This document shows, in pieces, positions 1-64,000 of a stretch of DNA of 64,000 bases. The DNA comes from Eledone cirrhosa (lineage: Eukaryota). A model generated the notes under the pieces. That model was given only the letters and a program-made list of their open reading frames with translations, was not told where the DNA came from and did no database searches. The stretch is from positions 260,276,001 to 260,340,000 of the forward strand of contig OZ024741.1 in the NCBI GenBank assembly GCA_964016885.1, in the 5' to 3' direction. The position numbers and the translations under genes are program-made. Position 1 is the stretch's first letter, and every line of letters starts with the position of its first letter.

Positions 1-3000
1 TGTTGTTGCTGTTTTCTGTGTCAGTGCCAGTGTTGTTGTAGTTGTTGCTGTTTTCTGTGTCAGTGCCAGTGTTGTTGTAGTTGTTGCTGTTTTCTGTGTC
101 AGTGCCAGTGTTGTTGTAGTTGTTGCTGTTTTCTCTGTCAGTGCCAGTCTTGTTGTAGTTGTTGCTGTTTTCTGTGTCAGTGCCAGTGTTGTTGTTGCTG
201 TTTTCTCTGTCAGTGCTCAGTGCCAGTGTTGTTGTAGTTGTTGGTGTTTTCTCTGTCAGTGCCAGTGTTGTTGTAGTTGTTGCTGTTTTCTCTGTCAGTG
301 CCAGTTTTGTTGTAGTTGTTGCTGTTTTCTGTGTCAGTGCCAGTGTTGTTGTAGTTGTTGCTGTTTTCTCTGTCAGTGCCAGTGTTGTTGTTGCTGTTTT
401 CTCTGTCAGTGCCAGTGTTGTAGTTGTTGCTGTTTTCTCTGTCAGTGCCAGTGTTGTTGTTGTTGTTGCTGTTTTCTCTGTCAGTGTTGTTGTTGTTGCT
501 ATTTTCACTGTCAGTGCCAGTGTTGTTGTTGTTGCTGTTTTCTGTTGCAGTGCCAGTGTTGTTGTTGTTGCTGTTTTCTGTGTCAGTGCCAGTGTTGTTG
601 TTGTTACTGTTGCTGTTTTCTGTGTCAGTGCCAGTCTTGTTGTTGTTACTGTTGCTGTTTTCTGTACCAGAGCCAGTGTTATTGTTGCTGTTGTTGCTGT
701 TTTCTGTGTCAGTGCCACTGTTGTTGTTGCTGTTGTTGCTGTTTTCTGTGTCAGTGCCAGTGTTGTTGTTGCTGTTGTAGCTGTTTTCTCTGTCAGTGCC
801 AGTGTTGTTGTTGCTGTTGTTGCTGTTTTCCGTGCCAGTGTTGTTGTAGTTGTTGCTGTTTTCTGTGTCAGTGCCAGTGCTCTTGCTGTTGCTGTTTTCT
901 GTGTCAGTGCCAGTGTTGTTGTTGTTACTGTTGCTGTTTTCTGTGTCAGTTCCAGTGTTGTTGTTGTTGTTGCTGTTGCTGTTTTCTGTGCCAGTGCCAG
1001 TGTTATTGTTGCTGTTGTTGCTGTTTTCTCTGTCAGTGCCAGTGTTGTTGTAGTTGTTGCTGTTTTCTCTGTCCGTGCCAGTGTTGTTGTAGTTGTTGCT
1101 GTTTTCTGTGTCAGTGCCAGTGTTGTTGTAGTTGTTGCTGTTTTCTCTGTCAGTGACAGTGTTGTTGTTGTTGCTGCTTTCTCTGTCAGTGTCAGTGTTG
1201 TAGTTGTTGCTGTTTTCTCTGTCAGTGCCAGTGTTGTTGTTGTTGTTGCTGTTTTCTGTGTCAGTGCCAGTGTTGTTGTTGTTACTGTTTTCTGTGTCAG
1301 TGCCAGTGTTGTTGTTGTTGCTGTTTTCTGTGTCAGTGCCAGTGTTGTTGTTGTTACTGTTGCTGTTTTCTGTGTCAGTTCCAGTGTTGCTGTTGCTGTT
1401 TTCTGTGCCAGTGCCAGTGTTATTGTTGCTGTTGTTGCTGTTTTCTGTGTCAGTGCCACGGTTATTGTTGCTGTTGTTGCTGTTTTCTGTGTCAGTGCCA
1501 GTGTTGTTGTTGCTGTTGTTGCTGTTTTCTGTGTCAGTGTTGTTGTTGCTGTTGTTGCTGTTTTCCGTGCCAGTGTTGTTGTAGTTGTTGCTGTTTTCTG
1601 TGTCAGTGCCGGTGTTGTTGTTGTTGCTGTTTTCTCTGTCAGTGCCAGTGTTGTTGTTGTTGCTGTTTTCTGTGTCAGTGCCAGTGTTGTTGTAGTTGTT
1701 GCTGTTTTCTGTGTCAGTGCCAGTGTTGTTGTAGTTGTTTCTGTTTTCTGTGTCAGTGCCAGTGTTGTTGTAGTTGTTGCTGTTTTCTCTGTCAGTGCCA
1801 GTGTTGTTGTAGTTGTTGCTGTTTTCTCTGTCAGTGCCAGTGTTGTTGTAGTTGTTGCTGTTTTCTGTGTCAATGCCAGTGTTGTTGTTGCTGTTTTCTC
1901 TGTCAGTCCCAGTGTTGTTGTAGTTGTTGCTGTTTTCTGTGTCAGTGCCAGTGTTGTTGTAGTTGTTGCTGTTTTCTCTCTCAGTGCCAGTGTTGTTGTA
2001 GTTGTTGCTCTTTTCTGTGTCAGTGCCAGTGTTGTTGTTGCTGTTGTTGCTGTTTTCTGTGTCAGTGCCAGTGTTGTTGCTGTTGCTGTTTTCTCTGTCA
2101 GTGCCAGTGTTGTTGTAGTTGTTGCTGTTTTCTCTGTCAGTGCCAGTGTTGTAGTTGTTGCTGTTTTCTGTGTCAGTGCCAGTGTTGTTGTTGTTGCTGT
2201 TTTCTCTGTCAGTGCCAGTGTTGTTGTAGTTGTTGCTGTTTTCTCTGTCAGTGCCAGTGTTGTTGTAGTTGTTGCTGTTTTCTCTGTCAGTGCCAGTGTT
2301 GTTGTAGTTGTTGCTGTTTTCTGTGTCAGTGCCAGTGTTGTTGTTGCTGTTTTCTCTGTCAGTGCCAGTGTTGTTGTAGTTGTTGCTGTTTTCTCTGTCA
2401 GTGTCAGTTTTGTTGTAGTTGTTGCTGTTTTCTGTGTCAGTGCCAGTGTTGTTGTAGTTGTTGCTGTTTTCTTTGTCAGTGCCAGTGTTGTTGTTGTTGC
2501 TGTTTTCTCTGTCAGTGCCAGTGTTGTAGTTGTTGCTGTTTTCTCTGTCAGTGCCAGTGTTGTTGTTGTTGTTGCTGTTTTCTCTGTCAGTGCCAGTGTT
2601 GTTGTTGTTGCTATTTTCACTGTCAGTGCCAGTGTTGTTGTTGTTGCTATTTTCACTGTCAGTGCCAGTGTTGTTGTTGTTACTGTTGCTGTTTTCTGTG
2701 TCAGTGCCAGAGTGGTTGTTGTTACTGTTGCTGTTTTCTGTGCCAGTGTTATTGTTGCTGTTGTTGCTGTTTTGTCTGTCAGTGCCAGTGTTGTAGTTGT
2801 TGCTGTTTTCTCTGTCAGTGCCAGTGTTGTTGTAGTTGTTGCTGTTTTCTGTGTCAGTGCCAGTGTTGTTGTTGTTGCTGTTTTCTTGTCAGTGCCAGTG
2901 TTGTTGTTGTTGCTATTTTCACTGTCAGTGTCAGTGTTGTTGCTGTTGCTGTTTTCTCTGTCAGTGCCAGTGATGTTGTAGTTGTTGCTGTTTTCTGTGT

Positions 3001-6000
3001 TAGTGCCAGTGTTGTTGTAGTTGTTGCTGTTTTCTGTGTCAGTGCCAGTGTTGTTGCTGTTGCTGTTTTCTCTGTCAGTGCCAGTGTTGTTGTAGTTGTT
3101 GCTGCTTTCTCTGTCAGTGCCAGTGTTGTTGTAGTTGTTTCTGTTTTCTGTGTCAGTGCCAGTGTTGTTGTTGTTGCTGTTTTCTCTGTCAGTGCCAGTG
3201 TTGTTGTAGTTGTTGCTGTTTTCTGTGTCAGTACCACTGTTGTTGTTGCTGTTTTCTGTGTCTGTGCCAGTGTTGTTGTTGTTGCTGTTTTCTCTGTCAG
3301 TGCCAGTGTTGTTGTTGCTGTTTTCTCTGTCAGTGCCAGTGTTGTTGTTGTTGCTGTTTTCTGTGTCAGTGCCAGTGTTGTTGTAGTTGTTGCTGTTTTC
3401 TGTGTCAGTGCCAGTGTTGTTGTAGTTGTTGCTGTTTTCTCTGTCAGCGCCAGTGTTGTTGTAGTTGTTGCTGTTTTATGTGTCAGTGCCAGTGTTTTTG
3501 TTGTTGCTGTTTTCTCTGTCAGTGCCAGTGTTGTTGTAGTTGTTGCTGTTTTCTCTGTCAGTACCAGTGTGGTTGTAGTTGTTGCTGTTTTCTCTGTCAG
3601 TGCCAGTGTTGTTGTAGTTGTTGCTGTTTTCTGTGTCAGTGCCAGTGTTGTTGCTGTTGCTGTTTTCTCTGTCAGTGCCAGTGTTGTTGTAGTTGTTGCT
3701 GTTTTCTCTGTCAGTGCCAGTGTTGTTGTTGTTGCTGTTTTCTCTGTCAGTGCCAGTGTTGTTGTAGTTGTTGCTGTTTTCTCTGTCAGTGCCAGTGTTG
3801 TTGTAGTTGTTGCTGTTTTCTGTGTCAGTGCCAGTGTTGTTGCTGTTGTTGCTGTTTTCTGTGTCCGTGCCAGTGTTGTTGTTGCTGTTTTCTCTGTCAG
3901 TGCCAGTGTTTTTGTTGTTGCTGTTTTCTGTGTCAGTGCCAGTGTTGTTCTAGTTGTTGATGTTTTCTGTGCCAGTGCCAGTGTTGTTGTAGTTGTTGCT
4001 GTTTTCTCTGTCAGTGCCAGTGTTGTTGTAGTTGTTGCTGTTTTCTCTGTCAGTGCCAGTGTTGTTGTAGTTGTTGCTGTTTTCTGTGTCAGTGTCAGTG
4101 TTGTTGTTGTTGCTGTTTTCTCTGTCAGTGCCAGTGTTGTTGTAGTTATTGCTGTTTTCTGTGTCAGTGCCACTGTTGTTGTTGCTGTTTTCTGTGTCAG
4201 TGCCAGTGTTGTTGTTGTTGCTGTTTTCTGTGTCAGTGCCAGTGTTGTTGTTGTTGCTGTTTTCTGTGTCAGTGCCATTGTTATTGCTGTTGTTGCTGTT
4301 TTCTATGTCAGTGCCAGTGTTGTTGTTGCTGTTGTTGCTGTTTTCTGTGTCAGTGTTGTTGCTGTTTCTGTTTTCTCTGTCAGTGCCAGTGTTGTTGTAG
4401 TTGTTGCTGTTTTCTCTGTCAGTGCCAGTGTTGTTGTAGTTGCTGTTTTCTCTGTCAGTGCCAGTGTTGTTGTTGTTGCTGTTTTCTCTGTCAGTGCCAG
4501 TGTTGTTGTTGTTGCTGTTTTCTGTGTCAGTGCCAGTGTTGTTGTAGTTGCTGTTTTCTCTGTCAGTGCCAGTGTTGTTGTTGTTGCTATTTTCACTGTC
4601 AGTGCCAGTGTTGTTGTTGCTGTTTTCTCTGTCAGTGCCAGTGTTGTTGTAGTTGTTGCTGTTTTCTCTGCCAGTGCCAGTGTTGTTGTTGTTGCTGTTT
4701 TCTCTGTCAGTGCCAGTGTTGTTGTAGTTGTTGCTGTTTTCTCTGTCAGTGCCAGTGTTGTTGTAGTTGTTGCTGTTTTCTGTGTCAGTGCCGGTGTTGT
4801 TGTTGTTGCTGTTTTCTCTGTTAGTGCCAGTGTTGTTGTTGTTGCAGTTTTCTGTGTCAGTGCCAGTGTTGTTGTTGTTGCTGTTTTCTGTGTCAGTGCC
4901 AGTGTTGTTGTTGTTGCTGTTTTCTGTGTCAGTGCCAGTGTTGTTGTAGTTGTTGCTGTTTTCTCTGTCAGTGCCAGTGTTGTTGTAGTTGTTGCTGTTT
5001 TCTCTGTCAGTGCCAGTTTTGTTGTAGTTGTTGCTGTTTTCTGTGTCAGTGCCAGTGTTGTTGTAGTTGTTGCTGTTTTCTCTGTCAGTGCCAGTGTTGT
5101 TGTTGCTGTTTTCTCTGTCAGTGCCAGTGGTGTAGTTGTTGCTGTTTTCTCTGTCAGTGCCAGTGTTGTTGTTGATGTTGCTGTTTTCTCTGTCAGTGTT
5201 GTTGTTGTTGCTATTTTCACTGTCAGTGCCAGTGTTGTTGTTGTTGCTGTTTTCTGTGTCAGTGCCAGTGTTGTTGTTGTTGCTGTTTTCTGTGTCAGTG
5301 CCAGTGTTGTTGTTGTTACTGTTGCTGTTTTCTGTGTCAGTGCCAGTCTTGTTGTTGTTACTGTTGCTGTTTTCTGTACCAGAGCCAGTGTTATTGTTGC
5401 TGTTGTTGCTGTTTTCTGTGTCAGTGCCACTGTTGTTGTTGCTGTTGTTGCTGTTTTCTGTGTCAGTGCCAGTGTTGTTGTTGCTGTTGTAGCTGTTTTC
5501 TCTGTCAGTGCCAGTGTTGTTGTTGCTGTTGTTGCTGTTTTCCGTGCCAGTGTTGTTGTAGTTGTTGCTGTTTTCTGTGTCAGTGCCAGTGCTCTTGCTG
5601 TTGCTGTTTTCTGTGTCAGTGCCAGTGTTGTTGTTGTTACTGTTGCTGTTTTCTGTGTCAGTTCCAGTGTTGTTGTTGTTGTTGCTGTTTTCTGTGCCAG
5701 TGCCAGTGTTATTGTTGCTGTTGTTGCTGTTTTCTCTGTCAGTGCCAGTGTTGTTGTAGTTGTTGCTGTTTTCTCTGTCCGTGCCAGTGTTGTTGTAGTT
5801 GTTGCTGTTTTCTGTGTCAGTGCCAGTGTTGTTGTAGTTGTTGCTGTTTTCTCTGTCAGTGACAGTGTTGTTGTTGTTGCTGCTTTCTCTGTCAGTGTCA
5901 GTGTTGTAGTTGTTGCTGTTTTCTCTGTCAGTGCCAGTGTTGTTGTTGTTGTTGCTGTTTTCTGTGTCAGTGCCAGTGTTGTTGTTGTTACTGTTTTCTG

Positions 6001-9000
6001 TGTCAGTGCCAGTGTTGTTGTTGTTGCTGTTTTCTGTGTCAGTGCCAGTGTTGTTGTTGTTACTGTTGCTGTTTTCTGTGTCAGTTCCAGTGTTGCTGTT
6101 GCTGTTTTCTGTGCCAGTGCCAGTGTTATTGTTGCTGTTGTTGCTGTTTTCTGTGTCAGTGCCACGGTTGTTGTTGCTGTTGTTGCTGTTTTCTGTGTCA
6201 GTGCCAGTGTTGTTGTTGCTGTTGTTGCTGTTTTCTGTGTCAGTGTTGTTGTTGCTGTTGTTGCTGTTTTCCGTGCCAGTGTTGTTGTAGTTGTTGCTGT
6301 TTTCTGTGTCAGTGCCGGTGTTGTTGTTGTTGCTGTTTTCTCTGTCAGTGCCAGTGTTGTTGTTGTTGCTGTTTTCTGTGTCAGTGCCAGTGTTGTTGTA
6401 GTTGTTGCTGTTTTCTGTGTCAGTGCCAGTGTTGTTGTAGTTGTTGCTGTTTTCTGTGTCAGTGCCAGTGTTGTTGTAGTTGTTGCTGTTTTCTCTGTCA
6501 GTGCCAGTGTTGTTGTAGTTGTTGCTGTTTTCTCTGTCAGTGCCAGTGTTGTTGTAGTTGTTGCTGTTTTCTGTGTCAATGCCAGTGTTGTTGTTGCTGT
6601 TTTCTCTGTCAGTCCCAGTGTTGTTGTAGTTGTTGCTGTTTTCTGTGTCAGTGCCAGTGTTGTTGTAGTTGTTGCTGTTTTCTCTCTCAGTGCCAGTGTT
6701 GTTGTAGTTGTTGCTCTTTTCTGTGTCAGTGCCAGTGTTGTTGTTGCTGTTGTTGCTGTTTTCTGTGTCAGTGCCAGTGTTGTTGCTGTTGCTGTTTTCT
6801 CTGTCAGTGCCAGTGATGTTGTAGTTGTTGCTGTTTTCTCTGTCAGTGCCAGTGTTGTAGTTGTTGCTGTTTTCTGTGTCAGTGCCAGTGTTGTTGTTGT
6901 TGCTGTTTTCTCTGTCAGTGCCAGTGTTGTTGTAGTTGTTGCTGTTTTCTCTGTCAGTGCCAGTGTTGTTGTAGTTGTTGCTGTTTTCTCTGTCAGTGCC
7001 AGTGTTGTTGTAGTTGTTGCTGTTTTCTGTGTCAGTGCCAGTGTTGTTGTTGCTGTTTTCTCTGTCAGTGCCAGTGTTGTTGTAGTTGTTGCTGTTTTCT
7101 CTGTCAGTGTCAGTTTTGTTGTAGTTGTTGCTGTTTTCTGTGTCAGTGCCAGTGTTGTTGTAGTTGTTGCTGTTTTCTTTGTCAGTGCCAGTGTTGTTGT
7201 TGTTGCTGTTTTCTCTGTCAGTGCCAGTGTTGTAGTTGTTGCTGTTTTCTCTGTCAGTGCCAGTGTTGTTGTTGTTGTTGCTGTTTTCTCTGTCAGTGCC
7301 AGTGTTGTTGTTGTTGCTATTTTCACTGTCAGTGCCAGTGTTGTTGTTGTTGCTATTTTCACTGTCAGTGCCAGTGTTGTTGTTGTTACTGTTGCTGTTT
7401 TCTGTGTCAGTGCCAGAGTGGTTGTTGTTACTGTTGCTGTTTTTTGTGCCAGTGTTATTGTTGCTGTTGTTGCTGTTTTGTCTGTCAGTGCCAGTGTTGT
7501 AGTTGTTGCTGTTTTCTCTGTCAGTGCCGGTGTTGTTGTAGTTGTTGCTGTTTTCTGTGTCAGTGCCAGTGTTGTTGTTGTTGCTGTTTTCTTGTCAGTG
7601 CCAGTGTTGTTGTTGTTGCTATTTTCACTGTCAGTGTCAGTGTTGTTGCTGTTGCTGTTTTCTCTGTCAGTGCCAGTGATGTTGTAGTTGTTGCTGTTTT
7701 CTGTGTTAGTGCCAGTGTTGTTGTAGTTGTTGCTGTTTTCTGTGTCAGTGCCAGTGTTGTTGCTGTTGCTGTTTTCTCTGTCAGTGCCAGTGTTGTTGTA
7801 GTTGTTGCTGCTTTCTCTGTCAGTGCCAGTGTTGTTGTAGTTGTTTCTGTTTTCTGTGTCAGTGACAGTGTTGTTGTTGTTGCTGTTTTCTCTGTCAGTG
7901 CCAGTGTTGTTGTAGTTGTTGCTGTTTTCTGTGTCAGTACCACTGTTGTTGTTGCTGTTTTCTGTATCTGTGCCAGTGTTGTTGTTGTTGCTGTTTTCTC
8001 TGTCAGTGCCAGTGTTGTTGTTGCTGTTTTCTCTGTCAGTGCCAGTGTTGTTGTTGTTGCTGTTTTCTGTGTCAGTGCCAGTGTTGTTGTAGTTGTTGCT
8101 GTTTTCTGTGTCAGTGCCAGTGTTGTTGTAGTTGTTGCTGTTTTCTCTGTCAGCGCCAGTGTTGTTGTAGTTGTTGCTGTTTTATGTGTCAGTGCCAGTG
8201 TTTTTGTTGTTGCTGTTTTCTCTGTCAGTGCCAGTGTTGTTGTAGTTGTTGCTGTTTTCTCTGTCAGTGCCAGTGTTGTAATTGTTGCTGTTTTCTGTGT
8301 CAGTGCCAGTGTTGTTGCTGTTGTTGCTGTTTTCTGTGTCAGTGTCAGTGTTGTTGTTGTTGCTGTTTTCTGTGTCAGTGCCAGTGTTGTTGTTGCTATT
8401 TTCACTGTCAGTGCCAGTGTTGTTGTAGTTGTTGCTGTTTTCTGTGTCAGTGCCAGTGTTGTTGTTGTTGCTGTTTTCTCTGTCAATGCCAGTGTTGTTG
8501 TAGCTGTTGCTGTTTTCTGTGTCAGTGCCAGTGTTGTTGTAGTTGTTGCTGTTTACTGTGTCAGTGCCAGTGTTGTTGTAGTTGTTGCTGTTTTCTCTGT
8601 CAGTGCCAGTGTTGTTGCAGTTGTTGCTGTTTTCTCTGTCAGTGCCAGTGTTGTTGTAGTTGTTGCTGTTTTCTGTGTCAGTGCCAGTGTTGTTGTTGTT
8701 GCTGTTTTCTCTGTCAGTGCCAGTGTTGTTGAAGTTGTTGCTGTTTTCTCTGTCAGTGCCAGTGTTGTTGTAGTTGTTGCTGTTTTCTGTGTCAGTGCCA
8801 GTGTTGTTGTAGTTGTTGCTGTTTTCTCAGTCAGTGCCAGTGTTGTTGTTGTTGTTGCTGTTTTCTCTGTCAGTGCCAGTGTTGTAGTTGTTGCTGTTTT
8901 CTCTGTCAGTGCCAGTGTTGTTGTAGTTGTTGCTGTTTTCTCTGTCAGTGCCAGTGTTGTTGTAGTTGTTGCTGTTTTCTGTGTCAGTGCCAGTGTTGTT

Positions 9001-12000
9001 GCTGTTGTTGCTGTTTTCTGTGTCCGTGTCAGTGTTGTTGTTGCTGTTTTCTCTGTCAGTGCCAGTGTTTTTGTTGTTGCTGTTTTCTGTGTCAGTGCCA
9101 GTGTTGTTCTAGTTGTTGATGTTTTCTGTGCCAGTGCCAGTGTTGTTGTAGTTGTTGCTGTTTTCTCTGTCAGTGCCAGTGTTGTTGTAGTTGTTGCTGT
9201 TTTCTCTGTCAGTGCCAGTGTTGTTGTAGTTGTTGCTGTTTTCTGTGTCAGTGTCAGTGTTGTTGTTGTTGCTGTTTTCTCTGTCAGTGCCAGTGTTGTT
9301 GTAGTTATTGCTGTTTTCTGTGTCAGTGCCACTGTTGTTGTTGCTGTTTTCTGTGTCAGTGCCAGTGTTGTTGTTGTTGCTGTTTTCTGTGTCAGTGCCA
9401 GTGTTGTTGTTGTTGCTGTTTTCTGTGTCAGTGCCATTGTTATTGCTGTTGTTGCTGTTTTCTATGTCAGTGCCAGTGTTGTTGTTGCTGTTGTTGCTGT
9501 TTTCTGTGCCAGTGTTGTTGCTGTTTCTGTTTTCTCTGTCAGTGCCAGTGTTGTTGTAGTTGTTGCTGTTTTCTCTGTCAGTGCCAGTGTTGTTGTAGTT
9601 GCTGTTTTCTCTGTCAGTGCCAGTGTTGTTGTTGTTGCTGTTTTCTCTGTCAGTGCCAGTGTTGTTGTTGTTGCTGTTTTCTGTGTCAGTGCCAGTGTTG
9701 TTGTAGTTGCTGTTTTCTCTGTCAGTGCCAGTGTTGTTGTTGTTGCTATTTTCACTGTCAGTGCCAGTGTTGTTGTTGCTGTTTTCTCTGTCAGTGCCAG
9801 TGTTGTTGTAGTTGTTGCTGTTTTCTCTGCCAGTGCCAGTGTTGTTGTTGTTGTTGCTGTTTTCTCTGTCAGTGCCAGTGTTGTTGTAGTTGTTGCTGTT
9901 TTCTCTGTCAGTGCCAGTGTTGTTGTAGTTGTTGCTGTTTTCTGTGTCAGTGCCGGTGTTGTTGTTGTTGCTGTTTTCTCTGTTAGTGCCAGTGTTGTTG
10001 TTGTTGCAGTTTTCTGTGTCAGTGCCAGTGTTGTTGTTGTTGCTGTTTTCTGTGTCAGTGCCAGTGTTGTTGTTGTTGCTGTTTTCTGTGTCAGTGCCAG
10101 TGTTGTTGTAGTTGTTGCTGTTTTCTGTGTCAGTGCCAGTGTTGTTGTAGTTGTTGCTGTTTTCTGTGTCAGTGCCAGTGTTGTTGTAGTTGTTGCTGTT
10201 TTCTCTGTCAGTGCCAGTCTTGTTGTAGTTGTTGCTGTTTTCTGTGTCAGTGCCAGTGTTGTTGTTGCTGTTTTCTCTGTCAGTGCTCAGTGCCAGTGTT
10301 GTTGTAGTTGTTGCTGTTTTCTCTGTCAGTGCCAGTGTTGTTGTAGTTGTTGCTGTTTTCTCTGTCAGTGCCAGTTTTGTTGTAGTTGTTGCTGTTTTCT
10401 GTGTCAGTGCCAGTGTTGTTGTAGTTGTTGCTGTTTTCTCTGTCAGTGCCAGTGTTGTTGTTGCTGTTTTCTCTGTCAGTGCCAGTGTTGTAGTTGTTGC
10501 TGTTTTCTCTGTCAGTGCCAGTGTTGTTGTTGTTGTTGCTGTTTTCTCTGTCAGTGTTGTTGTTGTTGCTATTTTCACTGTCAGTGCCAGTGTTGTTGTT
10601 GTTGCTGTTTTCTGTGTCAGTGCCAGTGTTGTTGTTGTTGCTGTTTTCTGTGTCAGTGCCAGTGTTGTTGTTGTTACTGTTGCTGTTTTCTGTGTCAGTG
10701 CCAGTCTTGTTGTTGTTACTGTTGCTGTTTTCTGTACCAGAGCCAGTGTTATTGTTGCTGTTGTTGCTGTTTTCTGTGTCAGTGCCACTGTTGTTGTTGC
10801 TGTTGTTGCTGTTTTCTGTGTCAGTGCCAGTGTTGTTGTTGCTGTTGTAGCTGTTTTCTCTGTCAGTGCCAGTGTTGTTGTTGCTGTTGTTGCTGTTTTC
10901 CGTGCCAGTGTTGTTGTAGTTGTTGCTGTTTTCTGTGTCAGTGCCAGTGCTCTTGCTGTTGCTGTTTTCTGTGTCAGTGCCAGTGTTGTTGTTGTTACTG
11001 TTGCTGTTTTCTGTGTCAGTTCCAGTGTTGTTGTTGTTGTTGCTGTTGCTGTTTTCTGTGCCAGTGCCAGTGTTATTCTTGCTGTTGTTGCTGTTTTCTC
11101 TGTCAGTGCCAGTGTTGTTGTAGTTGTTGCTGTTTTCTCTGTCCGTGCCAGTGTTGTTGTAGTTGTTGCTGTTTTCTGTGTCAGTGCCAGTGTTGTTGTA
11201 GTTGTTGCTGTTTTCTCTGTCAGTGACAGTGTTGTTGTTGTTGCTGCTTTCTCTGTCAGTGTCAGTGTTGTAGTTGTTGCTGTTTTCTCTGTCAGTGCCA
11301 GTGTTGTTGTTGTTGTTGCTGTTTTCTGTGTCAGTGCCAGTGTTGTTGTTGTTACTGTTTTCTGTGTCAGTGCCAGTGTTGTTGTTGTTGCTGTTTTCTG
11401 TGTCAGTGCCAGTGTTGTTGTTGTTACTGTTGCTGTTTTCTGTGTCAGTTCCAGTGTTGCTGTTGCTGTTTTCTGTGCCAGTGCCAGTGTTATTGTTGCT
11501 GTTGTTGCTGTTTTCTGTGTCAGTGCCACGGTTGTTGTTGCTGTTGTTGCTGTTTTCTGTGTCAGTGCCAGTGTTGTTGTTGCTGTTGTTGCTGTTTTCT
11601 GTGTCAGTGTTGTTGTTGCTGTTGTTGCTGTTTTCCGTGCCAGTGTTGTTGTAGTTGTTGCTGTTTTCTGTGTCAGTGCCGGTGTTGTTGTTGTTGCTGT
11701 TTTCTCTGTCAGTGCCAGTGTTGTTGTTGTTGCTGTTTTCTGTGTCAGTGCCAGTGTTGTTGTAGTTGTTGCTGTTTTCTGTGTCAGTGCCAGTGTTGTT
11801 GTAGTTGTTGCTGTTTTCTGTGTCAGTGCCAGTGTTGTTGTAGTTGTTGCTGTTTTCTCTGTCAGTGCCAGTGTTGTTGTAGTTGTTGCTGTTTTCTCTG
11901 TCAGTGCCAGTGTTGTTGTAGTTGTTGCTGTTTTCTGTGTCAATGCCAGTGTTGTTGTTGCTGTTTTCTCTGTCAGTCCCAGTGTTGTTGTAGTTGTTGC

Positions 12001-14200
12001 TGTTTTCTGTGTCAGTGCCAGTGTTGTTGTAGTTGTTGCTGTTTTCTCTCTCAGTGCCAGTGTTGTTGTAGTTGTTGCTCTTTTCTGTGTCAGTGCCAGT
12101 GTTGTTGTTGCTGTTGTTGCTGTTTTCTGTGTCAGTGCCAGTGTTGTTGCTGTTGCTGTTTTCTCTGTCAGTGCCAGTGTTGTTGTAGTTGTTGCTGTTT
12201 TCTCTGTCAGTGCCAGTGTTGTAGTTGTTGCTGTTTTCTGTGTCAGTGCCAGTGTTGTTGTTGTTGCTGTTTTCTCTGTCAGTGCCAGTGTTGTTGTAGT
12301 TGTTGCTGTTTTCTCTGTCAGTGCCAGTGTTGTTGTAGTTGTTGCTGTTTTCTCTGTCAGTGCCAGTGTTGTTGTAGTTGTTGCTGTTTTCTGTGTCAGT
12401 GCCAGTGTTGTTGTTGCTGTTTTCTCTGTCAGTGCCAGTGTTGTTGTAGTTGTTGCTGTTTTCTCTGTCAGTGTCAGTTTTGTTGTAGTTGTTGCTGTTT
12501 TCTGTGTCAGTGCCAGTGTTGTTGTAGTTGTTGCTGTTTTCTTTGTCAGTGCCAGTGTTGTTGTTGTTGCTGTTTTCTCTGTCAGTGCCAGTGTTGTAGT
12601 TGTTGCTGTTTTCTCTGTCAGTGCCAGTGTTGTTGTTGTTGTTGCTGTTTTCTCTGTCAGTGCCAGTGTTGTTGTTGTTGCTATTTTCACTGTCAGTGCC
12701 AGTGTTGTTGTTGTTGCTATTTTCACTGTCAGTGCCAGTGTTGTTGTTGTTACTGTTGCTGTTTTCTGTGTCAGTGCCAGAGTGGTTGTTGTTACTGTTG
12801 CTGTTTTCTGTGCCAGTGTTATTGTTGCTGTTGTTGCTGTTTTGTCTGTCAGTGCCAGTGTTGTAGTTGTTGCTGTTTTCTCTGTCAGTGCCAGTGTTGT
12901 TGTAGTTGTTGCTGTTTTCTGTGTCAGTGCCAGTGTTGTTGTTGTTGCGGTTTTCTTGTCAGTGCCAGTGTTGTTGTTGTTGCTATTTTCACTGTCAGTG
13001 CCAGTGTTGTTGCTGTTGCTGTTTTCTCTGTCAGTGCCAGTGATGTTGTAGTTGTTGCTGTTTTCTGTGTTAGTGCCAGTGTTGTTGTAGTTGTTTCTGT
13101 TTTCTGTGTCAGTGCCAGTGTTGTTGTTGTTGCTGTTTTCTCTGTCAGTGCCAGTGTTGTTGTAGTTGTTGCTGTTTTCTGTGTCAGTACCACTGTTGTT
13201 GTTGCTGTTTTCTGTGTCTGTGCCAGTGTTGTTGTTGTTGCTGTTTTCTCTGTCAGTGCCAGTGTTGTTGTTGCTGTTTTCTCTGTCAGTGCCAGTGTTG
13301 TTGTTGTTGCTGTTTTCTGTGTCAGTGCCAGTGTTGTTGTAGTTGTTGCTGTTTTCTGTGTCAGTGCCAGTGTTGTTGTAGTTGTTGCTGTTTTCTCTGT
13401 CAGCGCCAGTGTTGTTGTAGTTGTTGCTGTTTTCTCTGTCAGTGCCAGTGTTGTTGTAGTTGTTGCTGTTTTATGTGTCAGTGCCAGTGTTTTTGTTGTT
13501 GCTGTTTTCTCTGTCAGTGCCAGTGTTGTTGTAGTTGTTGCTGTTTTCTCTGTCAGTGCCAGTGTTGTAATTGTTGCTGTTTTCTGTGTCAGTGCCAGTG
13601 TTGTTGCTGTTGTTGCTGTTTTCTGTGTCAGTGTCAGTGTTGTTGTTGTTGCTGTTTTCTGTGTCAGTGCCAGTGTTGTTGTTGCTATTTTCACTGTCAG
13701 TGCCAGTGTTGTTGTAGTTGTTGCTGTTTTCTGTGTCAGTGCCAGTGTTGTTGTTGTTGCTGTTTTCTCTGTCAATGCCAGTGTTGTTGTAGTTGTTGCT
13801 GTTTTCTGTGTCAGTGCCAGTGTTGTTGTAGTTGTTGCTGTTTACTGTGTCAGTGCCAGTGTTGTTGTAGTTGTTGCTGTTTTCTCTGTCAGTGCCAGTG
13901 TTGTTGCAGTTGTTGCTGTTTTCTCTGTCAGTGCCAGTGTTGTTGTAGTTGTTGCTGTTTTCTGTGTCAGTGCCAGTGTTGTTGTTGTTGCTGTTTTCTC
14001 TGTCAGTGCCAGTGTTGTTGAAGTTGTTGCTGTTTTCTCTGTCAGTGCCAGTGTTGTTGTAGTTGTTGCTGTTTTCTGTGTCAGTGCCAGTGTTGTTGTA
14101 GTTGTTGCTGTTTTCTCAGTCAGTGCCAGTGTTGTTGTTGTTGTTGCTGTTTTCTCTGTCAGTGCCAGTGTTGTAGTTGTTGCTGTTTTCTCTGTCAGTG
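1..14200. repeat. Higher-order repeat in satellite A: three ~4.7-5.4 kb super-units, with a 10070-bp period between copies 1 and 3
   Basis: The marker CCAGTTTTGTT recurs at 301, 5013 and 10371. Matching ORFs recur at 424/5136/10494, 1204/5910/11274, 2530/7236/12600 and 159/10229. The rare unit TTTTCTTGTC recurs at ~2881, ~7587 and ~12951. Confidence 0.93.
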
Positions 14201-15353
14201 CCAGTGTTGTTGTAGTTGTTGCTGTTTTCTGTGTCAGTGCCAGTGTTGTTGTTGTTGCTGTTTTCTGTGTCAGTGCCAGTGTTGTTGTTGCTATTTTCAC
14301 TGTCAGTGCCAGTGTTGTTGCTGTTGCTGTTTTCTCTGTCAGTGCCAGTGATGTTGTAGTTGTTGCTGTTTTCTGTGTTAGTGCCAGTGTTGTTGTAGTT
14401 GTTGCTGTTTTCTGTGTCAGTGCCAGTGTTGTTGTAGTTGTTGCTGCTTTCTCTGTCAGTGCCAGTGTTGTTGTAGTTGTTGCTGTTTTCTGTGTCAGTG
14501 CCAGTGTTGTTGTTGTTGCTGTTTTCTCTGTCAGTGCCAGTGTTGTTGTAGTTGTTGCTGTTTTCTGTGTCAGTGCCACTGTTGTTGTTGCTGTTTTCTG
14601 TGTCAGTGCCAGTGTTGTTGTTGTTGCTGTTTTCTCTGTCAGTGCCAGTGTTGTTGTTGCTGTTTTCTCTGTCAGTGCCAGTGTTGTTGTTGTTGCTGTT
14701 TTCTGTGTCAGTGCCATTGTTATTACTGTTGTTGCTGTTTTCTGTGTCAGTGCCAGTGTTGTTGTTGCTGTTGTTGCTGTTTTCTGTGTCAGTGCCAGTG
14801 TTGTTGCTGTTGCTGTTTTCTCTGTCAATGCCGGTGTTGTTGTAGTTGTTGCTGTTTTCTCTGTCAGTGCCAGTGTTGTAGTTGTTGCTGTTTTCTGTGT
14901 CAGTGCCAGTGTTGTTGTTGTTGCTGTTTTCTCTGTCAGTGCCAGTGTTGTTGTAGTTGTTGCTGTTTTCTCTGCCAGTGCCAGTGTTGTTGTAGTTGTT
15001 GCTGTTTTCTGTGTCAGTACCGGTGTTGTTGTTGTTGCTGTTTTCTCTGTCAGTGCCAGTGTTGTTGTTGTTGCTGTTTTCTCTGTCAGTGCCAGTGTTG
15101 TTGTTGTTGCTGTTTTCTGTGTCAGTGCCAGTGTTGTTGTTGTTGCTGTTTTCTGTGTCAGTGCCAGTGTTGTTGTAGTTGTTGCTGTTTTCTGTGTCAG
15201 TGCCAGTGTTGTTTTAGTTGTTGCTGTTTTCTGTGTCAGTGCCAGTGTTGTTGTAGTTGTTGCTGTTTTCTCTGTCAGTGCCAGTGTTGTTGTAGTTGTT
15301 GCTGTTTTCTGTGTCAGTGCCAGTGTTGTTGTAGTTGTTGCTGTTTTCTCTGT
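1..15353. repeat. Satellite A: tandem array of a 33-39 bp unit GCTGTTTTCT(G/C)TGTCAGTGCCAGT(GTT)3-5, often with GTA or GCT replacing one GTT; open at the left window edge
   Basis: Directly visible: roughly 400 head-to-tail units. Unit length varies by whole GTT triplets or by loss of one GYCAGT hexamer. The last unit ends ...GCTGTTTTCTCTGT at ~15353. Confidence 0.98.
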
Positions 15354-15367
15354 GAGCAACAACAACA
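15330..15367. other. Fold-back (inverted repeat) terminating satellite A
   Basis: AGCAACAAC (15355-15363) is the reverse complement of GTTGTTGCT (15334-15342), with a 12-nt loop. The stem extends to 13 bp with one mismatch. Confidence 0.8.
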
Positions 15368-15480
15368 TTAGGCGATTTAGCGATCTCTCTCTATAATTCT
15401 TAGTCTTTCTCTTTTTAGATAGATACATACATATAACGTCGTGCCCTTATAATATCTGTCTGTATGTCTGGCTGTCTGCA

Positions 15481-15494
15481 TTACGTCACTTCCC
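15481..15494 (-). promoter_or_regulatory. Overlapping ETS/CRE-like motif (GGGAAGTGACGTAA on the minus strand)
   Basis: The + strand reads TTACGTCACTTCCC, matching the GGAAGTGACG composite ETS-CRE core. Motif match only. Confidence 0.25.
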
Positions 15495-15500
15495 TGAGGA

Positions 15501-15522
15501 TGTCTGTGTGTGTGTGTCTGTG
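15501..15522. repeat. Short compound (TG)n/TGTC microsatellite
   Basis: Sequence TGTCTGTGTGTGTGTGTCTGTG. Confidence 0.85.
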
Positions 15523-18500
15523 AGTTTGAATCCCTAAAATGCGAGAAGTACCCAACCGATTTTTTTCAAACTTTACATGTGTATTACTTATGTTTCAGGG
15601 AGGGTTTGTTATGCACATAAAATTCAACCTTTTGATCTGGTGTTTTGACTTACGAGTCTTTCGATACGAGTGTTTCGACTTACGAGTGTTCTGACTTACG
15701 AGTGTTCTGACTTACGAGCGTTCTGACTTACGAGTGTTCCGACTTACGAGTGTTTCGGCTTACGAGTGTTTCGACTTACGAGTGATCTGACTTACGAGTG
15801 TTTCGACTTACGAGCGTTCCGAATTACGAGTGTTTCGGCTTACGAGTGTTCCGACTTACGAATGTTTCGACTTACGAGTGTTTCGGCTTACGAGTGTTTC
15901 GACTTACGAGTGTTCTGACTTACGAGTGTTCCGACTTACGAGCGTTCCGACTTACGAGTGTTTCGACTTACGAGTGTTAAGACTTACGGGTGTTTTGACA
16001 TACGAGTGTTTCGATACGAGTGTTTCGACTTACGAGTGTTACGAGTGTTCTGACTTACGAGTGTTTCGACTTACGAGTGTTCTGACCTACGAGTGTTCTG
16101 ACTTACGAGTGTTTCGACTAACGCGTGTTTTGACTTACGGATGTTTCGACTTACGAGTGTTTCGACTTACGAGTATTTCGAGTTACGAGTGTTTCGACTT
16201 ACGAGTGTTTTGACTTACGAATGTTCTGACTTACGGGTGTTTCGGCTTACGAGTGTTTCGACTAACGAGTGTTTTAACTTACGGGTGTTTCGACTTACAC
16301 GTGTTTCAACTTGCGAGTGTTTCGACTTACGAGTATTTCGACTTACGAGTGTTTCGACTTACGAGTGTTCTGACTTACGGGTGTTCCGACTTACGAGTGT
16401 TTCGGCTTACGATTATTTTGACTTGCGATTGTTTGGCTTACGAATGTTTCGACTTACGAGTGTTTCGACTTACGAGTGTTTTGACTTACGGTGTTTCGGC
16501 TTACGAGTGTTTCGACTTTCGAGTGTTTTGACTTACGGGTGTTTTGACATACGAGTGTTTCGATACGAGTGTTCTGACTTACGAGTGTTCTGACTTACGA
16601 GTGTTCTGACTTACGGGTGTTCTGACTTACGAGTGTTCCGACTTACGAGTGTTTCGGCTTATAAGGGTTTCGACTTACGAGTGCTTCGGCTTACGAGTGT
16701 TTCGACTTACGAGTGTTTCGGCTTACGAGTGTTTCGACTTACGAATGTTTTGGCTTACGAGTGTTTCGGCTTACGAGTGTTTCGACTTACGAGTGTTTCG
16801 TCTTACGAGTGTTTTGACTTACGGTGTTTCGGCTTACGAGTGTTTCGACTTACGAGTGTTTCGACTTACGAGTGTTTTGACTTACGAGTGTTTTGAATAA
16901 CGGTGTTTCTGCTTACGAGTGTTTCGACTTACGAGTCTTATGACTTACGGGTGATTTGACATACGAGTTTTTCGATACGAGTGTTTCGACTTACGAGTGT
17001 TTCGACTTACGAGTGTTTTTACTTACGAATGTTCTGAGTTACGGGTGTTTCGGCTTACGAGTGTTTCGACTTACGAGTGTTTTAACTTACGGGTGTTTCT
17101 ACTTACGCGTGTTTCGACTTGCAAGTGTTTCGACTTACGAGTGTTTCGACTTGCAAGTGTTTCGACTTATGAGTGTTTCGACTACAAATGTTCCGACTTA
17201 CGAGTGTTTCGACTTACGAGTGTTTCGACTTACTAATGTTCTTACTTACGAGTGTTTCGGCGTACGAGTGTTTCGACTTACTAATGTTCTTACTTACGAG
17301 TGTTTCGGCGTACGAGAGTTTTGACTTACGAGTGTTTCGACTTACGAGTGTTTCGACTTACAAGTGTTTTGACTTACGAATGTTTTGACTTACGGGTGTT
17401 TCGGCTTACGAGTGTTTCGATTTACGAGTCTTTCGGCTTACGAGTGTTTCGACTTACTAATGTTTTTACTTACGAGTGTTTCGATTTACGAGTCTTTCGA
17501 CTTACGAGTGTTTCGACTTACAAGTGTTTTGACTTACGAGTGTTCTGATTTACGGATGTTTCGACATACGAGTGTTTCGACTTACGAGTGTTTCGACTTA
17601 TGAGTGTTTCGACTTACGAGTGTTTCGACTTACGAGTGTTTCGGCTTATGAGTGTTTCGACTTACGAGTGTTTTGTCTTACGGTGTTTCGGCTTACGAGT
17701 GTTTCGACTTACGAGTGTTTTGACTTACGGGTGTTTTGACATACGAGTGTTTCGATACGAGTGTTCTGACTTACGAGTGTTCTGACTTACGAGTGTTTTG
17801 ACTCACGAGTGTTCTGACTTACGAGTGTTCCGACTTACGAGTGTTCCGACTTACGAGTGTTTCGGCTTACGAGTGTTTCCGGCTTACGAGTGTTTCGACT
17901 TACGAGTGTTTTGACTTACGGTGTTTCGGCTTACGAGTAATTCGACTTACGAGAGTTTTGACTTACGGGTGTTTTGACTTACGGGTGTTGTGAATTACGA
18001 GTGTTCCGATTTACGAGTGTTTTGACTTACGGTGTTTCGGCTTACGAGTGATTCGACTTACGAATGTTTTGACTTACGGGTGTTTCGGCTTGCGAGTGTT
18101 TCGACTTACGAGTGTTTCGGCTTATGAGTGTTTCGACTTACTAATGTTTTTACTTACGAGTGTTTCGGCGTACGAGTGTTTTGACTTACGAGTGTTTCGA
18201 TTTACGAGTGTTTCGGCTTGCGAGTGTTTCGACTTACTAATGTTTTTACTTACGAGTGTTTCGGCGTACGAGTGTTTTGACTCACGAGTGTTTTGACTTA
18301 AAGGTGTTTCGGCTTACGTGAGTTTCGACTTAAGAGTTTTCTGATTTACGAGTGTTCTGACTTGCGGGTGTTCTGATTTACGAGTGTTCCGACTTACGAG
18401 TGTTTCGGCTTATGAGTGTTTCGACTTACGAGTGTTTCGGCTTACGAGTGTTTCGACTTATGGGTGTTTCGACTTACGAGTGTTTTTACTTACGGTGTTT

Positions 18501-19433
18501 CGGCTTACGAGTGTTTCGACATACGAGTGTTTTGACTTACGGGTGTTTCGACTTACGAGTGTTTTGAATTACGAATGTTTTGACTTACGGGTGTTTCGGC
18601 TTACGAGTGTTTCGACTTACGAGTGTTTCGGCTTACGAGTGTTTCGATTTACTAATGTTCTAACTTACGAGTGTTTCGGCGTACGAGAGTTTTGACTTAC
18701 GAGTGTTTCGACTTACGAGTGTTTCGACTTACGAGTGTTTTGACTTACGAATGTTTTGACTTGCGGGTGTTTCGGCTTACGAGTGTTTCGACTTACGAGT
18801 CTTTCGGCTTACGAGTGTTTCGACTTACTAATGTTTTTACTTACGAGTGTTTCGGCGTACGAGTGTTTCGACTTACGAGTGTTTCGACTTACGGGTGTTT
18901 TGAATTACGGGTATTTCGGCTTACGAGTGTTTTGACTTACGAGTGTTTTGACTTAAGGGTGTTTCGACTTACGAGTGTTTCGACTTACGAGTGTTTCGGC
19001 TTACGAGTGTTTTGACTTAAGGAGGTTTCGACTTACGAGTGTTTCGATACGAGTGTTTCGACTTACGAGTGTTCTGACTTACGAGTGTTCTGATTTACGG
19101 ATGTTTCAACATACGAGTGTTTCGACTTACGAGTGTTTCGACTTACGAGTGTTTCCATACGAGTGTTTCGACTTACGAATGTTCTAACTTACGAGTGTTC
19201 TGACTTACGAGTGTTCTGACTTACGAGTGTTCTGACTTACGAGTGTTCTGTCTTACGAGTGTTCCGACTTACGAGTGTTCCGACTTACGAGTGTTTCGGC
19301 TTACGAGTGTTTCGGCTTACGAGTGTTTCGACTTACGAGTGTTTCGACTTATGAGTGTTCCGACTTACGGGTGTTTCGACTTACGAGTGTTTTGGCTTAC
19401 GGTGTTTCGGCTCACGAGTGTTTCGACTTACGA

Positions 19434-19502
19434 AAATAACAAATAGACGCGGTTTCAAATCTCTATGCTTTTCAAATTCATTACATTAATCTTTATTTAT
19501 AC
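19434..19502 (+). repeat. First copy of the 69-bp insert (allele A)
   Basis: Read directly; it replaces the GT of a monomer between TACGA and GTTTCG. Confidence 0.95.
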
Positions 19503-22500
19503 GTTTCGCTTTACGAGTGTTTCGACTTACGAGTCTTTCGACATACGAGTGTTTCAGCTTACGAGTGTTTTGATTTACGAGTGATTTGACTTACGGGTGT
19601 TTCGACTTACGCGTGTTTCGACTTACGAGTGTTTCGGCTATGAGTGTTTTGACTTACGGGTGTTTCGACTTACGGGTGTTTCGACTTACGAGTGTTTCGG
19701 CTTATGAGTGTTTCGACTTACGGGTGTTTTGACTTACGGGTGTTTTGACATACGAGTGTTTCGATACGAGTGTTCTGACTTACGAGTGTTCTGACTTACG
19801 AGTGTTCTCACTTACGGGTGTTCTGACTTACGGGTGTTTCGACTTACGAGTGTTTCGACTTACGAGTGTATCGGCTTACGAGTGTTTCGACTTACTAATG
19901 TTTTTACTTACGAGTGTTTCGGTGTACGAGTGTTTCGACTTAAGGATGTTTCGACTTACGAGTGTTTCGACTTCCGAGTTTTCCGACTTACGAGTGTTCC
20001 GACTTACGAGTGTTTCGGCTTACGAGTGTTTCGGATTACGAGTGTTTCGGCTTACGAGTGTTTTGACTTACGAGTGTTCTGACTACGAGTGTTCTGACTT
20101 ACGGGTGTTCTGACTTACGAGTGTTCCGACTTACGAGTGTTTCGGCTTATGAGTTTTTCGACTTACGGGCGTTTCGACTTACGGGTGTTTCGACTTACGA
20201 ATGTTTTGGCTTACGAGTGTTCTGACTTACGAGTTTTCCGACTTACGTCTGTTTCGACTTACGAGTGTTTTGACTTACGAGTGTTCCGACTTACGAGTGT
20301 TTCGGCTTACGGGTGTTTCGACGTACGAGTATTTTTGGCTTACGAGTGTTTCGACTTACGAGTGTTTTGAATTACGATTGTTTCGGCTTACGAGTGTTTC
20401 AACTTACGAGTATTTCGAATTACGAGTTTTTTTACTTACGGTGTTTCGGCTTACGAGTGTTTCGACTTACGAGTGTTTTGACTTACGGGTGTTTTGACAT
20501 ACGAGTGTTTCGATACGAGTGCTCTGACTTACGAGTGTTCTGACTTACGAGTGTTCTGACTTACGAGTGTTCTGACTTACGGGTGTTCTGACTTACGTGT
20601 GTTCCGACTTACGAGTGTTTCGGTTATGGGTGTTTCGACTTACGAGTGTTTCGACTTACGAATGTTTTGGCTTACGAGTGTTTCGGCTTACGAATGTTTC
20701 GACTTACGAATGTTTTGGCTTGCGAGTGTTTCGGCTTACGGGTGTTTCGACTTACGAGTGTTTCGACTTACGAGTGTTTTGACTTACGGTGTTTCGGCTT
20801 ACGATTTATTCGACATACGAGTGTTTCGACTTACGGGTGTTTCGACTTACGGGTGTTTCGACTTACGAGTGTTTCGACTTATGAGTGTTTCGACTTACGA
20901 GTGTTCTGACTTACGAGTGTTCTGACTTACGAGTGTTTCGGTTTACGAGTGTTTCGACATACGAGTGTTTTGACTTACGGGTGTTTCGACTTACGGGTGT
21001 TTCGACTTACGAGTGTTTCGGCTTACGAGTGTTTCGACTTACTAATGTTTTTACTTACGAGTGTTTCGGTGTACGAGTGTTTCGACTTAATGATGTTTCG
21101 ACTTGCGAGTGTTTCGACTTACGTGTGTTTCGGCTTACGTGAGTTTCGACTTAAGAGTGTTCTGATTTACGAGTGTTCTGACTTGCGGGTGTTCTGATTT
21201 ACGAGTGTTCCGACTTACGAGTGTTTCGGCTTATGAGTGTTTCGACTTACGAGTGTTTCGACTTACGAGTGTTTTTACTTACGGTGTTTCGGCTTACGAG
21301 TGTTTCGACATACGAGTGTTCAGACTTACGAGTGTTCCGACTTACGAGCGTTCCGACTTACGAGTGTTTCGACTTACGAGTGTTAAGACTTACGGGTGTT
21401 TTGACATACGAGTGTTTCGATACGAGTGTTTCGACTTACGAGTGTTACGAGTGTTCTGACTTACGAGTGTTCTGACTTACGAGTGTTCTGACTTACGAGT
21501 GTTCTGACTTACGAGCGTTCTGACTTACGAGTGTTCCGACTTACGAGTGTTTCGGCTTACGGGTGTTTTGACATACGAGTGTTTCGATACAAAGTGTTTC
21601 GACTTACGAGTGTTACGAGTGTTCTGACTTACGAGTGTTTCGACTTACGAGTGTTCTGACCTACAAGTGTTCTGACTTACGAGTGTTTCGACTTACGATT
21701 GTTTTTTTCACTTACGGGTGTTTCGACTTACGCGTGTTTCGATTTACGAGTGTTTAGACTTACGAGTGTTTCGACTACGAATGTTCCGACTTACGAGTGT
21801 TTCGACTTACGAGTGTTTCGACTTACGGGTGTTCCGACTTACGAGTGTTTCGGCTTACGATTGTTTCGACTTACGAGTGTTTCGGTTTACGAGTGTTTCG
21901 ACTTACGGGTGTTTTGACTTACGATTGTTTGGGCTTACGAATGTTTCGACTTACGAGTGTTTCAACTTACGAGTGTTTTGATTTACGGTGTTTCGGCTTA
22001 CGAGTGTTTTGACTTACGAGTGTTTTGACTTACGGGTGTTTTGACATACGAGTGTTTCGATACGAGTGTTCTGACTTACGAGTGTTCTGACTTACGAGTG
22101 TTCTGACTTACGAGTGTTCTGACTTACGAGTGGTCTGACTTACGGGTGTTCTGACTTACGAGTGTTCCGACTTACGAGTGTTTCAGCTTATGAGTGTTTC
22201 GACTTACGAGTGCTTCGGTTTACGAGTGTTTCGACTTACGAATTTTTCGGCTTACGAGTGTTTCGACTTACGAATGTTTTGGCTTACGAGTGTTTCGGCT
22301 TACGAGTGTTTCGGCTTATGAGTGTTTCGACTTACGAGTGTTTTGACTTATGGTGTTTCGGCTTACGAGTGTTTCGACATACGAGTGTTTTGACTTACGG
22401 GTGTTTCGACTTACGGGTGTTTCGACGTAAGAGTGTTTCGACTTACGAGCGCTTCGAGATACGAGTGTTTCGACTTACGAGTGTTTCGGCGTACGAGTGT

Positions 22501-24609
22501 TTTGACTTACGAGTGTTTCGACTTACGAGTGCTTTGACTTACGAATGTTTTGAATTACTTCGACTTACGAGTGATCTGACTTACGAGTGTTCCTACTTAC
22601 GAGTGTTTCGACTTACGAGTGTTTCGACTTGCGAGTGTTTCGACTTACGAGTGTTTCGACTTACGAGTGTTCTGACTTACGAGTGTTCTGACTTACGAGT
22701 GTTCTGACTTACGAGTGTTCCGACTTACGAGTGTTTCGACTTACGAGTGTTTTGACTTACGAATGTTCTGACTTACGGGTGTTTCGGCTTACGAGTGTTT
22801 CGACTTACGAGTGTTTTAGCTTACGGGTGTTTCGACTTACACGTGTTTCGGCTTGCGAGTGTTTCGACTTACGAGTATTTCGACTTACGAGTGTTTCGAC
22901 TTACGAGTGTTCTGACTTACGGGTGTTCCGACTTACGAGTGTTTCGGCTTACGATTATTTTAACTTGCGATTGTTTGGCTTACGAATGTTTCGACTTACG
23001 AGTGTTTCGACTTACGAGTGTTTTGACTTACGGTGTTTCGGCTTACGAGTGTTTCGACTTACGAGTGTTTTGACTTACGGGTGTTTTGACATACGAGTGT
23101 TTCGATACGAGTGTTCTGACATACGAGTGTTCTGACTTACGTGTTCCGACTTACGAGTGTTTCGGCTTATGAGGGTTTCGACTTACGAGTGCTTCGGCTT
23201 ACGAGTGTTTCGACTTACGAGTGTTTCGGCTTACGAGTGTTTCGACTTACGAATGTTTTGGCTTACGAGTGTTTCGGCTTACGAGTGTTTCGACTTACGA
23301 GTGTTTCGTCTTACGAGTGTTTTGACTTACGGTGTTTCGGCTTACGAGTGTTTCGACATACGAGTGTTTTGACGTACGGGTGTTTCGACTTACGGGTGTT
23401 TCGACTTAAGAGTGTTTCGACTTACGAGCGCTTCGACTTACGAGTGTTTCGACTTACGAGTGTTTCGGCGTACGAGTGTTTCGACTTACGAGTGTTTCGA
23501 CTTACGAGTGTTTCGACTTACGAGTGTTTCGACTTACGAGTGTTTTGACTTACGAGTGTTTTGACTAACGGTGTTTCTGCTTACGAGTGTTTCGACTTAC
23601 GAGCGTTGACTTACGGGTGTTTTGACATACGAGTATTTCGATACGAGTGTTTCGACTTACGAGTGTTACGAGTGTTCTGACTTACGAGTGTTTCGACTTA
23701 CGAGTGTTCTGACTTACGAGTGTTTCGACTTACGAGTGTTCTGACCTACGAGTGTTCTGACTTACGAGTGTTTCGACATACGAGTGTTTTGACTTACGGG
23801 TGTTTCGACTTACGAGTGTTTCGAGTTACGAGTGTTTCGAGTTACGAGTGTTTCGACTTACGAGTGTTTTTACTTACGAATGTTCTGAGTTACGGGTGTT
23901 TCGGCTTACGAGTGTTTCGACTTACGAGTGTTTTTACTTACGAATGTTCTGAGTTACGGGTGTTTCGGCTTACGAGTGTTTCGACTTACGAGTGTTTTAA
24001 CTTACGGCTGTTTCTACTTACGCGTGTTTCGACTTGCAAGTGTTTCGACTTACGAGTGTTTCGACTTGCAAGTGTTTCGATTACGAGTGTTTCGACTACA
24101 AATGTTCCGACTTACGAGTGTTTCGACTTAGGAGTGTTTCGACTTACGAGTGTTCTGACTTACGGGTGTTCCGACTTACGAGTGTTTCGATACGAGTGTT
24201 CTGTCTTACGAGTGTTCTGACTTACGAGTGTTCTGACTTACGAGTGTTCTGACTTACGGGTGTTCTGACTTACGAGTGTTCCGACTTACGAGTGTTTCGG
24301 CTTATGAGGGTTTCGACTTACGAGTGCTTCGGCTTACGAGTGTTTCGACCTACGAGTGTTTCGGCTTACGAGTGTTTTGACTTACGAATGTTTTGGCTTA
24401 CGAGTGTTTCGGCTTACGAGTGTTTCGAATTACGAGTGTTTCGACTTACGAGTGTTTTGACTTACGGTGTTTCGGCTTACGAGTGATCGACTTACGAGTG
24501 TTTTAACTTACGGGTGTTTCGACTTACGCGTGTTTCGACTTACGAATGTTCCGACTTACGAGTGTTTCGACTTACGAGTGTTTCGGCTTACGAGTGTTTC
24601 GACTTACGA

Positions 24610-24685
24610 AAATAACAAGTAGACGCGGTTTCAAATATCTTTTGAAAATGCTTTTCAAATTCATTACATTAATCTTTATTTATAC
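24610..24685 (+). repeat. 76-bp insert variant carrying an extra TTTGAAA (second copy at 32449..32524)
   Basis: Reads ...TTTCAAATATCT[TTTGAAA]ATGCTTTTCAAA... versus ...TTTCAAATATCTATGCTTTTCAAA in the other G-allele copies. Confidence 0.93.
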
Positions 24686-27600
24686 GTTTCGCTTTACGAG
24701 TGTTTCGGCGTACGAGTGTTTCGACTTACGAGTGTTTTGACTTACGGGTGTTTCGGCTTACGAGTGTTTCGACTTACGAGTGTTCTGACTTACGACTGTT
24801 CCGACTTACGAGCGTTCCGACTTACGAGTGTTTCGGCTTACGAGTGTTCCGACTTACGAGTGTTTCGACTTACGAGTGTTTTGACTTACGGTGTTTCGGC
24901 TTACGAGTGTTTTGACTTACGAGTGTTTTGACTTACGGGTGTTTTGACATACGAGTGTTTCGATACGAGTGTTCTGACTTACGAGTGTTCTGACTTACGA
25001 GTGTTCTGACTTACGAGTGTTCTGACTTACGAGTGGTCTGACTTACGGGTGTTCTTACTTACGAGTGTTTCAGCTTATGAGTGTTTCGACTTACGAGTGC
25101 TTCGGTTTACGAGTGTTTCGACTTACGAGTGTTTCGACTTACGAGTGTTTCGACTTACGAGTGTTTTGACTTACGAGTGTTTTGACTAACGGTGTTTCTG
25201 CTTACGAGTGCTTCGACTTACGAGTGTTATGACTTACGGGTGTTTTGACATACGAGTGTTTCGATACGAGTGTTTCGACGTACGAGTGTTACGAGTGTTC
25301 TGACTTACGAGTGTTCCGACTTACGAGTGTTCCGACTTACGAGTGTTTCGGCTTACGAGTGTTTCGGCTTACGAGTGTTTCGACTTACGAATGTTTTGAC
25401 ATACGAGTGTTCCGACTTATGGATGTTTCAACTTACGAGTGTTTTGGCTTACGGTGTTTCGGCTTACGAGTGTTTCGAGTTACGAGTGTTTTGACTTACG
25501 CGTGTTTTGACGTACGAGTGTTTCGATACGAGTGTTCTGACTTACGAGTGTTCTGACTTACGAGTGTTCTGACTTACGAATGTTCTGACTTACGAGTGTT
25601 CCGACTTTACGAGTGTTTCGGCTCACGAGTGTTTCGGCTTACGAGTGTTTCGACTTACGAAAATAACAAATAGACGCGGTTTCAAATCTCTATGCTTTTC
25701 AAATTCATTACATTAATCTTTATTTATACGTTTCGCTTTACGAGAGTTTCGGCTTACGAGTGTTTCGACATACGAGTGTTTCGGCTTAAGAGTTTTTTAT
25801 TTACGAGTGTTTTGACTTACGGGTGCTTCGACTTACGCGTGTTTCGACTTACGAGTGTTTCGACTTACGAGTGTTTCGACTTACGAGTGTTTCGGCTTAC
25901 GAGTGTTTTGACTTACGAATGTTTTGACTTACGATTGTTTCGGCTTACGAGTGTTTCGACTTACGAGTGTTTTGACTTACGAGTGTTTTGACTAACGGTG
26001 TTTTTGCTTACGAGTGTTTCGACTTACGAGCGTTGACTTACGGGTGTTTTGACATACGAGTGTTTCGATACGAGTGTTTCGACTTACGAGTGTTACGAGT
26101 GTTCTGACTTACGAGTGTTTCGACTTACGAGTGTTCTGACTTACGAGTGTTTCGACTTACGAGTGTTCTGACCTACGAGTGTTCTGACTTACGAGTGTTT
26201 CGACATACGAGTGTTTTGACTTACGGGTGTTTCGACTTACGAGTGTTTCGAGTTACGAGTGTTTCGAGTTACGAGTGTTTCGACTTACGAGTGTTTTTAC
26301 TTACGAATGTTCTGAGTTACGGGTGTTTCGGCTTACGAGTGTTTCGAATTACGAGTGTTTTAACTTACGGGTGTTTCTACTTACGCGTGTTTCGACTTGC
26401 AAGTGTTTCGACTTACGAGTGTTTCGACTTGCAAGTGTTTCGATTACGAGTGTTTCGACTACAAATGTTCCGACTTACGAGTGTTTCGACTTACGAGTGT
26501 TTCGACTTACGAGTGTTCTGCCTTACGGGTGTTCCGACTTACGAGTGTTTCGATACGAGTGTTCTGACCTACGAGTGTTCTGACTTACGAGTGTTCTGAC
26601 TTACGAGTGTTCTGACTTACGGGTGATCTGACTTACGAGTGTTCCGACTTACGAGTGTTTCGGCTTATGAGGGTTTCGACTTACGAGTGCTTCGGCTTAC
26701 GAGTGTTTCGAGCTACGAGTGTTTCGGCTTACGAGTGTTTTGACTTACGAATGTTTTGGCTTACGAGTGTTTCGGCTTACGAGTGTTTCGAATTACGAGT
26801 GTTTCGACTTACGAGTGTTTTGACTTACGGTGTTTCGGCTTACGAGTGTTTTGACTTAAGGAGGTTTCGACTTACGAGTGTTTCGATACGAGTGTTTCGA
26901 CTTACGAGTGTTCTGACTTACGAGTGTTCTGATTTACGGATGTTTCAACATACGAGTGTTTCGACTTACGAGTGTTTCGACTTACGAGTGTTTCCATACG
27001 AGTGTTTCGACTTACGAATGTTCTAACTTACGAGTGTTCTGACTTACGAGTGTTCTGACTTACGAGTGTTCTGACTTACGAGTGTTCTGTCTTACGAGTG
27101 TTCCGACTTACGAGTGTTCCGACTTACGAGTGTTTCGGCTTACGAGTGTTTCGGCTTACGAGTGTTTCGACTTACGAGTGTTTCGACTTATGAGTGTTCC
27201 GACTTACGGGTGTTTCGACTTACGAGTGTTTTGGCTTACGGTGTTTCGGCTCACGAGTGTTTCGACTTACGAAAATAACAAATAGACGCGGTTTCAAATC
27301 TCTATGCTTTTCAAATTCATTACATTAATCTTTATTTATACGTTTCGCTTTACGAGTGTTTCGACTTACGAGTCTTTCGACATACGAGTGTTTCAGCTTA
27401 CGAGTGTTTTGATTTACGAGTGATTTGACTTACGGGTGTTTCGACTTACGCGTGTTTCGACTTACGAGTGTTTCGGCTATGAGTGTTTTGACTTACGGGT
27501 GTTTCGACTTACGGGTGTTTCGACTTACGAGTGTTTCGGCTTATGAGTGTTTCGACTTACGGGTGTTTTGACTTACGGGTGTTTTGACATACGAGTGTTT

Positions 27601-30600
27601 CGATACGAGTGTTCTGACTTACGAGTGTTCTGACTTACGAGTGTTCTCACTTACGGGTGTTCTGACTTACGGGTGTTTCGACTTACGAGTGTTTCGACTT
27701 ACGAGTGTATCGGCTTACGAGTGTTTCGACTTACTAATGTTTTTACTTACGAGTGTTTCGGTGTACGAGTGTTTCGACTTAAGGATGTTTCGACTTACGA
27801 GTGTTTCGACTTCCGAGTTTTCCGACTTACGAGTGTTCCGACTTACGAGTGTTTCGGCTTACGAGTGTTTCGGATTACGAGTGTTTCGGCTTACGAGTGT
27901 TTTGACTTACGAGTGTTCTGACTACGAGTGTTCTGACTTACGGGTGTTCTGACTTACGAGTGTTCCGACTTACGAGTGTTTCGGCTTATGAGTTTTTCGA
28001 CTTACGGGCGTTTCGACTTACGGGTGTTTCGACTTACGAATGTTTTGGCTTACGAGTGTTCTGACTTACGAGTTTTCCGACTTACGTCTGTTTCGACTTA
28101 CGAGTGTTTTGACTTACGAGTGTTCCGACTTACGAGTGTTTCGGCTTACGGGTGTTTCGACGTACGAGTATTTTTGGCTTACGAGTGTTTCGACTTACGA
28201 GTGTTTTGAATTACGATTGTTTCGGCTTACGAGTGTTTCAACTTACGAGTATTTCGAATTACGAGTTTTTTTACTTACGGTGTTTCGGCTTACGAGTGTT
28301 TCGACTTACGAGTGTTTTGACTTACGGGTGTTTTGACATACGAGTGTTTCGATACGAGTGCTCTGACTTACGAGTGTTCTGACTTACGAGTGTTCTGACT
28401 TACGAGTGTTCTGACTTACGGGTGTTCTGACTTACGTGTGTTCCGACTTACGAGTGTTTCGGTTATGGGTGTTTCGACTTACGAGTGTTTCGACTTACGA
28501 ATGTTTTGGCTTACGAGTGTTTCGGCTTACGAATGTTTCGACTTACGAATGTTTTGGCTTGCGAGTGTTTCGGCTTACGGGTGTTTCGACTTACGAGTGT
28601 TTCGACTTACGAGTGTTTTGACTTACGGTGTTTCGGCTTACGATTTATTCGACATACGAGTGTTTCGACTTACGGGTGTTTCGACTTACGGGTGTTTCGA
28701 CTTACGAGTGTTTCGACTTATGAGTGTTTCGACTTACGAGTGTTCTGACTTACGAGTGTTCTGACTTACGAGTGTTTCGGTTTACGAGTGTTTCGACATA
28801 CGAGTGTTTTGACTTACGGGTGTTTCGACTTACGGGTGTTTCGACTTACGAGTGTTTCGGCTTACGAGTGTTTCGACTTACTAATGTTTTTACTTACGAG
28901 TGTTTCGGTGTACGAGTGTTTCGACTTAATGATGTTTCGACTTGCGAGTGTTTCGACTTACGTGTGTTTCGGCTTACGTGAGTTTCGACTTAAGAGTGTT
29001 CTGATTTACGAGTGTTCTGACTTGCGGGTGTTCTGATTTACGAGTGTTCCGACTTACGAGTGTTTCGGCTTATGAGTGTTTCGACTTACGAGTGTTTCGA
29101 CTTACGAGTGTTTTTACTTACGGTGTTTCGGCTTACGAGTGTTTCGACATACGAGTGTTCAGACTTACGAGTGTTCCGACTTACGAGCGTTCCGACTTAC
29201 GAGTGTTTCGACTTACGAGTGTTAAGACTTACGGGTGTTTTGACATACGAGTGTTTCGATACGAGTGTTTCGACTTACGAGTGTTACGAGTGTTCTGACT
29301 TACGAGTGTTCTGACTTACGAGTGTTCTGACTTACGAGTGTTCTGACTTACGAGCGTTCTGACTTACGAGTGTTCCGACTTACGAGTGTTTCGGCTTACG
29401 GGTGTTTTGACATACGAGTGTTTCGATACAAAGTGTTTCGACTTACGAGTGTTACGAGTGTTCTGACTTACGAGTGTTTCGACTTACGAGTGTTCTGACC
29501 TACAAGTGTTCTGACTTACGAGTGTTTCGACTTACGATTGTTTTTTTCACTTACGGGTGTTTCGACTTACGCGTGTTTCGATTTACGAGTGTTTAGACTT
29601 ACGAGTGTTTCGACTACGAATGTTCCGACTTACGAGTGTTTCGACTTACGAGTGTTTCGACTTACGGGTGTTCCGACTTACGAGTGTTTCGGCTTACGAT
29701 TGTTTCGACTTACGAGTGTTTCGGTTTACGAGTGTTTCGACTTACGGGTGTTTTGACTTACGATTGTTTGGGCTTACGAATGTTTCGACTTACGAGTGTT
29801 TCAACTTACGAGTGTTTTGATTTACGGTGTTTCGGCTTACGAGTGTTTTGACTTACGAGTGTTTTGACTTACGGGTGTTTTGACATACGAGTGTTTCGAT
29901 ACGAGTGTTCTGACTTACGAGTGTTCTGACTTACGAGTGTTCTGACTTACGAGTGTTCTGACTTACGAGTGGTCTGACTTACGGGTGTTCTGACTTACGA
30001 GTGTTCCGACTTACGAGTGTTTCAGCTTATGAGTGTTTCGACTTACGAGTGCTTCGGTTTACGAGTGTTTCGACTTACGAATTTTTCGGCTTACGAGTGT
30101 TTCGACTTACGAATGTTTTGGCTTACGAGTGTTTCGGCTTACGAGTGTTTCGGCTTATGAGTGTTTCGACTTACGAGTGTTTTGACTTATGGTGTTTCGG
30201 CTTACGAGTGTTTCGACATACGAGTGTTTTGACTTACGGGTGTTTCGACTTACGGGTGTTTCGACGTAAGAGTGTTTCGACTTACGAGCGCTTCGAGATA
30301 CGAGTGTTTCGACTTACGAGTGTTTCGGCGTACGAGTGTTTTGACTTACGAGTGTTTCGACTTACGAGTGCTTTGACTTACGAATGTTTTGAATTACTTC
30401 GACTTACGAGTGATCTGACTTACGAGTGTTCCTACTTACGAGTGTTTCGACTTACGAGTGTTTCGACTTGCGAGTGTTTCGACTTACGAGTGTTTCGACT
30501 TACGAGTGTTCTGACTTACGAGTGTTCTGACTTACGAGTGTTCTGACTTACGAGTGTTCCGACTTACGAGTGTTTCGACTTACGAGTGTTTTGACTTACG

Positions 30601-33499
30601 AATGTTCTGACTTACGGGTGTTTCGGCTTACGAGTGTTTCGACTTACGAGTGTTTTAGCTTACGGGTGTTTCGACTTACACGTGTTTCGGCTTGCGAGTG
30701 TTTCGACTTACGAGTATTTCGACTTACGAGTGTTTCGACTTACGAGTGTTCTGACTTACGGGTGTTCCGACTTACGAGTGTTTCGGCTTACGATTATTTT
30801 AACTTGCGATTGTTTGGCTTACGAATGTTTCGACTTACGAGTGTTTCGACTTACGAGTGTTTTGACTTACGGTGTTTCGGCTTACGAGTGTTTCGACTTA
30901 CGAGTGTTTTGACTTACGGGTGTTTTGACATACGAGTGTTTCGATACGAGTGTTCTGACATACGAGTGTTCTGACTTACGTGTTCCGACTTACGAGTGTT
31001 TCGGCTTATGAGGGTTTCGACTTACGAGTGCTTCGGCTTACGAGTGTTTCGACTTACGAGTGTTTCGGCTTACGAGTGTTTCGACTTACGAATGTTTTGG
31101 CTTACGAGTGTTTCGGCTTACGAGTGTTTCGACTTACGAGTGTTTCGTCTTACGAGTGTTTTGACTTACGGTGTTTCGGCTTACGAGTGTTTCGACATAC
31201 GAGTGTTTTGACGTACGGGTGTTTCGACTTACGGGTGTTTCGACTTAAGAGTGTTTCGACTTACGAGCGCTTCGACTTACGAGTGTTTCGACTTACGAGT
31301 GTTTCGGCGTACGAGTGTTTCGACTTACGAGTGTTTCGACTTACGAGTGTTTCGACTTACGAGTGTTTCGACTTACGAGTGTTTTGACTTACGAGTGTTT
31401 TGACTAACGGTGTTTCTGCTTACGAGTGTTTCGACTTACGAGCGTTGACTTACGGGTGTTTTGACATACGAGTATTTCGATACGAGTGTTTCGACTTACG
31501 AGTGTTACGAGTGTTCTGACTTACGAGTGTTTCGACTTACGAGTGTTCTGACTTACGAGTGTTTCGACTTACGAGTGTTCTGACCTACGAGTGTTCTGAC
31601 TTACGAGTGTTTCGACATACGAGTGTTTTGACTTACGGGTGTTTCGACTTACGAGTGTTTCGAGTTACGAGTGTTTCGAGTTACGAGTGTTTCGACTTAC
31701 GAGTGTTTTTACTTACGAATGTTCTGAGTTACGGGTGTTTCGGCTTACGAGTGTTTCGACTTACGAGTGTTTTTACTTACGAATGTTCTGAGTTACGGGT
31801 GTTTCGGCTTACGAGTGTTTCGACTTACGAGTGTTTTAACTTACGGCTGTTTCTACTTACGCGTGTTTCGACTTGCAAGTGTTTCGACTTACGAGTGTTT
31901 CGACTTGCAAGTGTTTCGATTACGAGTGTTTCGACTACAAATGTTCCGACTTACGAGTGTTTCGACTTAGGAGTGTTTCGACTTACGAGTGTTCTGACTT
32001 ACGGGTGTTCCGACTTACGAGTGTTTCGATACGAGTGTTCTGTCTTACGAGTGTTCTGACTTACGAGTGTTCTGACTTACGAGTGTTCTGACTTACGGGT
32101 GTTCTGACTTACGAGTGTTCCGACTTACGAGTGTTTCGGCTTATGAGGGTTTCGACTTACGAGTGCTTCGGCTTACGAGTGTTTCGACCTACGAGTGTTT
32201 CGGCTTACGAGTGTTTTGACTTACGAATGTTTTGGCTTACGAGTGTTTCGGCTTACGAGTGTTTCGAATTACGAGTGTTTCGACTTACGAGTGTTTTGAC
32301 TTACGGTGTTTCGGCTTACGAGTGATCGACTTACGAGTGTTTTAACTTACGGGTGTTTCGACTTACGCGTGTTTCGACTTACGAATGTTCCGACTTACGA
32401 GTGTTTCGACTTACGAGTGTTTCGGCTTACGAGTGTTTCGACTTACGAAAATAACAAGTAGACGCGGTTTCAAATATCTTTTGAAAATGCTTTTCAAATT
32501 CATTACATTAATCTTTATTTATACGTTTCGCTTTACGAGTGTTTCGGCGTACGAGTGTTTCGACTTACGAGTGTTTTGACTTACGGGTGTTTCGGCTTAC
32601 GAGTGTTTCGACTTACGAGTGTTCTGACTTACGACTGTTCCGACTTACGAGCGTTCCGACTTACGAGTGTTTCGGCTTACGAGTGTTCCGACTTACGAGT
32701 GTTTCGACTTACGAGTGTTTTGACTTACGGTGTTTCGGCTTACGAGTGTTTTGACTTACGAGTGTTTTGACTTACGGGTGTTTTGACATACGAGTGTTTC
32801 GATACGAGTGTTCTGACTTACGAGTGTTCTGACTTACGAGTGTTCTGACTTACGAGTGTTCTGACTTACGAGTGGTCTGACTTACGGGTGTTCTTACTTA
32901 CGAGTGTTTCAGCTTATGAGTGTTTCGACTTACGAGTGCTTCGGTTTACGAGTGTTTCGACTTACGAGTGTTTCGACTTACGAGTGTTTCGACTTACGAG
33001 TGTTTTGACTTACGAGTGTTTTGACTAACGGTGTTTCTGCTTACGAGTGCTTCGACTTACGAGTGTTATGACTTACGGGTGTTTTGACATACGAGTGTTT
33101 CGATACGAGTGTTTCGACGTACGAGTGTTACGAGTGTTCTGACTTACGAGTGTTCCGACTTACGAGTGTTCCGACTTACGAGTGTTTCGGCTTACGAGTG
33201 TTTCGGCTTACGAGTGTTTCGACTTACGAATGTTTTGACATACGAGTGTTCCGACTTATGGATGTTTCAACTTACGAGTGTTTTGGCTTACGGTGTTTCG
33301 GCTTACGAGTGTTTCGAGTTACGAGTGTTTTGACTTACGCGTGTTTTGACGTACGAGTGTTTCGATACGAGTGTTCTGACTTACGAGTGTTCTGACTTAC
33401 GAGTGTTCTGACTTACGAATGTTCTGACTTACGAGTGTTCCGACTTTACGAGTGTTTCGGCTCACGAGTGTTTCGGCTTACGAGTGTTTCGACTTACGA

Positions 33500-36400
33500 A
33501 AATAACAAATAGACGCGGTTTCAAATCTCTATGCTTTTCAAATTCATTACATTAATCTTTATTTATACGTTTCGCTTTACGAGAGTTTCGGCTTACGAGT
33601 GTTTCGACATACGAGTGTTTCGGCTTAAGAGTTTTTTATTTACGAGTGTTTTGACTTACGGGTGCTTCGACTTACGCGTGTTTCGACTTACGAGTGTTTC
33701 GACTTACGAGTGTTTCGACTTACGAGTGTTTCGGCTTACGAGTGTTTTGACTTACGAATGTTTTGACTTACGATTGTTTCGGCTTACGAGTGTTTCGACT
33801 TACGAGTGTTTTGACTTACGAGTGTTTTGACTAACGGTGTTTTTGCTTACGAGTGTTTCGACTTACGAGCGTTGACTTACGGGTGTTTTGACATACGAGT
33901 GTTTCGATACGAGTGTTTCGACTTACGAGTGTTACGAGTGTTCTGACTTACGAGTGTTTCGACTTACGAGTGTTCTGACTTACGAGTGTTTCGACTTACG
34001 AGTGTTCTGACCTACGAGTGTTCTGACTTACGAGTGTTTCGACATACGAGTGTTTTGACTTACGGGTGTTTCGACTTACGAGTGTTTCGAGTTACGAGTG
34101 TTTCGAGTTACGAGTGTTTCGACTTACGAGTGTTTTTACTTACGAATGTTCTGAGTTACGGGTGTTTCGGCTTACGAGTGTTTCGAATTACGAGTGTTTT
34201 AACTTACGGGTGTTTCTACTTACGCGTGTTTCGACTTGCAAGTGTTTCGACTTACGAGTGTTTCGACTTGCAAGTGTTTCGATTACGAGTGTTTCGACTA
34301 CAAATGTTCCGACTTACGAGTGTTTCGACTTACGAGTGTTTCGACTTACGAGTGTTCTGCCTTACGGGTGTTCCGACTTACGAGTGTTTCGATACGAGTG
34401 TTCTGACCTACGAGTGTTCTGACTTACGAGTGTTCTGACTTACGAGTGTTCTGACTTACGGGTGATCTGACTTACGAGTGTTCCGACTTACGAGTGTTTC
34501 GGCTTATGAGGGTTTCGACTTACGAGTGCTTCGGCTTACGAGTGTTTCGAGCTACGAGTGTTTCGGCTTACGAGTGTTTTGACTTACGAATGTTTTGGCT
34601 TACGAGTGTTTCGGCTTACGAGTGTTTCGAATTACGAGTGTTTCGACTTACGAGTGTTTTGACTTACGGTGTTTCGGCTTACGAGTGTTTTGACTTACGA
34701 GTGTTTTGACTTACGGGTGTTTTGACATACGAGTGTTTCGATACGAGTGTTCTGACTTACGAGTGTTCTGACTTACGAGTGTTTTGACTTACGAGTGTTC
34801 TGACTTACGAGTGGTCTGACTTACGGGTGTTCTTACTTACGAGTGTTTCAGCTTATGAGTGTTTCGACTTACGAGTGCTTCGGTTTACGAGTGTTTCGAC
34901 TTACGAGTGTTTCGACTTACGAGTGTTTCGACTTACGAGTGTTTTGACTTACGAGTGTTTTGACTAACGGTGTTTCTGCTTACGAGTGCTTCGACTTACG
35001 AGTGTTATGACTTACGGGTGATTTGACATACGAGTGTTTCGATACGAGTGTTACGAGTGTTCTGACTTACGAGTGTTCCGACTTACGAGTGTTCCGACTT
35101 ACGAGTGTTTCGGCTTACGAGTGTTTCGGCTTACGAGTGTTTCGACTTACGAATGTTTTGACATACGAGTGTTCCGACTTATGGGTGTTTCAACTTACGA
35201 GTGTTTTGGCTTACGGTGTTTCGGCTTACGAGTGTTTTGACTTACGCGTGTTTTGACATACGAGTGTTTCGATACGAGTGTTCTGACTTACGAGTGTTCT
35301 GACTTACGAGTGTTCTGACTTACGAGTGTTCTGACTTACGGTGTTTCGGCTTACGAGTGATCGACTTACGAGTGTTTTAACTTACGGGTGTTTCGACTTA
35401 CGCGTGTTTCGACTTACGAATGTTCCGACTTACGAGTGTTTCGACTTACGAGTGCTTCGGCTTACGAGTGTTTCGACTTACGAAAATAACAAGTAGACGC
35501 GGTTTCAAATATCTATGCTTTTCAAATTCATTACATTAATCTTTATTTATACGTTTCGCTTTACGAGTGTTTCGGCGTACGAGTGTTTCGACTTACGACT
35601 GTTTTGACTTACGTGTGTTTCGGCTTACGAGTGTTTTGACTTACGAGTGTTTTGACTTACGGGTGTTTCGGCTTACGAGTGTTTCGACTTACGAGTGTTC
35701 TGACTTACGACTGTTCCGACTTACGAGCGTTCCGACTTACGAGTGTTTCGGCTTACGAGTGTTCCGACTTACGAGTGTTTCGACTTACGAGTGTTTTGAC
35801 TTACGGTGTTTCGGCTTACGAGTGTTTTGACTTACGAGTGTTTTGACTTACGGGTGTTTTGACATACGAGTGTTTCGATACGAGTGTTCTGACTTACGAG
35901 TGTTCTGACTTACGAGTGTTCTGACTTACGAGTGTTCTGAGTTACGAGTGGTCTGACTTACGGGTGTTCTTACTTACGAGTGTTTCAGCTTATGAGTGTT
36001 TCGACTTACGAGTGCTTCGGTTTACGAGTGTTTCGACTTACGAGTGTTTCGACTTACGAGTGTTTCGACTTACGAGTGTTTTGACTTACGAGTGTTTTGA
36101 TTAACTGTGTTTCTGCTTACGAGTGCTTCGACTTACGAGTGTTATGACTTACGGGTGTTTTGACATACGAGAGTTTCGATACGAGTGTTTCGACTTACGA
36201 GTGTTACGAGTGTTCTGACTTACGAGTGTTCCGACTTACGAGTGTTCCGACTTACGAGTGTTTCGGCTTACGAGTGTTTCGGCTTACGAGTGTTTCGACT
36301 TACGAATGTTTTGACATACGAGTGTTCCGACTTACGAGTGTTTCGGCTTACGAGTGTTTCGACTTACGAGTGTTTTGGCTTACGGTGTTTCAGCTTACGA

Positions 36401-39400
36401 GTGTTTCGAGTTACGAGTGTTTTGACTTACGCGTGTTTTGACATACGAGCGTTTCGATACGAGTGTTCTGACTGACGAGTGTTCTGACTTACGAGTGTTC
36501 TGACTTACGAGTGTTCTGACTTACGAGTGTTCCGACTTTACGAGTGTTTCGGCTCACGATTGTTTCGGCTTACGAGTGTTTCGACTTACGAAAATAACAA
36601 ATAGACGCGGTTTCAAATCTCTATGCTTTTCAAATTCATTACATTAATCTTTATTTATACGTTTCGCTTTACGAGTGTTTCGACTTACGAGTGTTTCGAC
36701 ATACGAGTGTTTCGGCTTAAGAGTTTTTTATTTACGAGTGTTTTGACTTAGGGTGCTTCGACTTACGCGTGTCTCGACGTACGAGTGTTTCGACTTACGA
36801 GTGTTTCGGCTTACGAGTGTTTTGACTTACGAATGTTTTGACTTACGATTGTTTCGGCTTACGAGTGTTTCGACTTACGAGTGTTCTGACTACGAGTGTT
36901 CTGACTTACGGGTGTTCTGACTTACGAGTGTTCCGACTTACGAGTGTTTCGGCTTATGAGTGTTTCGACTTACGAGTGCTTCGACTTACGAGTGTTTCGG
37001 CTTACGGGTGTTTCGACTTACGAATGTTTTTGCTTACGAGTGTTTCGATACGAGTGTTCTGACTTACGAGTGTTCTGACTTACGAGTGTTCTGACTTACG
37101 AATGTTCTGACTTACGAGTGTTCCGACTTTACGAGTGTTTCGGCTCACGAGTGTTTCGGCTTACGAGTGTTTCGACTTACGAAAATAACAAATAGACGCG
37201 GTTTCAAATCTCTATGCTTTTCAAATTCATTACATTAATCTTTATTTATACGTTTCGCTTTACGAGTGTTTCGACTTACGAGTGTTTCGACATACGAGTG
37301 TTTCGGCTTAAGAGTTTTTTATTTACGAGTGTTTTGACTTACGGGTGCTTCGACTTACGCGTGTTTCGACTTACGAGTGTTTCGACTTACGAGTGTTTCG
37401 ACTTACGAGTGTTTCGGCTTACGAGTGTTTTGACTTACGAATGTTTTGACTTACGATTGTTTCGGCTTACGAGTGTTTCGACTTACGAGTGTTTTGACTT
37501 ACGAGTGTTTTGACTAACGGTGTTTCTGCTTACGAGTGTTTCGACTTACGAGCGTTGACTTACGGGTGTTTTGACATACGAGTGTTTCGATACGAGTGTT
37601 TCGACTTACGAGTGTTACGAGTGTTCTGACTTACGAGTGTTTCGACTTACGAGTGTTCTGACTTACGAGTGTTTCGACTTACGAGTGTTCTGACCTACGA
37701 GTGTTCTGACTTACGAGTGTTTCGACATACGAGTGTTTTGACTTACGGGTGTTTCGACTTACGAGTGTTTCGAGTTACGAGTGTTTCGAGTTACGAGTGT
37801 TTCGACTTACGAGTGTTTTTACTTACGAATGTTCTGAGTTACGGGTGTTTCGGCTTACGAGTGTTTCGACTTACGAGTGTTTTAACTTACGGGTGTTTCT
37901 ACTTACGCGTGTTTCGACTTGCAAGTGTTTCGACTTACGAGTGTTTCGACTTGCAAGTGTTTCGATTACGAGTGTTTCGACTACAAATGTTCCGACTTAC
38001 GAGTGTTTCGACTTACGAGTGTTTCGACTTACGAGTGTTCTGCCTTACGGGTGTTCCGACTTACGAGTGTTTCGATACGAGTGTTCTGACCTACGAGTGT
38101 TCTGACTTACGAGTGTTCTGACTTACGGGTGATCTGACTTACGAGTGTTCCGACTTACGAGTGTTTCGGCTTATGAGGGTTTCGACTTACGAGTGCTTCG
38201 GCTTACGAGTGTTTCGAGCTACGAGTGTTTCGGCTTACGAGTGTTTTGACTTACGAATGTTTTGGCTTACGAGTGTTTCGGCTTACGAGTGTTTCGAATT
38301 ACGAGTGTTTCGACTTACGAGTGTTTTGACTTACGGTGTTTCGGCTTACGAGTGTTTTGACTTACGAGTGTTTTGACTTACGGGTGTTTTGACATACGAG
38401 TGTTTCGATACGAGTGTTCTGACTTACGAGTGTTCTGACTTACGAGTGTTTTGACTTACGAGTGTTCTGACTTACGAGTGGTCTGACTTACGGGTGTTCT
38501 TACTTACGAGTGTTTCAGCTTATGAGTGTTTCGACTTACGAGTGCTTCGGTTTACGAGTGTTTCGACTTACGAGTGTTTCGACTTACGAGTGTTTCGACT
38601 TACGAGTGTTTTGACTTACGAGTGTTTTGACTAACGGTGTTTCTGCTTACGAGTGCTTCGACTTACGAGTGTTATGACTTACGGGTGTTTTGACATACGA
38701 GTGTTTCGATACGAGTGTTACGAGTGTTCTGACTTACGAGTGTTCCGACTTACGAGTGTTCCGACTTACGAGTGTTTCGGCTTACGAGTGTTTCGGCTTA
38801 CGAGTGTTTCGACTTACGAATGTTTTGACATACGAGTGTTCCGACTTATGGGTGTTTCAACTTACGAGTGTTTTGGCTTACGGTGTTTCGGCTTACGAGT
38901 GTTTTGACTTACGCGTGTTTTGACATACGAGTGTTTCGATACGAGTGTTCTGACTTACGAGTGTTCTGACTTACGAGTGTTCTGACTTACGGTGTTTCGG
39001 CTTACGAGTGATCGACTTACGAGTGTTTTAACTTACGGGTGTTTCGACTTACGCGTGTTTCGACTTACGAATGTTCCGACTTACGAGTGTTTCGACTTAC
39101 GAGTGCTTCGGCTTACGAGTGTTTCGACTTACGAAAATAACAAGTAGACGCGGTTTCAAATATCTATGCTTTTCAAATTCATTACATTAATCTTTATTTA
39201 TACGTTTCGCTTTACGAGTGTTTCGGCGTACGAGTGTTTCGACTTACGACTGTTTTGACTTACGTGTGTTTCGGCTTACGAGTGTTTTGACTTACGAGTG
39301 TTTTGACTTACGGGTGTTTCGGCTTACGAGTGTTTCGACTTACGAGTGTTCTGACTTACGACTGTTCCGACTTACGAGCGTTCCGACTTACGAGTGTTTC

Positions 39401-41990
39401 GGCTTACGAGTGTTCCGACTTACGAGTGTTTCGACTTACGAGTGTTTTGACTTACGGTGTTTCGGCTTACGAGTGTTTTGACTTACGAGTGTTTTGACTT
39501 ACGGGTGTTTTGACATACGAGTGTTTCGATACGAGTGTTCTGACTTACGAGTGTTCTGACTTACGAGTGTTCTGACTTACGAGTGTTCTGAGTTACGAGT
39601 GGTCTGACTTACGGGTGTTCTTACTTACGAGTGTTTCAGCTTATGAGTGTTTCGACTTACGAGTGCTTCGGTTTACGAGTGTTTCGACTTACGAGTGTTT
39701 CGACTTACGAGTGTTTCGACTTACGAGTGTTTTGACTTACGAGTGTTTTGATTAACGGTGTTTCTGCTTACGAGTGCTTCGACTTACGAGTGTTATGACT
39801 TACGGGTGTTTTGACATACGAGTGTTTCGATACGAGTGTTTCGACTTACGAGTGTTACGAGTGTTCTGACTTACGAGTGTTCCGACTTACGAGTGTTCCG
39901 ACTTACGAGTGTTTCGGCTTACGAGTGTTTCGGCTTACGAGTGTTTCGACTTACGAATGTTTTGACATACGAGTGTTCCGACTTACGAGTGTTTCGGCTT
40001 ACGAGTGTTTCGACTTACGAGTGTTTTGGCTTACGGTGTTTCAGCTTACGAGTGTTTCGAGTTACGAGTGTTTTGACTTACGCGTGTTTTGACATACGAG
40101 CGTTTCGATACGAGTGTTCTGACTGACGAGTGTTCTGACTTACGAGTGTTCTGACTTACGAGTGTTCTGACTTACGAGTGTTCCGACTTTACGAGTGTTT
40201 CGGCTCACGATTGTTTCGGCTTACGAGTGTTTCGACTTACGAAAATAACAAATAGACGCGGTTTCAAATCTCTATGCTTTTCAAATTCATTACATTAATC
40301 TTTATTTATACGTTTCGCTTTACGAGTGTTTCGACTTACGAGTGTTTCGACATACGAGTGTTTCGGCTTAAGAGTTTTTTATTTACGAGTGTTTTGACTT
40401 ACGGGTGCTTCGACTTACGCGTGTCTCGACGTACGAGTGTTTCGACTTACGAGTGTTTCGGCTTACGAGTGTTTTGACTTACGAATGTTTTGACTTACGA
40501 TTGTTTCGGCTTACGAGTGTTTCGACTTACGAGTGTTCTGACTACGAGTGTTCTGACTTACGGGTGTTCTGACTTACGAGTGTTCCGACTTACGAGTGTT
40601 TCGGCTTATGAGTGTTTCGACTTACGAGTGCTTCGACTTACGAGTGTTTCGGCTTACGGGTGTTTCGACTTACGAATGTTTTTGCTTACGAGTGTTTCGA
40701 TACGAGTGTTCTGACTTACGAGTGTTCTGACTTACGAGTGTTCTGACTTACGAATGTTCTGACTTACGAGTGTTCCGACTTTACGAGTGTTTCGGCTCAC
40801 GAGTGTTTCGGCTTACGAGTGTTTCGACTTACGAAAATAACAAATAGACGCGGTTTCAAATCTCTATGCTTTTCAAATTCATTACATTAATCTTTATTTA
40901 TACGTTTCGCTTTACGAGTGTTTCGACTTACGAGTGTTTCGACATACGAGTGTTTCGGCTTAAGAGTTTTTTATTTACGAGTGTTTTGACTTACGGGTGC
41001 TTCGACTTACGCGTGTTTCGACTTACGAGTGTTTCGACTTACGAGTGTTTCGACTTACGAGTGTTTCGGCTTACGAGTGTTTTGACTTACGAATGTTTTG
41101 ACTTACGATTGTTTCGGCTTACGAGTGTTTCGACTTACGAGTGTTTTGACTTACGAGTGTTTTGACTAACGGTGTTTCTGCTTACGAGTGTTTCGACTTA
41201 CGAGCGTTGACTTACGGGTGTTTTGACATACGAGTGTTTCGATACGAGTGTTTCGACTTACGAGTGTTACGAGTGTTCTGACTTACGAGTGTTTCGGCTT
41301 ACGAGTGTTCTGACTTACGAGTGTTTCGACTTACGAGTGTTCTGACCTACGAGTGTTCTGACTTACGAGTGTTTCGACATACGAGTGTTTTGACTTACGG
41401 GTGTTTCGACTTACGAGTGTTTCGAGTTACGAGTGTTTCGACTTACGAGTGTTTTTACTTACGAATGTTCTGAGTTACGGGTGTTTCGGCTTACGAGTGT
41501 TTCGACTTACGAGTGTTTTAACTTACGGGTGTTTCTACTTACGCGTGTTTCGACTTGCAAGTGTTTCGACTTACGAGTGTTTCGACTTGCAAGTGTTTCG
41601 ATTACGAGTGTTTCGACTACAAATGTTCCGACTTACGAGTGTTTCGACTTACGTGTGTTTCGACTTACGAGTGTCCTGCCTTACGGGTGTTCCGACTTAC
41701 GAGTGTTTCGATACGAGTGTTCTGACTTACGAGTGTTCTGACTTACGAGTGTTCTGACTTACGAGTGTTCTGACTTACGGGTGATCTGACTTACGAGTGT
41801 TCCGACTTACGAGTGTTTCGGCTTATGAGGGTTTCGACTTACGAGTGCTTCGGCTTACGAGTGTTTCGACCTACGAGTGTTTCGGCTTACGAGTGTTTTG
41901 ACTTACGAATGTTTTGGCTTACGAGTGTTTCGGCTTACGAGTGTTTCGAATTACGAGTGTTTCGACTTACGAGTGTTTTGACTTATGGTG
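33500..41990. repeat. ~3.65-kb higher-order repeat, about 2.3 copies
   Basis: Insert offsets 35484/39135 (3651), 36592/40243 (3651) and 37183/40835 (3652). ORF offsets 33531/37214/40866 and 34494/38161. Confidence 0.88.
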
Positions 41991-42350
41991 TTTCGGCTTA
42001 CGAGTGATCGACTTACGAGTGTTTTAACTTACGGGTGTTTCGACTTACGCGTGTTTCGACTTACGAATGTTCCGACTTACGAGTGTTTCGACTTACGAGT
42101 GCTTCGGCTTACGAGTGTTTCGACTTACGAAAATAACAAGTAGACGCGGTTTCAAATATCTATGCTTTTCAAATTCATTACATTAATCTTTATTTATACG
42201 TTTCGCTTTACGAGTGTTTCGGCGTACGAGTGTTTCGACTTACGACTGTTTTGACTTACGTGTGTTTCGGCTTACGAGTGTTTTGACTTACGAGTGTTTT
42301 GACTTACGGGTGTTTCGGCTTACGAGTGTTTCGACTTACGAGTGTTCTGA

Positions 42351-44910
42351 CTTACGACTGTTCCGACTTACGAGCGTTCCGACTTACGAGTGTTTCGGCT
42401 TACGAGTGTTCCGACTTACGAGTGTTTCGACTTACGAGTGTTTTGACTTACGGTGTTTCGGCTTACGAGTGTTTTGACTTACGAGTGTTTTGACTTACGG
42501 ATGTTTTGACATACGAGTGTTTCGATACGAGTGTTCTGACTTACGAGTGTTCTGACTTACGAGTGTTCTGAGTTACGAGTGGTCTGACTTACGGGTGTTC
42601 TTACTTACGAGTGTTTCAGCTTATGAGTGTTTCGACTTACGAGTGCTTCGGTTTACGAGTGTTTCGACTTACGAGTGTTTCGACTTACGAGTGTTTCGAC
42701 TTACGAGTGTTTTGACTTACGAGTGTTTTGACTAACGGTGTTTCTGCTTACGAGTGCTTCGACTTACGAGTGTTATGACTTACGGGTGTTTTGACATACG
42801 AGTGTTTCGATACGAGTGTTTCGACTTACGAGTGTTACGAGTGTTCTGACTTACGAGTGTTCCGACTTACGAGTGTTCCGACTTACGAGTGTTTCGGCTT
42901 ACGAGTGTTTCGGCTTACGAGTGTTTCGACTTACGAATGTTTTGACATACGAGTGTTCCGACTTATGGGTGTTTCGACTTACGAGTGTTTTGGCTTACGG
43001 TGTTTCAGCTTACGAGTGTTTCGAGTTACGAGTGTTTTGACTTACGCGTGTTTTGACATACGAGCGTTTCGATACGAGTGTTCTGACTTACGAGTGTTCT
43101 GACTTACGAGTGTTCTGACTTACGAGTGTTCTGACTTACGAGTGTTCCGACTTTACGAGTGTTTCGGCTCACGATTGTTTCGGCTTACGAGTGTTTCGAC
43201 TTACGAAAATAAAAAATAGACGCGGTTTCAAATCTCTATGCTTTTCAAATTCATTACATTAATCTTTATTTATACGTTTCGCTTTACGAGTGTTTCGACT
43301 TACGAGTGTTTCGACATACGAGTGTTTCGGCTTAAGAGTTTTTTTTATTTACGAGTGTTTTGACTTACGGGTGCTTCGACTTACGCGTGTTTCGACTTAC
43401 GAGTGTTTCGACTTACGAGTGTTCTGACTACGAGTGTTCTGACTTACGGGTGTTCTGACTTACGAGTGTTCCGACTTACGAGTGTTTCGGCTTATGAGTG
43501 TTTCGACTTACGAGTGCTTCGACTTACGAGTGTTTCGGCTTACGGGTGTTTCGACTTACGAATGTTTTTGCTTACGAGTGTTTTGGCTTACGACTGTTCC
43601 GACTTACGAGCGTTCCGACTTACGAGTGTTTCGGCTTACGAGTGTTCCGACTTACGAGTGTTTCGACTTACGAGTGTTTTGACTTACGGTGTTTCGGCTT
43701 ACGAGTGTTTTGACTTACGAGTGTTTTGACTTACGGGTGTTTTGACATACGAGTGTTTCGATACGAGTGTTCTGACTTACGAGTGTTCTGACTTACGAGT
43801 GTTCTGAGTTACGAGTGGTCTGACTTACGGGTGTTCTTACTTACGAGTGTTTCAGCTTATGAGTGTTTCGACTTACGAGTGCTTCGGTTTACGAGTGTTT
43901 CGACTTACGAGTGTTTCGACTTACGAGTGTTTCGACTTACGAGTGTTTTGACTTACGAGTGTTTTGACTAACGGTGTTTCTGCTTACGAGTGCTTCGACT
44001 TACGAGTGTTATGACTTACGGGTGTTTTGACATACGAGTGTTTCGATACGAGTGTTTCGACTTACGAGTGTTACGAGTGTTCTGACTTACGAGTGTTCCG
44101 ACTTACGAGTGTTCCGACTTACGAGTGTTTCGGCTTACGAGTGTTTCGGCTTACGAGTGTTTCGACTTACGAATGTTTTGACATACGAGTGTTCCGACTT
44201 ATGGGTGTTTCGACTTACGAGTGTTTTGGCTTACGGTGTTTCAGCTTACGAGTGTTTCGAGTTACGAGTGTTTTGACTTACGCGTGTTTTGACATACGAG
44301 CGTTTCGATACGAGTGTTCTGACTTACGAGTGTTCTGACTTACGAGTGTTCTGACTTACGAGTGTTCTGACTTACGAGTGTTCCGACTTTACGAGTGTTT
44401 CGGCTCACGATTGTTTCGGCTTACGAGTGTTTCGACTTACGAAAATAAAAAATAGACGCGGTTTCAAATCTCTATGCTTTTCAAATTCATTACATTAATC
44501 TTTATTTATACGTTTCGCTTTACGAGTGTTTCGACTTACGAGTGTTTCGACATACGAGTGTTTCGGCTTAAGAGTTTTTTTTTATTTACGAGTGTTTTGA
44601 CTTACGGGTGCTTCGACTTACGCGTGTTTCGACTTACGAGTGTTTCGACTTACGAGTGTTTCGGCTTACGAGTGTTTTGACTTACGAATGTTTTGACTTA
44701 CGATTGTTTCGGCTTACGAGTGTTTCGACTTACGAGTGTTCTGACTACGAGTGTTCTGACTTACGGGTGTTCTGACTTACGAGTGTTCCGACTTACGAGT
44801 GTTTCGGCTTATGAGTGTTTCGACTTACGAGTGCTTCGACTTACGAGTGTTTCGGCTTACGGGTGTTTCGACTTACGAATGTTTTTGCTTACGAGTGTTT
44901 TGGCTTACGA
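42351..44910. repeat. ~1.24-kb tandem duplication
   Basis: Offset 1236 for the marker CGACTGTTCC (42355/43591), ORFs 42791/44027 and the A' inserts 43207/44443. Confidence 0.88.
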
Positions 44911-47900
44911 GTGTTTCGGCTTATGAGTGTTTCGTCTTACGAGTGTTTTGACTTACGGGTGTTTTGACATACGAGTGTTTCGATACGAGTGTTCTGACTT
45001 ACGAGTGTTTCCGCTTACGAGTGTTTCGGCTTACGAGTGTTTCGACTTACTAATGTTTTTACTTACGAGTGTTTCGGTGTACGAGTGTTTCGACTTAAGT
45101 ATGTTCCGACTTACGAATGTTTCGGTTTACGAGTGTTTCGACACACGAGTGTTTTGACTTACGGGGGTTTCGACTTACGGGTGTTTCGACATACGAGTGT
45201 TTCGGCTTACGAGTGTTTCGACTTACTAATGTTTTTACTTACGAGTGTTTCGGTTTACGAGTGTTTCGACACACGAGTGTTTTGACTTACGGGGGTTTCG
45301 ACTTACGGGTGTTTCGACATACGAATGTTTCGGTTTACGAGTGTTTCGACACACGAGTGTTTCGACTTAAGGCTGTTTCGACTTACGAGTGTTTCGACTT
45401 AAGGGTGTTTTGACTTACGGGTGTTGTGAATTACGAGTGTTCCGATTTACGAGTGTTTTGACTTACGGTGTTTCGGCTTACGAGTTATTCGACTTACGAA
45501 TGTTTTGACTTACGGGATTTTCGGCTTGCGAGTGTTTCGACTTACTAGCGTTTCGGCTTATGAGTGTTTCGACTTACTAATGTTTTGACTTACGAGTGTT
45601 TCGGCGTACGAGTGTTTTGACTTACGAGTGTTTCGACTTACGAGTGTTTTGACTTACGAATGTTTTGACTTACGGGTGTTTCGGCTTACGAGTGTTTCGA
45701 CTTACGAGTGTTTCGGCTGGCGAGTGTTTCGACTTACGAGTGTTTTGACTTAAGGGTGTTTCGACTTACGAGTGTTTAGACTTACGAGTGTTTCGACTTA
45801 CGAGTGTTTTGACTTAGGGTGTTTCGGCTTACGAGTGTTTCGACTTACGAGTGTTTTGACTTACGGGTGTTTTGACATACGAGTGTTTCGATACGAGTGT
45901 TCTGACTTACGAGTGTTCTGACTTACGAGTGTTCCGACTTACGAGTGTTTCGGCTTATGAGGGTTTCGACTTACGAGTGCTTCGGCTTACGAGTGTTTCG
46001 ACTTACTAGTGTTTCGGCTTACGAGTGTTTCGACTTACGAATGTTTTGGCTTACGAGTGTTTCGGCTTACGAGTGTTTCGACTTACGAGTGTTTCGTCTT
46101 ACGAGTGTTTTGACTTACGGTGTTTCGGCTTACGAGTGTTTCGACATACGAGTGTTTTGACGTACGGGTGTTTCGACTTACGGGTGTTTCGACTTAAGAG
46201 TGTTTCGACTTACGAGCGCTTCGACTTACGAGTGTTTCGACTTACGAGTGTTTCGGCGTATGAGTGTTTTGACTTACGAGTGTTTCGACTTACGAGTGTT
46301 TCGACTTACGAGTGTTTCGACTTACGAGTGTTTTGACTTACGAGTGTTTTGACTAACGGTGTTTCTGCTTACGAGTGTTTCGACTTACGAGCGTTGACTT
46401 ACGGCTGTTTTGACATACGAGTGTTTCGATACGAGTGTTTCGACTTACGAGTGTTACGAGTGTTCTGACTTACGAGTGTTTCGACTTACGAGTGTTCTGA
46501 CTTACGAGTGTTTCGACTTACGAGTGTTCTGACCTACGAGTGTTCTGACTTACGAGTGTTTCGACATACGAGTGTTTTGACTTACGGGTGTTTCGACTTA
46601 CGAGTGTTTCGAGTTACGAGTGTTTCGAGTTACGAGTGTTTCGACTTACGAGTGTTTTTACTTACGAATGTTCTGAGTTACGGGTGTTTCGGCTTACGAG
46701 TGTTTCGACTTACGAGTGTTTTAACTTACGGGTGTTTCTACTTACGCGTGTTTCGACTTGCAAGTGTTTCGACTTACGAGTGTTTCGACTTGCAAGTGTT
46801 TCGATTACGAGTGTTTCGACTACAAATGTTCCGACTTACGAGTGTTTCGACTTAGGAGTGTTTCGACTTACGAGTGTTCTGACTTACGGGTGTTCCGACT
46901 TACGAGTGTTTCGATACGAGTGTTCTGTCTTACGAGTGTTCTGACTTACGAGTGTTCTGACTTACGAGTGTTCTGACTTACGGGTGTTCTGACTTACGAG
47001 TGTTCCGACTTACGAGTGTTTCGGCTTATGAGGGTTTCGACTTACGAGTGCTTCGGCTTACGAGTGTTTCGACCTACGAGTGTTTCGGCTTACGAGTGTT
47101 TTGACTTACGAATGTTTTGGCTTACGAGTGTTTCGGCTTACGAGTGTTTCGAATTACGAGTGTTTCGACTTACGAGTGTTTTGACTTACGGTGTTTCGGC
47201 TTACGAGTGATCGACTTACGAGTGTTTTAACTTACGGGTGTTTCGACTTACGCGTGTTTCGACTTACGAATGTTCCGACTTACGAGTGTTTCGACTTACG
47301 AGTGTTTCGGCTTACGAGTGTTTCGACTTACGAAAATAACAAGTAGACGCGGTTTCAAATATCTATGCTTTTCAAATTCATTACATTAATCTTTATTTAT
47401 ACGTTTCGCTTTACGAGTGTTTCGGCGTACGAGTGTTTCGACTTACGAGTGTTTTGACTTACGGGTGTTTCGGCTTACGAGTGTTTCGACTTACGAGTGT
47501 TCTGACTTACGACTGTTCCGACTTACGAGCGTTCCGACTTACGAGTGTTTCGGCTTACGAGTGTTCCGACTTACGAGTGTTTCGACTTACGAGTGTTTTG
47601 ACTTACGGTGTTTCGGCTTACGAGTGTTTTGACTTACGAGTGTTTTGACTTACGGGTGTTTTGACATACGAGTGTTTCGATACGAGTGTTCTGACTTACG
47701 AGTGTTCTGACTTACGAGTGTTCTGACTTACGAGTGGTCTGACTTACGGGTGTTCTTACTTACGAGTGTTTCAGCTTATGAGTGTTTCGACTTACGAGTG
47801 CTTCGGTTTACGAGTGTTTCGACTTACGAGTGTTTCGACTTACGAGTGTTTCGACTTACGAGTGTTTTGACTTACGAGTGTTTTGACTAACGGTGTTTCT

Positions 47901-48269
47901 GCTTACGAGTGCTTCGACTTACGAGTGTTATGACTTACGGGTGTTTTGACATACGAGTGTTTCGATAAGAGTGTTTCGACGTACGAGTGTTACGAGTGTT
48001 CTGACTTACGAGTGTTCCGACTTACGAGTGTTCCGACTTACGAGTGTTTCGGCTTACGAGTGTTTCGGCTTACGAGTGTTTCGACTTACGAATGTTTTGA
48101 CATACGAGTGTTCCGACTTATGGGTGTTTCAACTTACGAGTGTTTTGGCTTACGGTGTTTCGGCTTACGAGTGTTTCGAGTTACGAGTGTTTTGACTTAC
48201 GCGTGTTTTGACATACGAGTGTTTCGATACGAGTGTTCTGACTTACGAGTGTTCTGACTTACGAGTGTT

Positions 48270-51200
48270 CCGACTTTACGAGTGTTTCGGCTCACGAGTG
48301 TTTCGGCTTACGAGTGTTTCGACTTACGAAAATAACAAATAGACGCGGTTTCAAATCTCTATGCTTTTCAAATTCATTACATTAATCTTTATTTATACGT
48401 TTCGCTTTACGAGTGTTTCGACTTACGAGTGTTTCGACATACGAGTGTTTCGGCTTAAGAGTTTTTTTATTTACGAGTGTTTTGACTTACGGGTGCTTCG
48501 ACTTACGCGTGTTTCGACTTAAGAGTGTTTCGACTTACGAGTGTTTCGACTTACGAGTGTTTCGGCTTACGAGTGTTTTGACTTACGAATGTTTTGACTA
48601 ACGATTGTTTCGGCTTACGAGTGTTTCGACTTACGAGTGTTTTGACTTACGAGTGTTTTGACTAACGGTGTTTCTGCTTACGAGTGTTTCGACTTACGAG
48701 CGTTGACTTACGGGTGTTTTGACATACGAGTGTTTCGATACGAGTGTTTCGACTTACGAGTGTTACGAGTGTTCTGACTTACGAGTGTTTCGACTTACGA
48801 GTGTTCTGACTTACGAGTGTTTCGACTTACGAGTGTTCTGACCTACGAGTGTTCTGACTTACGAGTGTTTCGACATACGAGTGTTTTGACTTACGGGTGT
48901 TTCGACTTACGAGTGTTTCGACTTACGAGTGTTTTAACTTACGGGTGTTTCTACTTACGCGTGTTTCGACTTGCAAGTGTTTCGACTTACGAGTGTTTCG
49001 ACTTGCAAGTGTTTCGATTACGAGTGTTTCGACTACAAATGTTCCGACTTACGAGTGTTTCGACTTACGAGTGTTTCGACTTACGAGTGTTCTGCCTTAC
49101 GGGTGTTCCGACTTACGAGTGTTTCGATACGAGTGTTCTGACTTACGAGTGTTCTGACTTACGAGTGTTCTGACTTACGAGTGTTCTGACTTACGGGTGA
49201 TCTGACTTACGAGTGTTCCGACTTACGAGTGTTTCGGCTTATGAGGGTTTCGACTTACGAGTGCTTCGGCTTACGAGTGTTTCGAGCTACGAGTGTTTCG
49301 GCTTACGAGTGTTTTGACTTACGAATGTTTTGGCTTACGAGTGTTTCGGCTTACGAGTGTTTCGAATTACGAGTGTTTCGACTTACGAGTGTTTTGACTT
49401 ACGGTGTTTCGGCTTACGAGTGTTTTGACTTACGAGTGTTTTGACTTACGGGTGTTTTGACATACGAGTGTTTCGATACGAGTGTTCTGACTTACGAGTG
49501 TTCTGACTTACGAGTGTTCTGACTTACGAGTGTTCTGACTTACGAGTGGTCTGACTTACGGGTGTTCTTACTTACGAGTGTTTCAGCTTATGAGTGTTTC
49601 GACTTACGAGTGCTTCGGTTTACGAGTGTTTCGACTTACGAGTGTTTCGACTTACGAGTGTTTCGACTTACGAGTGTTTTGACTTACGAGTGTTTTGACT
49701 AACGGTGTTTCTGCTTACGAGTGCTTCGACTTACGAGTGTTATGACTTACGGGTGTTTTGACATACGAGTGTTTCGATACGAGTGTTTCGACGTACGAGT
49801 GTTACGAGTGTTCTGACTTACGAGTGTTCCGACTTACGAGTGTTCCGACTTACGAGTGTTTCGGCTTACGAGTGTTTCGGCTTACGAGTGTTTCGACTTA
49901 CGAATGTTTTGACATACGAGTGTTCCGACTTATGGGTGTTTCAACTTACGAGTGTTTTGGCTTACGGTGTTTCGGCTTACGAGTGTTTTGACTTACGCGT
50001 GTTTTGACATACGAGTGTTTCGATACGAGTGTTCTGACTTACGAGTGTTCTGACTTACGAGTGTTCTGACTTACGAATGTTCTGACTTACGAGTGTTCCG
50101 ACTTTACGAGTGTTTCGGCTCACGAGTGTTTCGGCTTACGAGTGTTTCGACTTACGAAAATAACAAATAGACGCGGTTTCAAATCTCTATGCTTTTCAAA
50201 TTCATTACATTAATCTTTATTTATACGTTTCGCTTTACGAGTGTTTCGACTTACGAGTGTTTCGACATACGAGTGTTTCGGCTTAAGAGTTTTTTATTTA
50301 CGAGTGTTTTGACTTACGGGTGCTTCGACTTACGCGTGTTTCGACTTACGAGTGTTTCGACTTACGAGTGTTTCGACTTACGAGTGTTTCGGCTTACGAG
50401 TGTTTTGACTTACGAATGTTTTGACTTACGATTGTTTCGGCTTACGAGTGTTTCGACTACGAGTGTTTTGACTTACGAGTGTTTTGACTAACGGTGTTTC
50501 TGCTTACGAGTGTTTCGACTTACGAGCGTTGACTTACGGGTGTTTTGACATACGAGTGTTTCGATACGAGTGTTTCGACTTACGAGTGTTACGAGTGTTC
50601 TGACTTACGAGTGTTTCGACTTACGAGTGTTCTGACTTACGAGTGTTTCGACTTACGAGTGTTCTGACCTACGAGTGTTCTGACTTACGAGTGTTTCGAC
50701 ATACGAGTGTTTTGACTTACGGGTGTTTCGACTTACGAGTGTTTCGACTTACGAGTGTTTTAACTTACGGGTGTTTCTAACGCGTGTTTCGACTTGCAAG
50801 TGTTTCGACTTACGAGTGTTTCGACTTGCAAGTGTTTCGATTACGAGTGTTTCGACTACAAATGTTCCGACTTACGAGTGTTTCGACTTACGAGTGTTTC
50901 GACTTACGAGTGTTCTGCCTTACGGGTGTTCCGACTTACGAGTGTTTCGATACGAGTGTTCTGACTTACGAGTGTTCTGACTTACGAGTGTTCTGACTTA
51001 CGAGTGTTCTGACTTACGGGTGATCTGACTTACGAGTGTTCCGACTTACGAGTGTTTCGGCTTATGAGGGTTTCGACTTACGAGTGCTTCGGCTTACGAG
51101 TGTTTCGAGCTACGAGTGTTTCGGCTTACGAGTGTTTTGACTTACGAATGTTTTGGCTTACGAGTGTTTCGGCTTACGAGTGTTTCGAATTACGAGTGTT

Positions 51201-52560
51201 TCGACTTACGAGTGTTTTGACTTACGGTGTTTCGGCTTACGAGTGTTTTGACTTACGAGTGTTTTGACTTACGGGTGTTTTGACATACGAGTGTTTCGAT
51301 ACGAGTGTTCTGACTTACGAGTGTTCTGACTTACGAGTGTTCTGACTTACGAGTGTTCTGACTTACGAGTGGTCTGACTTACGGGTGTTCTTACTTACGA
51401 GTGTTTCAGCTTATGAGTGTTTCGACTTACGAGTGCTTCGGTTTACGAGTGTTTCGACTTACGAGTGTTTCGACTTACGAGTGTTTCGACTTACGAGTGT
51501 TTTGACTTACGAGTGTTTTGACTAACGGTGTTTCTGCTTACGAGTGCTTCGACTTACGAGTGTTATGACTTACGGGTGTTTTGACATACGAGTGTTTCGA
51601 TACGAGTGTTTCGACGTACGAGTGTTACGAGTGTTCTGACTTACGAGTGTTCCGACTTACGAGTGTTCCGACTTACGAGTGTTTCGGCTTACGAGTGTTT
51701 CGGCTTACGAGTGTTTCGACTTACGAATGTTTTGACATACGAGTGTTCCGACTTATGGGTGTTTCAACTTACGAGTGTTTTGGCTTACGGTGTTTCGGCT
51801 TACGAGTGTTTTGACTTACGCGTGTTTTGACATACGAGTGTTTCGATACGAGTGTTCTGACTTACGAGTGTTCTGACTTACGAGTGTTCTGACTTACGAA
51901 TGTTCTGACTTACGAGTGTTCCGACTTTACGAGTGTTTCGGCTCACGAGTGTTTCGGCTTACGAGTGTTTCGACTTACGAAAATAACAAATAGACGCGGT
52001 TTCAAATCTCTATGCTTTTCAAATTCATTACATTAATCTTTATTTATACGTTTCGCTTTACGAGTGTTTCGACTTACGAGTGTTTCGACATACGAGTGTT
52101 TCGGCTTAAGAGTTTTTTATTTACGAGTGTTTTGACTTACGGGTGCTTCGACTTACGCGTGTTTCGACTTACGAGTGTTTCGACTTACGAGTGTTTCGAC
52201 TTACGAGTGTTTCGGCTTACGAGTGTTTTGACTTACGAATGTTTTGACTTACGATTGTTTCGGCTTACGAGTGTTTCGACTTACGAGTGTTTTGACTTAC
52301 GAGTGTTTTGACTAACGGTGTTTCTGCTTACGAGTGTTTCGACTTACGAGCGTTGACTTACGGGTGTTTTGACATACGAGTGTTTCGATACGAGTGTTTC
52401 GACTTACGAGTGTTACGAGTGTTCTGACTTACGAGTGTTTCGACTTACGAGTGTTCTGACTTACGAGTGTTTCGACTTACGAGTGTTCTGACCTACGAGT
52501 GTTCTGACTTACGAGTGTTTCGACATACGAGTGTTTTGACTTACGGGTGTTTCGACTTAC
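48270..52560. repeat. ~1.82-kb tandem repeat, about 2.3 copies
   Basis: Inserts 48330/50158/51981 (1828, 1823). ORFs 49229/51052, 49758/51581 and 50189/52012 (1823). Confidence 0.88.
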
Positions 52561-55500
52561 GAGTGTTTCGAGTTACGAGTGTTTCGAGTTACGAGTGTTT
52601 CGACTTACGAGTGTTTTTACTTACGAATGTTCTGAGTTACGGGTGTTTCGGCTTACGAGTGTTTCGACTTACGAGTGTTTTAACTTACGGGTGTTTCTAC
52701 TTACGCGTGTTTCGACTTGCAAGTGTTTCGACTTACGAGTGTTTCGACTTGCAAGTGTTTCGATTACGAGTGTTTCGACTACAAATGTTCCGACTTACGA
52801 GTGTTTCGACTTACGAGTGTTTCGACTTACGAGTGTTCTGCCTTACGGGTGTTCCGACTTACGAGTGTTTCGATACGAGTGTTCTGACTTACGAGTGTTC
52901 TGACTTACGAGTGTTCTGACTTACGGGTGATCTGACTTACGAGTGTTCCGATTTACGAGTGTTTAGGCTTATGAGGGTTTCGACTTACGAATGTTTTGGC
53001 TTACGAGTGTTTCGGCTTACGAGTGTTTCGAATTACGAGTGTTTCGACTTACGAGTGTTCTGACTTACGACTGTTCCGACTTACGAGCGTTCCGACTTAC
53101 GAGTGTTTCGGCTTACGAGTGTTTCGAATTACGAGTGTTTCGACTTACGAGTGTTTTGACTTACGGTGTTTCGGCTTACGAGTGATCGACTTACGAGTGT
53201 TTTAACTTACGGGTGTTTCGACTTACGCGTGTTTCGACTTACGAATGTTCCGACTTACGAGTGTTTCGACTTACGAGTGCTTCGGCTTACGAGTGTTTCG
53301 ACTTACGAAAATAACAAGTAGACGCGGTTTCAAATATCTATGCTTTTCAAATTCATTACATTAATCTTTATTTATACGTTTCGCTTTACGAGTGTTTCGG
53401 CGTACGAGTGTTTCGACTTACGACTGTTTTGACTTACGTGTGTTTCGGCTTACGAGTGTTTTGACTTACGAGTGTTTTGACTTACGGGTGTTTCGGCTTA
53501 CGAGTGTTTCGACTTACGAGTGTTCTGACTTACGACTGTTCCGACTTACGAGCGTTCCGACTTACGAGTGTTTCGGCTTACGAGTGTTCCGACTTACGAG
53601 TGTTTCGACTTACGAGTGTTTTGACTTACGGTGTTTCGGCTTACGAGTGTTTTGACTTACGAGTGTTTTGACTTACGGGTGTTTTGACATACGAGTGTTT
53701 CGATACGAGTGTTCTGACTTACGAGTGTTCTGACTTACGAGTGTTCTGACTTACGAGTGTTCTGAGTTACGAGTGGTCTGACTTACGGGTGTTCTTACTT
53801 ACGAGTGTTTCAGCTTATGAGTGTTTCGACTTACGAGTGCTTCGGTTTACGAGTGTTTCGACTTACGAGTGTTTCGACTTACGAGTGTTTCGACTTACGA
53901 GTGTTTTGACTTACGAGTGTTTTGACTAACGGTGTTTCTGCTTACGAGTGCTTCGACTTACGAGTGTTATGACTTACGGGTGTTTTGACATACGAGTGTT
54001 TCGATACGAGTGTTTCGACTTACGAGTGTTACGAGTGTTCTGACTTACGAGTGTTCCGACTTACGAGTGTTCCGACTTACGAGTGTTTCGGCTTACGAGT
54101 GTTTCGGCTTACGAGTGTTTCGACTTACGAATGTTTTGACATACGAGTGTTCCGACTTATGGGTGTTTCGACTTACGAGTGTTTTGGCTTACGGTGTTTC
54201 AGCTTACGAGTGTTTCGAGTTACGAGTGTTTTGACATACGAGCGTTTCGATACGAGTGTTCTGACTGACGAGTGTTCTGACTTACGAGTGTTCTGACTTA
54301 CGAGTGTTCTGACTTACGAGTGTTCCGACTTTACGAGTGTTTCGGCTCACGATTGTTTCGGCTTACGAGTGTTTCGACTTACGAAAATAACAAATAGACG
54401 CGGTTTCAAATCTCTATGCTTTTCAAATTCATTACATTAATCTTTATTTATACGTTTCGCTTTACGAGTGTTTCGACTTACGAGTGTTTCGACATACGAG
54501 TGTTTCGGCTTAAGAGTTTTTTATTTACGAGTGTTTTGACTTACGGGTGCTTCGACTTACGCGTGTTTCGACGTACGAGTGTTTCGACTTACGAGTGTTT
54601 CGGCTTACGAGTGTTTTGACTTACGAATGTTTTGACTTACGATTGTTTCGGCTTACGAGTGTTTCGACTTACGAGTGTTCTGACTACGAGTGTTCTGACT
54701 TACGGGTGTTCTGACTTACGAGTGTTCCGACTTACGAGTGTTTCGGCTTATGAGTGTTTCGACTTACGAGTGCTTCGACTTACGAGTGTTTCGGCTTACG
54801 GGTGTTTCGACTTACGAATGTTTTTGCTTACGAGTGTTTCGATACGAGTGTTCTGACTTACGAGTGTTCTGACTTACGAGTGTTCTGACTTACGAATGTT
54901 CTGACTTACGAGTGTTCCGACTTTACGAGTGTTTCGGCTCACGAGTGTTTCGGCTTACGAGTGTTTCGACTTACGAAAATAACAAATAGACGCGGTTTCA
55001 AATCTCTATGCTTTTCAAATTCATTACATTAATCTTTATTTATACGTTTCGCTTTACGAGTGTTTCGACTTACGAGTGTTTCGACATACGAGTGTTTCGG
55101 CTTAAGAGTTTTTTATTTACGAGTGTTTTGACTTACGGGTGCTTCGAATTACGCGTGTTTCGACTTACGAGTGTTTCGACTTACGAGTGTTTCGACTTAC
55201 GAGTGTTTCGGCTTACGAGTGTTTTGACTTACGAATGTTTTGACTTACGATTGTTTCGGCTTACGAGTGTTTCGACTTACGAGTGTTTTGACTTACGAGT
55301 GTTTTGACTAACGGTGTTTCTGCTTACGAGTGTTTCGACTTACGAGCGTTGACTTACGGGTGTTTTGACATACGAGTGTTTCGATACGAGTGTTTCGACT
55401 TACGAGTGTTACGAGTGTTCTGACTTACGAGTGTTTCGACTTACGAGTGTTCTGACTTACGAGTGTTTCGACTTACGAGTGTTCTGACCTACGAGTGTTC

Positions 55501-57500
55501 TGACTTACGAGTGTTTCGACATACGAGTGTTTTGACTTACGGGTGTTTCGACTTACGAGTGTTTCGAGTTACGAGTGTTTCGAGTTACGAGTGTTTCGAC
55601 TTACGAGTGTTTTTACTTACGAATGTTCTGAGTTACGGGTGTTTCGGCTTACGAGTGTTTCGACTTACGAGTGTTTTAACTTACGGGTGTTTCTACTTAC
55701 GCGTGTTTCGACTTGCAAGTGTTTCGACTTACGAGTGTTTCGACTTGCAAGTGTTTCGATTACGAGTGTTTCGACTACAAATGTTCCGACTTACGAGTGT
55801 TTCGACTTACGAGTGTTTCGACTTACGAGTGTTCTGCCTTACGGGTGTTCCGACTTACGAGTGTTTCGATACGAGTGTTCTGACTTACGAGTGTTCTGAC
55901 TTACGAGTGTTCTGACTTACGAGTGTTCTGACTTACGGGTGATCTGACTTACGAGTGTTCCGACTTACGAGTGTTTCGGCTTATGAGGGTTTCGACTTAC
56001 GAGTGCTTCGGCTTACGAGTGTTTCGACCTACGAGTGTTTCGGCTTACGAGTGTTTTGACTTACGAATGTTTTGGCTTACGAGTGTTTCGGCTTACGAGT
56101 GTTTCGAATTACGAGTGTTTCGACTTACGAGTGTTTTGACTTACGGTGTTTCGGCTTACGAGTGATCGACTTACGAGTGTTTTAACTTACGGGTGTTTCG
56201 ACTTACGCGTGTTTCGACTTACGAATGTTCCGACTTACGAGTGTTTCGACTTACGAGTGCTTCGGCTTACGAGTGTTTCGACTTACGAAAATAACAAGTA
56301 GACGCGGTTTCAAATATCTATGCTTTTCAAATTCATTACATTAATCTTTATTTATACGTTTCGCTTTACGAGTGTTTCGGCGTACGAGTGTTTCGACTTA
56401 CGACTGTTTTGACTTACGTGTGTTTCGGCTTACGAGTGTTTTGACTTACGAGTGTTTTGACTTACGGGTGTTTCGGCTTACGAGTGTTTCGACTTACGAG
56501 TGTTCTGACTTACGACTGTTCCGACTTACGAGCGTTCCGACTTACGAGTGTTTCGGCTTACGAGTGTTCCGACTTACGAGTGTTTCGACTTACGAGTGTT
56601 TTGACTTACGGTGTTTCGGCTTACGAGTGTTTTGACTTACGAGTGTTTTGACTTACGGGTGTTTTGACATACGAGTGTTTCGATACGAGTGTTCTGACTT
56701 ACGAGTGTTCTGACTTACGAGTGTTCTGAGTTACGAGTGGTCTGACTTACGGGTGTTCTTACTTACGAGTGTTTCAGCTTATGAGTGTTTCGACTTACGA
56801 GTGCTTCGGTTTACGAGTGTTTCGACTTACGAGTGTTTCGACTTACGAGTGTTTTGACTTACGAGTGTTTTGACTAACGGTGTTTCTGCTTACGAGTGCT
56901 TCGACTTACGAGTGTTATGACTTACGGGTGTTTTGACATACGAGTGTTTCGATACGAGTGTTTCGACTTACGAGTGTTACGAGTGTTCTGACTTACGAGT
57001 GTTCCGACTTACGAGTGTTCCGACTTACGAGTGTTTCGGCTTACGAGTGTTTCGGCTTACGAGTGTTTCGACTTACGAATGTTTTGACATACGAGTGTTC
57101 CGACTTATGGGTGTTTCGACTTACGAGTGTTTTGGCTTACGGTGTTTCAGCTTACGAGTGTTTCGAGTTACGAGTGTTTTGACTTACGCGTGTTTTGACA
57201 TACGAGCGTTTCGATACGAGTGTTCTGACTTACGAGTGTTCTGACTTACGAGTGTTCTGACTTACGAGTGTTCTGACTTACGAGTGTTCCGACTTTACGA
57301 GTGTTTCGGCTCACGATTGTTTCGGCTTACGAGTGTTTCGACTTACGAAAATAAAAAATAGACGCGGTTTCAAATCTCTATGCTTTTCAAATTCATTACA
57401 TTAATCTTTATTTATACGTTTCGCTTTACGAGTGTTTCGACTTACGAGTGTTTCGACATACGAGTGTTTCGGCTTAAGAGTTTTTTTATTTACGAGTGTT
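51981..57500. repeat. ~3.0-kb tandem repeat, about 2 copies
   Basis: ORFs 52012/55008 and 52467/55463 (2996); inserts 51981/54977 (2996) and 53309/56289 (2980). Confidence 0.82.
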
Positions 57501-60199
57501 TTGACTTACGGGTGCTTCGACTTACGCGTGTTTCGACTTACGAGTGTTTCGACTTACGAGTGTTTCGGCTTACGAGTGTTTTGACTTACGAATGTTTTGA
57601 CTTACGATTGTTTCGGCTTACGAGTGTTTCGACTTACGAGTGTTCTGACTACGAGTGTTCTGACTTACGGGTGTTCTGACTTACGAGTGTTCCGACTTAC
57701 GAGTGTTTCGGCTTATGAGTGTTTCGACTTACGAGTGCTTCGACTTACGAGTGTTTCGGCTTACGGGTGTTTCGACTTACGAATGTTTTTGCTTACGAGT
57801 GTTTTGGCTTACGAGTGTTTCGGCTTATGAGTGTTTCGACTTACGAGTGTTTTGACTTACGGGTGTTTTGACATACGAGTGTTTCGATACGAGTGTTCTG
57901 ACTTACGAGTGTTTCCGCTTACGAGTGTTTCGGCTTACGAGTGTTTCGACTTACTAATGTTTTTACTTACGAGTGTTTCGGTGTACGAGTGTTTCGACTT
58001 AAGTATGTTCCGACTTACGAATGTTTCGGTTTACGAGTGTTTCGACACACGAGTGTTTTGACTTACGGGGGTTTCGACTTACGGGTGTTTCGACATACGA
58101 GTGTTTCGGCTTACGAGTGTTTCGACTTACTAATGTTTTTACTTACGAGTGTTTCGGTTTACGAGTGTTTCGACACACGAGTGTTTTGACTTACGGGGGT
58201 TTCGACTTACGGGTGTTTCGACATACGAATGTTTCGGTTTACGAGTGTTTCGACACACGAGTGTTTCGACTTAAGGCTGTTTCGACTTACGAGTGTTTCG
58301 ACTTAAGGGTGTTTTGACTTACGGGTGTTGTGAATTACGAGTGTTCCGATTTACGAGTGTTTTGACTTACGGTGTTTCGGCTTACGAGTTATTCGACTTA
58401 CGAATGTTTTGACTTACGGGATTTTCGGCTTGCGAGTGTTTCGACTAACTAGCGTTTCGGCTTATGAGTGTTTCGACTTACTAATGTTTTGACTTACGAG
58501 TGTTTCGGCGTACGAGTGTTTTGACTTACGAGTGTTTCGACTTACGAGTGTTTTGACTTACGAATGTTTTGACTTACGGGTGTTTCGGCTTACGAGTGTT
58601 TCGACTTACGAGTGTTTCGGCTGGCGAGTGTTTCGACTTACGAGTGTTTTGACTTAAGGGTGTTTCGACTTACGAGTGTTTAGACTTACGAGTGTTTCGA
58701 CTTACGAGTGTTTTGACTTATGGTGTTTCGGCTTACGAGTGTTTCGACATACGAGTGTTTTGACTTACGGGGGTTTCGACTTACGGGTGTTTCGACGTAA
58801 GAGTGTTTCGACTTACGAGCGCTTCGATTTACGAGTGTTTCGACTTACGAGTATTTCGGCGTACGAGTGTTTTGACTTACGAGTGTTTGGACTTACGAGT
58901 GCTTTGACTTACGAATGTTTTGAATTACTTCGACTTACGAGTGATCTGACTTACGAGTGTTCCTACTTACGAGTGTTTCGACTTACGAGTGTTTCGACTT
59001 GCGAGTGTTTCGACTTACGAGTGTTTCGACTTACGAGTGTTCTGACTTACGAGTGTTCTGACTTACGAGTGTTCTGACTTACGAGTGTTCCGACTTACGA
59101 GTGTTTCGACTTACGAGTGTTTTGACTTACGGGTGATTTGACTTACGGGTGTTTCGCCTTACGAGTGTTTCGACTTACGAGTGTTTTAACTTACGGGTGT
59201 TTCGACTTACGCGTGTTTCGACTTACGAGTGTTTCGACTTACGAGTGTTTCGACTTACGAATGTTCCGACTTACGAGTGTTTCTACTTACGAGTGTTTCG
59301 GCTTACGAGTGTTTCGACTTACGAAAATAACAAATAGACGCGGTTTCAAATATCTATGCTTTTCAAATCCATTACATTAATCTTTATTTATACGTTTCGC
59401 TTTACGAGTGTTTCGACTACGAATGTTCCGACTTACGAGTGTTTCGACTTACGAGTGTTTCGACTTACGAGTGCTTTGACTTACGAATGTTTTGACTTAC
59501 TTCGACTTACGAGTGATCTGACTTACGAGTGTTCCTACTTACGAGTGTTTCGACTTACGAGTGTTTCGACTTGCGAGTGTTTCGACTTACGAGTGTTTCG
59601 GCTTACGAGTGTTTCAGTGTTTCGGCTTACGTGTGTTTCGACTTACGAGTGCTTCGACTTACGAGTGTTTCGGCTTATGAGTGTTTCGACTTACGAGTGC
59701 TTCGGCTTACGAGTGTTTCGACTTACGAGTATTTCGGCTTACGAGTGTTTCGACGTACGAATGTTTTGGCTTACGAGTGTTTCGGCTTATGAGTGTTTCG
59801 ACTTACGAGTGTTTCGACTTACGAGTGTTTCGGCTTACGAGTGTTACGAGTGTTCTGACTTACGAGTGTTTCGATTTACGAGTGTTTAGACTTACGAGTG
59901 TTTCGACTACGAATGTTCCGACTTACGAGTGTTTCGACTTACGAGTGTTTCGACTTACGGGTGTTCCGACTTACGAGTGTTTCGGCTTACGATTGTTTCG
60001 ACTTACGAGTGTTTCGGTTTACGAGTGTTTCGACTTACGGGTGTTTTGACTTACGATTGTTTGGGCTTACGAATGTTTCGACTTACGAGTGTTTCGACTT
60101 ACGAGTGTTTTGACTTATGGTGTTTCGGCTTACGAGTGTTTTGACTTACGAGTGTTTTGACTTACGGGTGTTTTGACATACGAGTGTTTCGATACGAGT

Positions 60200-63100
60200 G
60201 TTCTGACTTACGAGTGTTCTGACTTACGAGTGGTCTGACTTACGGGTGTTCTGACTTACGAGTGTTCCGACTTACGAGTGTTTCAGCTTATGAGTGTTTC
60301 GACTTACGAGTGCTTCGGTTTACGAGTGTTTCGAGTTACGAGTGTTTCGGCTTACGAGTGTTTCGACTTACGAATGTTTTGGCTTACGAGTGTTTCGGCT
60401 TACGAGTGTTTCGGCTTATGAGTGTTTCGACTTACGAGTGTTTTGACTTATGGTGTTTCGGCTTACGAGTGTTTCGACTTACGGGTGTTTCAACGTAAGA
60501 GTGTTTCGACTTACGAGCGCTTCGACTTACGAGTGTTTCGACTTACGAGTGTTTCGGCGTACGAGTGTTTTGACTTACGAGTGTTTCGACTTACGAGTGC
60601 TTTGACTTACGAATGTTTTGAATTACTTCGACTTACGAGTGATCTGACTTACGAGTGTTCCTACTTACGAGTGTTTCGACTTACGAGTGTTTCGACTTGC
60701 GAGTGTTTCGACTTACGAGTGTTTCGACTTACGAGTGTTCTGACTTACGAGTGTTCTGACTTACGAGTGTTCCGACTTACGAGTGTTTCGACTTACGAGT
60801 GTTTTGACTTACGAATGTTCTGACTTACGGGTGTTTCGCCTTACGAGTGTTTTGACTTACGGGTGTTTCGACTTACGAGTGTTTCGACTTACGAGTATTT
60901 CGAGTTACGAGTGTTTCGACTTACGAGTGTTTTGACTTACGAATGTTCTGACTTACGGGTGTTTCGGCTTACGAGTGTTTCGACTTACGAGTGTTTTAAC
61001 TTACGGGTGTTTCGACTTACACGTGTTTCGGCTTGCTAGTGTTTCGACTTACGAGTATTTCGACTTACGAGTGTTTCGACTTACGGGTCTTCCGACTTAC
61101 GAGTGTTTCGGCTTACGATTATTTTGACTTGCGATTGTTTGGCTTACGAATGTTTCGACTTACGAGTGTTTCGACTTACGAGTGTTTTGACTTACGGTGT
61201 TTCGGCTTACGAGTGTTTCGACTTACGAGTGTTTTGACTTACGGGTGTTTTGACATACGAGTGTTTCGATACGAGTGTTCTGACTTACGAGTGTTCTGAC
61301 TTACGCGTGTTCTGACTTACGGGTGTTCTGACTTACGAGTGTTCCGACTTACGAGTGTTTCGGCTTATGAGGGTTTCGACTTACGAGTGCTTCGGCTTAC
61401 GAGTGTTTCGACTTACGAGTGTTTCGGCTTACGAGTGTTTCGACTTACGAATGTTTTGGCTTACGAGTGTTTCGGCTTACGAGTGTTTCGACTTACGAGT
61501 GTTTCGTCTTACGAGTGTTTTGACTTACGGTGTTTCGGCTTACGAGTGTTTCGACATACGAGTGTTTTGACGTAGGGTGTTTCGACTTACGGGTGATTCG
61601 ACTTAAGAGTGTTTCGACTTACGAGCGCTTCGATTACGAGGGTTTCGACTTACGAGTGTTTCGGCGTACGAGTGTTTCGACTTACGAGTGTTTCGACTTA
61701 CGAGTGTTTTGAATTACGGGTGTTTTGACTAACGGTGTTTCTGCTTACGAGTGTTTCGACTTACGAGTGTTATGACTTACGGGTGTTTTGACATACGAGT
61801 GTTTCGATACGAGTGTTTCGACTTACGAGGGTTACGAGTGTTCTGACTTACGAGTGTTCTGACTTACGAGTGGTCTGACTTTCGGGTGTTCTGACTTACG
61901 AGTGTTCCGACTTACGAGTGTTTCAGCTTATGAGTGTTTCGACTTACGAGTGCTTCGGTTTACGAGTGTTTCGAGTTACGAGTGTTTCGGCTTACGAGTG
62001 TTTCGACTTACGAATGTTTTGGCTTACGAGTGTTTCGGCTTACGAGTGTTTCGGCTTATGAGTGTTTCGACTTACGAGTGTTTTGACTTATGGTGTTTCG
62101 GCTTACGAGTGTTTCGACTTACGGGTGTTTCGACGTAAGAGTGTTTCGACTTACGAGCGCTTCGACTTACGAGTGTTTCGACTTACGAGTGTTTCGGCGT
62201 ACGAGTGTTTTGACTTACGAGTGTTTCGACTTACGAGTGCTTTGACTTACGAATGTTTTGAATTACTTCGACTTACGAGTGATCTGACTTACGAGTGTTC
62301 CTACTTACGAGTGTTTCGACTTACGAGTGTTTCGACTTGCGAGTGTTTTGACTTACGAGTGTTTCGACTTACGAGTGTTCTGACTTACGAGTGTTCTGAC
62401 TTACGAGTGTTCCGACTTACGAGTGTTTCGACTTACGAGTGTTTTGACTTACGAATGTTCTGACTTACGGGTGTTTCGCCTTACGAGTGTTTTGACTTAC
62501 GGGTGTTTCGACTTACGAGTGTTTTGACTTACGAATGTTCTGACTTACGGGTGTTTCGGCTTACGAGTGTTTCGACTTACGAGTGTTTTAACTTACGGGT
62601 GTTTCGACTTACACGTGTTTCGGCTTGCGAGTGTTTCGACTTACGAGTATTTCGACTTACGAGTGTTTCGACTTACGAGTGTTCTGACTTACGGGTGTTC
62701 CGACTTACGAGTGTTTCGGCTTACGATTATTTTGACTTGCGATTGTTTGGCTTACGAATGTTTCGACTTACGAGTGTTTCGACTTACGAGTGTTTTGACT
62801 TACGGTGTTTCGGCTTACGAGTGTTTCGACTTACGAGTGTTTTGACTTACGGGTGTTTTGACATACGAGTGTTTCGATACGAGTGTTCTGACTTACGAGT
62901 GTTCTGACTTACGAGTGTTCTGACTTACGGGTGTTCTGACTTACGAGTGTTCCGACTTACGAGTGTTTCGGCTTATGAGGGTTTCGACTTACGAGTGTTT
63001 CGGCTTACGAGTGTTTCGACTTACGAATGTTTTTGCTTACGAGTGTTTCGGCTTACGAGTGTTTCGACTTACGAGTGTTTCGTCTTACGAGTGTTTTGAC

Positions 63101-63450
63101 TTACGGTGTTTCGGCTTACGAGTGTTTCGACATACGAGTGTTTTGACGTAGGGTGTTTCGACTTACGGGTGTTTCGACTTAAGAGTGTTTCGACTTACGA
63201 GCGCTTCGACTTACGAGGGTTTCGACTTACGAGTGTTTCGGCGTACGAGTGTTTCGACTTACGAGTGTTTCGACTTACGAGTGTTTCGACTTACGAGTGT
63301 TTCGACTTACGAGTGTTTTGACTTACGAGTGTTTTGACTAACGGTGTTTCTGCTTACGAGTGTTTCGACTTACGAGTGTTATGACTTACGGGTGTTTTGA
63401 CATACGAGTGTTTCGATACGAGTGTTTCGACTTACGAGTGTTACGAGTGT
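60200..63450. repeat. ~1.6-kb tandem duplication in an insert-free part of satellite B
   Basis: ORFs 60262/61902 and 60422/62062 (1640), 61355/62963 (1608). The shared rare unit TTTGACGTAGGG occurs at ~61566 and ~63142. Confidence 0.82.
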
Positions 63451-64000
63451 TCTGACTTACGAGTGTTTCGACTTACGAGTGTTCTGACCTATGAGTGTTC
63501 TGACTTACGAGTGTTTCGACTTACGAGTGTTTTGACTTACGGGTGTTTCGAATTACGAGTGTTTCGAGTTACGAGTGTTTCGAGTTACGAGTGTTTCGAC
63601 TTACGAGTGTTTTTACTTACGAATGTTCTGAGTTGCGGGTGTTTCGGCTTACGAGTGTTTCGACTTACGAGTGTTTTAACTTACGGGTGTTTCTACTTAC
63701 GAGTGTTTCGACTTACGAGTGTTCTGACCTATGAGTGTTCTGACTTACGAGTGTTTCGACTTACGAGTGTTTCGACATGCAAGTGTTTCGACTTACGAGT
63801 GTTTCGACTACAAATGTTCCGACTTACGAGTGTTTCGACTTACGAGTGTTTCGACTTACGAGTGTTCTGACTTACGGGTGTTCCGACTTCGAGTGTTTCG
63901 GCTTACGATTGTTTTGACTTACGATTGTTTTGGCTTACGAATGTTTCGACTTACGAGTGTTTCGACTTACGAGTGTTTTGACTTACGAGTGTTTTGACTT

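What the first reader, a model, noticed from the sequence alone, without database searches (positions are those of the whole stretch)
15638..64000. Satellite B monomer looks like an amplified Tigger/pogo-type transposon sub-terminal repeat
Seen: the monomer is GACTTACGAGTGTTTC and the array begins ...ATCTGGTGTTTTGACTTACGAG. Recalled, not searched: pogo/Tigger-family MITE ends read approximately CAGTGGTGCCTTGACTTACGAG, followed by two or three ~16-bp '(T)TCGACTTACGAG'-type subrepeats thought to be transposase-binding sites. The array start (TGGTGttTTGACTTACGAG) differs from that recalled end at only two positions. Inference: a transposase-binding repeat expanded ~3000-fold. Because CENP-B and the TIGD proteins are domesticated pogo transposases, it could act as a binding platform or sink for such proteins.
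Basis: partly seen in the sequence, partly recalled or inferred. Interest (0 to 1): 0.75.

Follow-up and report, generated by a model that had tools for sequence, protein, structure and literature searches.

The report
Tigger-end motif amplified via a Helitron
This is a real 16-letter DNA repeat, about 6-7 million letters in all by estimate, that very likely grew out of a tiny repeat inside a rolling-circle jumping gene, which in turn likely picked it up from the presumed protein-binding end of a cut-and-paste jumping gene; whether any protein binds it is untested.

Summary
The array is real (16-bp period, ~3,050 copies), part of an estimated 6-7 Mb satellite lying mostly in one block on C2. 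The genome holds Tigger/pogo elements with TA|CAG ends (64 hits, control 0) whose left end has three 16-bp units; the satellite monomer is their best possible consensus (37/48). But the array is not an expanded Tigger end. Its start here is a Helitron fragment joined to a monomer, and no Tigger terminus precedes satellite units. The immediate source is a 2-7-unit repeat inside a dispersed non-autonomous Helitron module (45/48). That module's upstream flank recurs 25 times in this window, intermediates of 14 and ~210 units exist, and the C2 block begins at the module's 5' end. Likely path: Tigger end, captured by a Helitron, then neutral expansion. Binding is untested; no intact transposase of the matching family was seen, but a single-copy intact gene of the clade exists. 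The scan noted the same origin before, elsewhere in this array (e1-10323866).

The parts
15640..64000 (+). Satellite B array, 16-bp monomer, running off the window end; part of a block at C2 ~254.7-263.1 Mb
   Evidence: TRF; monomer table; extent sampled
15362..15637 (+). Internal fragment of non-autonomous Helitron H2 (my label); the tail of the 717-814-bp H1-3'/H2 spacer that recurs every few kb in parts of the C2 array
   Evidence: 51 matches, all at C2 256.8-261.7 Mb, 40 of 1,823 candidates scored; spacer map; 2,227 hits of a 30-base pattern genome-wide; junction compared with a dispersed H2 copy
15638..15639 (+).
19439..19507 (+). First of 25 copies of the ~70-bp upstream flank of Helitron module H1 embedded in the array, each followed by H1's first repeat unit
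   Evidence: 25 copies starting at 19439, 24615, 25666 ... 57354, 59330; 68-70 of 74 bases identical to a dispersed H1 copy in 23 of 25, the other two carry an insertion
1..15353 (+). Satellite A (39-bp), a neighbouring, unrelated array interleaved with B across the C2 block (context only)
   Evidence: TRF; B-to-A junctions elsewhere; 27,189 pattern hits, none before C2:254.3 Mb

Best explanation
Satellite B is a multi-megabase tandem array that very likely expanded from a 2-7-unit repeat inside a dispersed non-autonomous Helitron module, and that small repeat was likely captured from the three presumed transposase-binding units at the left end of a resident Tigger/pogo transposon. Step 1 (inferred): a Helitron took up about 50-60 bp of a Tigger left end without its outer CAG terminus, and slippage made the units alike. 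Step 2 (shown as a size series; order inferred): the unit number varies between dispersed copies (2-7, one of 14, one ~4-kb array). Step 3 (inferred): at one copy on C2, blocks of [5' flank + many units] and [units + 3' flank + H2 piece] were multiplied by unequal exchange or rolling-circle read-through to give ~6-7 Mb, with offshoots on C1 and C2. The array most likely behaves as ordinary heterochromatic satellite; it cannot be cut out as a Tigger because it has no terminus.
For: Helitron source: 31 of 31 dispersed H1 copies examined carry the repeat after the upstream flank (20 with 4 units, 7 with 3, 3 with 2, 1 with 7, last partial unit counted). Monomer x3 vs H1 repeat 45/48. Upstream flank 25 times in the window and 2,101 times genome-wide, 51 of the first 100 listed being dispersed. 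Downstream flank starts the array spacer at 92% mean identity to 23 dispersed copies. The C2 block starts at an H1 5' end at 254.735 Mb. Intermediates: 14 units between intact H1 ends at C2:80.56 Mb, ~210 units ending in the H1 3' flank at C2:240.96 Mb. Helitron identity: H2 has A|TC and CTAG|T ends and PIF1 helicase pieces behind an H2 5' end (E 8.5e-23). Tigger homology: 37/48 equals the maximum attainable, P about 1e-9 per register and 3e-8 over 32 registers; 0 of 1,000 shuffles reach it on each of 4 real copies, while three other Tigger families score 23-24, the shuffle level. Sister family T3, found by protein similarity rather than by motif, scores up to 36/48. Direction: sister families T1, T2 and T3 all carry the three-core layout at their ends and T1 is older than H1 (86% vs 95% pairwise identity).
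Against: No donor Tigger end identical to the H1 repeat was found: H1 vs T1 is only 34/48 and two looser searches found no closer family. Homology does not clearly extend beyond the units into flanks, and no H1 relative lacking the repeat was found (all 10 hits carry it directly or through a nested H1 copy), so capture is not directly seen. T1 was found with a pattern holding the monomer core, and its 48-bp majority rests on 9 of 20 left ends chosen for in-register cores, so the P value needs a multiple-testing factor; 10^4 families would still leave about 3e-4. H1 is not a free-standing textbook Helitron: its 5' TC follows G in 24 of 30 copies and its 3' end abuts another Helitron's TC in 30 of 30. 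The C1 array has non-Helitron satellites at both ends.
Confidence: 0.72

Rival explanations
1. The Helitron's internal repeat arose from the Helitron's own sequence and resembles the Tigger units only by chance; the satellite has no Tigger ancestry.
For: The H1 region is full of short degenerate repeats sharing a few bases with the monomer; no flank homology to Tigger and no exact donor.
Against: Both the 12-15-bp core and the 16-bp period match; score is the attainable maximum, 3e-8 before multiple testing; unrelated Tigger families score at shuffle level; the usual H1 form has three complete cores, as the Tigger left end does.
Confidence: 0.14
2. The array expanded directly from a Tigger sub-terminal repeat; Helitron pieces entered later or the Helitron captured units from the satellite.
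For: The majority monomer matches T1 slightly better (37/48) than the H1 repeat as a whole does (34/48).
Against: No TIR at any array end examined; TIR plus two B-type units not found outside arrays (9 hits: 1 ordinary T1 copy, 8 array variants); H1 flanks sit in their native order and register throughout both arrays; the C2 block begins at an H1 5' end.
Confidence: 0.04
3. Same origin as the best explanation, but the array is kept or used as a binding platform or sink for a Tigger-clade helix-turn-helix protein, in the manner of CENP-B boxes.
For: Each monomer equals the consensus Tigger unit. A single-copy, uninterrupted 585-aa gene of the same clade, without detected TIRs, lies at C12:44.61 Mb (next DNA match 76% and broken) and shares the STICTIL and ASRGWF helix motifs with T1/T3. 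T3 copies keep 510-514-aa frames covering both HTH domains. The core CpG is 95-98% conserved while the first CpG's C is 65%, a weak hint.
Against: No binding, chromatin or expression data. B was located only on C2 and in 97 kb of C1, and these roughly account for the genome-wide count, so it is not pan-centromeric as far as seen. T1-type matches all have open frames under about 280 aa. The C12 protein is only 47-52% identical to T1/T3 in the N-terminal region. For plant Lemi1 the TIR is the primary determinant and subterminal binding follows it (PMC1636448, passages), and the array lacks the outer TIR. Founder effects can explain the CpG pattern.
Confidence: 0.1

Closest known systems
Satellites derived from central tandem repeats of non-autonomous Helitron/Helentron elements (DINE-TR1 of Drosophila; Cg_HINE/Cg170 of Pacific oyster)
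   Same: Short variable array inside a non-autonomous rolling-circle element with a GTCY-type microsatellite near the 5' end; element-borne, intermediate and free arrays coexist (PMC7492417 and PMC12628747, passages read).
   Different: Monomer is 16 bp rather than 140-180 bp; carrier has TC/CTAG Helitron-type ends rather than HINE subterminal inverted repeats and oligo-T targets; monomer matches the end units of a different superfamily; the free array is several Mb.
pogo/Tigger (TIGD1-like clade) DNA transposons and their MITEs
   Same: TA|CAG...CTG|TA ends, repeated sub-terminal units at both ends, HTH_Tnp_Tc5 and DDE-type transposase; clade label from named homologs. Repeated end motifs bind transposase in the pogo-like Lemi1/Emigrant pair (PMC1636448, passages).
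   Different: The satellite has only the unit: no terminus, no inverted arrangement, no TA duplication, no coding sequence.
MITE- or foldback-derived satellites (miDNA4 and Xstir of Xenopus; Tetris of Drosophila virilis)
   Same: Satellite monomer traceable to a DNA transposon (described or cited in PMC12628747, passages).
   Different: There the same element supplies and carries the repeat; here a second, unrelated element (Helitron) is the carrier.
CENP-B / CENP-B box in alpha satellite
   Same: pogo-derived HTH proteins can be domesticated to bind satellite DNA (PMC4231638, abstract).
   Different: No binding shown, no pan-chromosomal distribution seen; CENP-B box likeness was not tested here.

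Membership tests
Satellite DNA | Long head-to-tail array of a short monomer, non-coding | tested here: met
   3,054 copies in the window; longest stop-free frame 194 aa; estimated 5.8-6.7 Mb genome-wide
pogo/Tigger element (is the array itself one?) | Terminal inverted repeats starting CAG, flanked by TA | tested here: not met
   No CAG/TA at the array start, none at other array ends read, no inverted monomer in the window
pogo/Tigger element (dispersed family T1) | TA|CAG...CTG|TA ends | tested here: met
   64 hits vs 0 control; 8 of 11 distinct two-ended elements exact
pogo/Tigger element (dispersed family T1) | Transposase with HTH and DDE domains | tested here: inconclusive
   HTH_Tnp_Tc5 E 8.3e-6 in a broken copy; only broken frames seen for T1; sister T3 has 510-514-aa frames
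Tigger sub-terminal unit (homology of the monomer) | Same core and same spacing as the repeated end units | tested here: met
   37/48, the maximum; 0 of 1,000 shuffles on 4 copies; other families at shuffle level
Tigger sub-terminal unit (homology of the monomer) | Bound by the cognate transposase | not testable with these tools
   Needs EMSA or ChIP
Tigger sub-terminal unit (homology of the monomer) | Hit to a curated TcMar-Tigger entry in Dfam or Repbase | not testable with these tools
Helitron (element H2) | 5' TC and 3' CTAG/CTRR, inserted between A and T | tested here: met
   Of 25 rows, 14 follow A (12 distinct; 9 with exact TC), 10 follow an H1 end, 1 other; 22 of 22 with a 3' end are followed by T; criteria from PMC2267711 (passages)
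Helitron (element H2) | Hairpin 10-15 bp before the 3' end | tested here: inconclusive
   A 6-pair hairpin forms at the right place but z is only -0.96
Helitron (element H2) | Link to a RepHel-coding partner | tested here: met
   PIF1 helicase pieces (E 8.5e-23, 6.9e-10) downstream of an H2 5' end in L146; one locus, broken frames
Helitron (module H1, the repeat carrier) | 5' TC, 3' palindrome and CTAG | tested here: met
   5' TC in 30 of 31, 3' CTAG in 30 of 31; palindrome z -6.2, though CTAG lies within its stem
Helitron (module H1, the repeat carrier) | Free-standing insertion between A and T | tested here: not met
   Preceded by G in 24 of 30 (another module) and followed by another Helitron's TC in 30 of 30; it moves as part of composite Helitrons; head-to-tail CTAG-TC junctions are described in PMC2267711 (passage)
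Centromeric / CENP-B-box satellite | Present at the centromeres of all or most chromosomes and occupied by CENP-A/CENP-B-type proteins | tested here: inconclusive
   Located only on C2 and C1; 25 of 25 perfect hexamers on C2; other contigs not listed individually; occupancy not testable

The most novel reading that the evidence does not exclude
A transposase-binding unit was passed from a Tigger to a Helitron and blown up into roughly 400,000 tandem sites, which are now bound by a resident Tigger-clade protein (the intact single-copy C12 gene or T3 transposase fragments): a CENP-B/CENP-B-box-like pairing, or a transposase sink, caught as it arises on one chromosome.
Probability: 0.1. Interest if true: 0.8.

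Novelty: new variant of a known kind. Interest (0 to 1): 0.4.

Why it matters
Satellites growing from Helitron internal repeats are documented, so the main mechanism is not new. What this case adds is a complete size series in one assembly (2-7, 14, ~210 units, 97 kb, several Mb) and a likely two-superfamily relay in which the monomer is a single Tigger end unit. I did not see such a case in the listings of my paper searches (the library lacks most subscription journals). If a resident pogo-derived protein binds the array, it would give a testable model for how CENP-B-like protein and satellite pairs originate, with a named candidate gene.

Tried and rejected
Array start as a TIR remnant: rejected. 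TIR followed by two B-type units: 9 hits, none an intermediate. A closer Tigger donor: a looser TIR pattern gave 43 hits against 4 control hits, 36 of them array variants and one a sister family T2 that matches B worse (27/48); a CpG-decay-tolerant pattern gave 0. Pre-capture Helitron without the repeat: not found among 10 hits. Coding potential of B: none. Sequencing-run search: no RNA holder listed, which is no evidence on expression; 20 rows from 17 studies hold some words, three other organisms at shares 0.21-0.26 and the rest below 0.2; none was laid, so what flanks the motif in those organisms remains open and is not used as evidence. The TIR-like 19-bp satellite on C1/C5: a TA|CAG pattern gave 2 hits, both inside its own array, control 1, and no dispersed hit precedes the C1 array, so no Tigger origin is shown for it. 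Satellite A: no hit before C2:254.3 Mb, origin unresolved. Earlier-finding look-ups by place and by sequence returned nothing. The pogo 12-bp binding paper (PMC148200) is not held; I saw only its title in a reference list. No supplements were read. The organism was not identified and is not needed for the verdict.
Full report
Observation. The window is C2:260,276,001-260,340,000 of a 3.0-Gb animal assembly. It holds a 39-bp satellite A (2-15353), a ~285-bp stretch, and satellite B (15640-64000; period 16, 3053.8 copies). 2,626 in-register monomers average 90.5% identity to the majority monomer. B has kb-scale duplications, no long frame, and no reverse-complement monomer in the window. The labels T1-T3, H1 and H2 below are mine.

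Extent. A degenerate dimer has 56,702 exact hits; scaled by window density this is 5.8-6.7 Mb, or roughly 400,000 monomers. Sampling places B at C2 ~254.735-263.085 Mb, interleaved with satellite A and non-satellite blocks and inverted at about 258.9-260.1 Mb. A second 97-kb array lies at C1:279.297-279.393 Mb among unrelated 11-, 19-, 20- and 25/27-bp satellites. All 25 perfect hexamers are on C2. Other contigs were not listed individually, so confinement is likely, not shown.

The Tigger family exists. A TA|CAG pattern ending in the monomer core gave 64 dispersed hits, control 0. Of 30 loci read, 15 showed a second end within reach, representing 11 distinct elements, mostly 570-620 bp; 8 of 11 have exact TACAG...CTGTA ends. 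They are deletion derivatives of a transposase gene (HTH_Tnp_Tc5). The left end has three cores at offsets 0, 16 and 32, and the right end two inner cores 16 bp apart. Three monomers match the T1 left end at 37/48, the highest any 16-mer could reach; P is about 1e-9 per register, 3e-8 over both strands and all rotations. On four real copies that I picked as free of indels the score is 36-37 with 0 of 1,000 shuffles reaching it; a copy with an indel scores 30, 0 of 3,000. Three other Tigger families score 23-24. Caveats: T1 was found with the core in the pattern and its majority rests on 9 of 20 left ends; a factor of 10^4 families still leaves about 3e-4. Sister family T3 was found by protein search and scores up to 36/48; sister T2 has the same layout but scores 27.

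But the array did not grow from a Tigger end. At the window's array start, 15630-15637 is the Helitron H2 sequence, 15640 onward is a monomer variant, and only two bases are left; the same junction is copied in all 52 instances read. No array end examined has a TIR, and a TIR followed by two B-type units was not found outside arrays.

The immediate source is a Helitron. The 285-bp stretch is the tail of a 717-814-bp spacer that recurs after every 2-5 kb of B in parts of the C2 block. Its second half is a dispersed family H2 (2,227 hits) with A|TC and CTAG|T ends and, in one locus, PIF1 helicase pieces, meeting the Helitron criteria in PMC2267711 (passages); its end hairpin is weak. Two dispersed places among those 30 loci also matched the first half of the spacer and the B flank. 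Reading them showed a module H1: TC start, GTCT microsatellite, a ~70-bp flank, a few B units, the spacer's first half, a strong palindrome and CTAG. All 31 dispersed copies examined carry the repeat, with 2-7 units; it matches three monomers at 45/48. The 70-bp upstream flank, followed by H1's first unit, interrupts this window's array 25 times and also the C1 array. The C2 block opens with an H1 5' end, slightly damaged, that already has the small deletion seen at the internal junctions. Intermediates are a 14-unit copy between intact H1 ends and a ~4-kb, ~210-unit array with six upstream flanks ending in the 3' flank. H1 is modular: it is followed by another Helitron's TC in 30 of 30 copies.

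Mechanism. Shown: identity of the monomer with the H1 repeat, native flanks in the arrays, the size series, and the non-chance match to Tigger units. Inferred: capture of a Tigger left-end piece by the Helitron (direction from the layout being shared by three sister Tigger families at their ends and T1 being older, 86% vs 95%), slippage, then block amplification by unequal exchange or rolling-circle read-through of 5' parts, a route reviewed in PMC12628747 (passages). Not found: an exact donor, flank homology or a pre-capture Helitron.

Binding. A CENP-B_N search gave 70 matches, 150 of 276 candidates scored, from several Tigger families with different ends; the same search also rings in 2 of 14 control genomes. 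A T1 protein search gave 165 matches, 150 of 460 scored: T1-type frames are all under about 280 aa, T3-type reach 510-514 aa but are incomplete. One uninterrupted 585-aa frame at C12:44.61 Mb has no TIR detected nearby, retains the three acidic motifs, is single-copy at high identity with broken 66-76% relatives, and has an unnamed 79% homolog and TIGD1-like named homologs at 65-70% in crabs, scorpions, bats and lizards. It shares the two helix motifs but is only 47-52% identical to T1/T3 in the N-terminal region. A second TIR-less 553-aa TIGD-like frame lies at C6:60.69 Mb. In the Lemi1/Emigrant system the TIR is the primary determinant of binding (PMC1636448, passages), and B lacks the outer TIR. 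Nothing here shows binding; I put it at about 0.1.

Comparison. It works like DINE-TR1 and Cg_HINE-derived satellites (PMC7492417, passages) and belongs to that kind. It is not a Tigger element. Domestication of pogo transposases is established (PMC4231638, abstract only). My searches (listings only, plus passages of PMC5139131) showed no satellite whose monomer is one Tigger end unit carried by a Helitron; the library is incomplete. An earlier unreviewed scan note on the same array 5.4 Mb upstream reached the same origin; I had written this reading down before seeing it, and it is not independent support.

Verdict. Real feature; Helitron as immediate source about 0.93; Tigger ancestry of the unit about 0.8; function most likely neutral heterochromatin. 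New variant of a known kind, interest 0.4.

Noticed in passing
G000:C1:279.288-279.61 Mb (L112-L119): A cluster of at least five unrelated short-monomer satellites (11/33, 16, 19, 20, 25/27 bp) side by side, the 20-bp one with frequent inversions; looks like a pericentromeric satellite library.
   Followed up: partly
L116, L117, L162, L163 (C1:279.41 Mb; C5:59.79 Mb): A 19-bp satellite (38,334 pattern hits) whose monomer resembles the outer part of a Tigger TIR (T2-like); no dispersed progenitor found.
   Followed up: partly
window 1-15353 and C2 254.3-263.1 Mb: Satellite A (39 bp) is interleaved with B over about 9 Mb; it has stop-free frames up to 2,176 codons from its low-complexity composition and no hit before C2:254.3 Mb. 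Origin unknown.
   Followed up: partly
L380 / G000:C12:44,607,826-44,609,670: Single-copy uninterrupted 585-aa TIGD1-like gene without detected TIRs, a candidate domesticated transposase.
   Followed up: partly
L295 / G000:C6:60.688-60.690 Mb; L294 / C2:338.946-338.948 Mb: A 553-aa TIGD-like frame without detected TIRs, and a 598-aa near-complete transposase frame of another Tigger family.
   Followed up: no
G000:C25:19.2-25.4 Mb: Dozens of T1 Tigger copies are concentrated in a few Mb of C25, apparently multiplied within a larger segmental or tandem repeat.
   Followed up: no
L071 / G000:C2:351.576-351.583 Mb: A T1 Tigger copy interrupted by a ~4-kb broken LTR-retrotransposon-like insert.
   Followed up: no
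dispersed H1 copies (L164-L180, L225-L227, L234-L243): H1's 3' CTAG is followed directly by the 5' TC of varying other Helitrons in 30 of 30 copies, with no host A between; composite Helitrons built from interchangeable modules.
   Followed up: partly
window 15640-64000: The CpG in the TACGAG core is 95-98% conserved whereas the first CpG's C is only 65%; founder effect or constraint, unexplained.
   Followed up: no
L072, L073 (C2:257.429 and 261.669 Mb): Two array ends 4.2 Mb apart share the same breakpoint and nearly identical LINE-like flanking sequence, implying a large duplication within the block.
   Followed up: no

What the first reader, a model, noticed from the sequence alone, without database searches (positions are those of the whole stretch)
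19434..59393. One 69-bp AT-rich cassette punctuates the 16-bp array 25 times at an identical monomer position
All 25 copies have the same orientation and the same flanks, including the diagnostic downstream variant GTTTCGCTTTACGAG. They therefore descend from a single event and spread by array amplification, not by repeated insertion; no target-site duplication is visible. Spacing is 0.59-5.2 kb, mostly 1-2 kb in the 33-59 kb core. Only four substitution sites and one indel were noticed among the copies. It may be a relic of the parent element's internal sequence, or a functional AT-rich spacer (nucleosome phasing, origin, or processing signal). AATAAA and ATTAAT occur on its minus strand, so transcript termination is possible.
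Basis: partly seen in the sequence, partly recalled or inferred. Interest (0 to 1): 0.7.

Follow-up and report, generated by a model that had tools for sequence, protein, structure and literature searches.

The report
Helitron flank copied into its satellite
The 69-base piece repeated through this satellite is the DNA that lies just before the same 16-base repeat inside a small dispersed jumping gene; it was likely duplicated into the growing array once, in one lineage of that gene, and then likely carried along about 2,000 times as a passenger with no sign of function.

Summary
Observation confirmed: 25 copies, one strand, one junction. It is not a foreign insertion. 20 of 20 solitary hits fetched are a ~510-bp element with Helitron ends (5' TC; 3' hairpin + CTAG). 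It reads: head, cassette bases 5-69, 2-7 units of the 16-mer, tail. The 'diagnostic' downstream variant is the element's own first unit. The cassette's first four bases come from a head with an 8-bp deletion; only 4 such heads were found, and all 4 open long cassette-bearing arrays. One is a whole element with two internal cassettes. A tail variant marks 19 of 19 array tails and 0 of 24 dispersed tails. The junction form has 2,077 exact matches, the native form 156. Raw counts make the cassette look 0.45-0.83 times as variable as its flanks. Without monomer-variant swaps and CpG transitions the ratio is 0.80-1.63, never significant. Spacing is irregular (243-34,751 bp). Verdict: likely neutral passenger of a Helitron-born satellite, a known kind, with unusually clear ancestry. 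Two earlier scan notes on nearby DNA reached the Helitron origin of the 16-mer. Chromatin and RNA untested.

The parts
19434..19502 (+). Cassette copy 1 (reference, 69 bp): left flank of the parent element's 16-bp repeat; bases 5-69 = element bases 73-137, bases 1-4 = end of the A-run of the 8-bp-deleted head
19433..19433 (+). Junction base: one A shared by the last monomer and the head's A-run (1-nt microhomology); same junction in all 25 copies
   Evidence: table 5 (both = 1); one search found 1 copy genome-wide with a non-A here
19503..19518 (+).
24610..24685 (+). Copy 2, 76-bp variant: 7-bp insertion that is the reverse complement of a 7-mer present twice in the cassette (likely template switch)
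25661..25729 (+). Copy 3
27273..27341 (+). Copy 4 (duplicate of copy 1)
32449..32524 (+). Copy 5, 76-bp variant (duplicate of copy 2)
33500..33568 (+). Copy 6 (duplicate of copy 3)
35484..59393 (+). Copies 7-25, starting at 35484, 36592, 37183, 39135, 40243, 40835, 42131, 43207, 44443, 47334, 48330, 50158, 51981, 53309, 54385, 54977, 56289, 57349, 59325 (69 bp each), in local block duplications
15640..64000 (+). 16-bp satellite array, ~3,050 units, running on for at least 140 kb past the window; expanded internal repeat of the parent element
18990..34697 (+). Perfect tandem duplication, 7,869 identical bases at offset 7,839 (recent duplication or assembly artefact)
15354..15639 (+). Truncated 5' part of a second Helitron-like family ('H'), the founder lineage's downstream neighbour; with the parent's tail it forms a second, ~690-800-bp passenger in other arrays
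1..15353 (.). Unrelated 39-bp satellite abutting the array (context, not part of the finding)

Best explanation
The cassette is the 69 bases that lie directly before the 16-bp internal repeat of a dispersed ~510-bp element with Helitron ends; in one lineage, marked by an 8-bp head deletion, this flank was likely duplicated into the expanding repeat by a single break-and-rejoin at a 1-base microhomology, and unequal exchange then likely copied it about 2,000 times as a neutral passenger. Steps. (1) SHOWN: dispersed elements read head - cassette core - 2-7 units - tail. (2) SHOWN: one lineage lost 8 bp of head, which creates the cassette's exact 5' end, and carries a tail variant. (3) INFERRED: its repeat grew by slippage or unequal exchange. 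(4) INFERRED: a monomer was joined to the point 69 bp upstream of the array, by tandem duplication between sisters or by an excised circle; both leave the same junction. (5) SHOWN: a whole element with head, native flank, two junction cassettes and tail exists on C4. (6) INFERRED: ordinary block duplication and unequal crossing-over spread [cassette + n units] through arrays on C2 (254.7-263 Mb, 240.96 Mb), C1 (279.3 Mb) and C4; SHOWN are shared duplicated blocks and free spacing. (7) SHOWN within limits: new point changes arise in the cassette at about the flank rate.
For: 20 of 20 solitary hits fetched (20 of the 27 solitary C1 rows) are the element, with the cassette core then the 'diagnostic' unit. 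Native form: 156 exact matches, 77 +/79 -, scattered. Junction form: 2,077; its first 100 rows fall in three array clusters only. Deleted head: 4 matches, 4 of 4 open long arrays with junction cassettes; three of them share upstream DNA and so count as one context. C4:114,051,260-114,054,283 is the complete intermediate. Tail variant in 19 of 19 array tails and 0 of 24 dispersed tails; array tails form one side of a branch, support 92/82. Spanning-tree test on 139 copies, 119 edges: 30 changes in 69 cassette sites vs 105 in 192 flank sites, ratio 0.80 (95% CI 0.51-1.20); non-CpG ratio 0.98 (0.60-1.53). Without common-variant swaps and CpG transitions: 0.80-1.63, p >= 0.13 in 30 of 30 settings. 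29 of 69 sites vary among 174 copies; mean divergence 1.3%, the same as the dispersed elements' 1.3%. 154 spacings, 243-34,751 bp, CV 1.23; best of 81 periods (150-230 bp) p = 0.027 uncorrected.
Against: Raw counts show the cassette less variable than flanks: ratio 0.45-0.83, p < 0.05 in 12 of 15 settings; the neutral reading depends on discounting swaps between common monomer variants and CpG transitions. The intervals exclude strong but not mild constraint. The minus-strand AATAAA is intact in 173 of 174 copies (1 of 6 sites variable vs 29 of 69, p = 0.19). Tail support is not starred and rests largely on one CpG transition. The C4 copy has deletions of its own, so it is a sister, not the founder; the first junction event is not seen directly. 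No RepHel partner with the same ends in 20 loci. The A|T target is met on the 5' side in only 6 of 20. No chromatin or RNA data.
Confidence: 0.85

Rival explanations
1. Same origin, but the cassette has been co-opted: an AT-rich spacer that sets nucleosome or centromeric chromatin boundaries, or ends minus-strand satellite transcripts at its AATAAA.
For: Lower raw variability than flanks; AATAAA intact in 173 of 174; present in most array stretches sampled across 8 Mb; GC 25% vs 43%.
Against: The difference disappears without variant swaps and CpG transitions. Array stretches of 34.7 kb, 14.5 kb and 10 kb have no cassette. No period in spacing. Insertions and deletions are tolerated. The motifs are already in the parent element.
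Confidence: 0.07
2. The cassette junction is a product of Helitron rolling-circle copying: RepHel made a truncated circle (flank + array) and wrote it out as a tandem array, so transposition rather than recombination built the first repeats.
For: The parent has Helitron ends; array + tail + neighbour H occurs at C4 and C2:240.96 Mb as well as in the large arrays; a review describes tandem arrays of truncated Helitrons from faulty rolling-circle copying (PMC12628747, passages).
Against: The junction does not use the element's 5' TC or 3' CTAG; it joins a monomer to the A-run about 60 bases inside the head. That model predicts repeated 5' ends, but only 4 deleted heads stand against 2,077 junctions. 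Unit lengths vary 140-fold.
Confidence: 0.06
3. A foreign fragment or small mobile element inserted, once or repeatedly, at one monomer position.
For: Identical monomer phase in all 25 copies.
Against: The cassette is contiguous with head and first repeat unit in 20 of 20 dispersed elements; no target duplication; one junction type; the pogo-type end pattern tried had 0 matches.
Confidence: 0.01
4. Much of the copy number and identity is an assembly artefact (reads expanded or duplicated).
For: A perfect 7.9-kb duplication in the window; 200-N gaps and strand flips nearby.
Against: 29 variable sites and region-specific haplotypes; arrays on three contigs; duplicated blocks with graded differences.
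Confidence: 0.01

Closest known systems
Helitron/Helentron internal tandem repeats that become satellites: Crassostrea gigas Cg_HINE and Cg170/HindIII (PMC7492417, PMC8268682; 12 passages each); Drosophila DINE-TR1 (Dias et al. 2015, seen only as a reference title)
   Same: A short repeat sits between conserved left and right flanks of a non-autonomous rolling-circle element, always in one orientation, and also occurs as long arrays, some with element ends on one side only.
   Different: Ends here are HLE1-type (TC; hairpin + CTAG), not HINE subterminal inverted repeats. The unit is 16 bp, not 100-500 bp. Arrays reach megabases. A piece of the left flank is itself copied into the array ~2,000 times, and two markers trace the arrays to one lineage.
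Non-autonomous HLE1 (canonical Helitron), as defined in PMC11417382 (12 passages)
   Same: 5' TC, 3' hairpin + CTRR, no terminal inverted repeat, no coding capacity.
   Different: 5' neighbour is usually a fused piece of another element (A in 6 of 20); 3' neighbour starts with TC in 20 of 20 and looks like another element's head; no autonomous partner found.
pBuM-2 alpha/beta satellite of the Drosophila buzzatii cluster (PMC5555486, 12 passages)
   Same: A non-homologous segment entered a satellite array once and was amplified with it.
   Different: There beta is of unknown origin, read as an insertion, and alternates 1:1 with alpha; here the segment is the array's own parental flank and occurs once per ~15-2,000 units.
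Tandem arrays of truncated Helitrons from rolling-circle amplification (Xiong et al. 2016, seen only through review PMC12628747)
   Same: Helitron fragments repeated inside long arrays.
   Different: Those repeat the 5' end; this junction lacks the 5' TC and lies inside the head.

Membership tests
Non-autonomous HLE1 Helitron (parent element) | 5' end begins with TC | tested here: met
   20 of 20 dispersed copies
Non-autonomous HLE1 Helitron (parent element) | 3' end: short hairpin then CTRR | tested here: met
   CTAG after a GC-rich inverted repeat in 20 of 20; one copy folded, -13.1 kcal/mol with DNA parameters
Non-autonomous HLE1 Helitron (parent element) | No terminal inverted repeats | tested here: met
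   First 40 bases vs reverse complement of last 40 do not match; one copy compared
Non-autonomous HLE1 Helitron (parent element) | Insertion between A and T, without target duplication | tested here: inconclusive
   T follows in 20 of 20; preceding base A in 6, G in 13, T in 1, because most heads are fused to a piece of another element; outer ends and empty sites not determined; no duplication seen by eye
Non-autonomous HLE1 Helitron (parent element) | Autonomous RepHel element sharing both ends | tested here: inconclusive
   PF14214 has 150 scored matches of 3,704 candidates; 0 of 20 long-frame loci, 10 kb each, share the ends, though 2 end in hairpin + CTAG of another family
HLE2 / HINE (Helentron-associated) | Short (sub)terminal inverted repeats and insertion between T and T | tested here: not met
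   No inverted ends; 5' neighbour T in 1 of 20
MITE (pogo/Tigger-like) | Terminal inverted repeats with TA duplication | tested here: not met
   One recalled end pattern had 0 matches; the parent's ends are not inverted
Element-derived satellite (DINE-TR1 / Cg170 type) | Same repeat as a short array inside dispersed elements and as long arrays | tested here: met
   1.8-6.8 units in the 18 of 20 copies measured; >3,000 units in the window; intermediate on C4
Rolling-circle concatemer of whole Helitrons | Junction joins 3' CTRR to 5' TC of the same element | tested here: not met
   The cassette junction joins a monomer to an internal A-run
Functional or centromeric satellite motif (CENP-B-box-like spacer) | Conserved beyond neighbouring monomers | tested here: not met
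   Corrected ratio 0.80-1.63, p >= 0.13 in 30 of 30; raw ratio is lower; mild constraint not excluded
Functional or centromeric satellite motif (CENP-B-box-like spacer) | Protein binding, CENP-A occupancy or transcript ends at the motif | not testable with these tools
   No chromatin data; no raw RNA reads were offered

The most novel reading that the evidence does not exclude
A single ~510-bp Helitron copy, tagged by an 8-bp deletion, seeded an ~8-Mb satellite domain on C2 and arrays on C1 and C4 within the time its family diverged by about 1%, and that domain is now centromeric. The cassettes and tails would then be built-in barcodes for replaying the birth of a centromeric satellite from a known founder lineage.
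Probability: 0.15. Interest if true: 0.65.

Novelty: new member of a known kind. Interest (0 to 1): 0.3.

Why it matters
As a functional element it likely does not matter. Its value is historical. Satellite birth from a Helitron's internal repeat is usually inferred from similarity. Here the steps lie side by side in one genome: 2-7 units, a 2.7-kb whole element with cassettes, a 4.8-kb array, a ~97-kb array and a multi-megabase domain. Two markers tie them to one lineage. The cassette is non-repetitive and mutates at about the background rate, so ~2,000 copies give a neutral marker for measuring how fast such arrays grow, homogenise and move between chromosomes. About 2,077 copies times 2.7 kb mean spacing suggests ~5-6 Mb of array (inference).

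Tried and rejected
Pogo/Tigger MITE origin, a recalled resemblance of the 16-mer: pattern had 0 matches; the parent is Helitron-like. DNA searches of G000 returned only the 40 best array copies; the exact-pattern search exposed the solitary ones. Public runs: no RNA holder listed, which is no evidence either way. Ten runs under 8 coded organisms hold sampled words (3 words only); 8 were laid. X3, X4, X6, X7 each hold the whole 69 bp in one 114-164-base contig at depth 2.5-10. X2 and X8 hold the array junction at depth 2.5-4.6, X5 the native head at depth 10, and X1 many diverged pieces. This fits trace DNA of a high-copy repeat at least as well as sharing between species; not used as evidence. 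Nucleosome phasing: best of 81 periods p = 0.027 uncorrected. Autonomous partner: 0 of 20 loci. C4 copy as the founder itself: rejected, it has private deletions. Earlier findings by sequence: none. Literature searches (listings only) showed no title describing this repeat or a flank copied into a Helitron-born array. Repbase, Dfam and paper supplements were not seen and may already name the family. One search's labels were faulty (tail set included monomers) and were redone.
Full report
Observation. The window holds a 39-bp satellite (1-15,353) and a 16-bp satellite (15,640-64,000, ~3,050 units). The 69-mer occurs 25 times, all on +, always after the same monomer position and before GTTTCGCTTTACGAG, with four substitution sites and one 7-bp insertion, spaced 591-5,176 bp. 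The copies are not independent: 7,869 identical bases at offset 7,839 cover copies 1-3 and 4-6, and most copies share long ungapped flanks with another. The window is G000:C2:260,276,001-260,340,000 in a 3.0-Gb genome. The host is likely an octopod, from a SINE seen in flanks (recalled, not tested) and from earlier scan notes.

The parent element. An exact 26-mer of the cassette has 2,031 matches, control 0, with many solitary hits. I fetched 20 of the 27 solitary C1 hits listed. All 20 are one ~510-bp element (482-735 bp; the two longest carry an insertion): TC-starting head, cassette bases 5-69 at element bases 73-137, then the 16-mer beginning with the 'diagnostic' variant, then a ~310-bp tail ending in a hairpin and CTAG, followed by T. 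The repeat has 1.8-6.8 units in the 18 copies measured, 3.8 in 13 of them. These are the ends of a canonical non-autonomous Helitron (PMC11417382, passages). Two defining features stay open: the 5' neighbour is A in only 6 of 20, and no RepHel locus with the same ends was found among 20 examined. So the cassette is the repeat's native left flank, and the downstream variant is the element's first unit.

One lineage. The standard head differs from cassette bases 1-4. At C2:254,735,084 an array opens with a head lacking 8 bp, which yields the cassette's 5' end exactly; one laid run shows those 8 letters as an insertion against it. Only 4 such heads were found, and all 4 open long arrays with junction cassettes. 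Three on C2 share upstream DNA and are one context. The fourth, C4:114,051,260-114,054,283, is whole: head, native flank, 654 bp array, cassette, 622 bp, cassette, 849 bp, tail, then the neighbour element H. It has private deletions, so it is a sister of the C2 lineage. A tail variant is in 19 of 19 array-linked tails and 0 of 24 dispersed tails; the array tails form one side of a branch at 92/82, not starred. The junction form has 2,077 exact matches, its first 100 rows only at C1:279.3, C2:240.96 and C2:254.7 Mb onward; the native form has 156, scattered on both strands; only 1 copy has a base other than A before the cassette.

Mechanism. The junction joins a monomer to the head's A-run with one shared A. 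It uses neither element end, so it is not a head-to-tail rolling-circle joint. The likeliest route (inferred) is one microhomology-guided duplication of [flank + units] after the repeat had grown, or an excised circle with the same junction, followed by unequal exchange and block duplication. A second passenger supports this: the parent's tail plus the start of H, ~690-800 bp, interrupts other arrays at 4-13-kb intervals; window 15,354-15,639 is a truncated piece of it. Sampled stretches show the 16-mer from C2:254.7 to 263.0 Mb, mixed with the 39-mer satellite and unique DNA. How the expanded element moved between chromosomes, by transposition or ectopic recombination, is not resolved.

Function test. 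I used array copies in stretches fetched by place (177, 174 of 69 bp), leaving out loci picked for identity to the cassette. On a spanning tree of matched blocks (139 copies, 119 edges) the cassette had 30 changes in 69 sites and flanks 105 in 192: ratio 0.80, CI 0.51-1.20; non-CpG 0.98. Against this reading, raw ratios over 15 settings were 0.45-0.83 and significant in 12. The excess lies in swaps between common monomer variants and in CpG transitions, which the cassette can hardly undergo; without them the ratio is 0.80-1.63, p >= 0.13 in 30 of 30 settings. The window alone has too few events (1-3 vs 7-13). 29 of 69 sites vary; mean divergence is 1.3%, like the dispersed elements' 1.3%. AATAAA is intact in 173 of 174 copies, which is not significant by sites (p = 0.19) or by events (p = 0.065). 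Spacing is 243-34,751 bp with no period. Strong constraint is excluded, mild constraint is not; chromatin and RNA were not testable.

Comparison and verdict. Growth of a Helitron's internal repeat into satellite DNA is established (PMC7492417, PMC8268682, PMC12628747; 12 passages each), and a non-homologous piece amplified within an array is known from pBuM-2 (PMC5555486, passages). Earlier scan notes e1-10323897 and e1-10323900 gave the same origin for the 16-mer from nearby DNA; I saw them after reaching this reading. New member of a known kind; interest 0.3.

Noticed in passing
L116-L135 (C1 dispersed copies), base after the 3' end: 20 of 20 copies are followed directly by TC and what looks like the head of another Helitron-like family, of several kinds; this suggests the element targets other elements' starts.
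   Followed up: partly
L116-L135, upstream of the head: 13 of 20 heads are fused at one point to the same truncated piece of another element, so the mobile unit may be a composite; other heads are fused to at least four other pieces.
   Followed up: partly
window 1-15353; also C2:260,183,252-260,291,353, 255.3 and 255.8 Mb: 39-bp satellite of ~108 kb, interleaved with the 16-mer domain. It gives stop-free frames up to 2,176 codons (Cys/Gln-rich on +, Asn/Thr-rich on -), but every frame has 39-232 stops; likely non-coding.
   Followed up: partly
window 24610-24685 and 32449-32524: 7-bp insertion that is the reverse complement of a nearby 7-mer, forming a short hairpin; likely one template-switch event; only these 2 copies among the 40 best matches.
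   Followed up: yes
L062:985-1723; C2:257.21-257.25, 260.97-260.99, 261.60-261.67 Mb: Second passenger (parent tail + head of family H, ~690-800 bp) forms higher-order units of 4-13 kb in the arrays.
   Followed up: partly
C1:279,290,001-279,410,000 (L114, L113, L110-L112, L148, L149): A ~97-kb array of the 16-mer lies between other satellites (about 25-bp and 19-bp units), at a similar relative position to the C2 domain; possibly pericentromeric.
   Followed up: no
C2:240,962,017-240,966,805 (L107, L108): Isolated 4.8-kb array with 6 cassettes, headless, starting in a (TA)n run; its neighbour H is cut off by other sequence.
   Followed up: partly
L200, L201, L209 (C2:315.5, C4:22.2, C10:54.86 Mb): Helitron Rep loci with long open frames (up to 1,718 codons); two end in hairpin + CTAG then T, candidates for recently active autonomous elements of another family.
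   Followed up: no
L180-L199 (C16, C19, C20, C27): Near-identical Helitron Rep domains recur at ~100-kb-scale spacing on several small contigs, as if part of a large repeated unit.
   Followed up: no
L120, L123, L130; C2:86.72-86.79 Mb: A second head type carries the cassette core from base 10; in three loci it is truncated and followed directly by the standard element.
   Followed up: no
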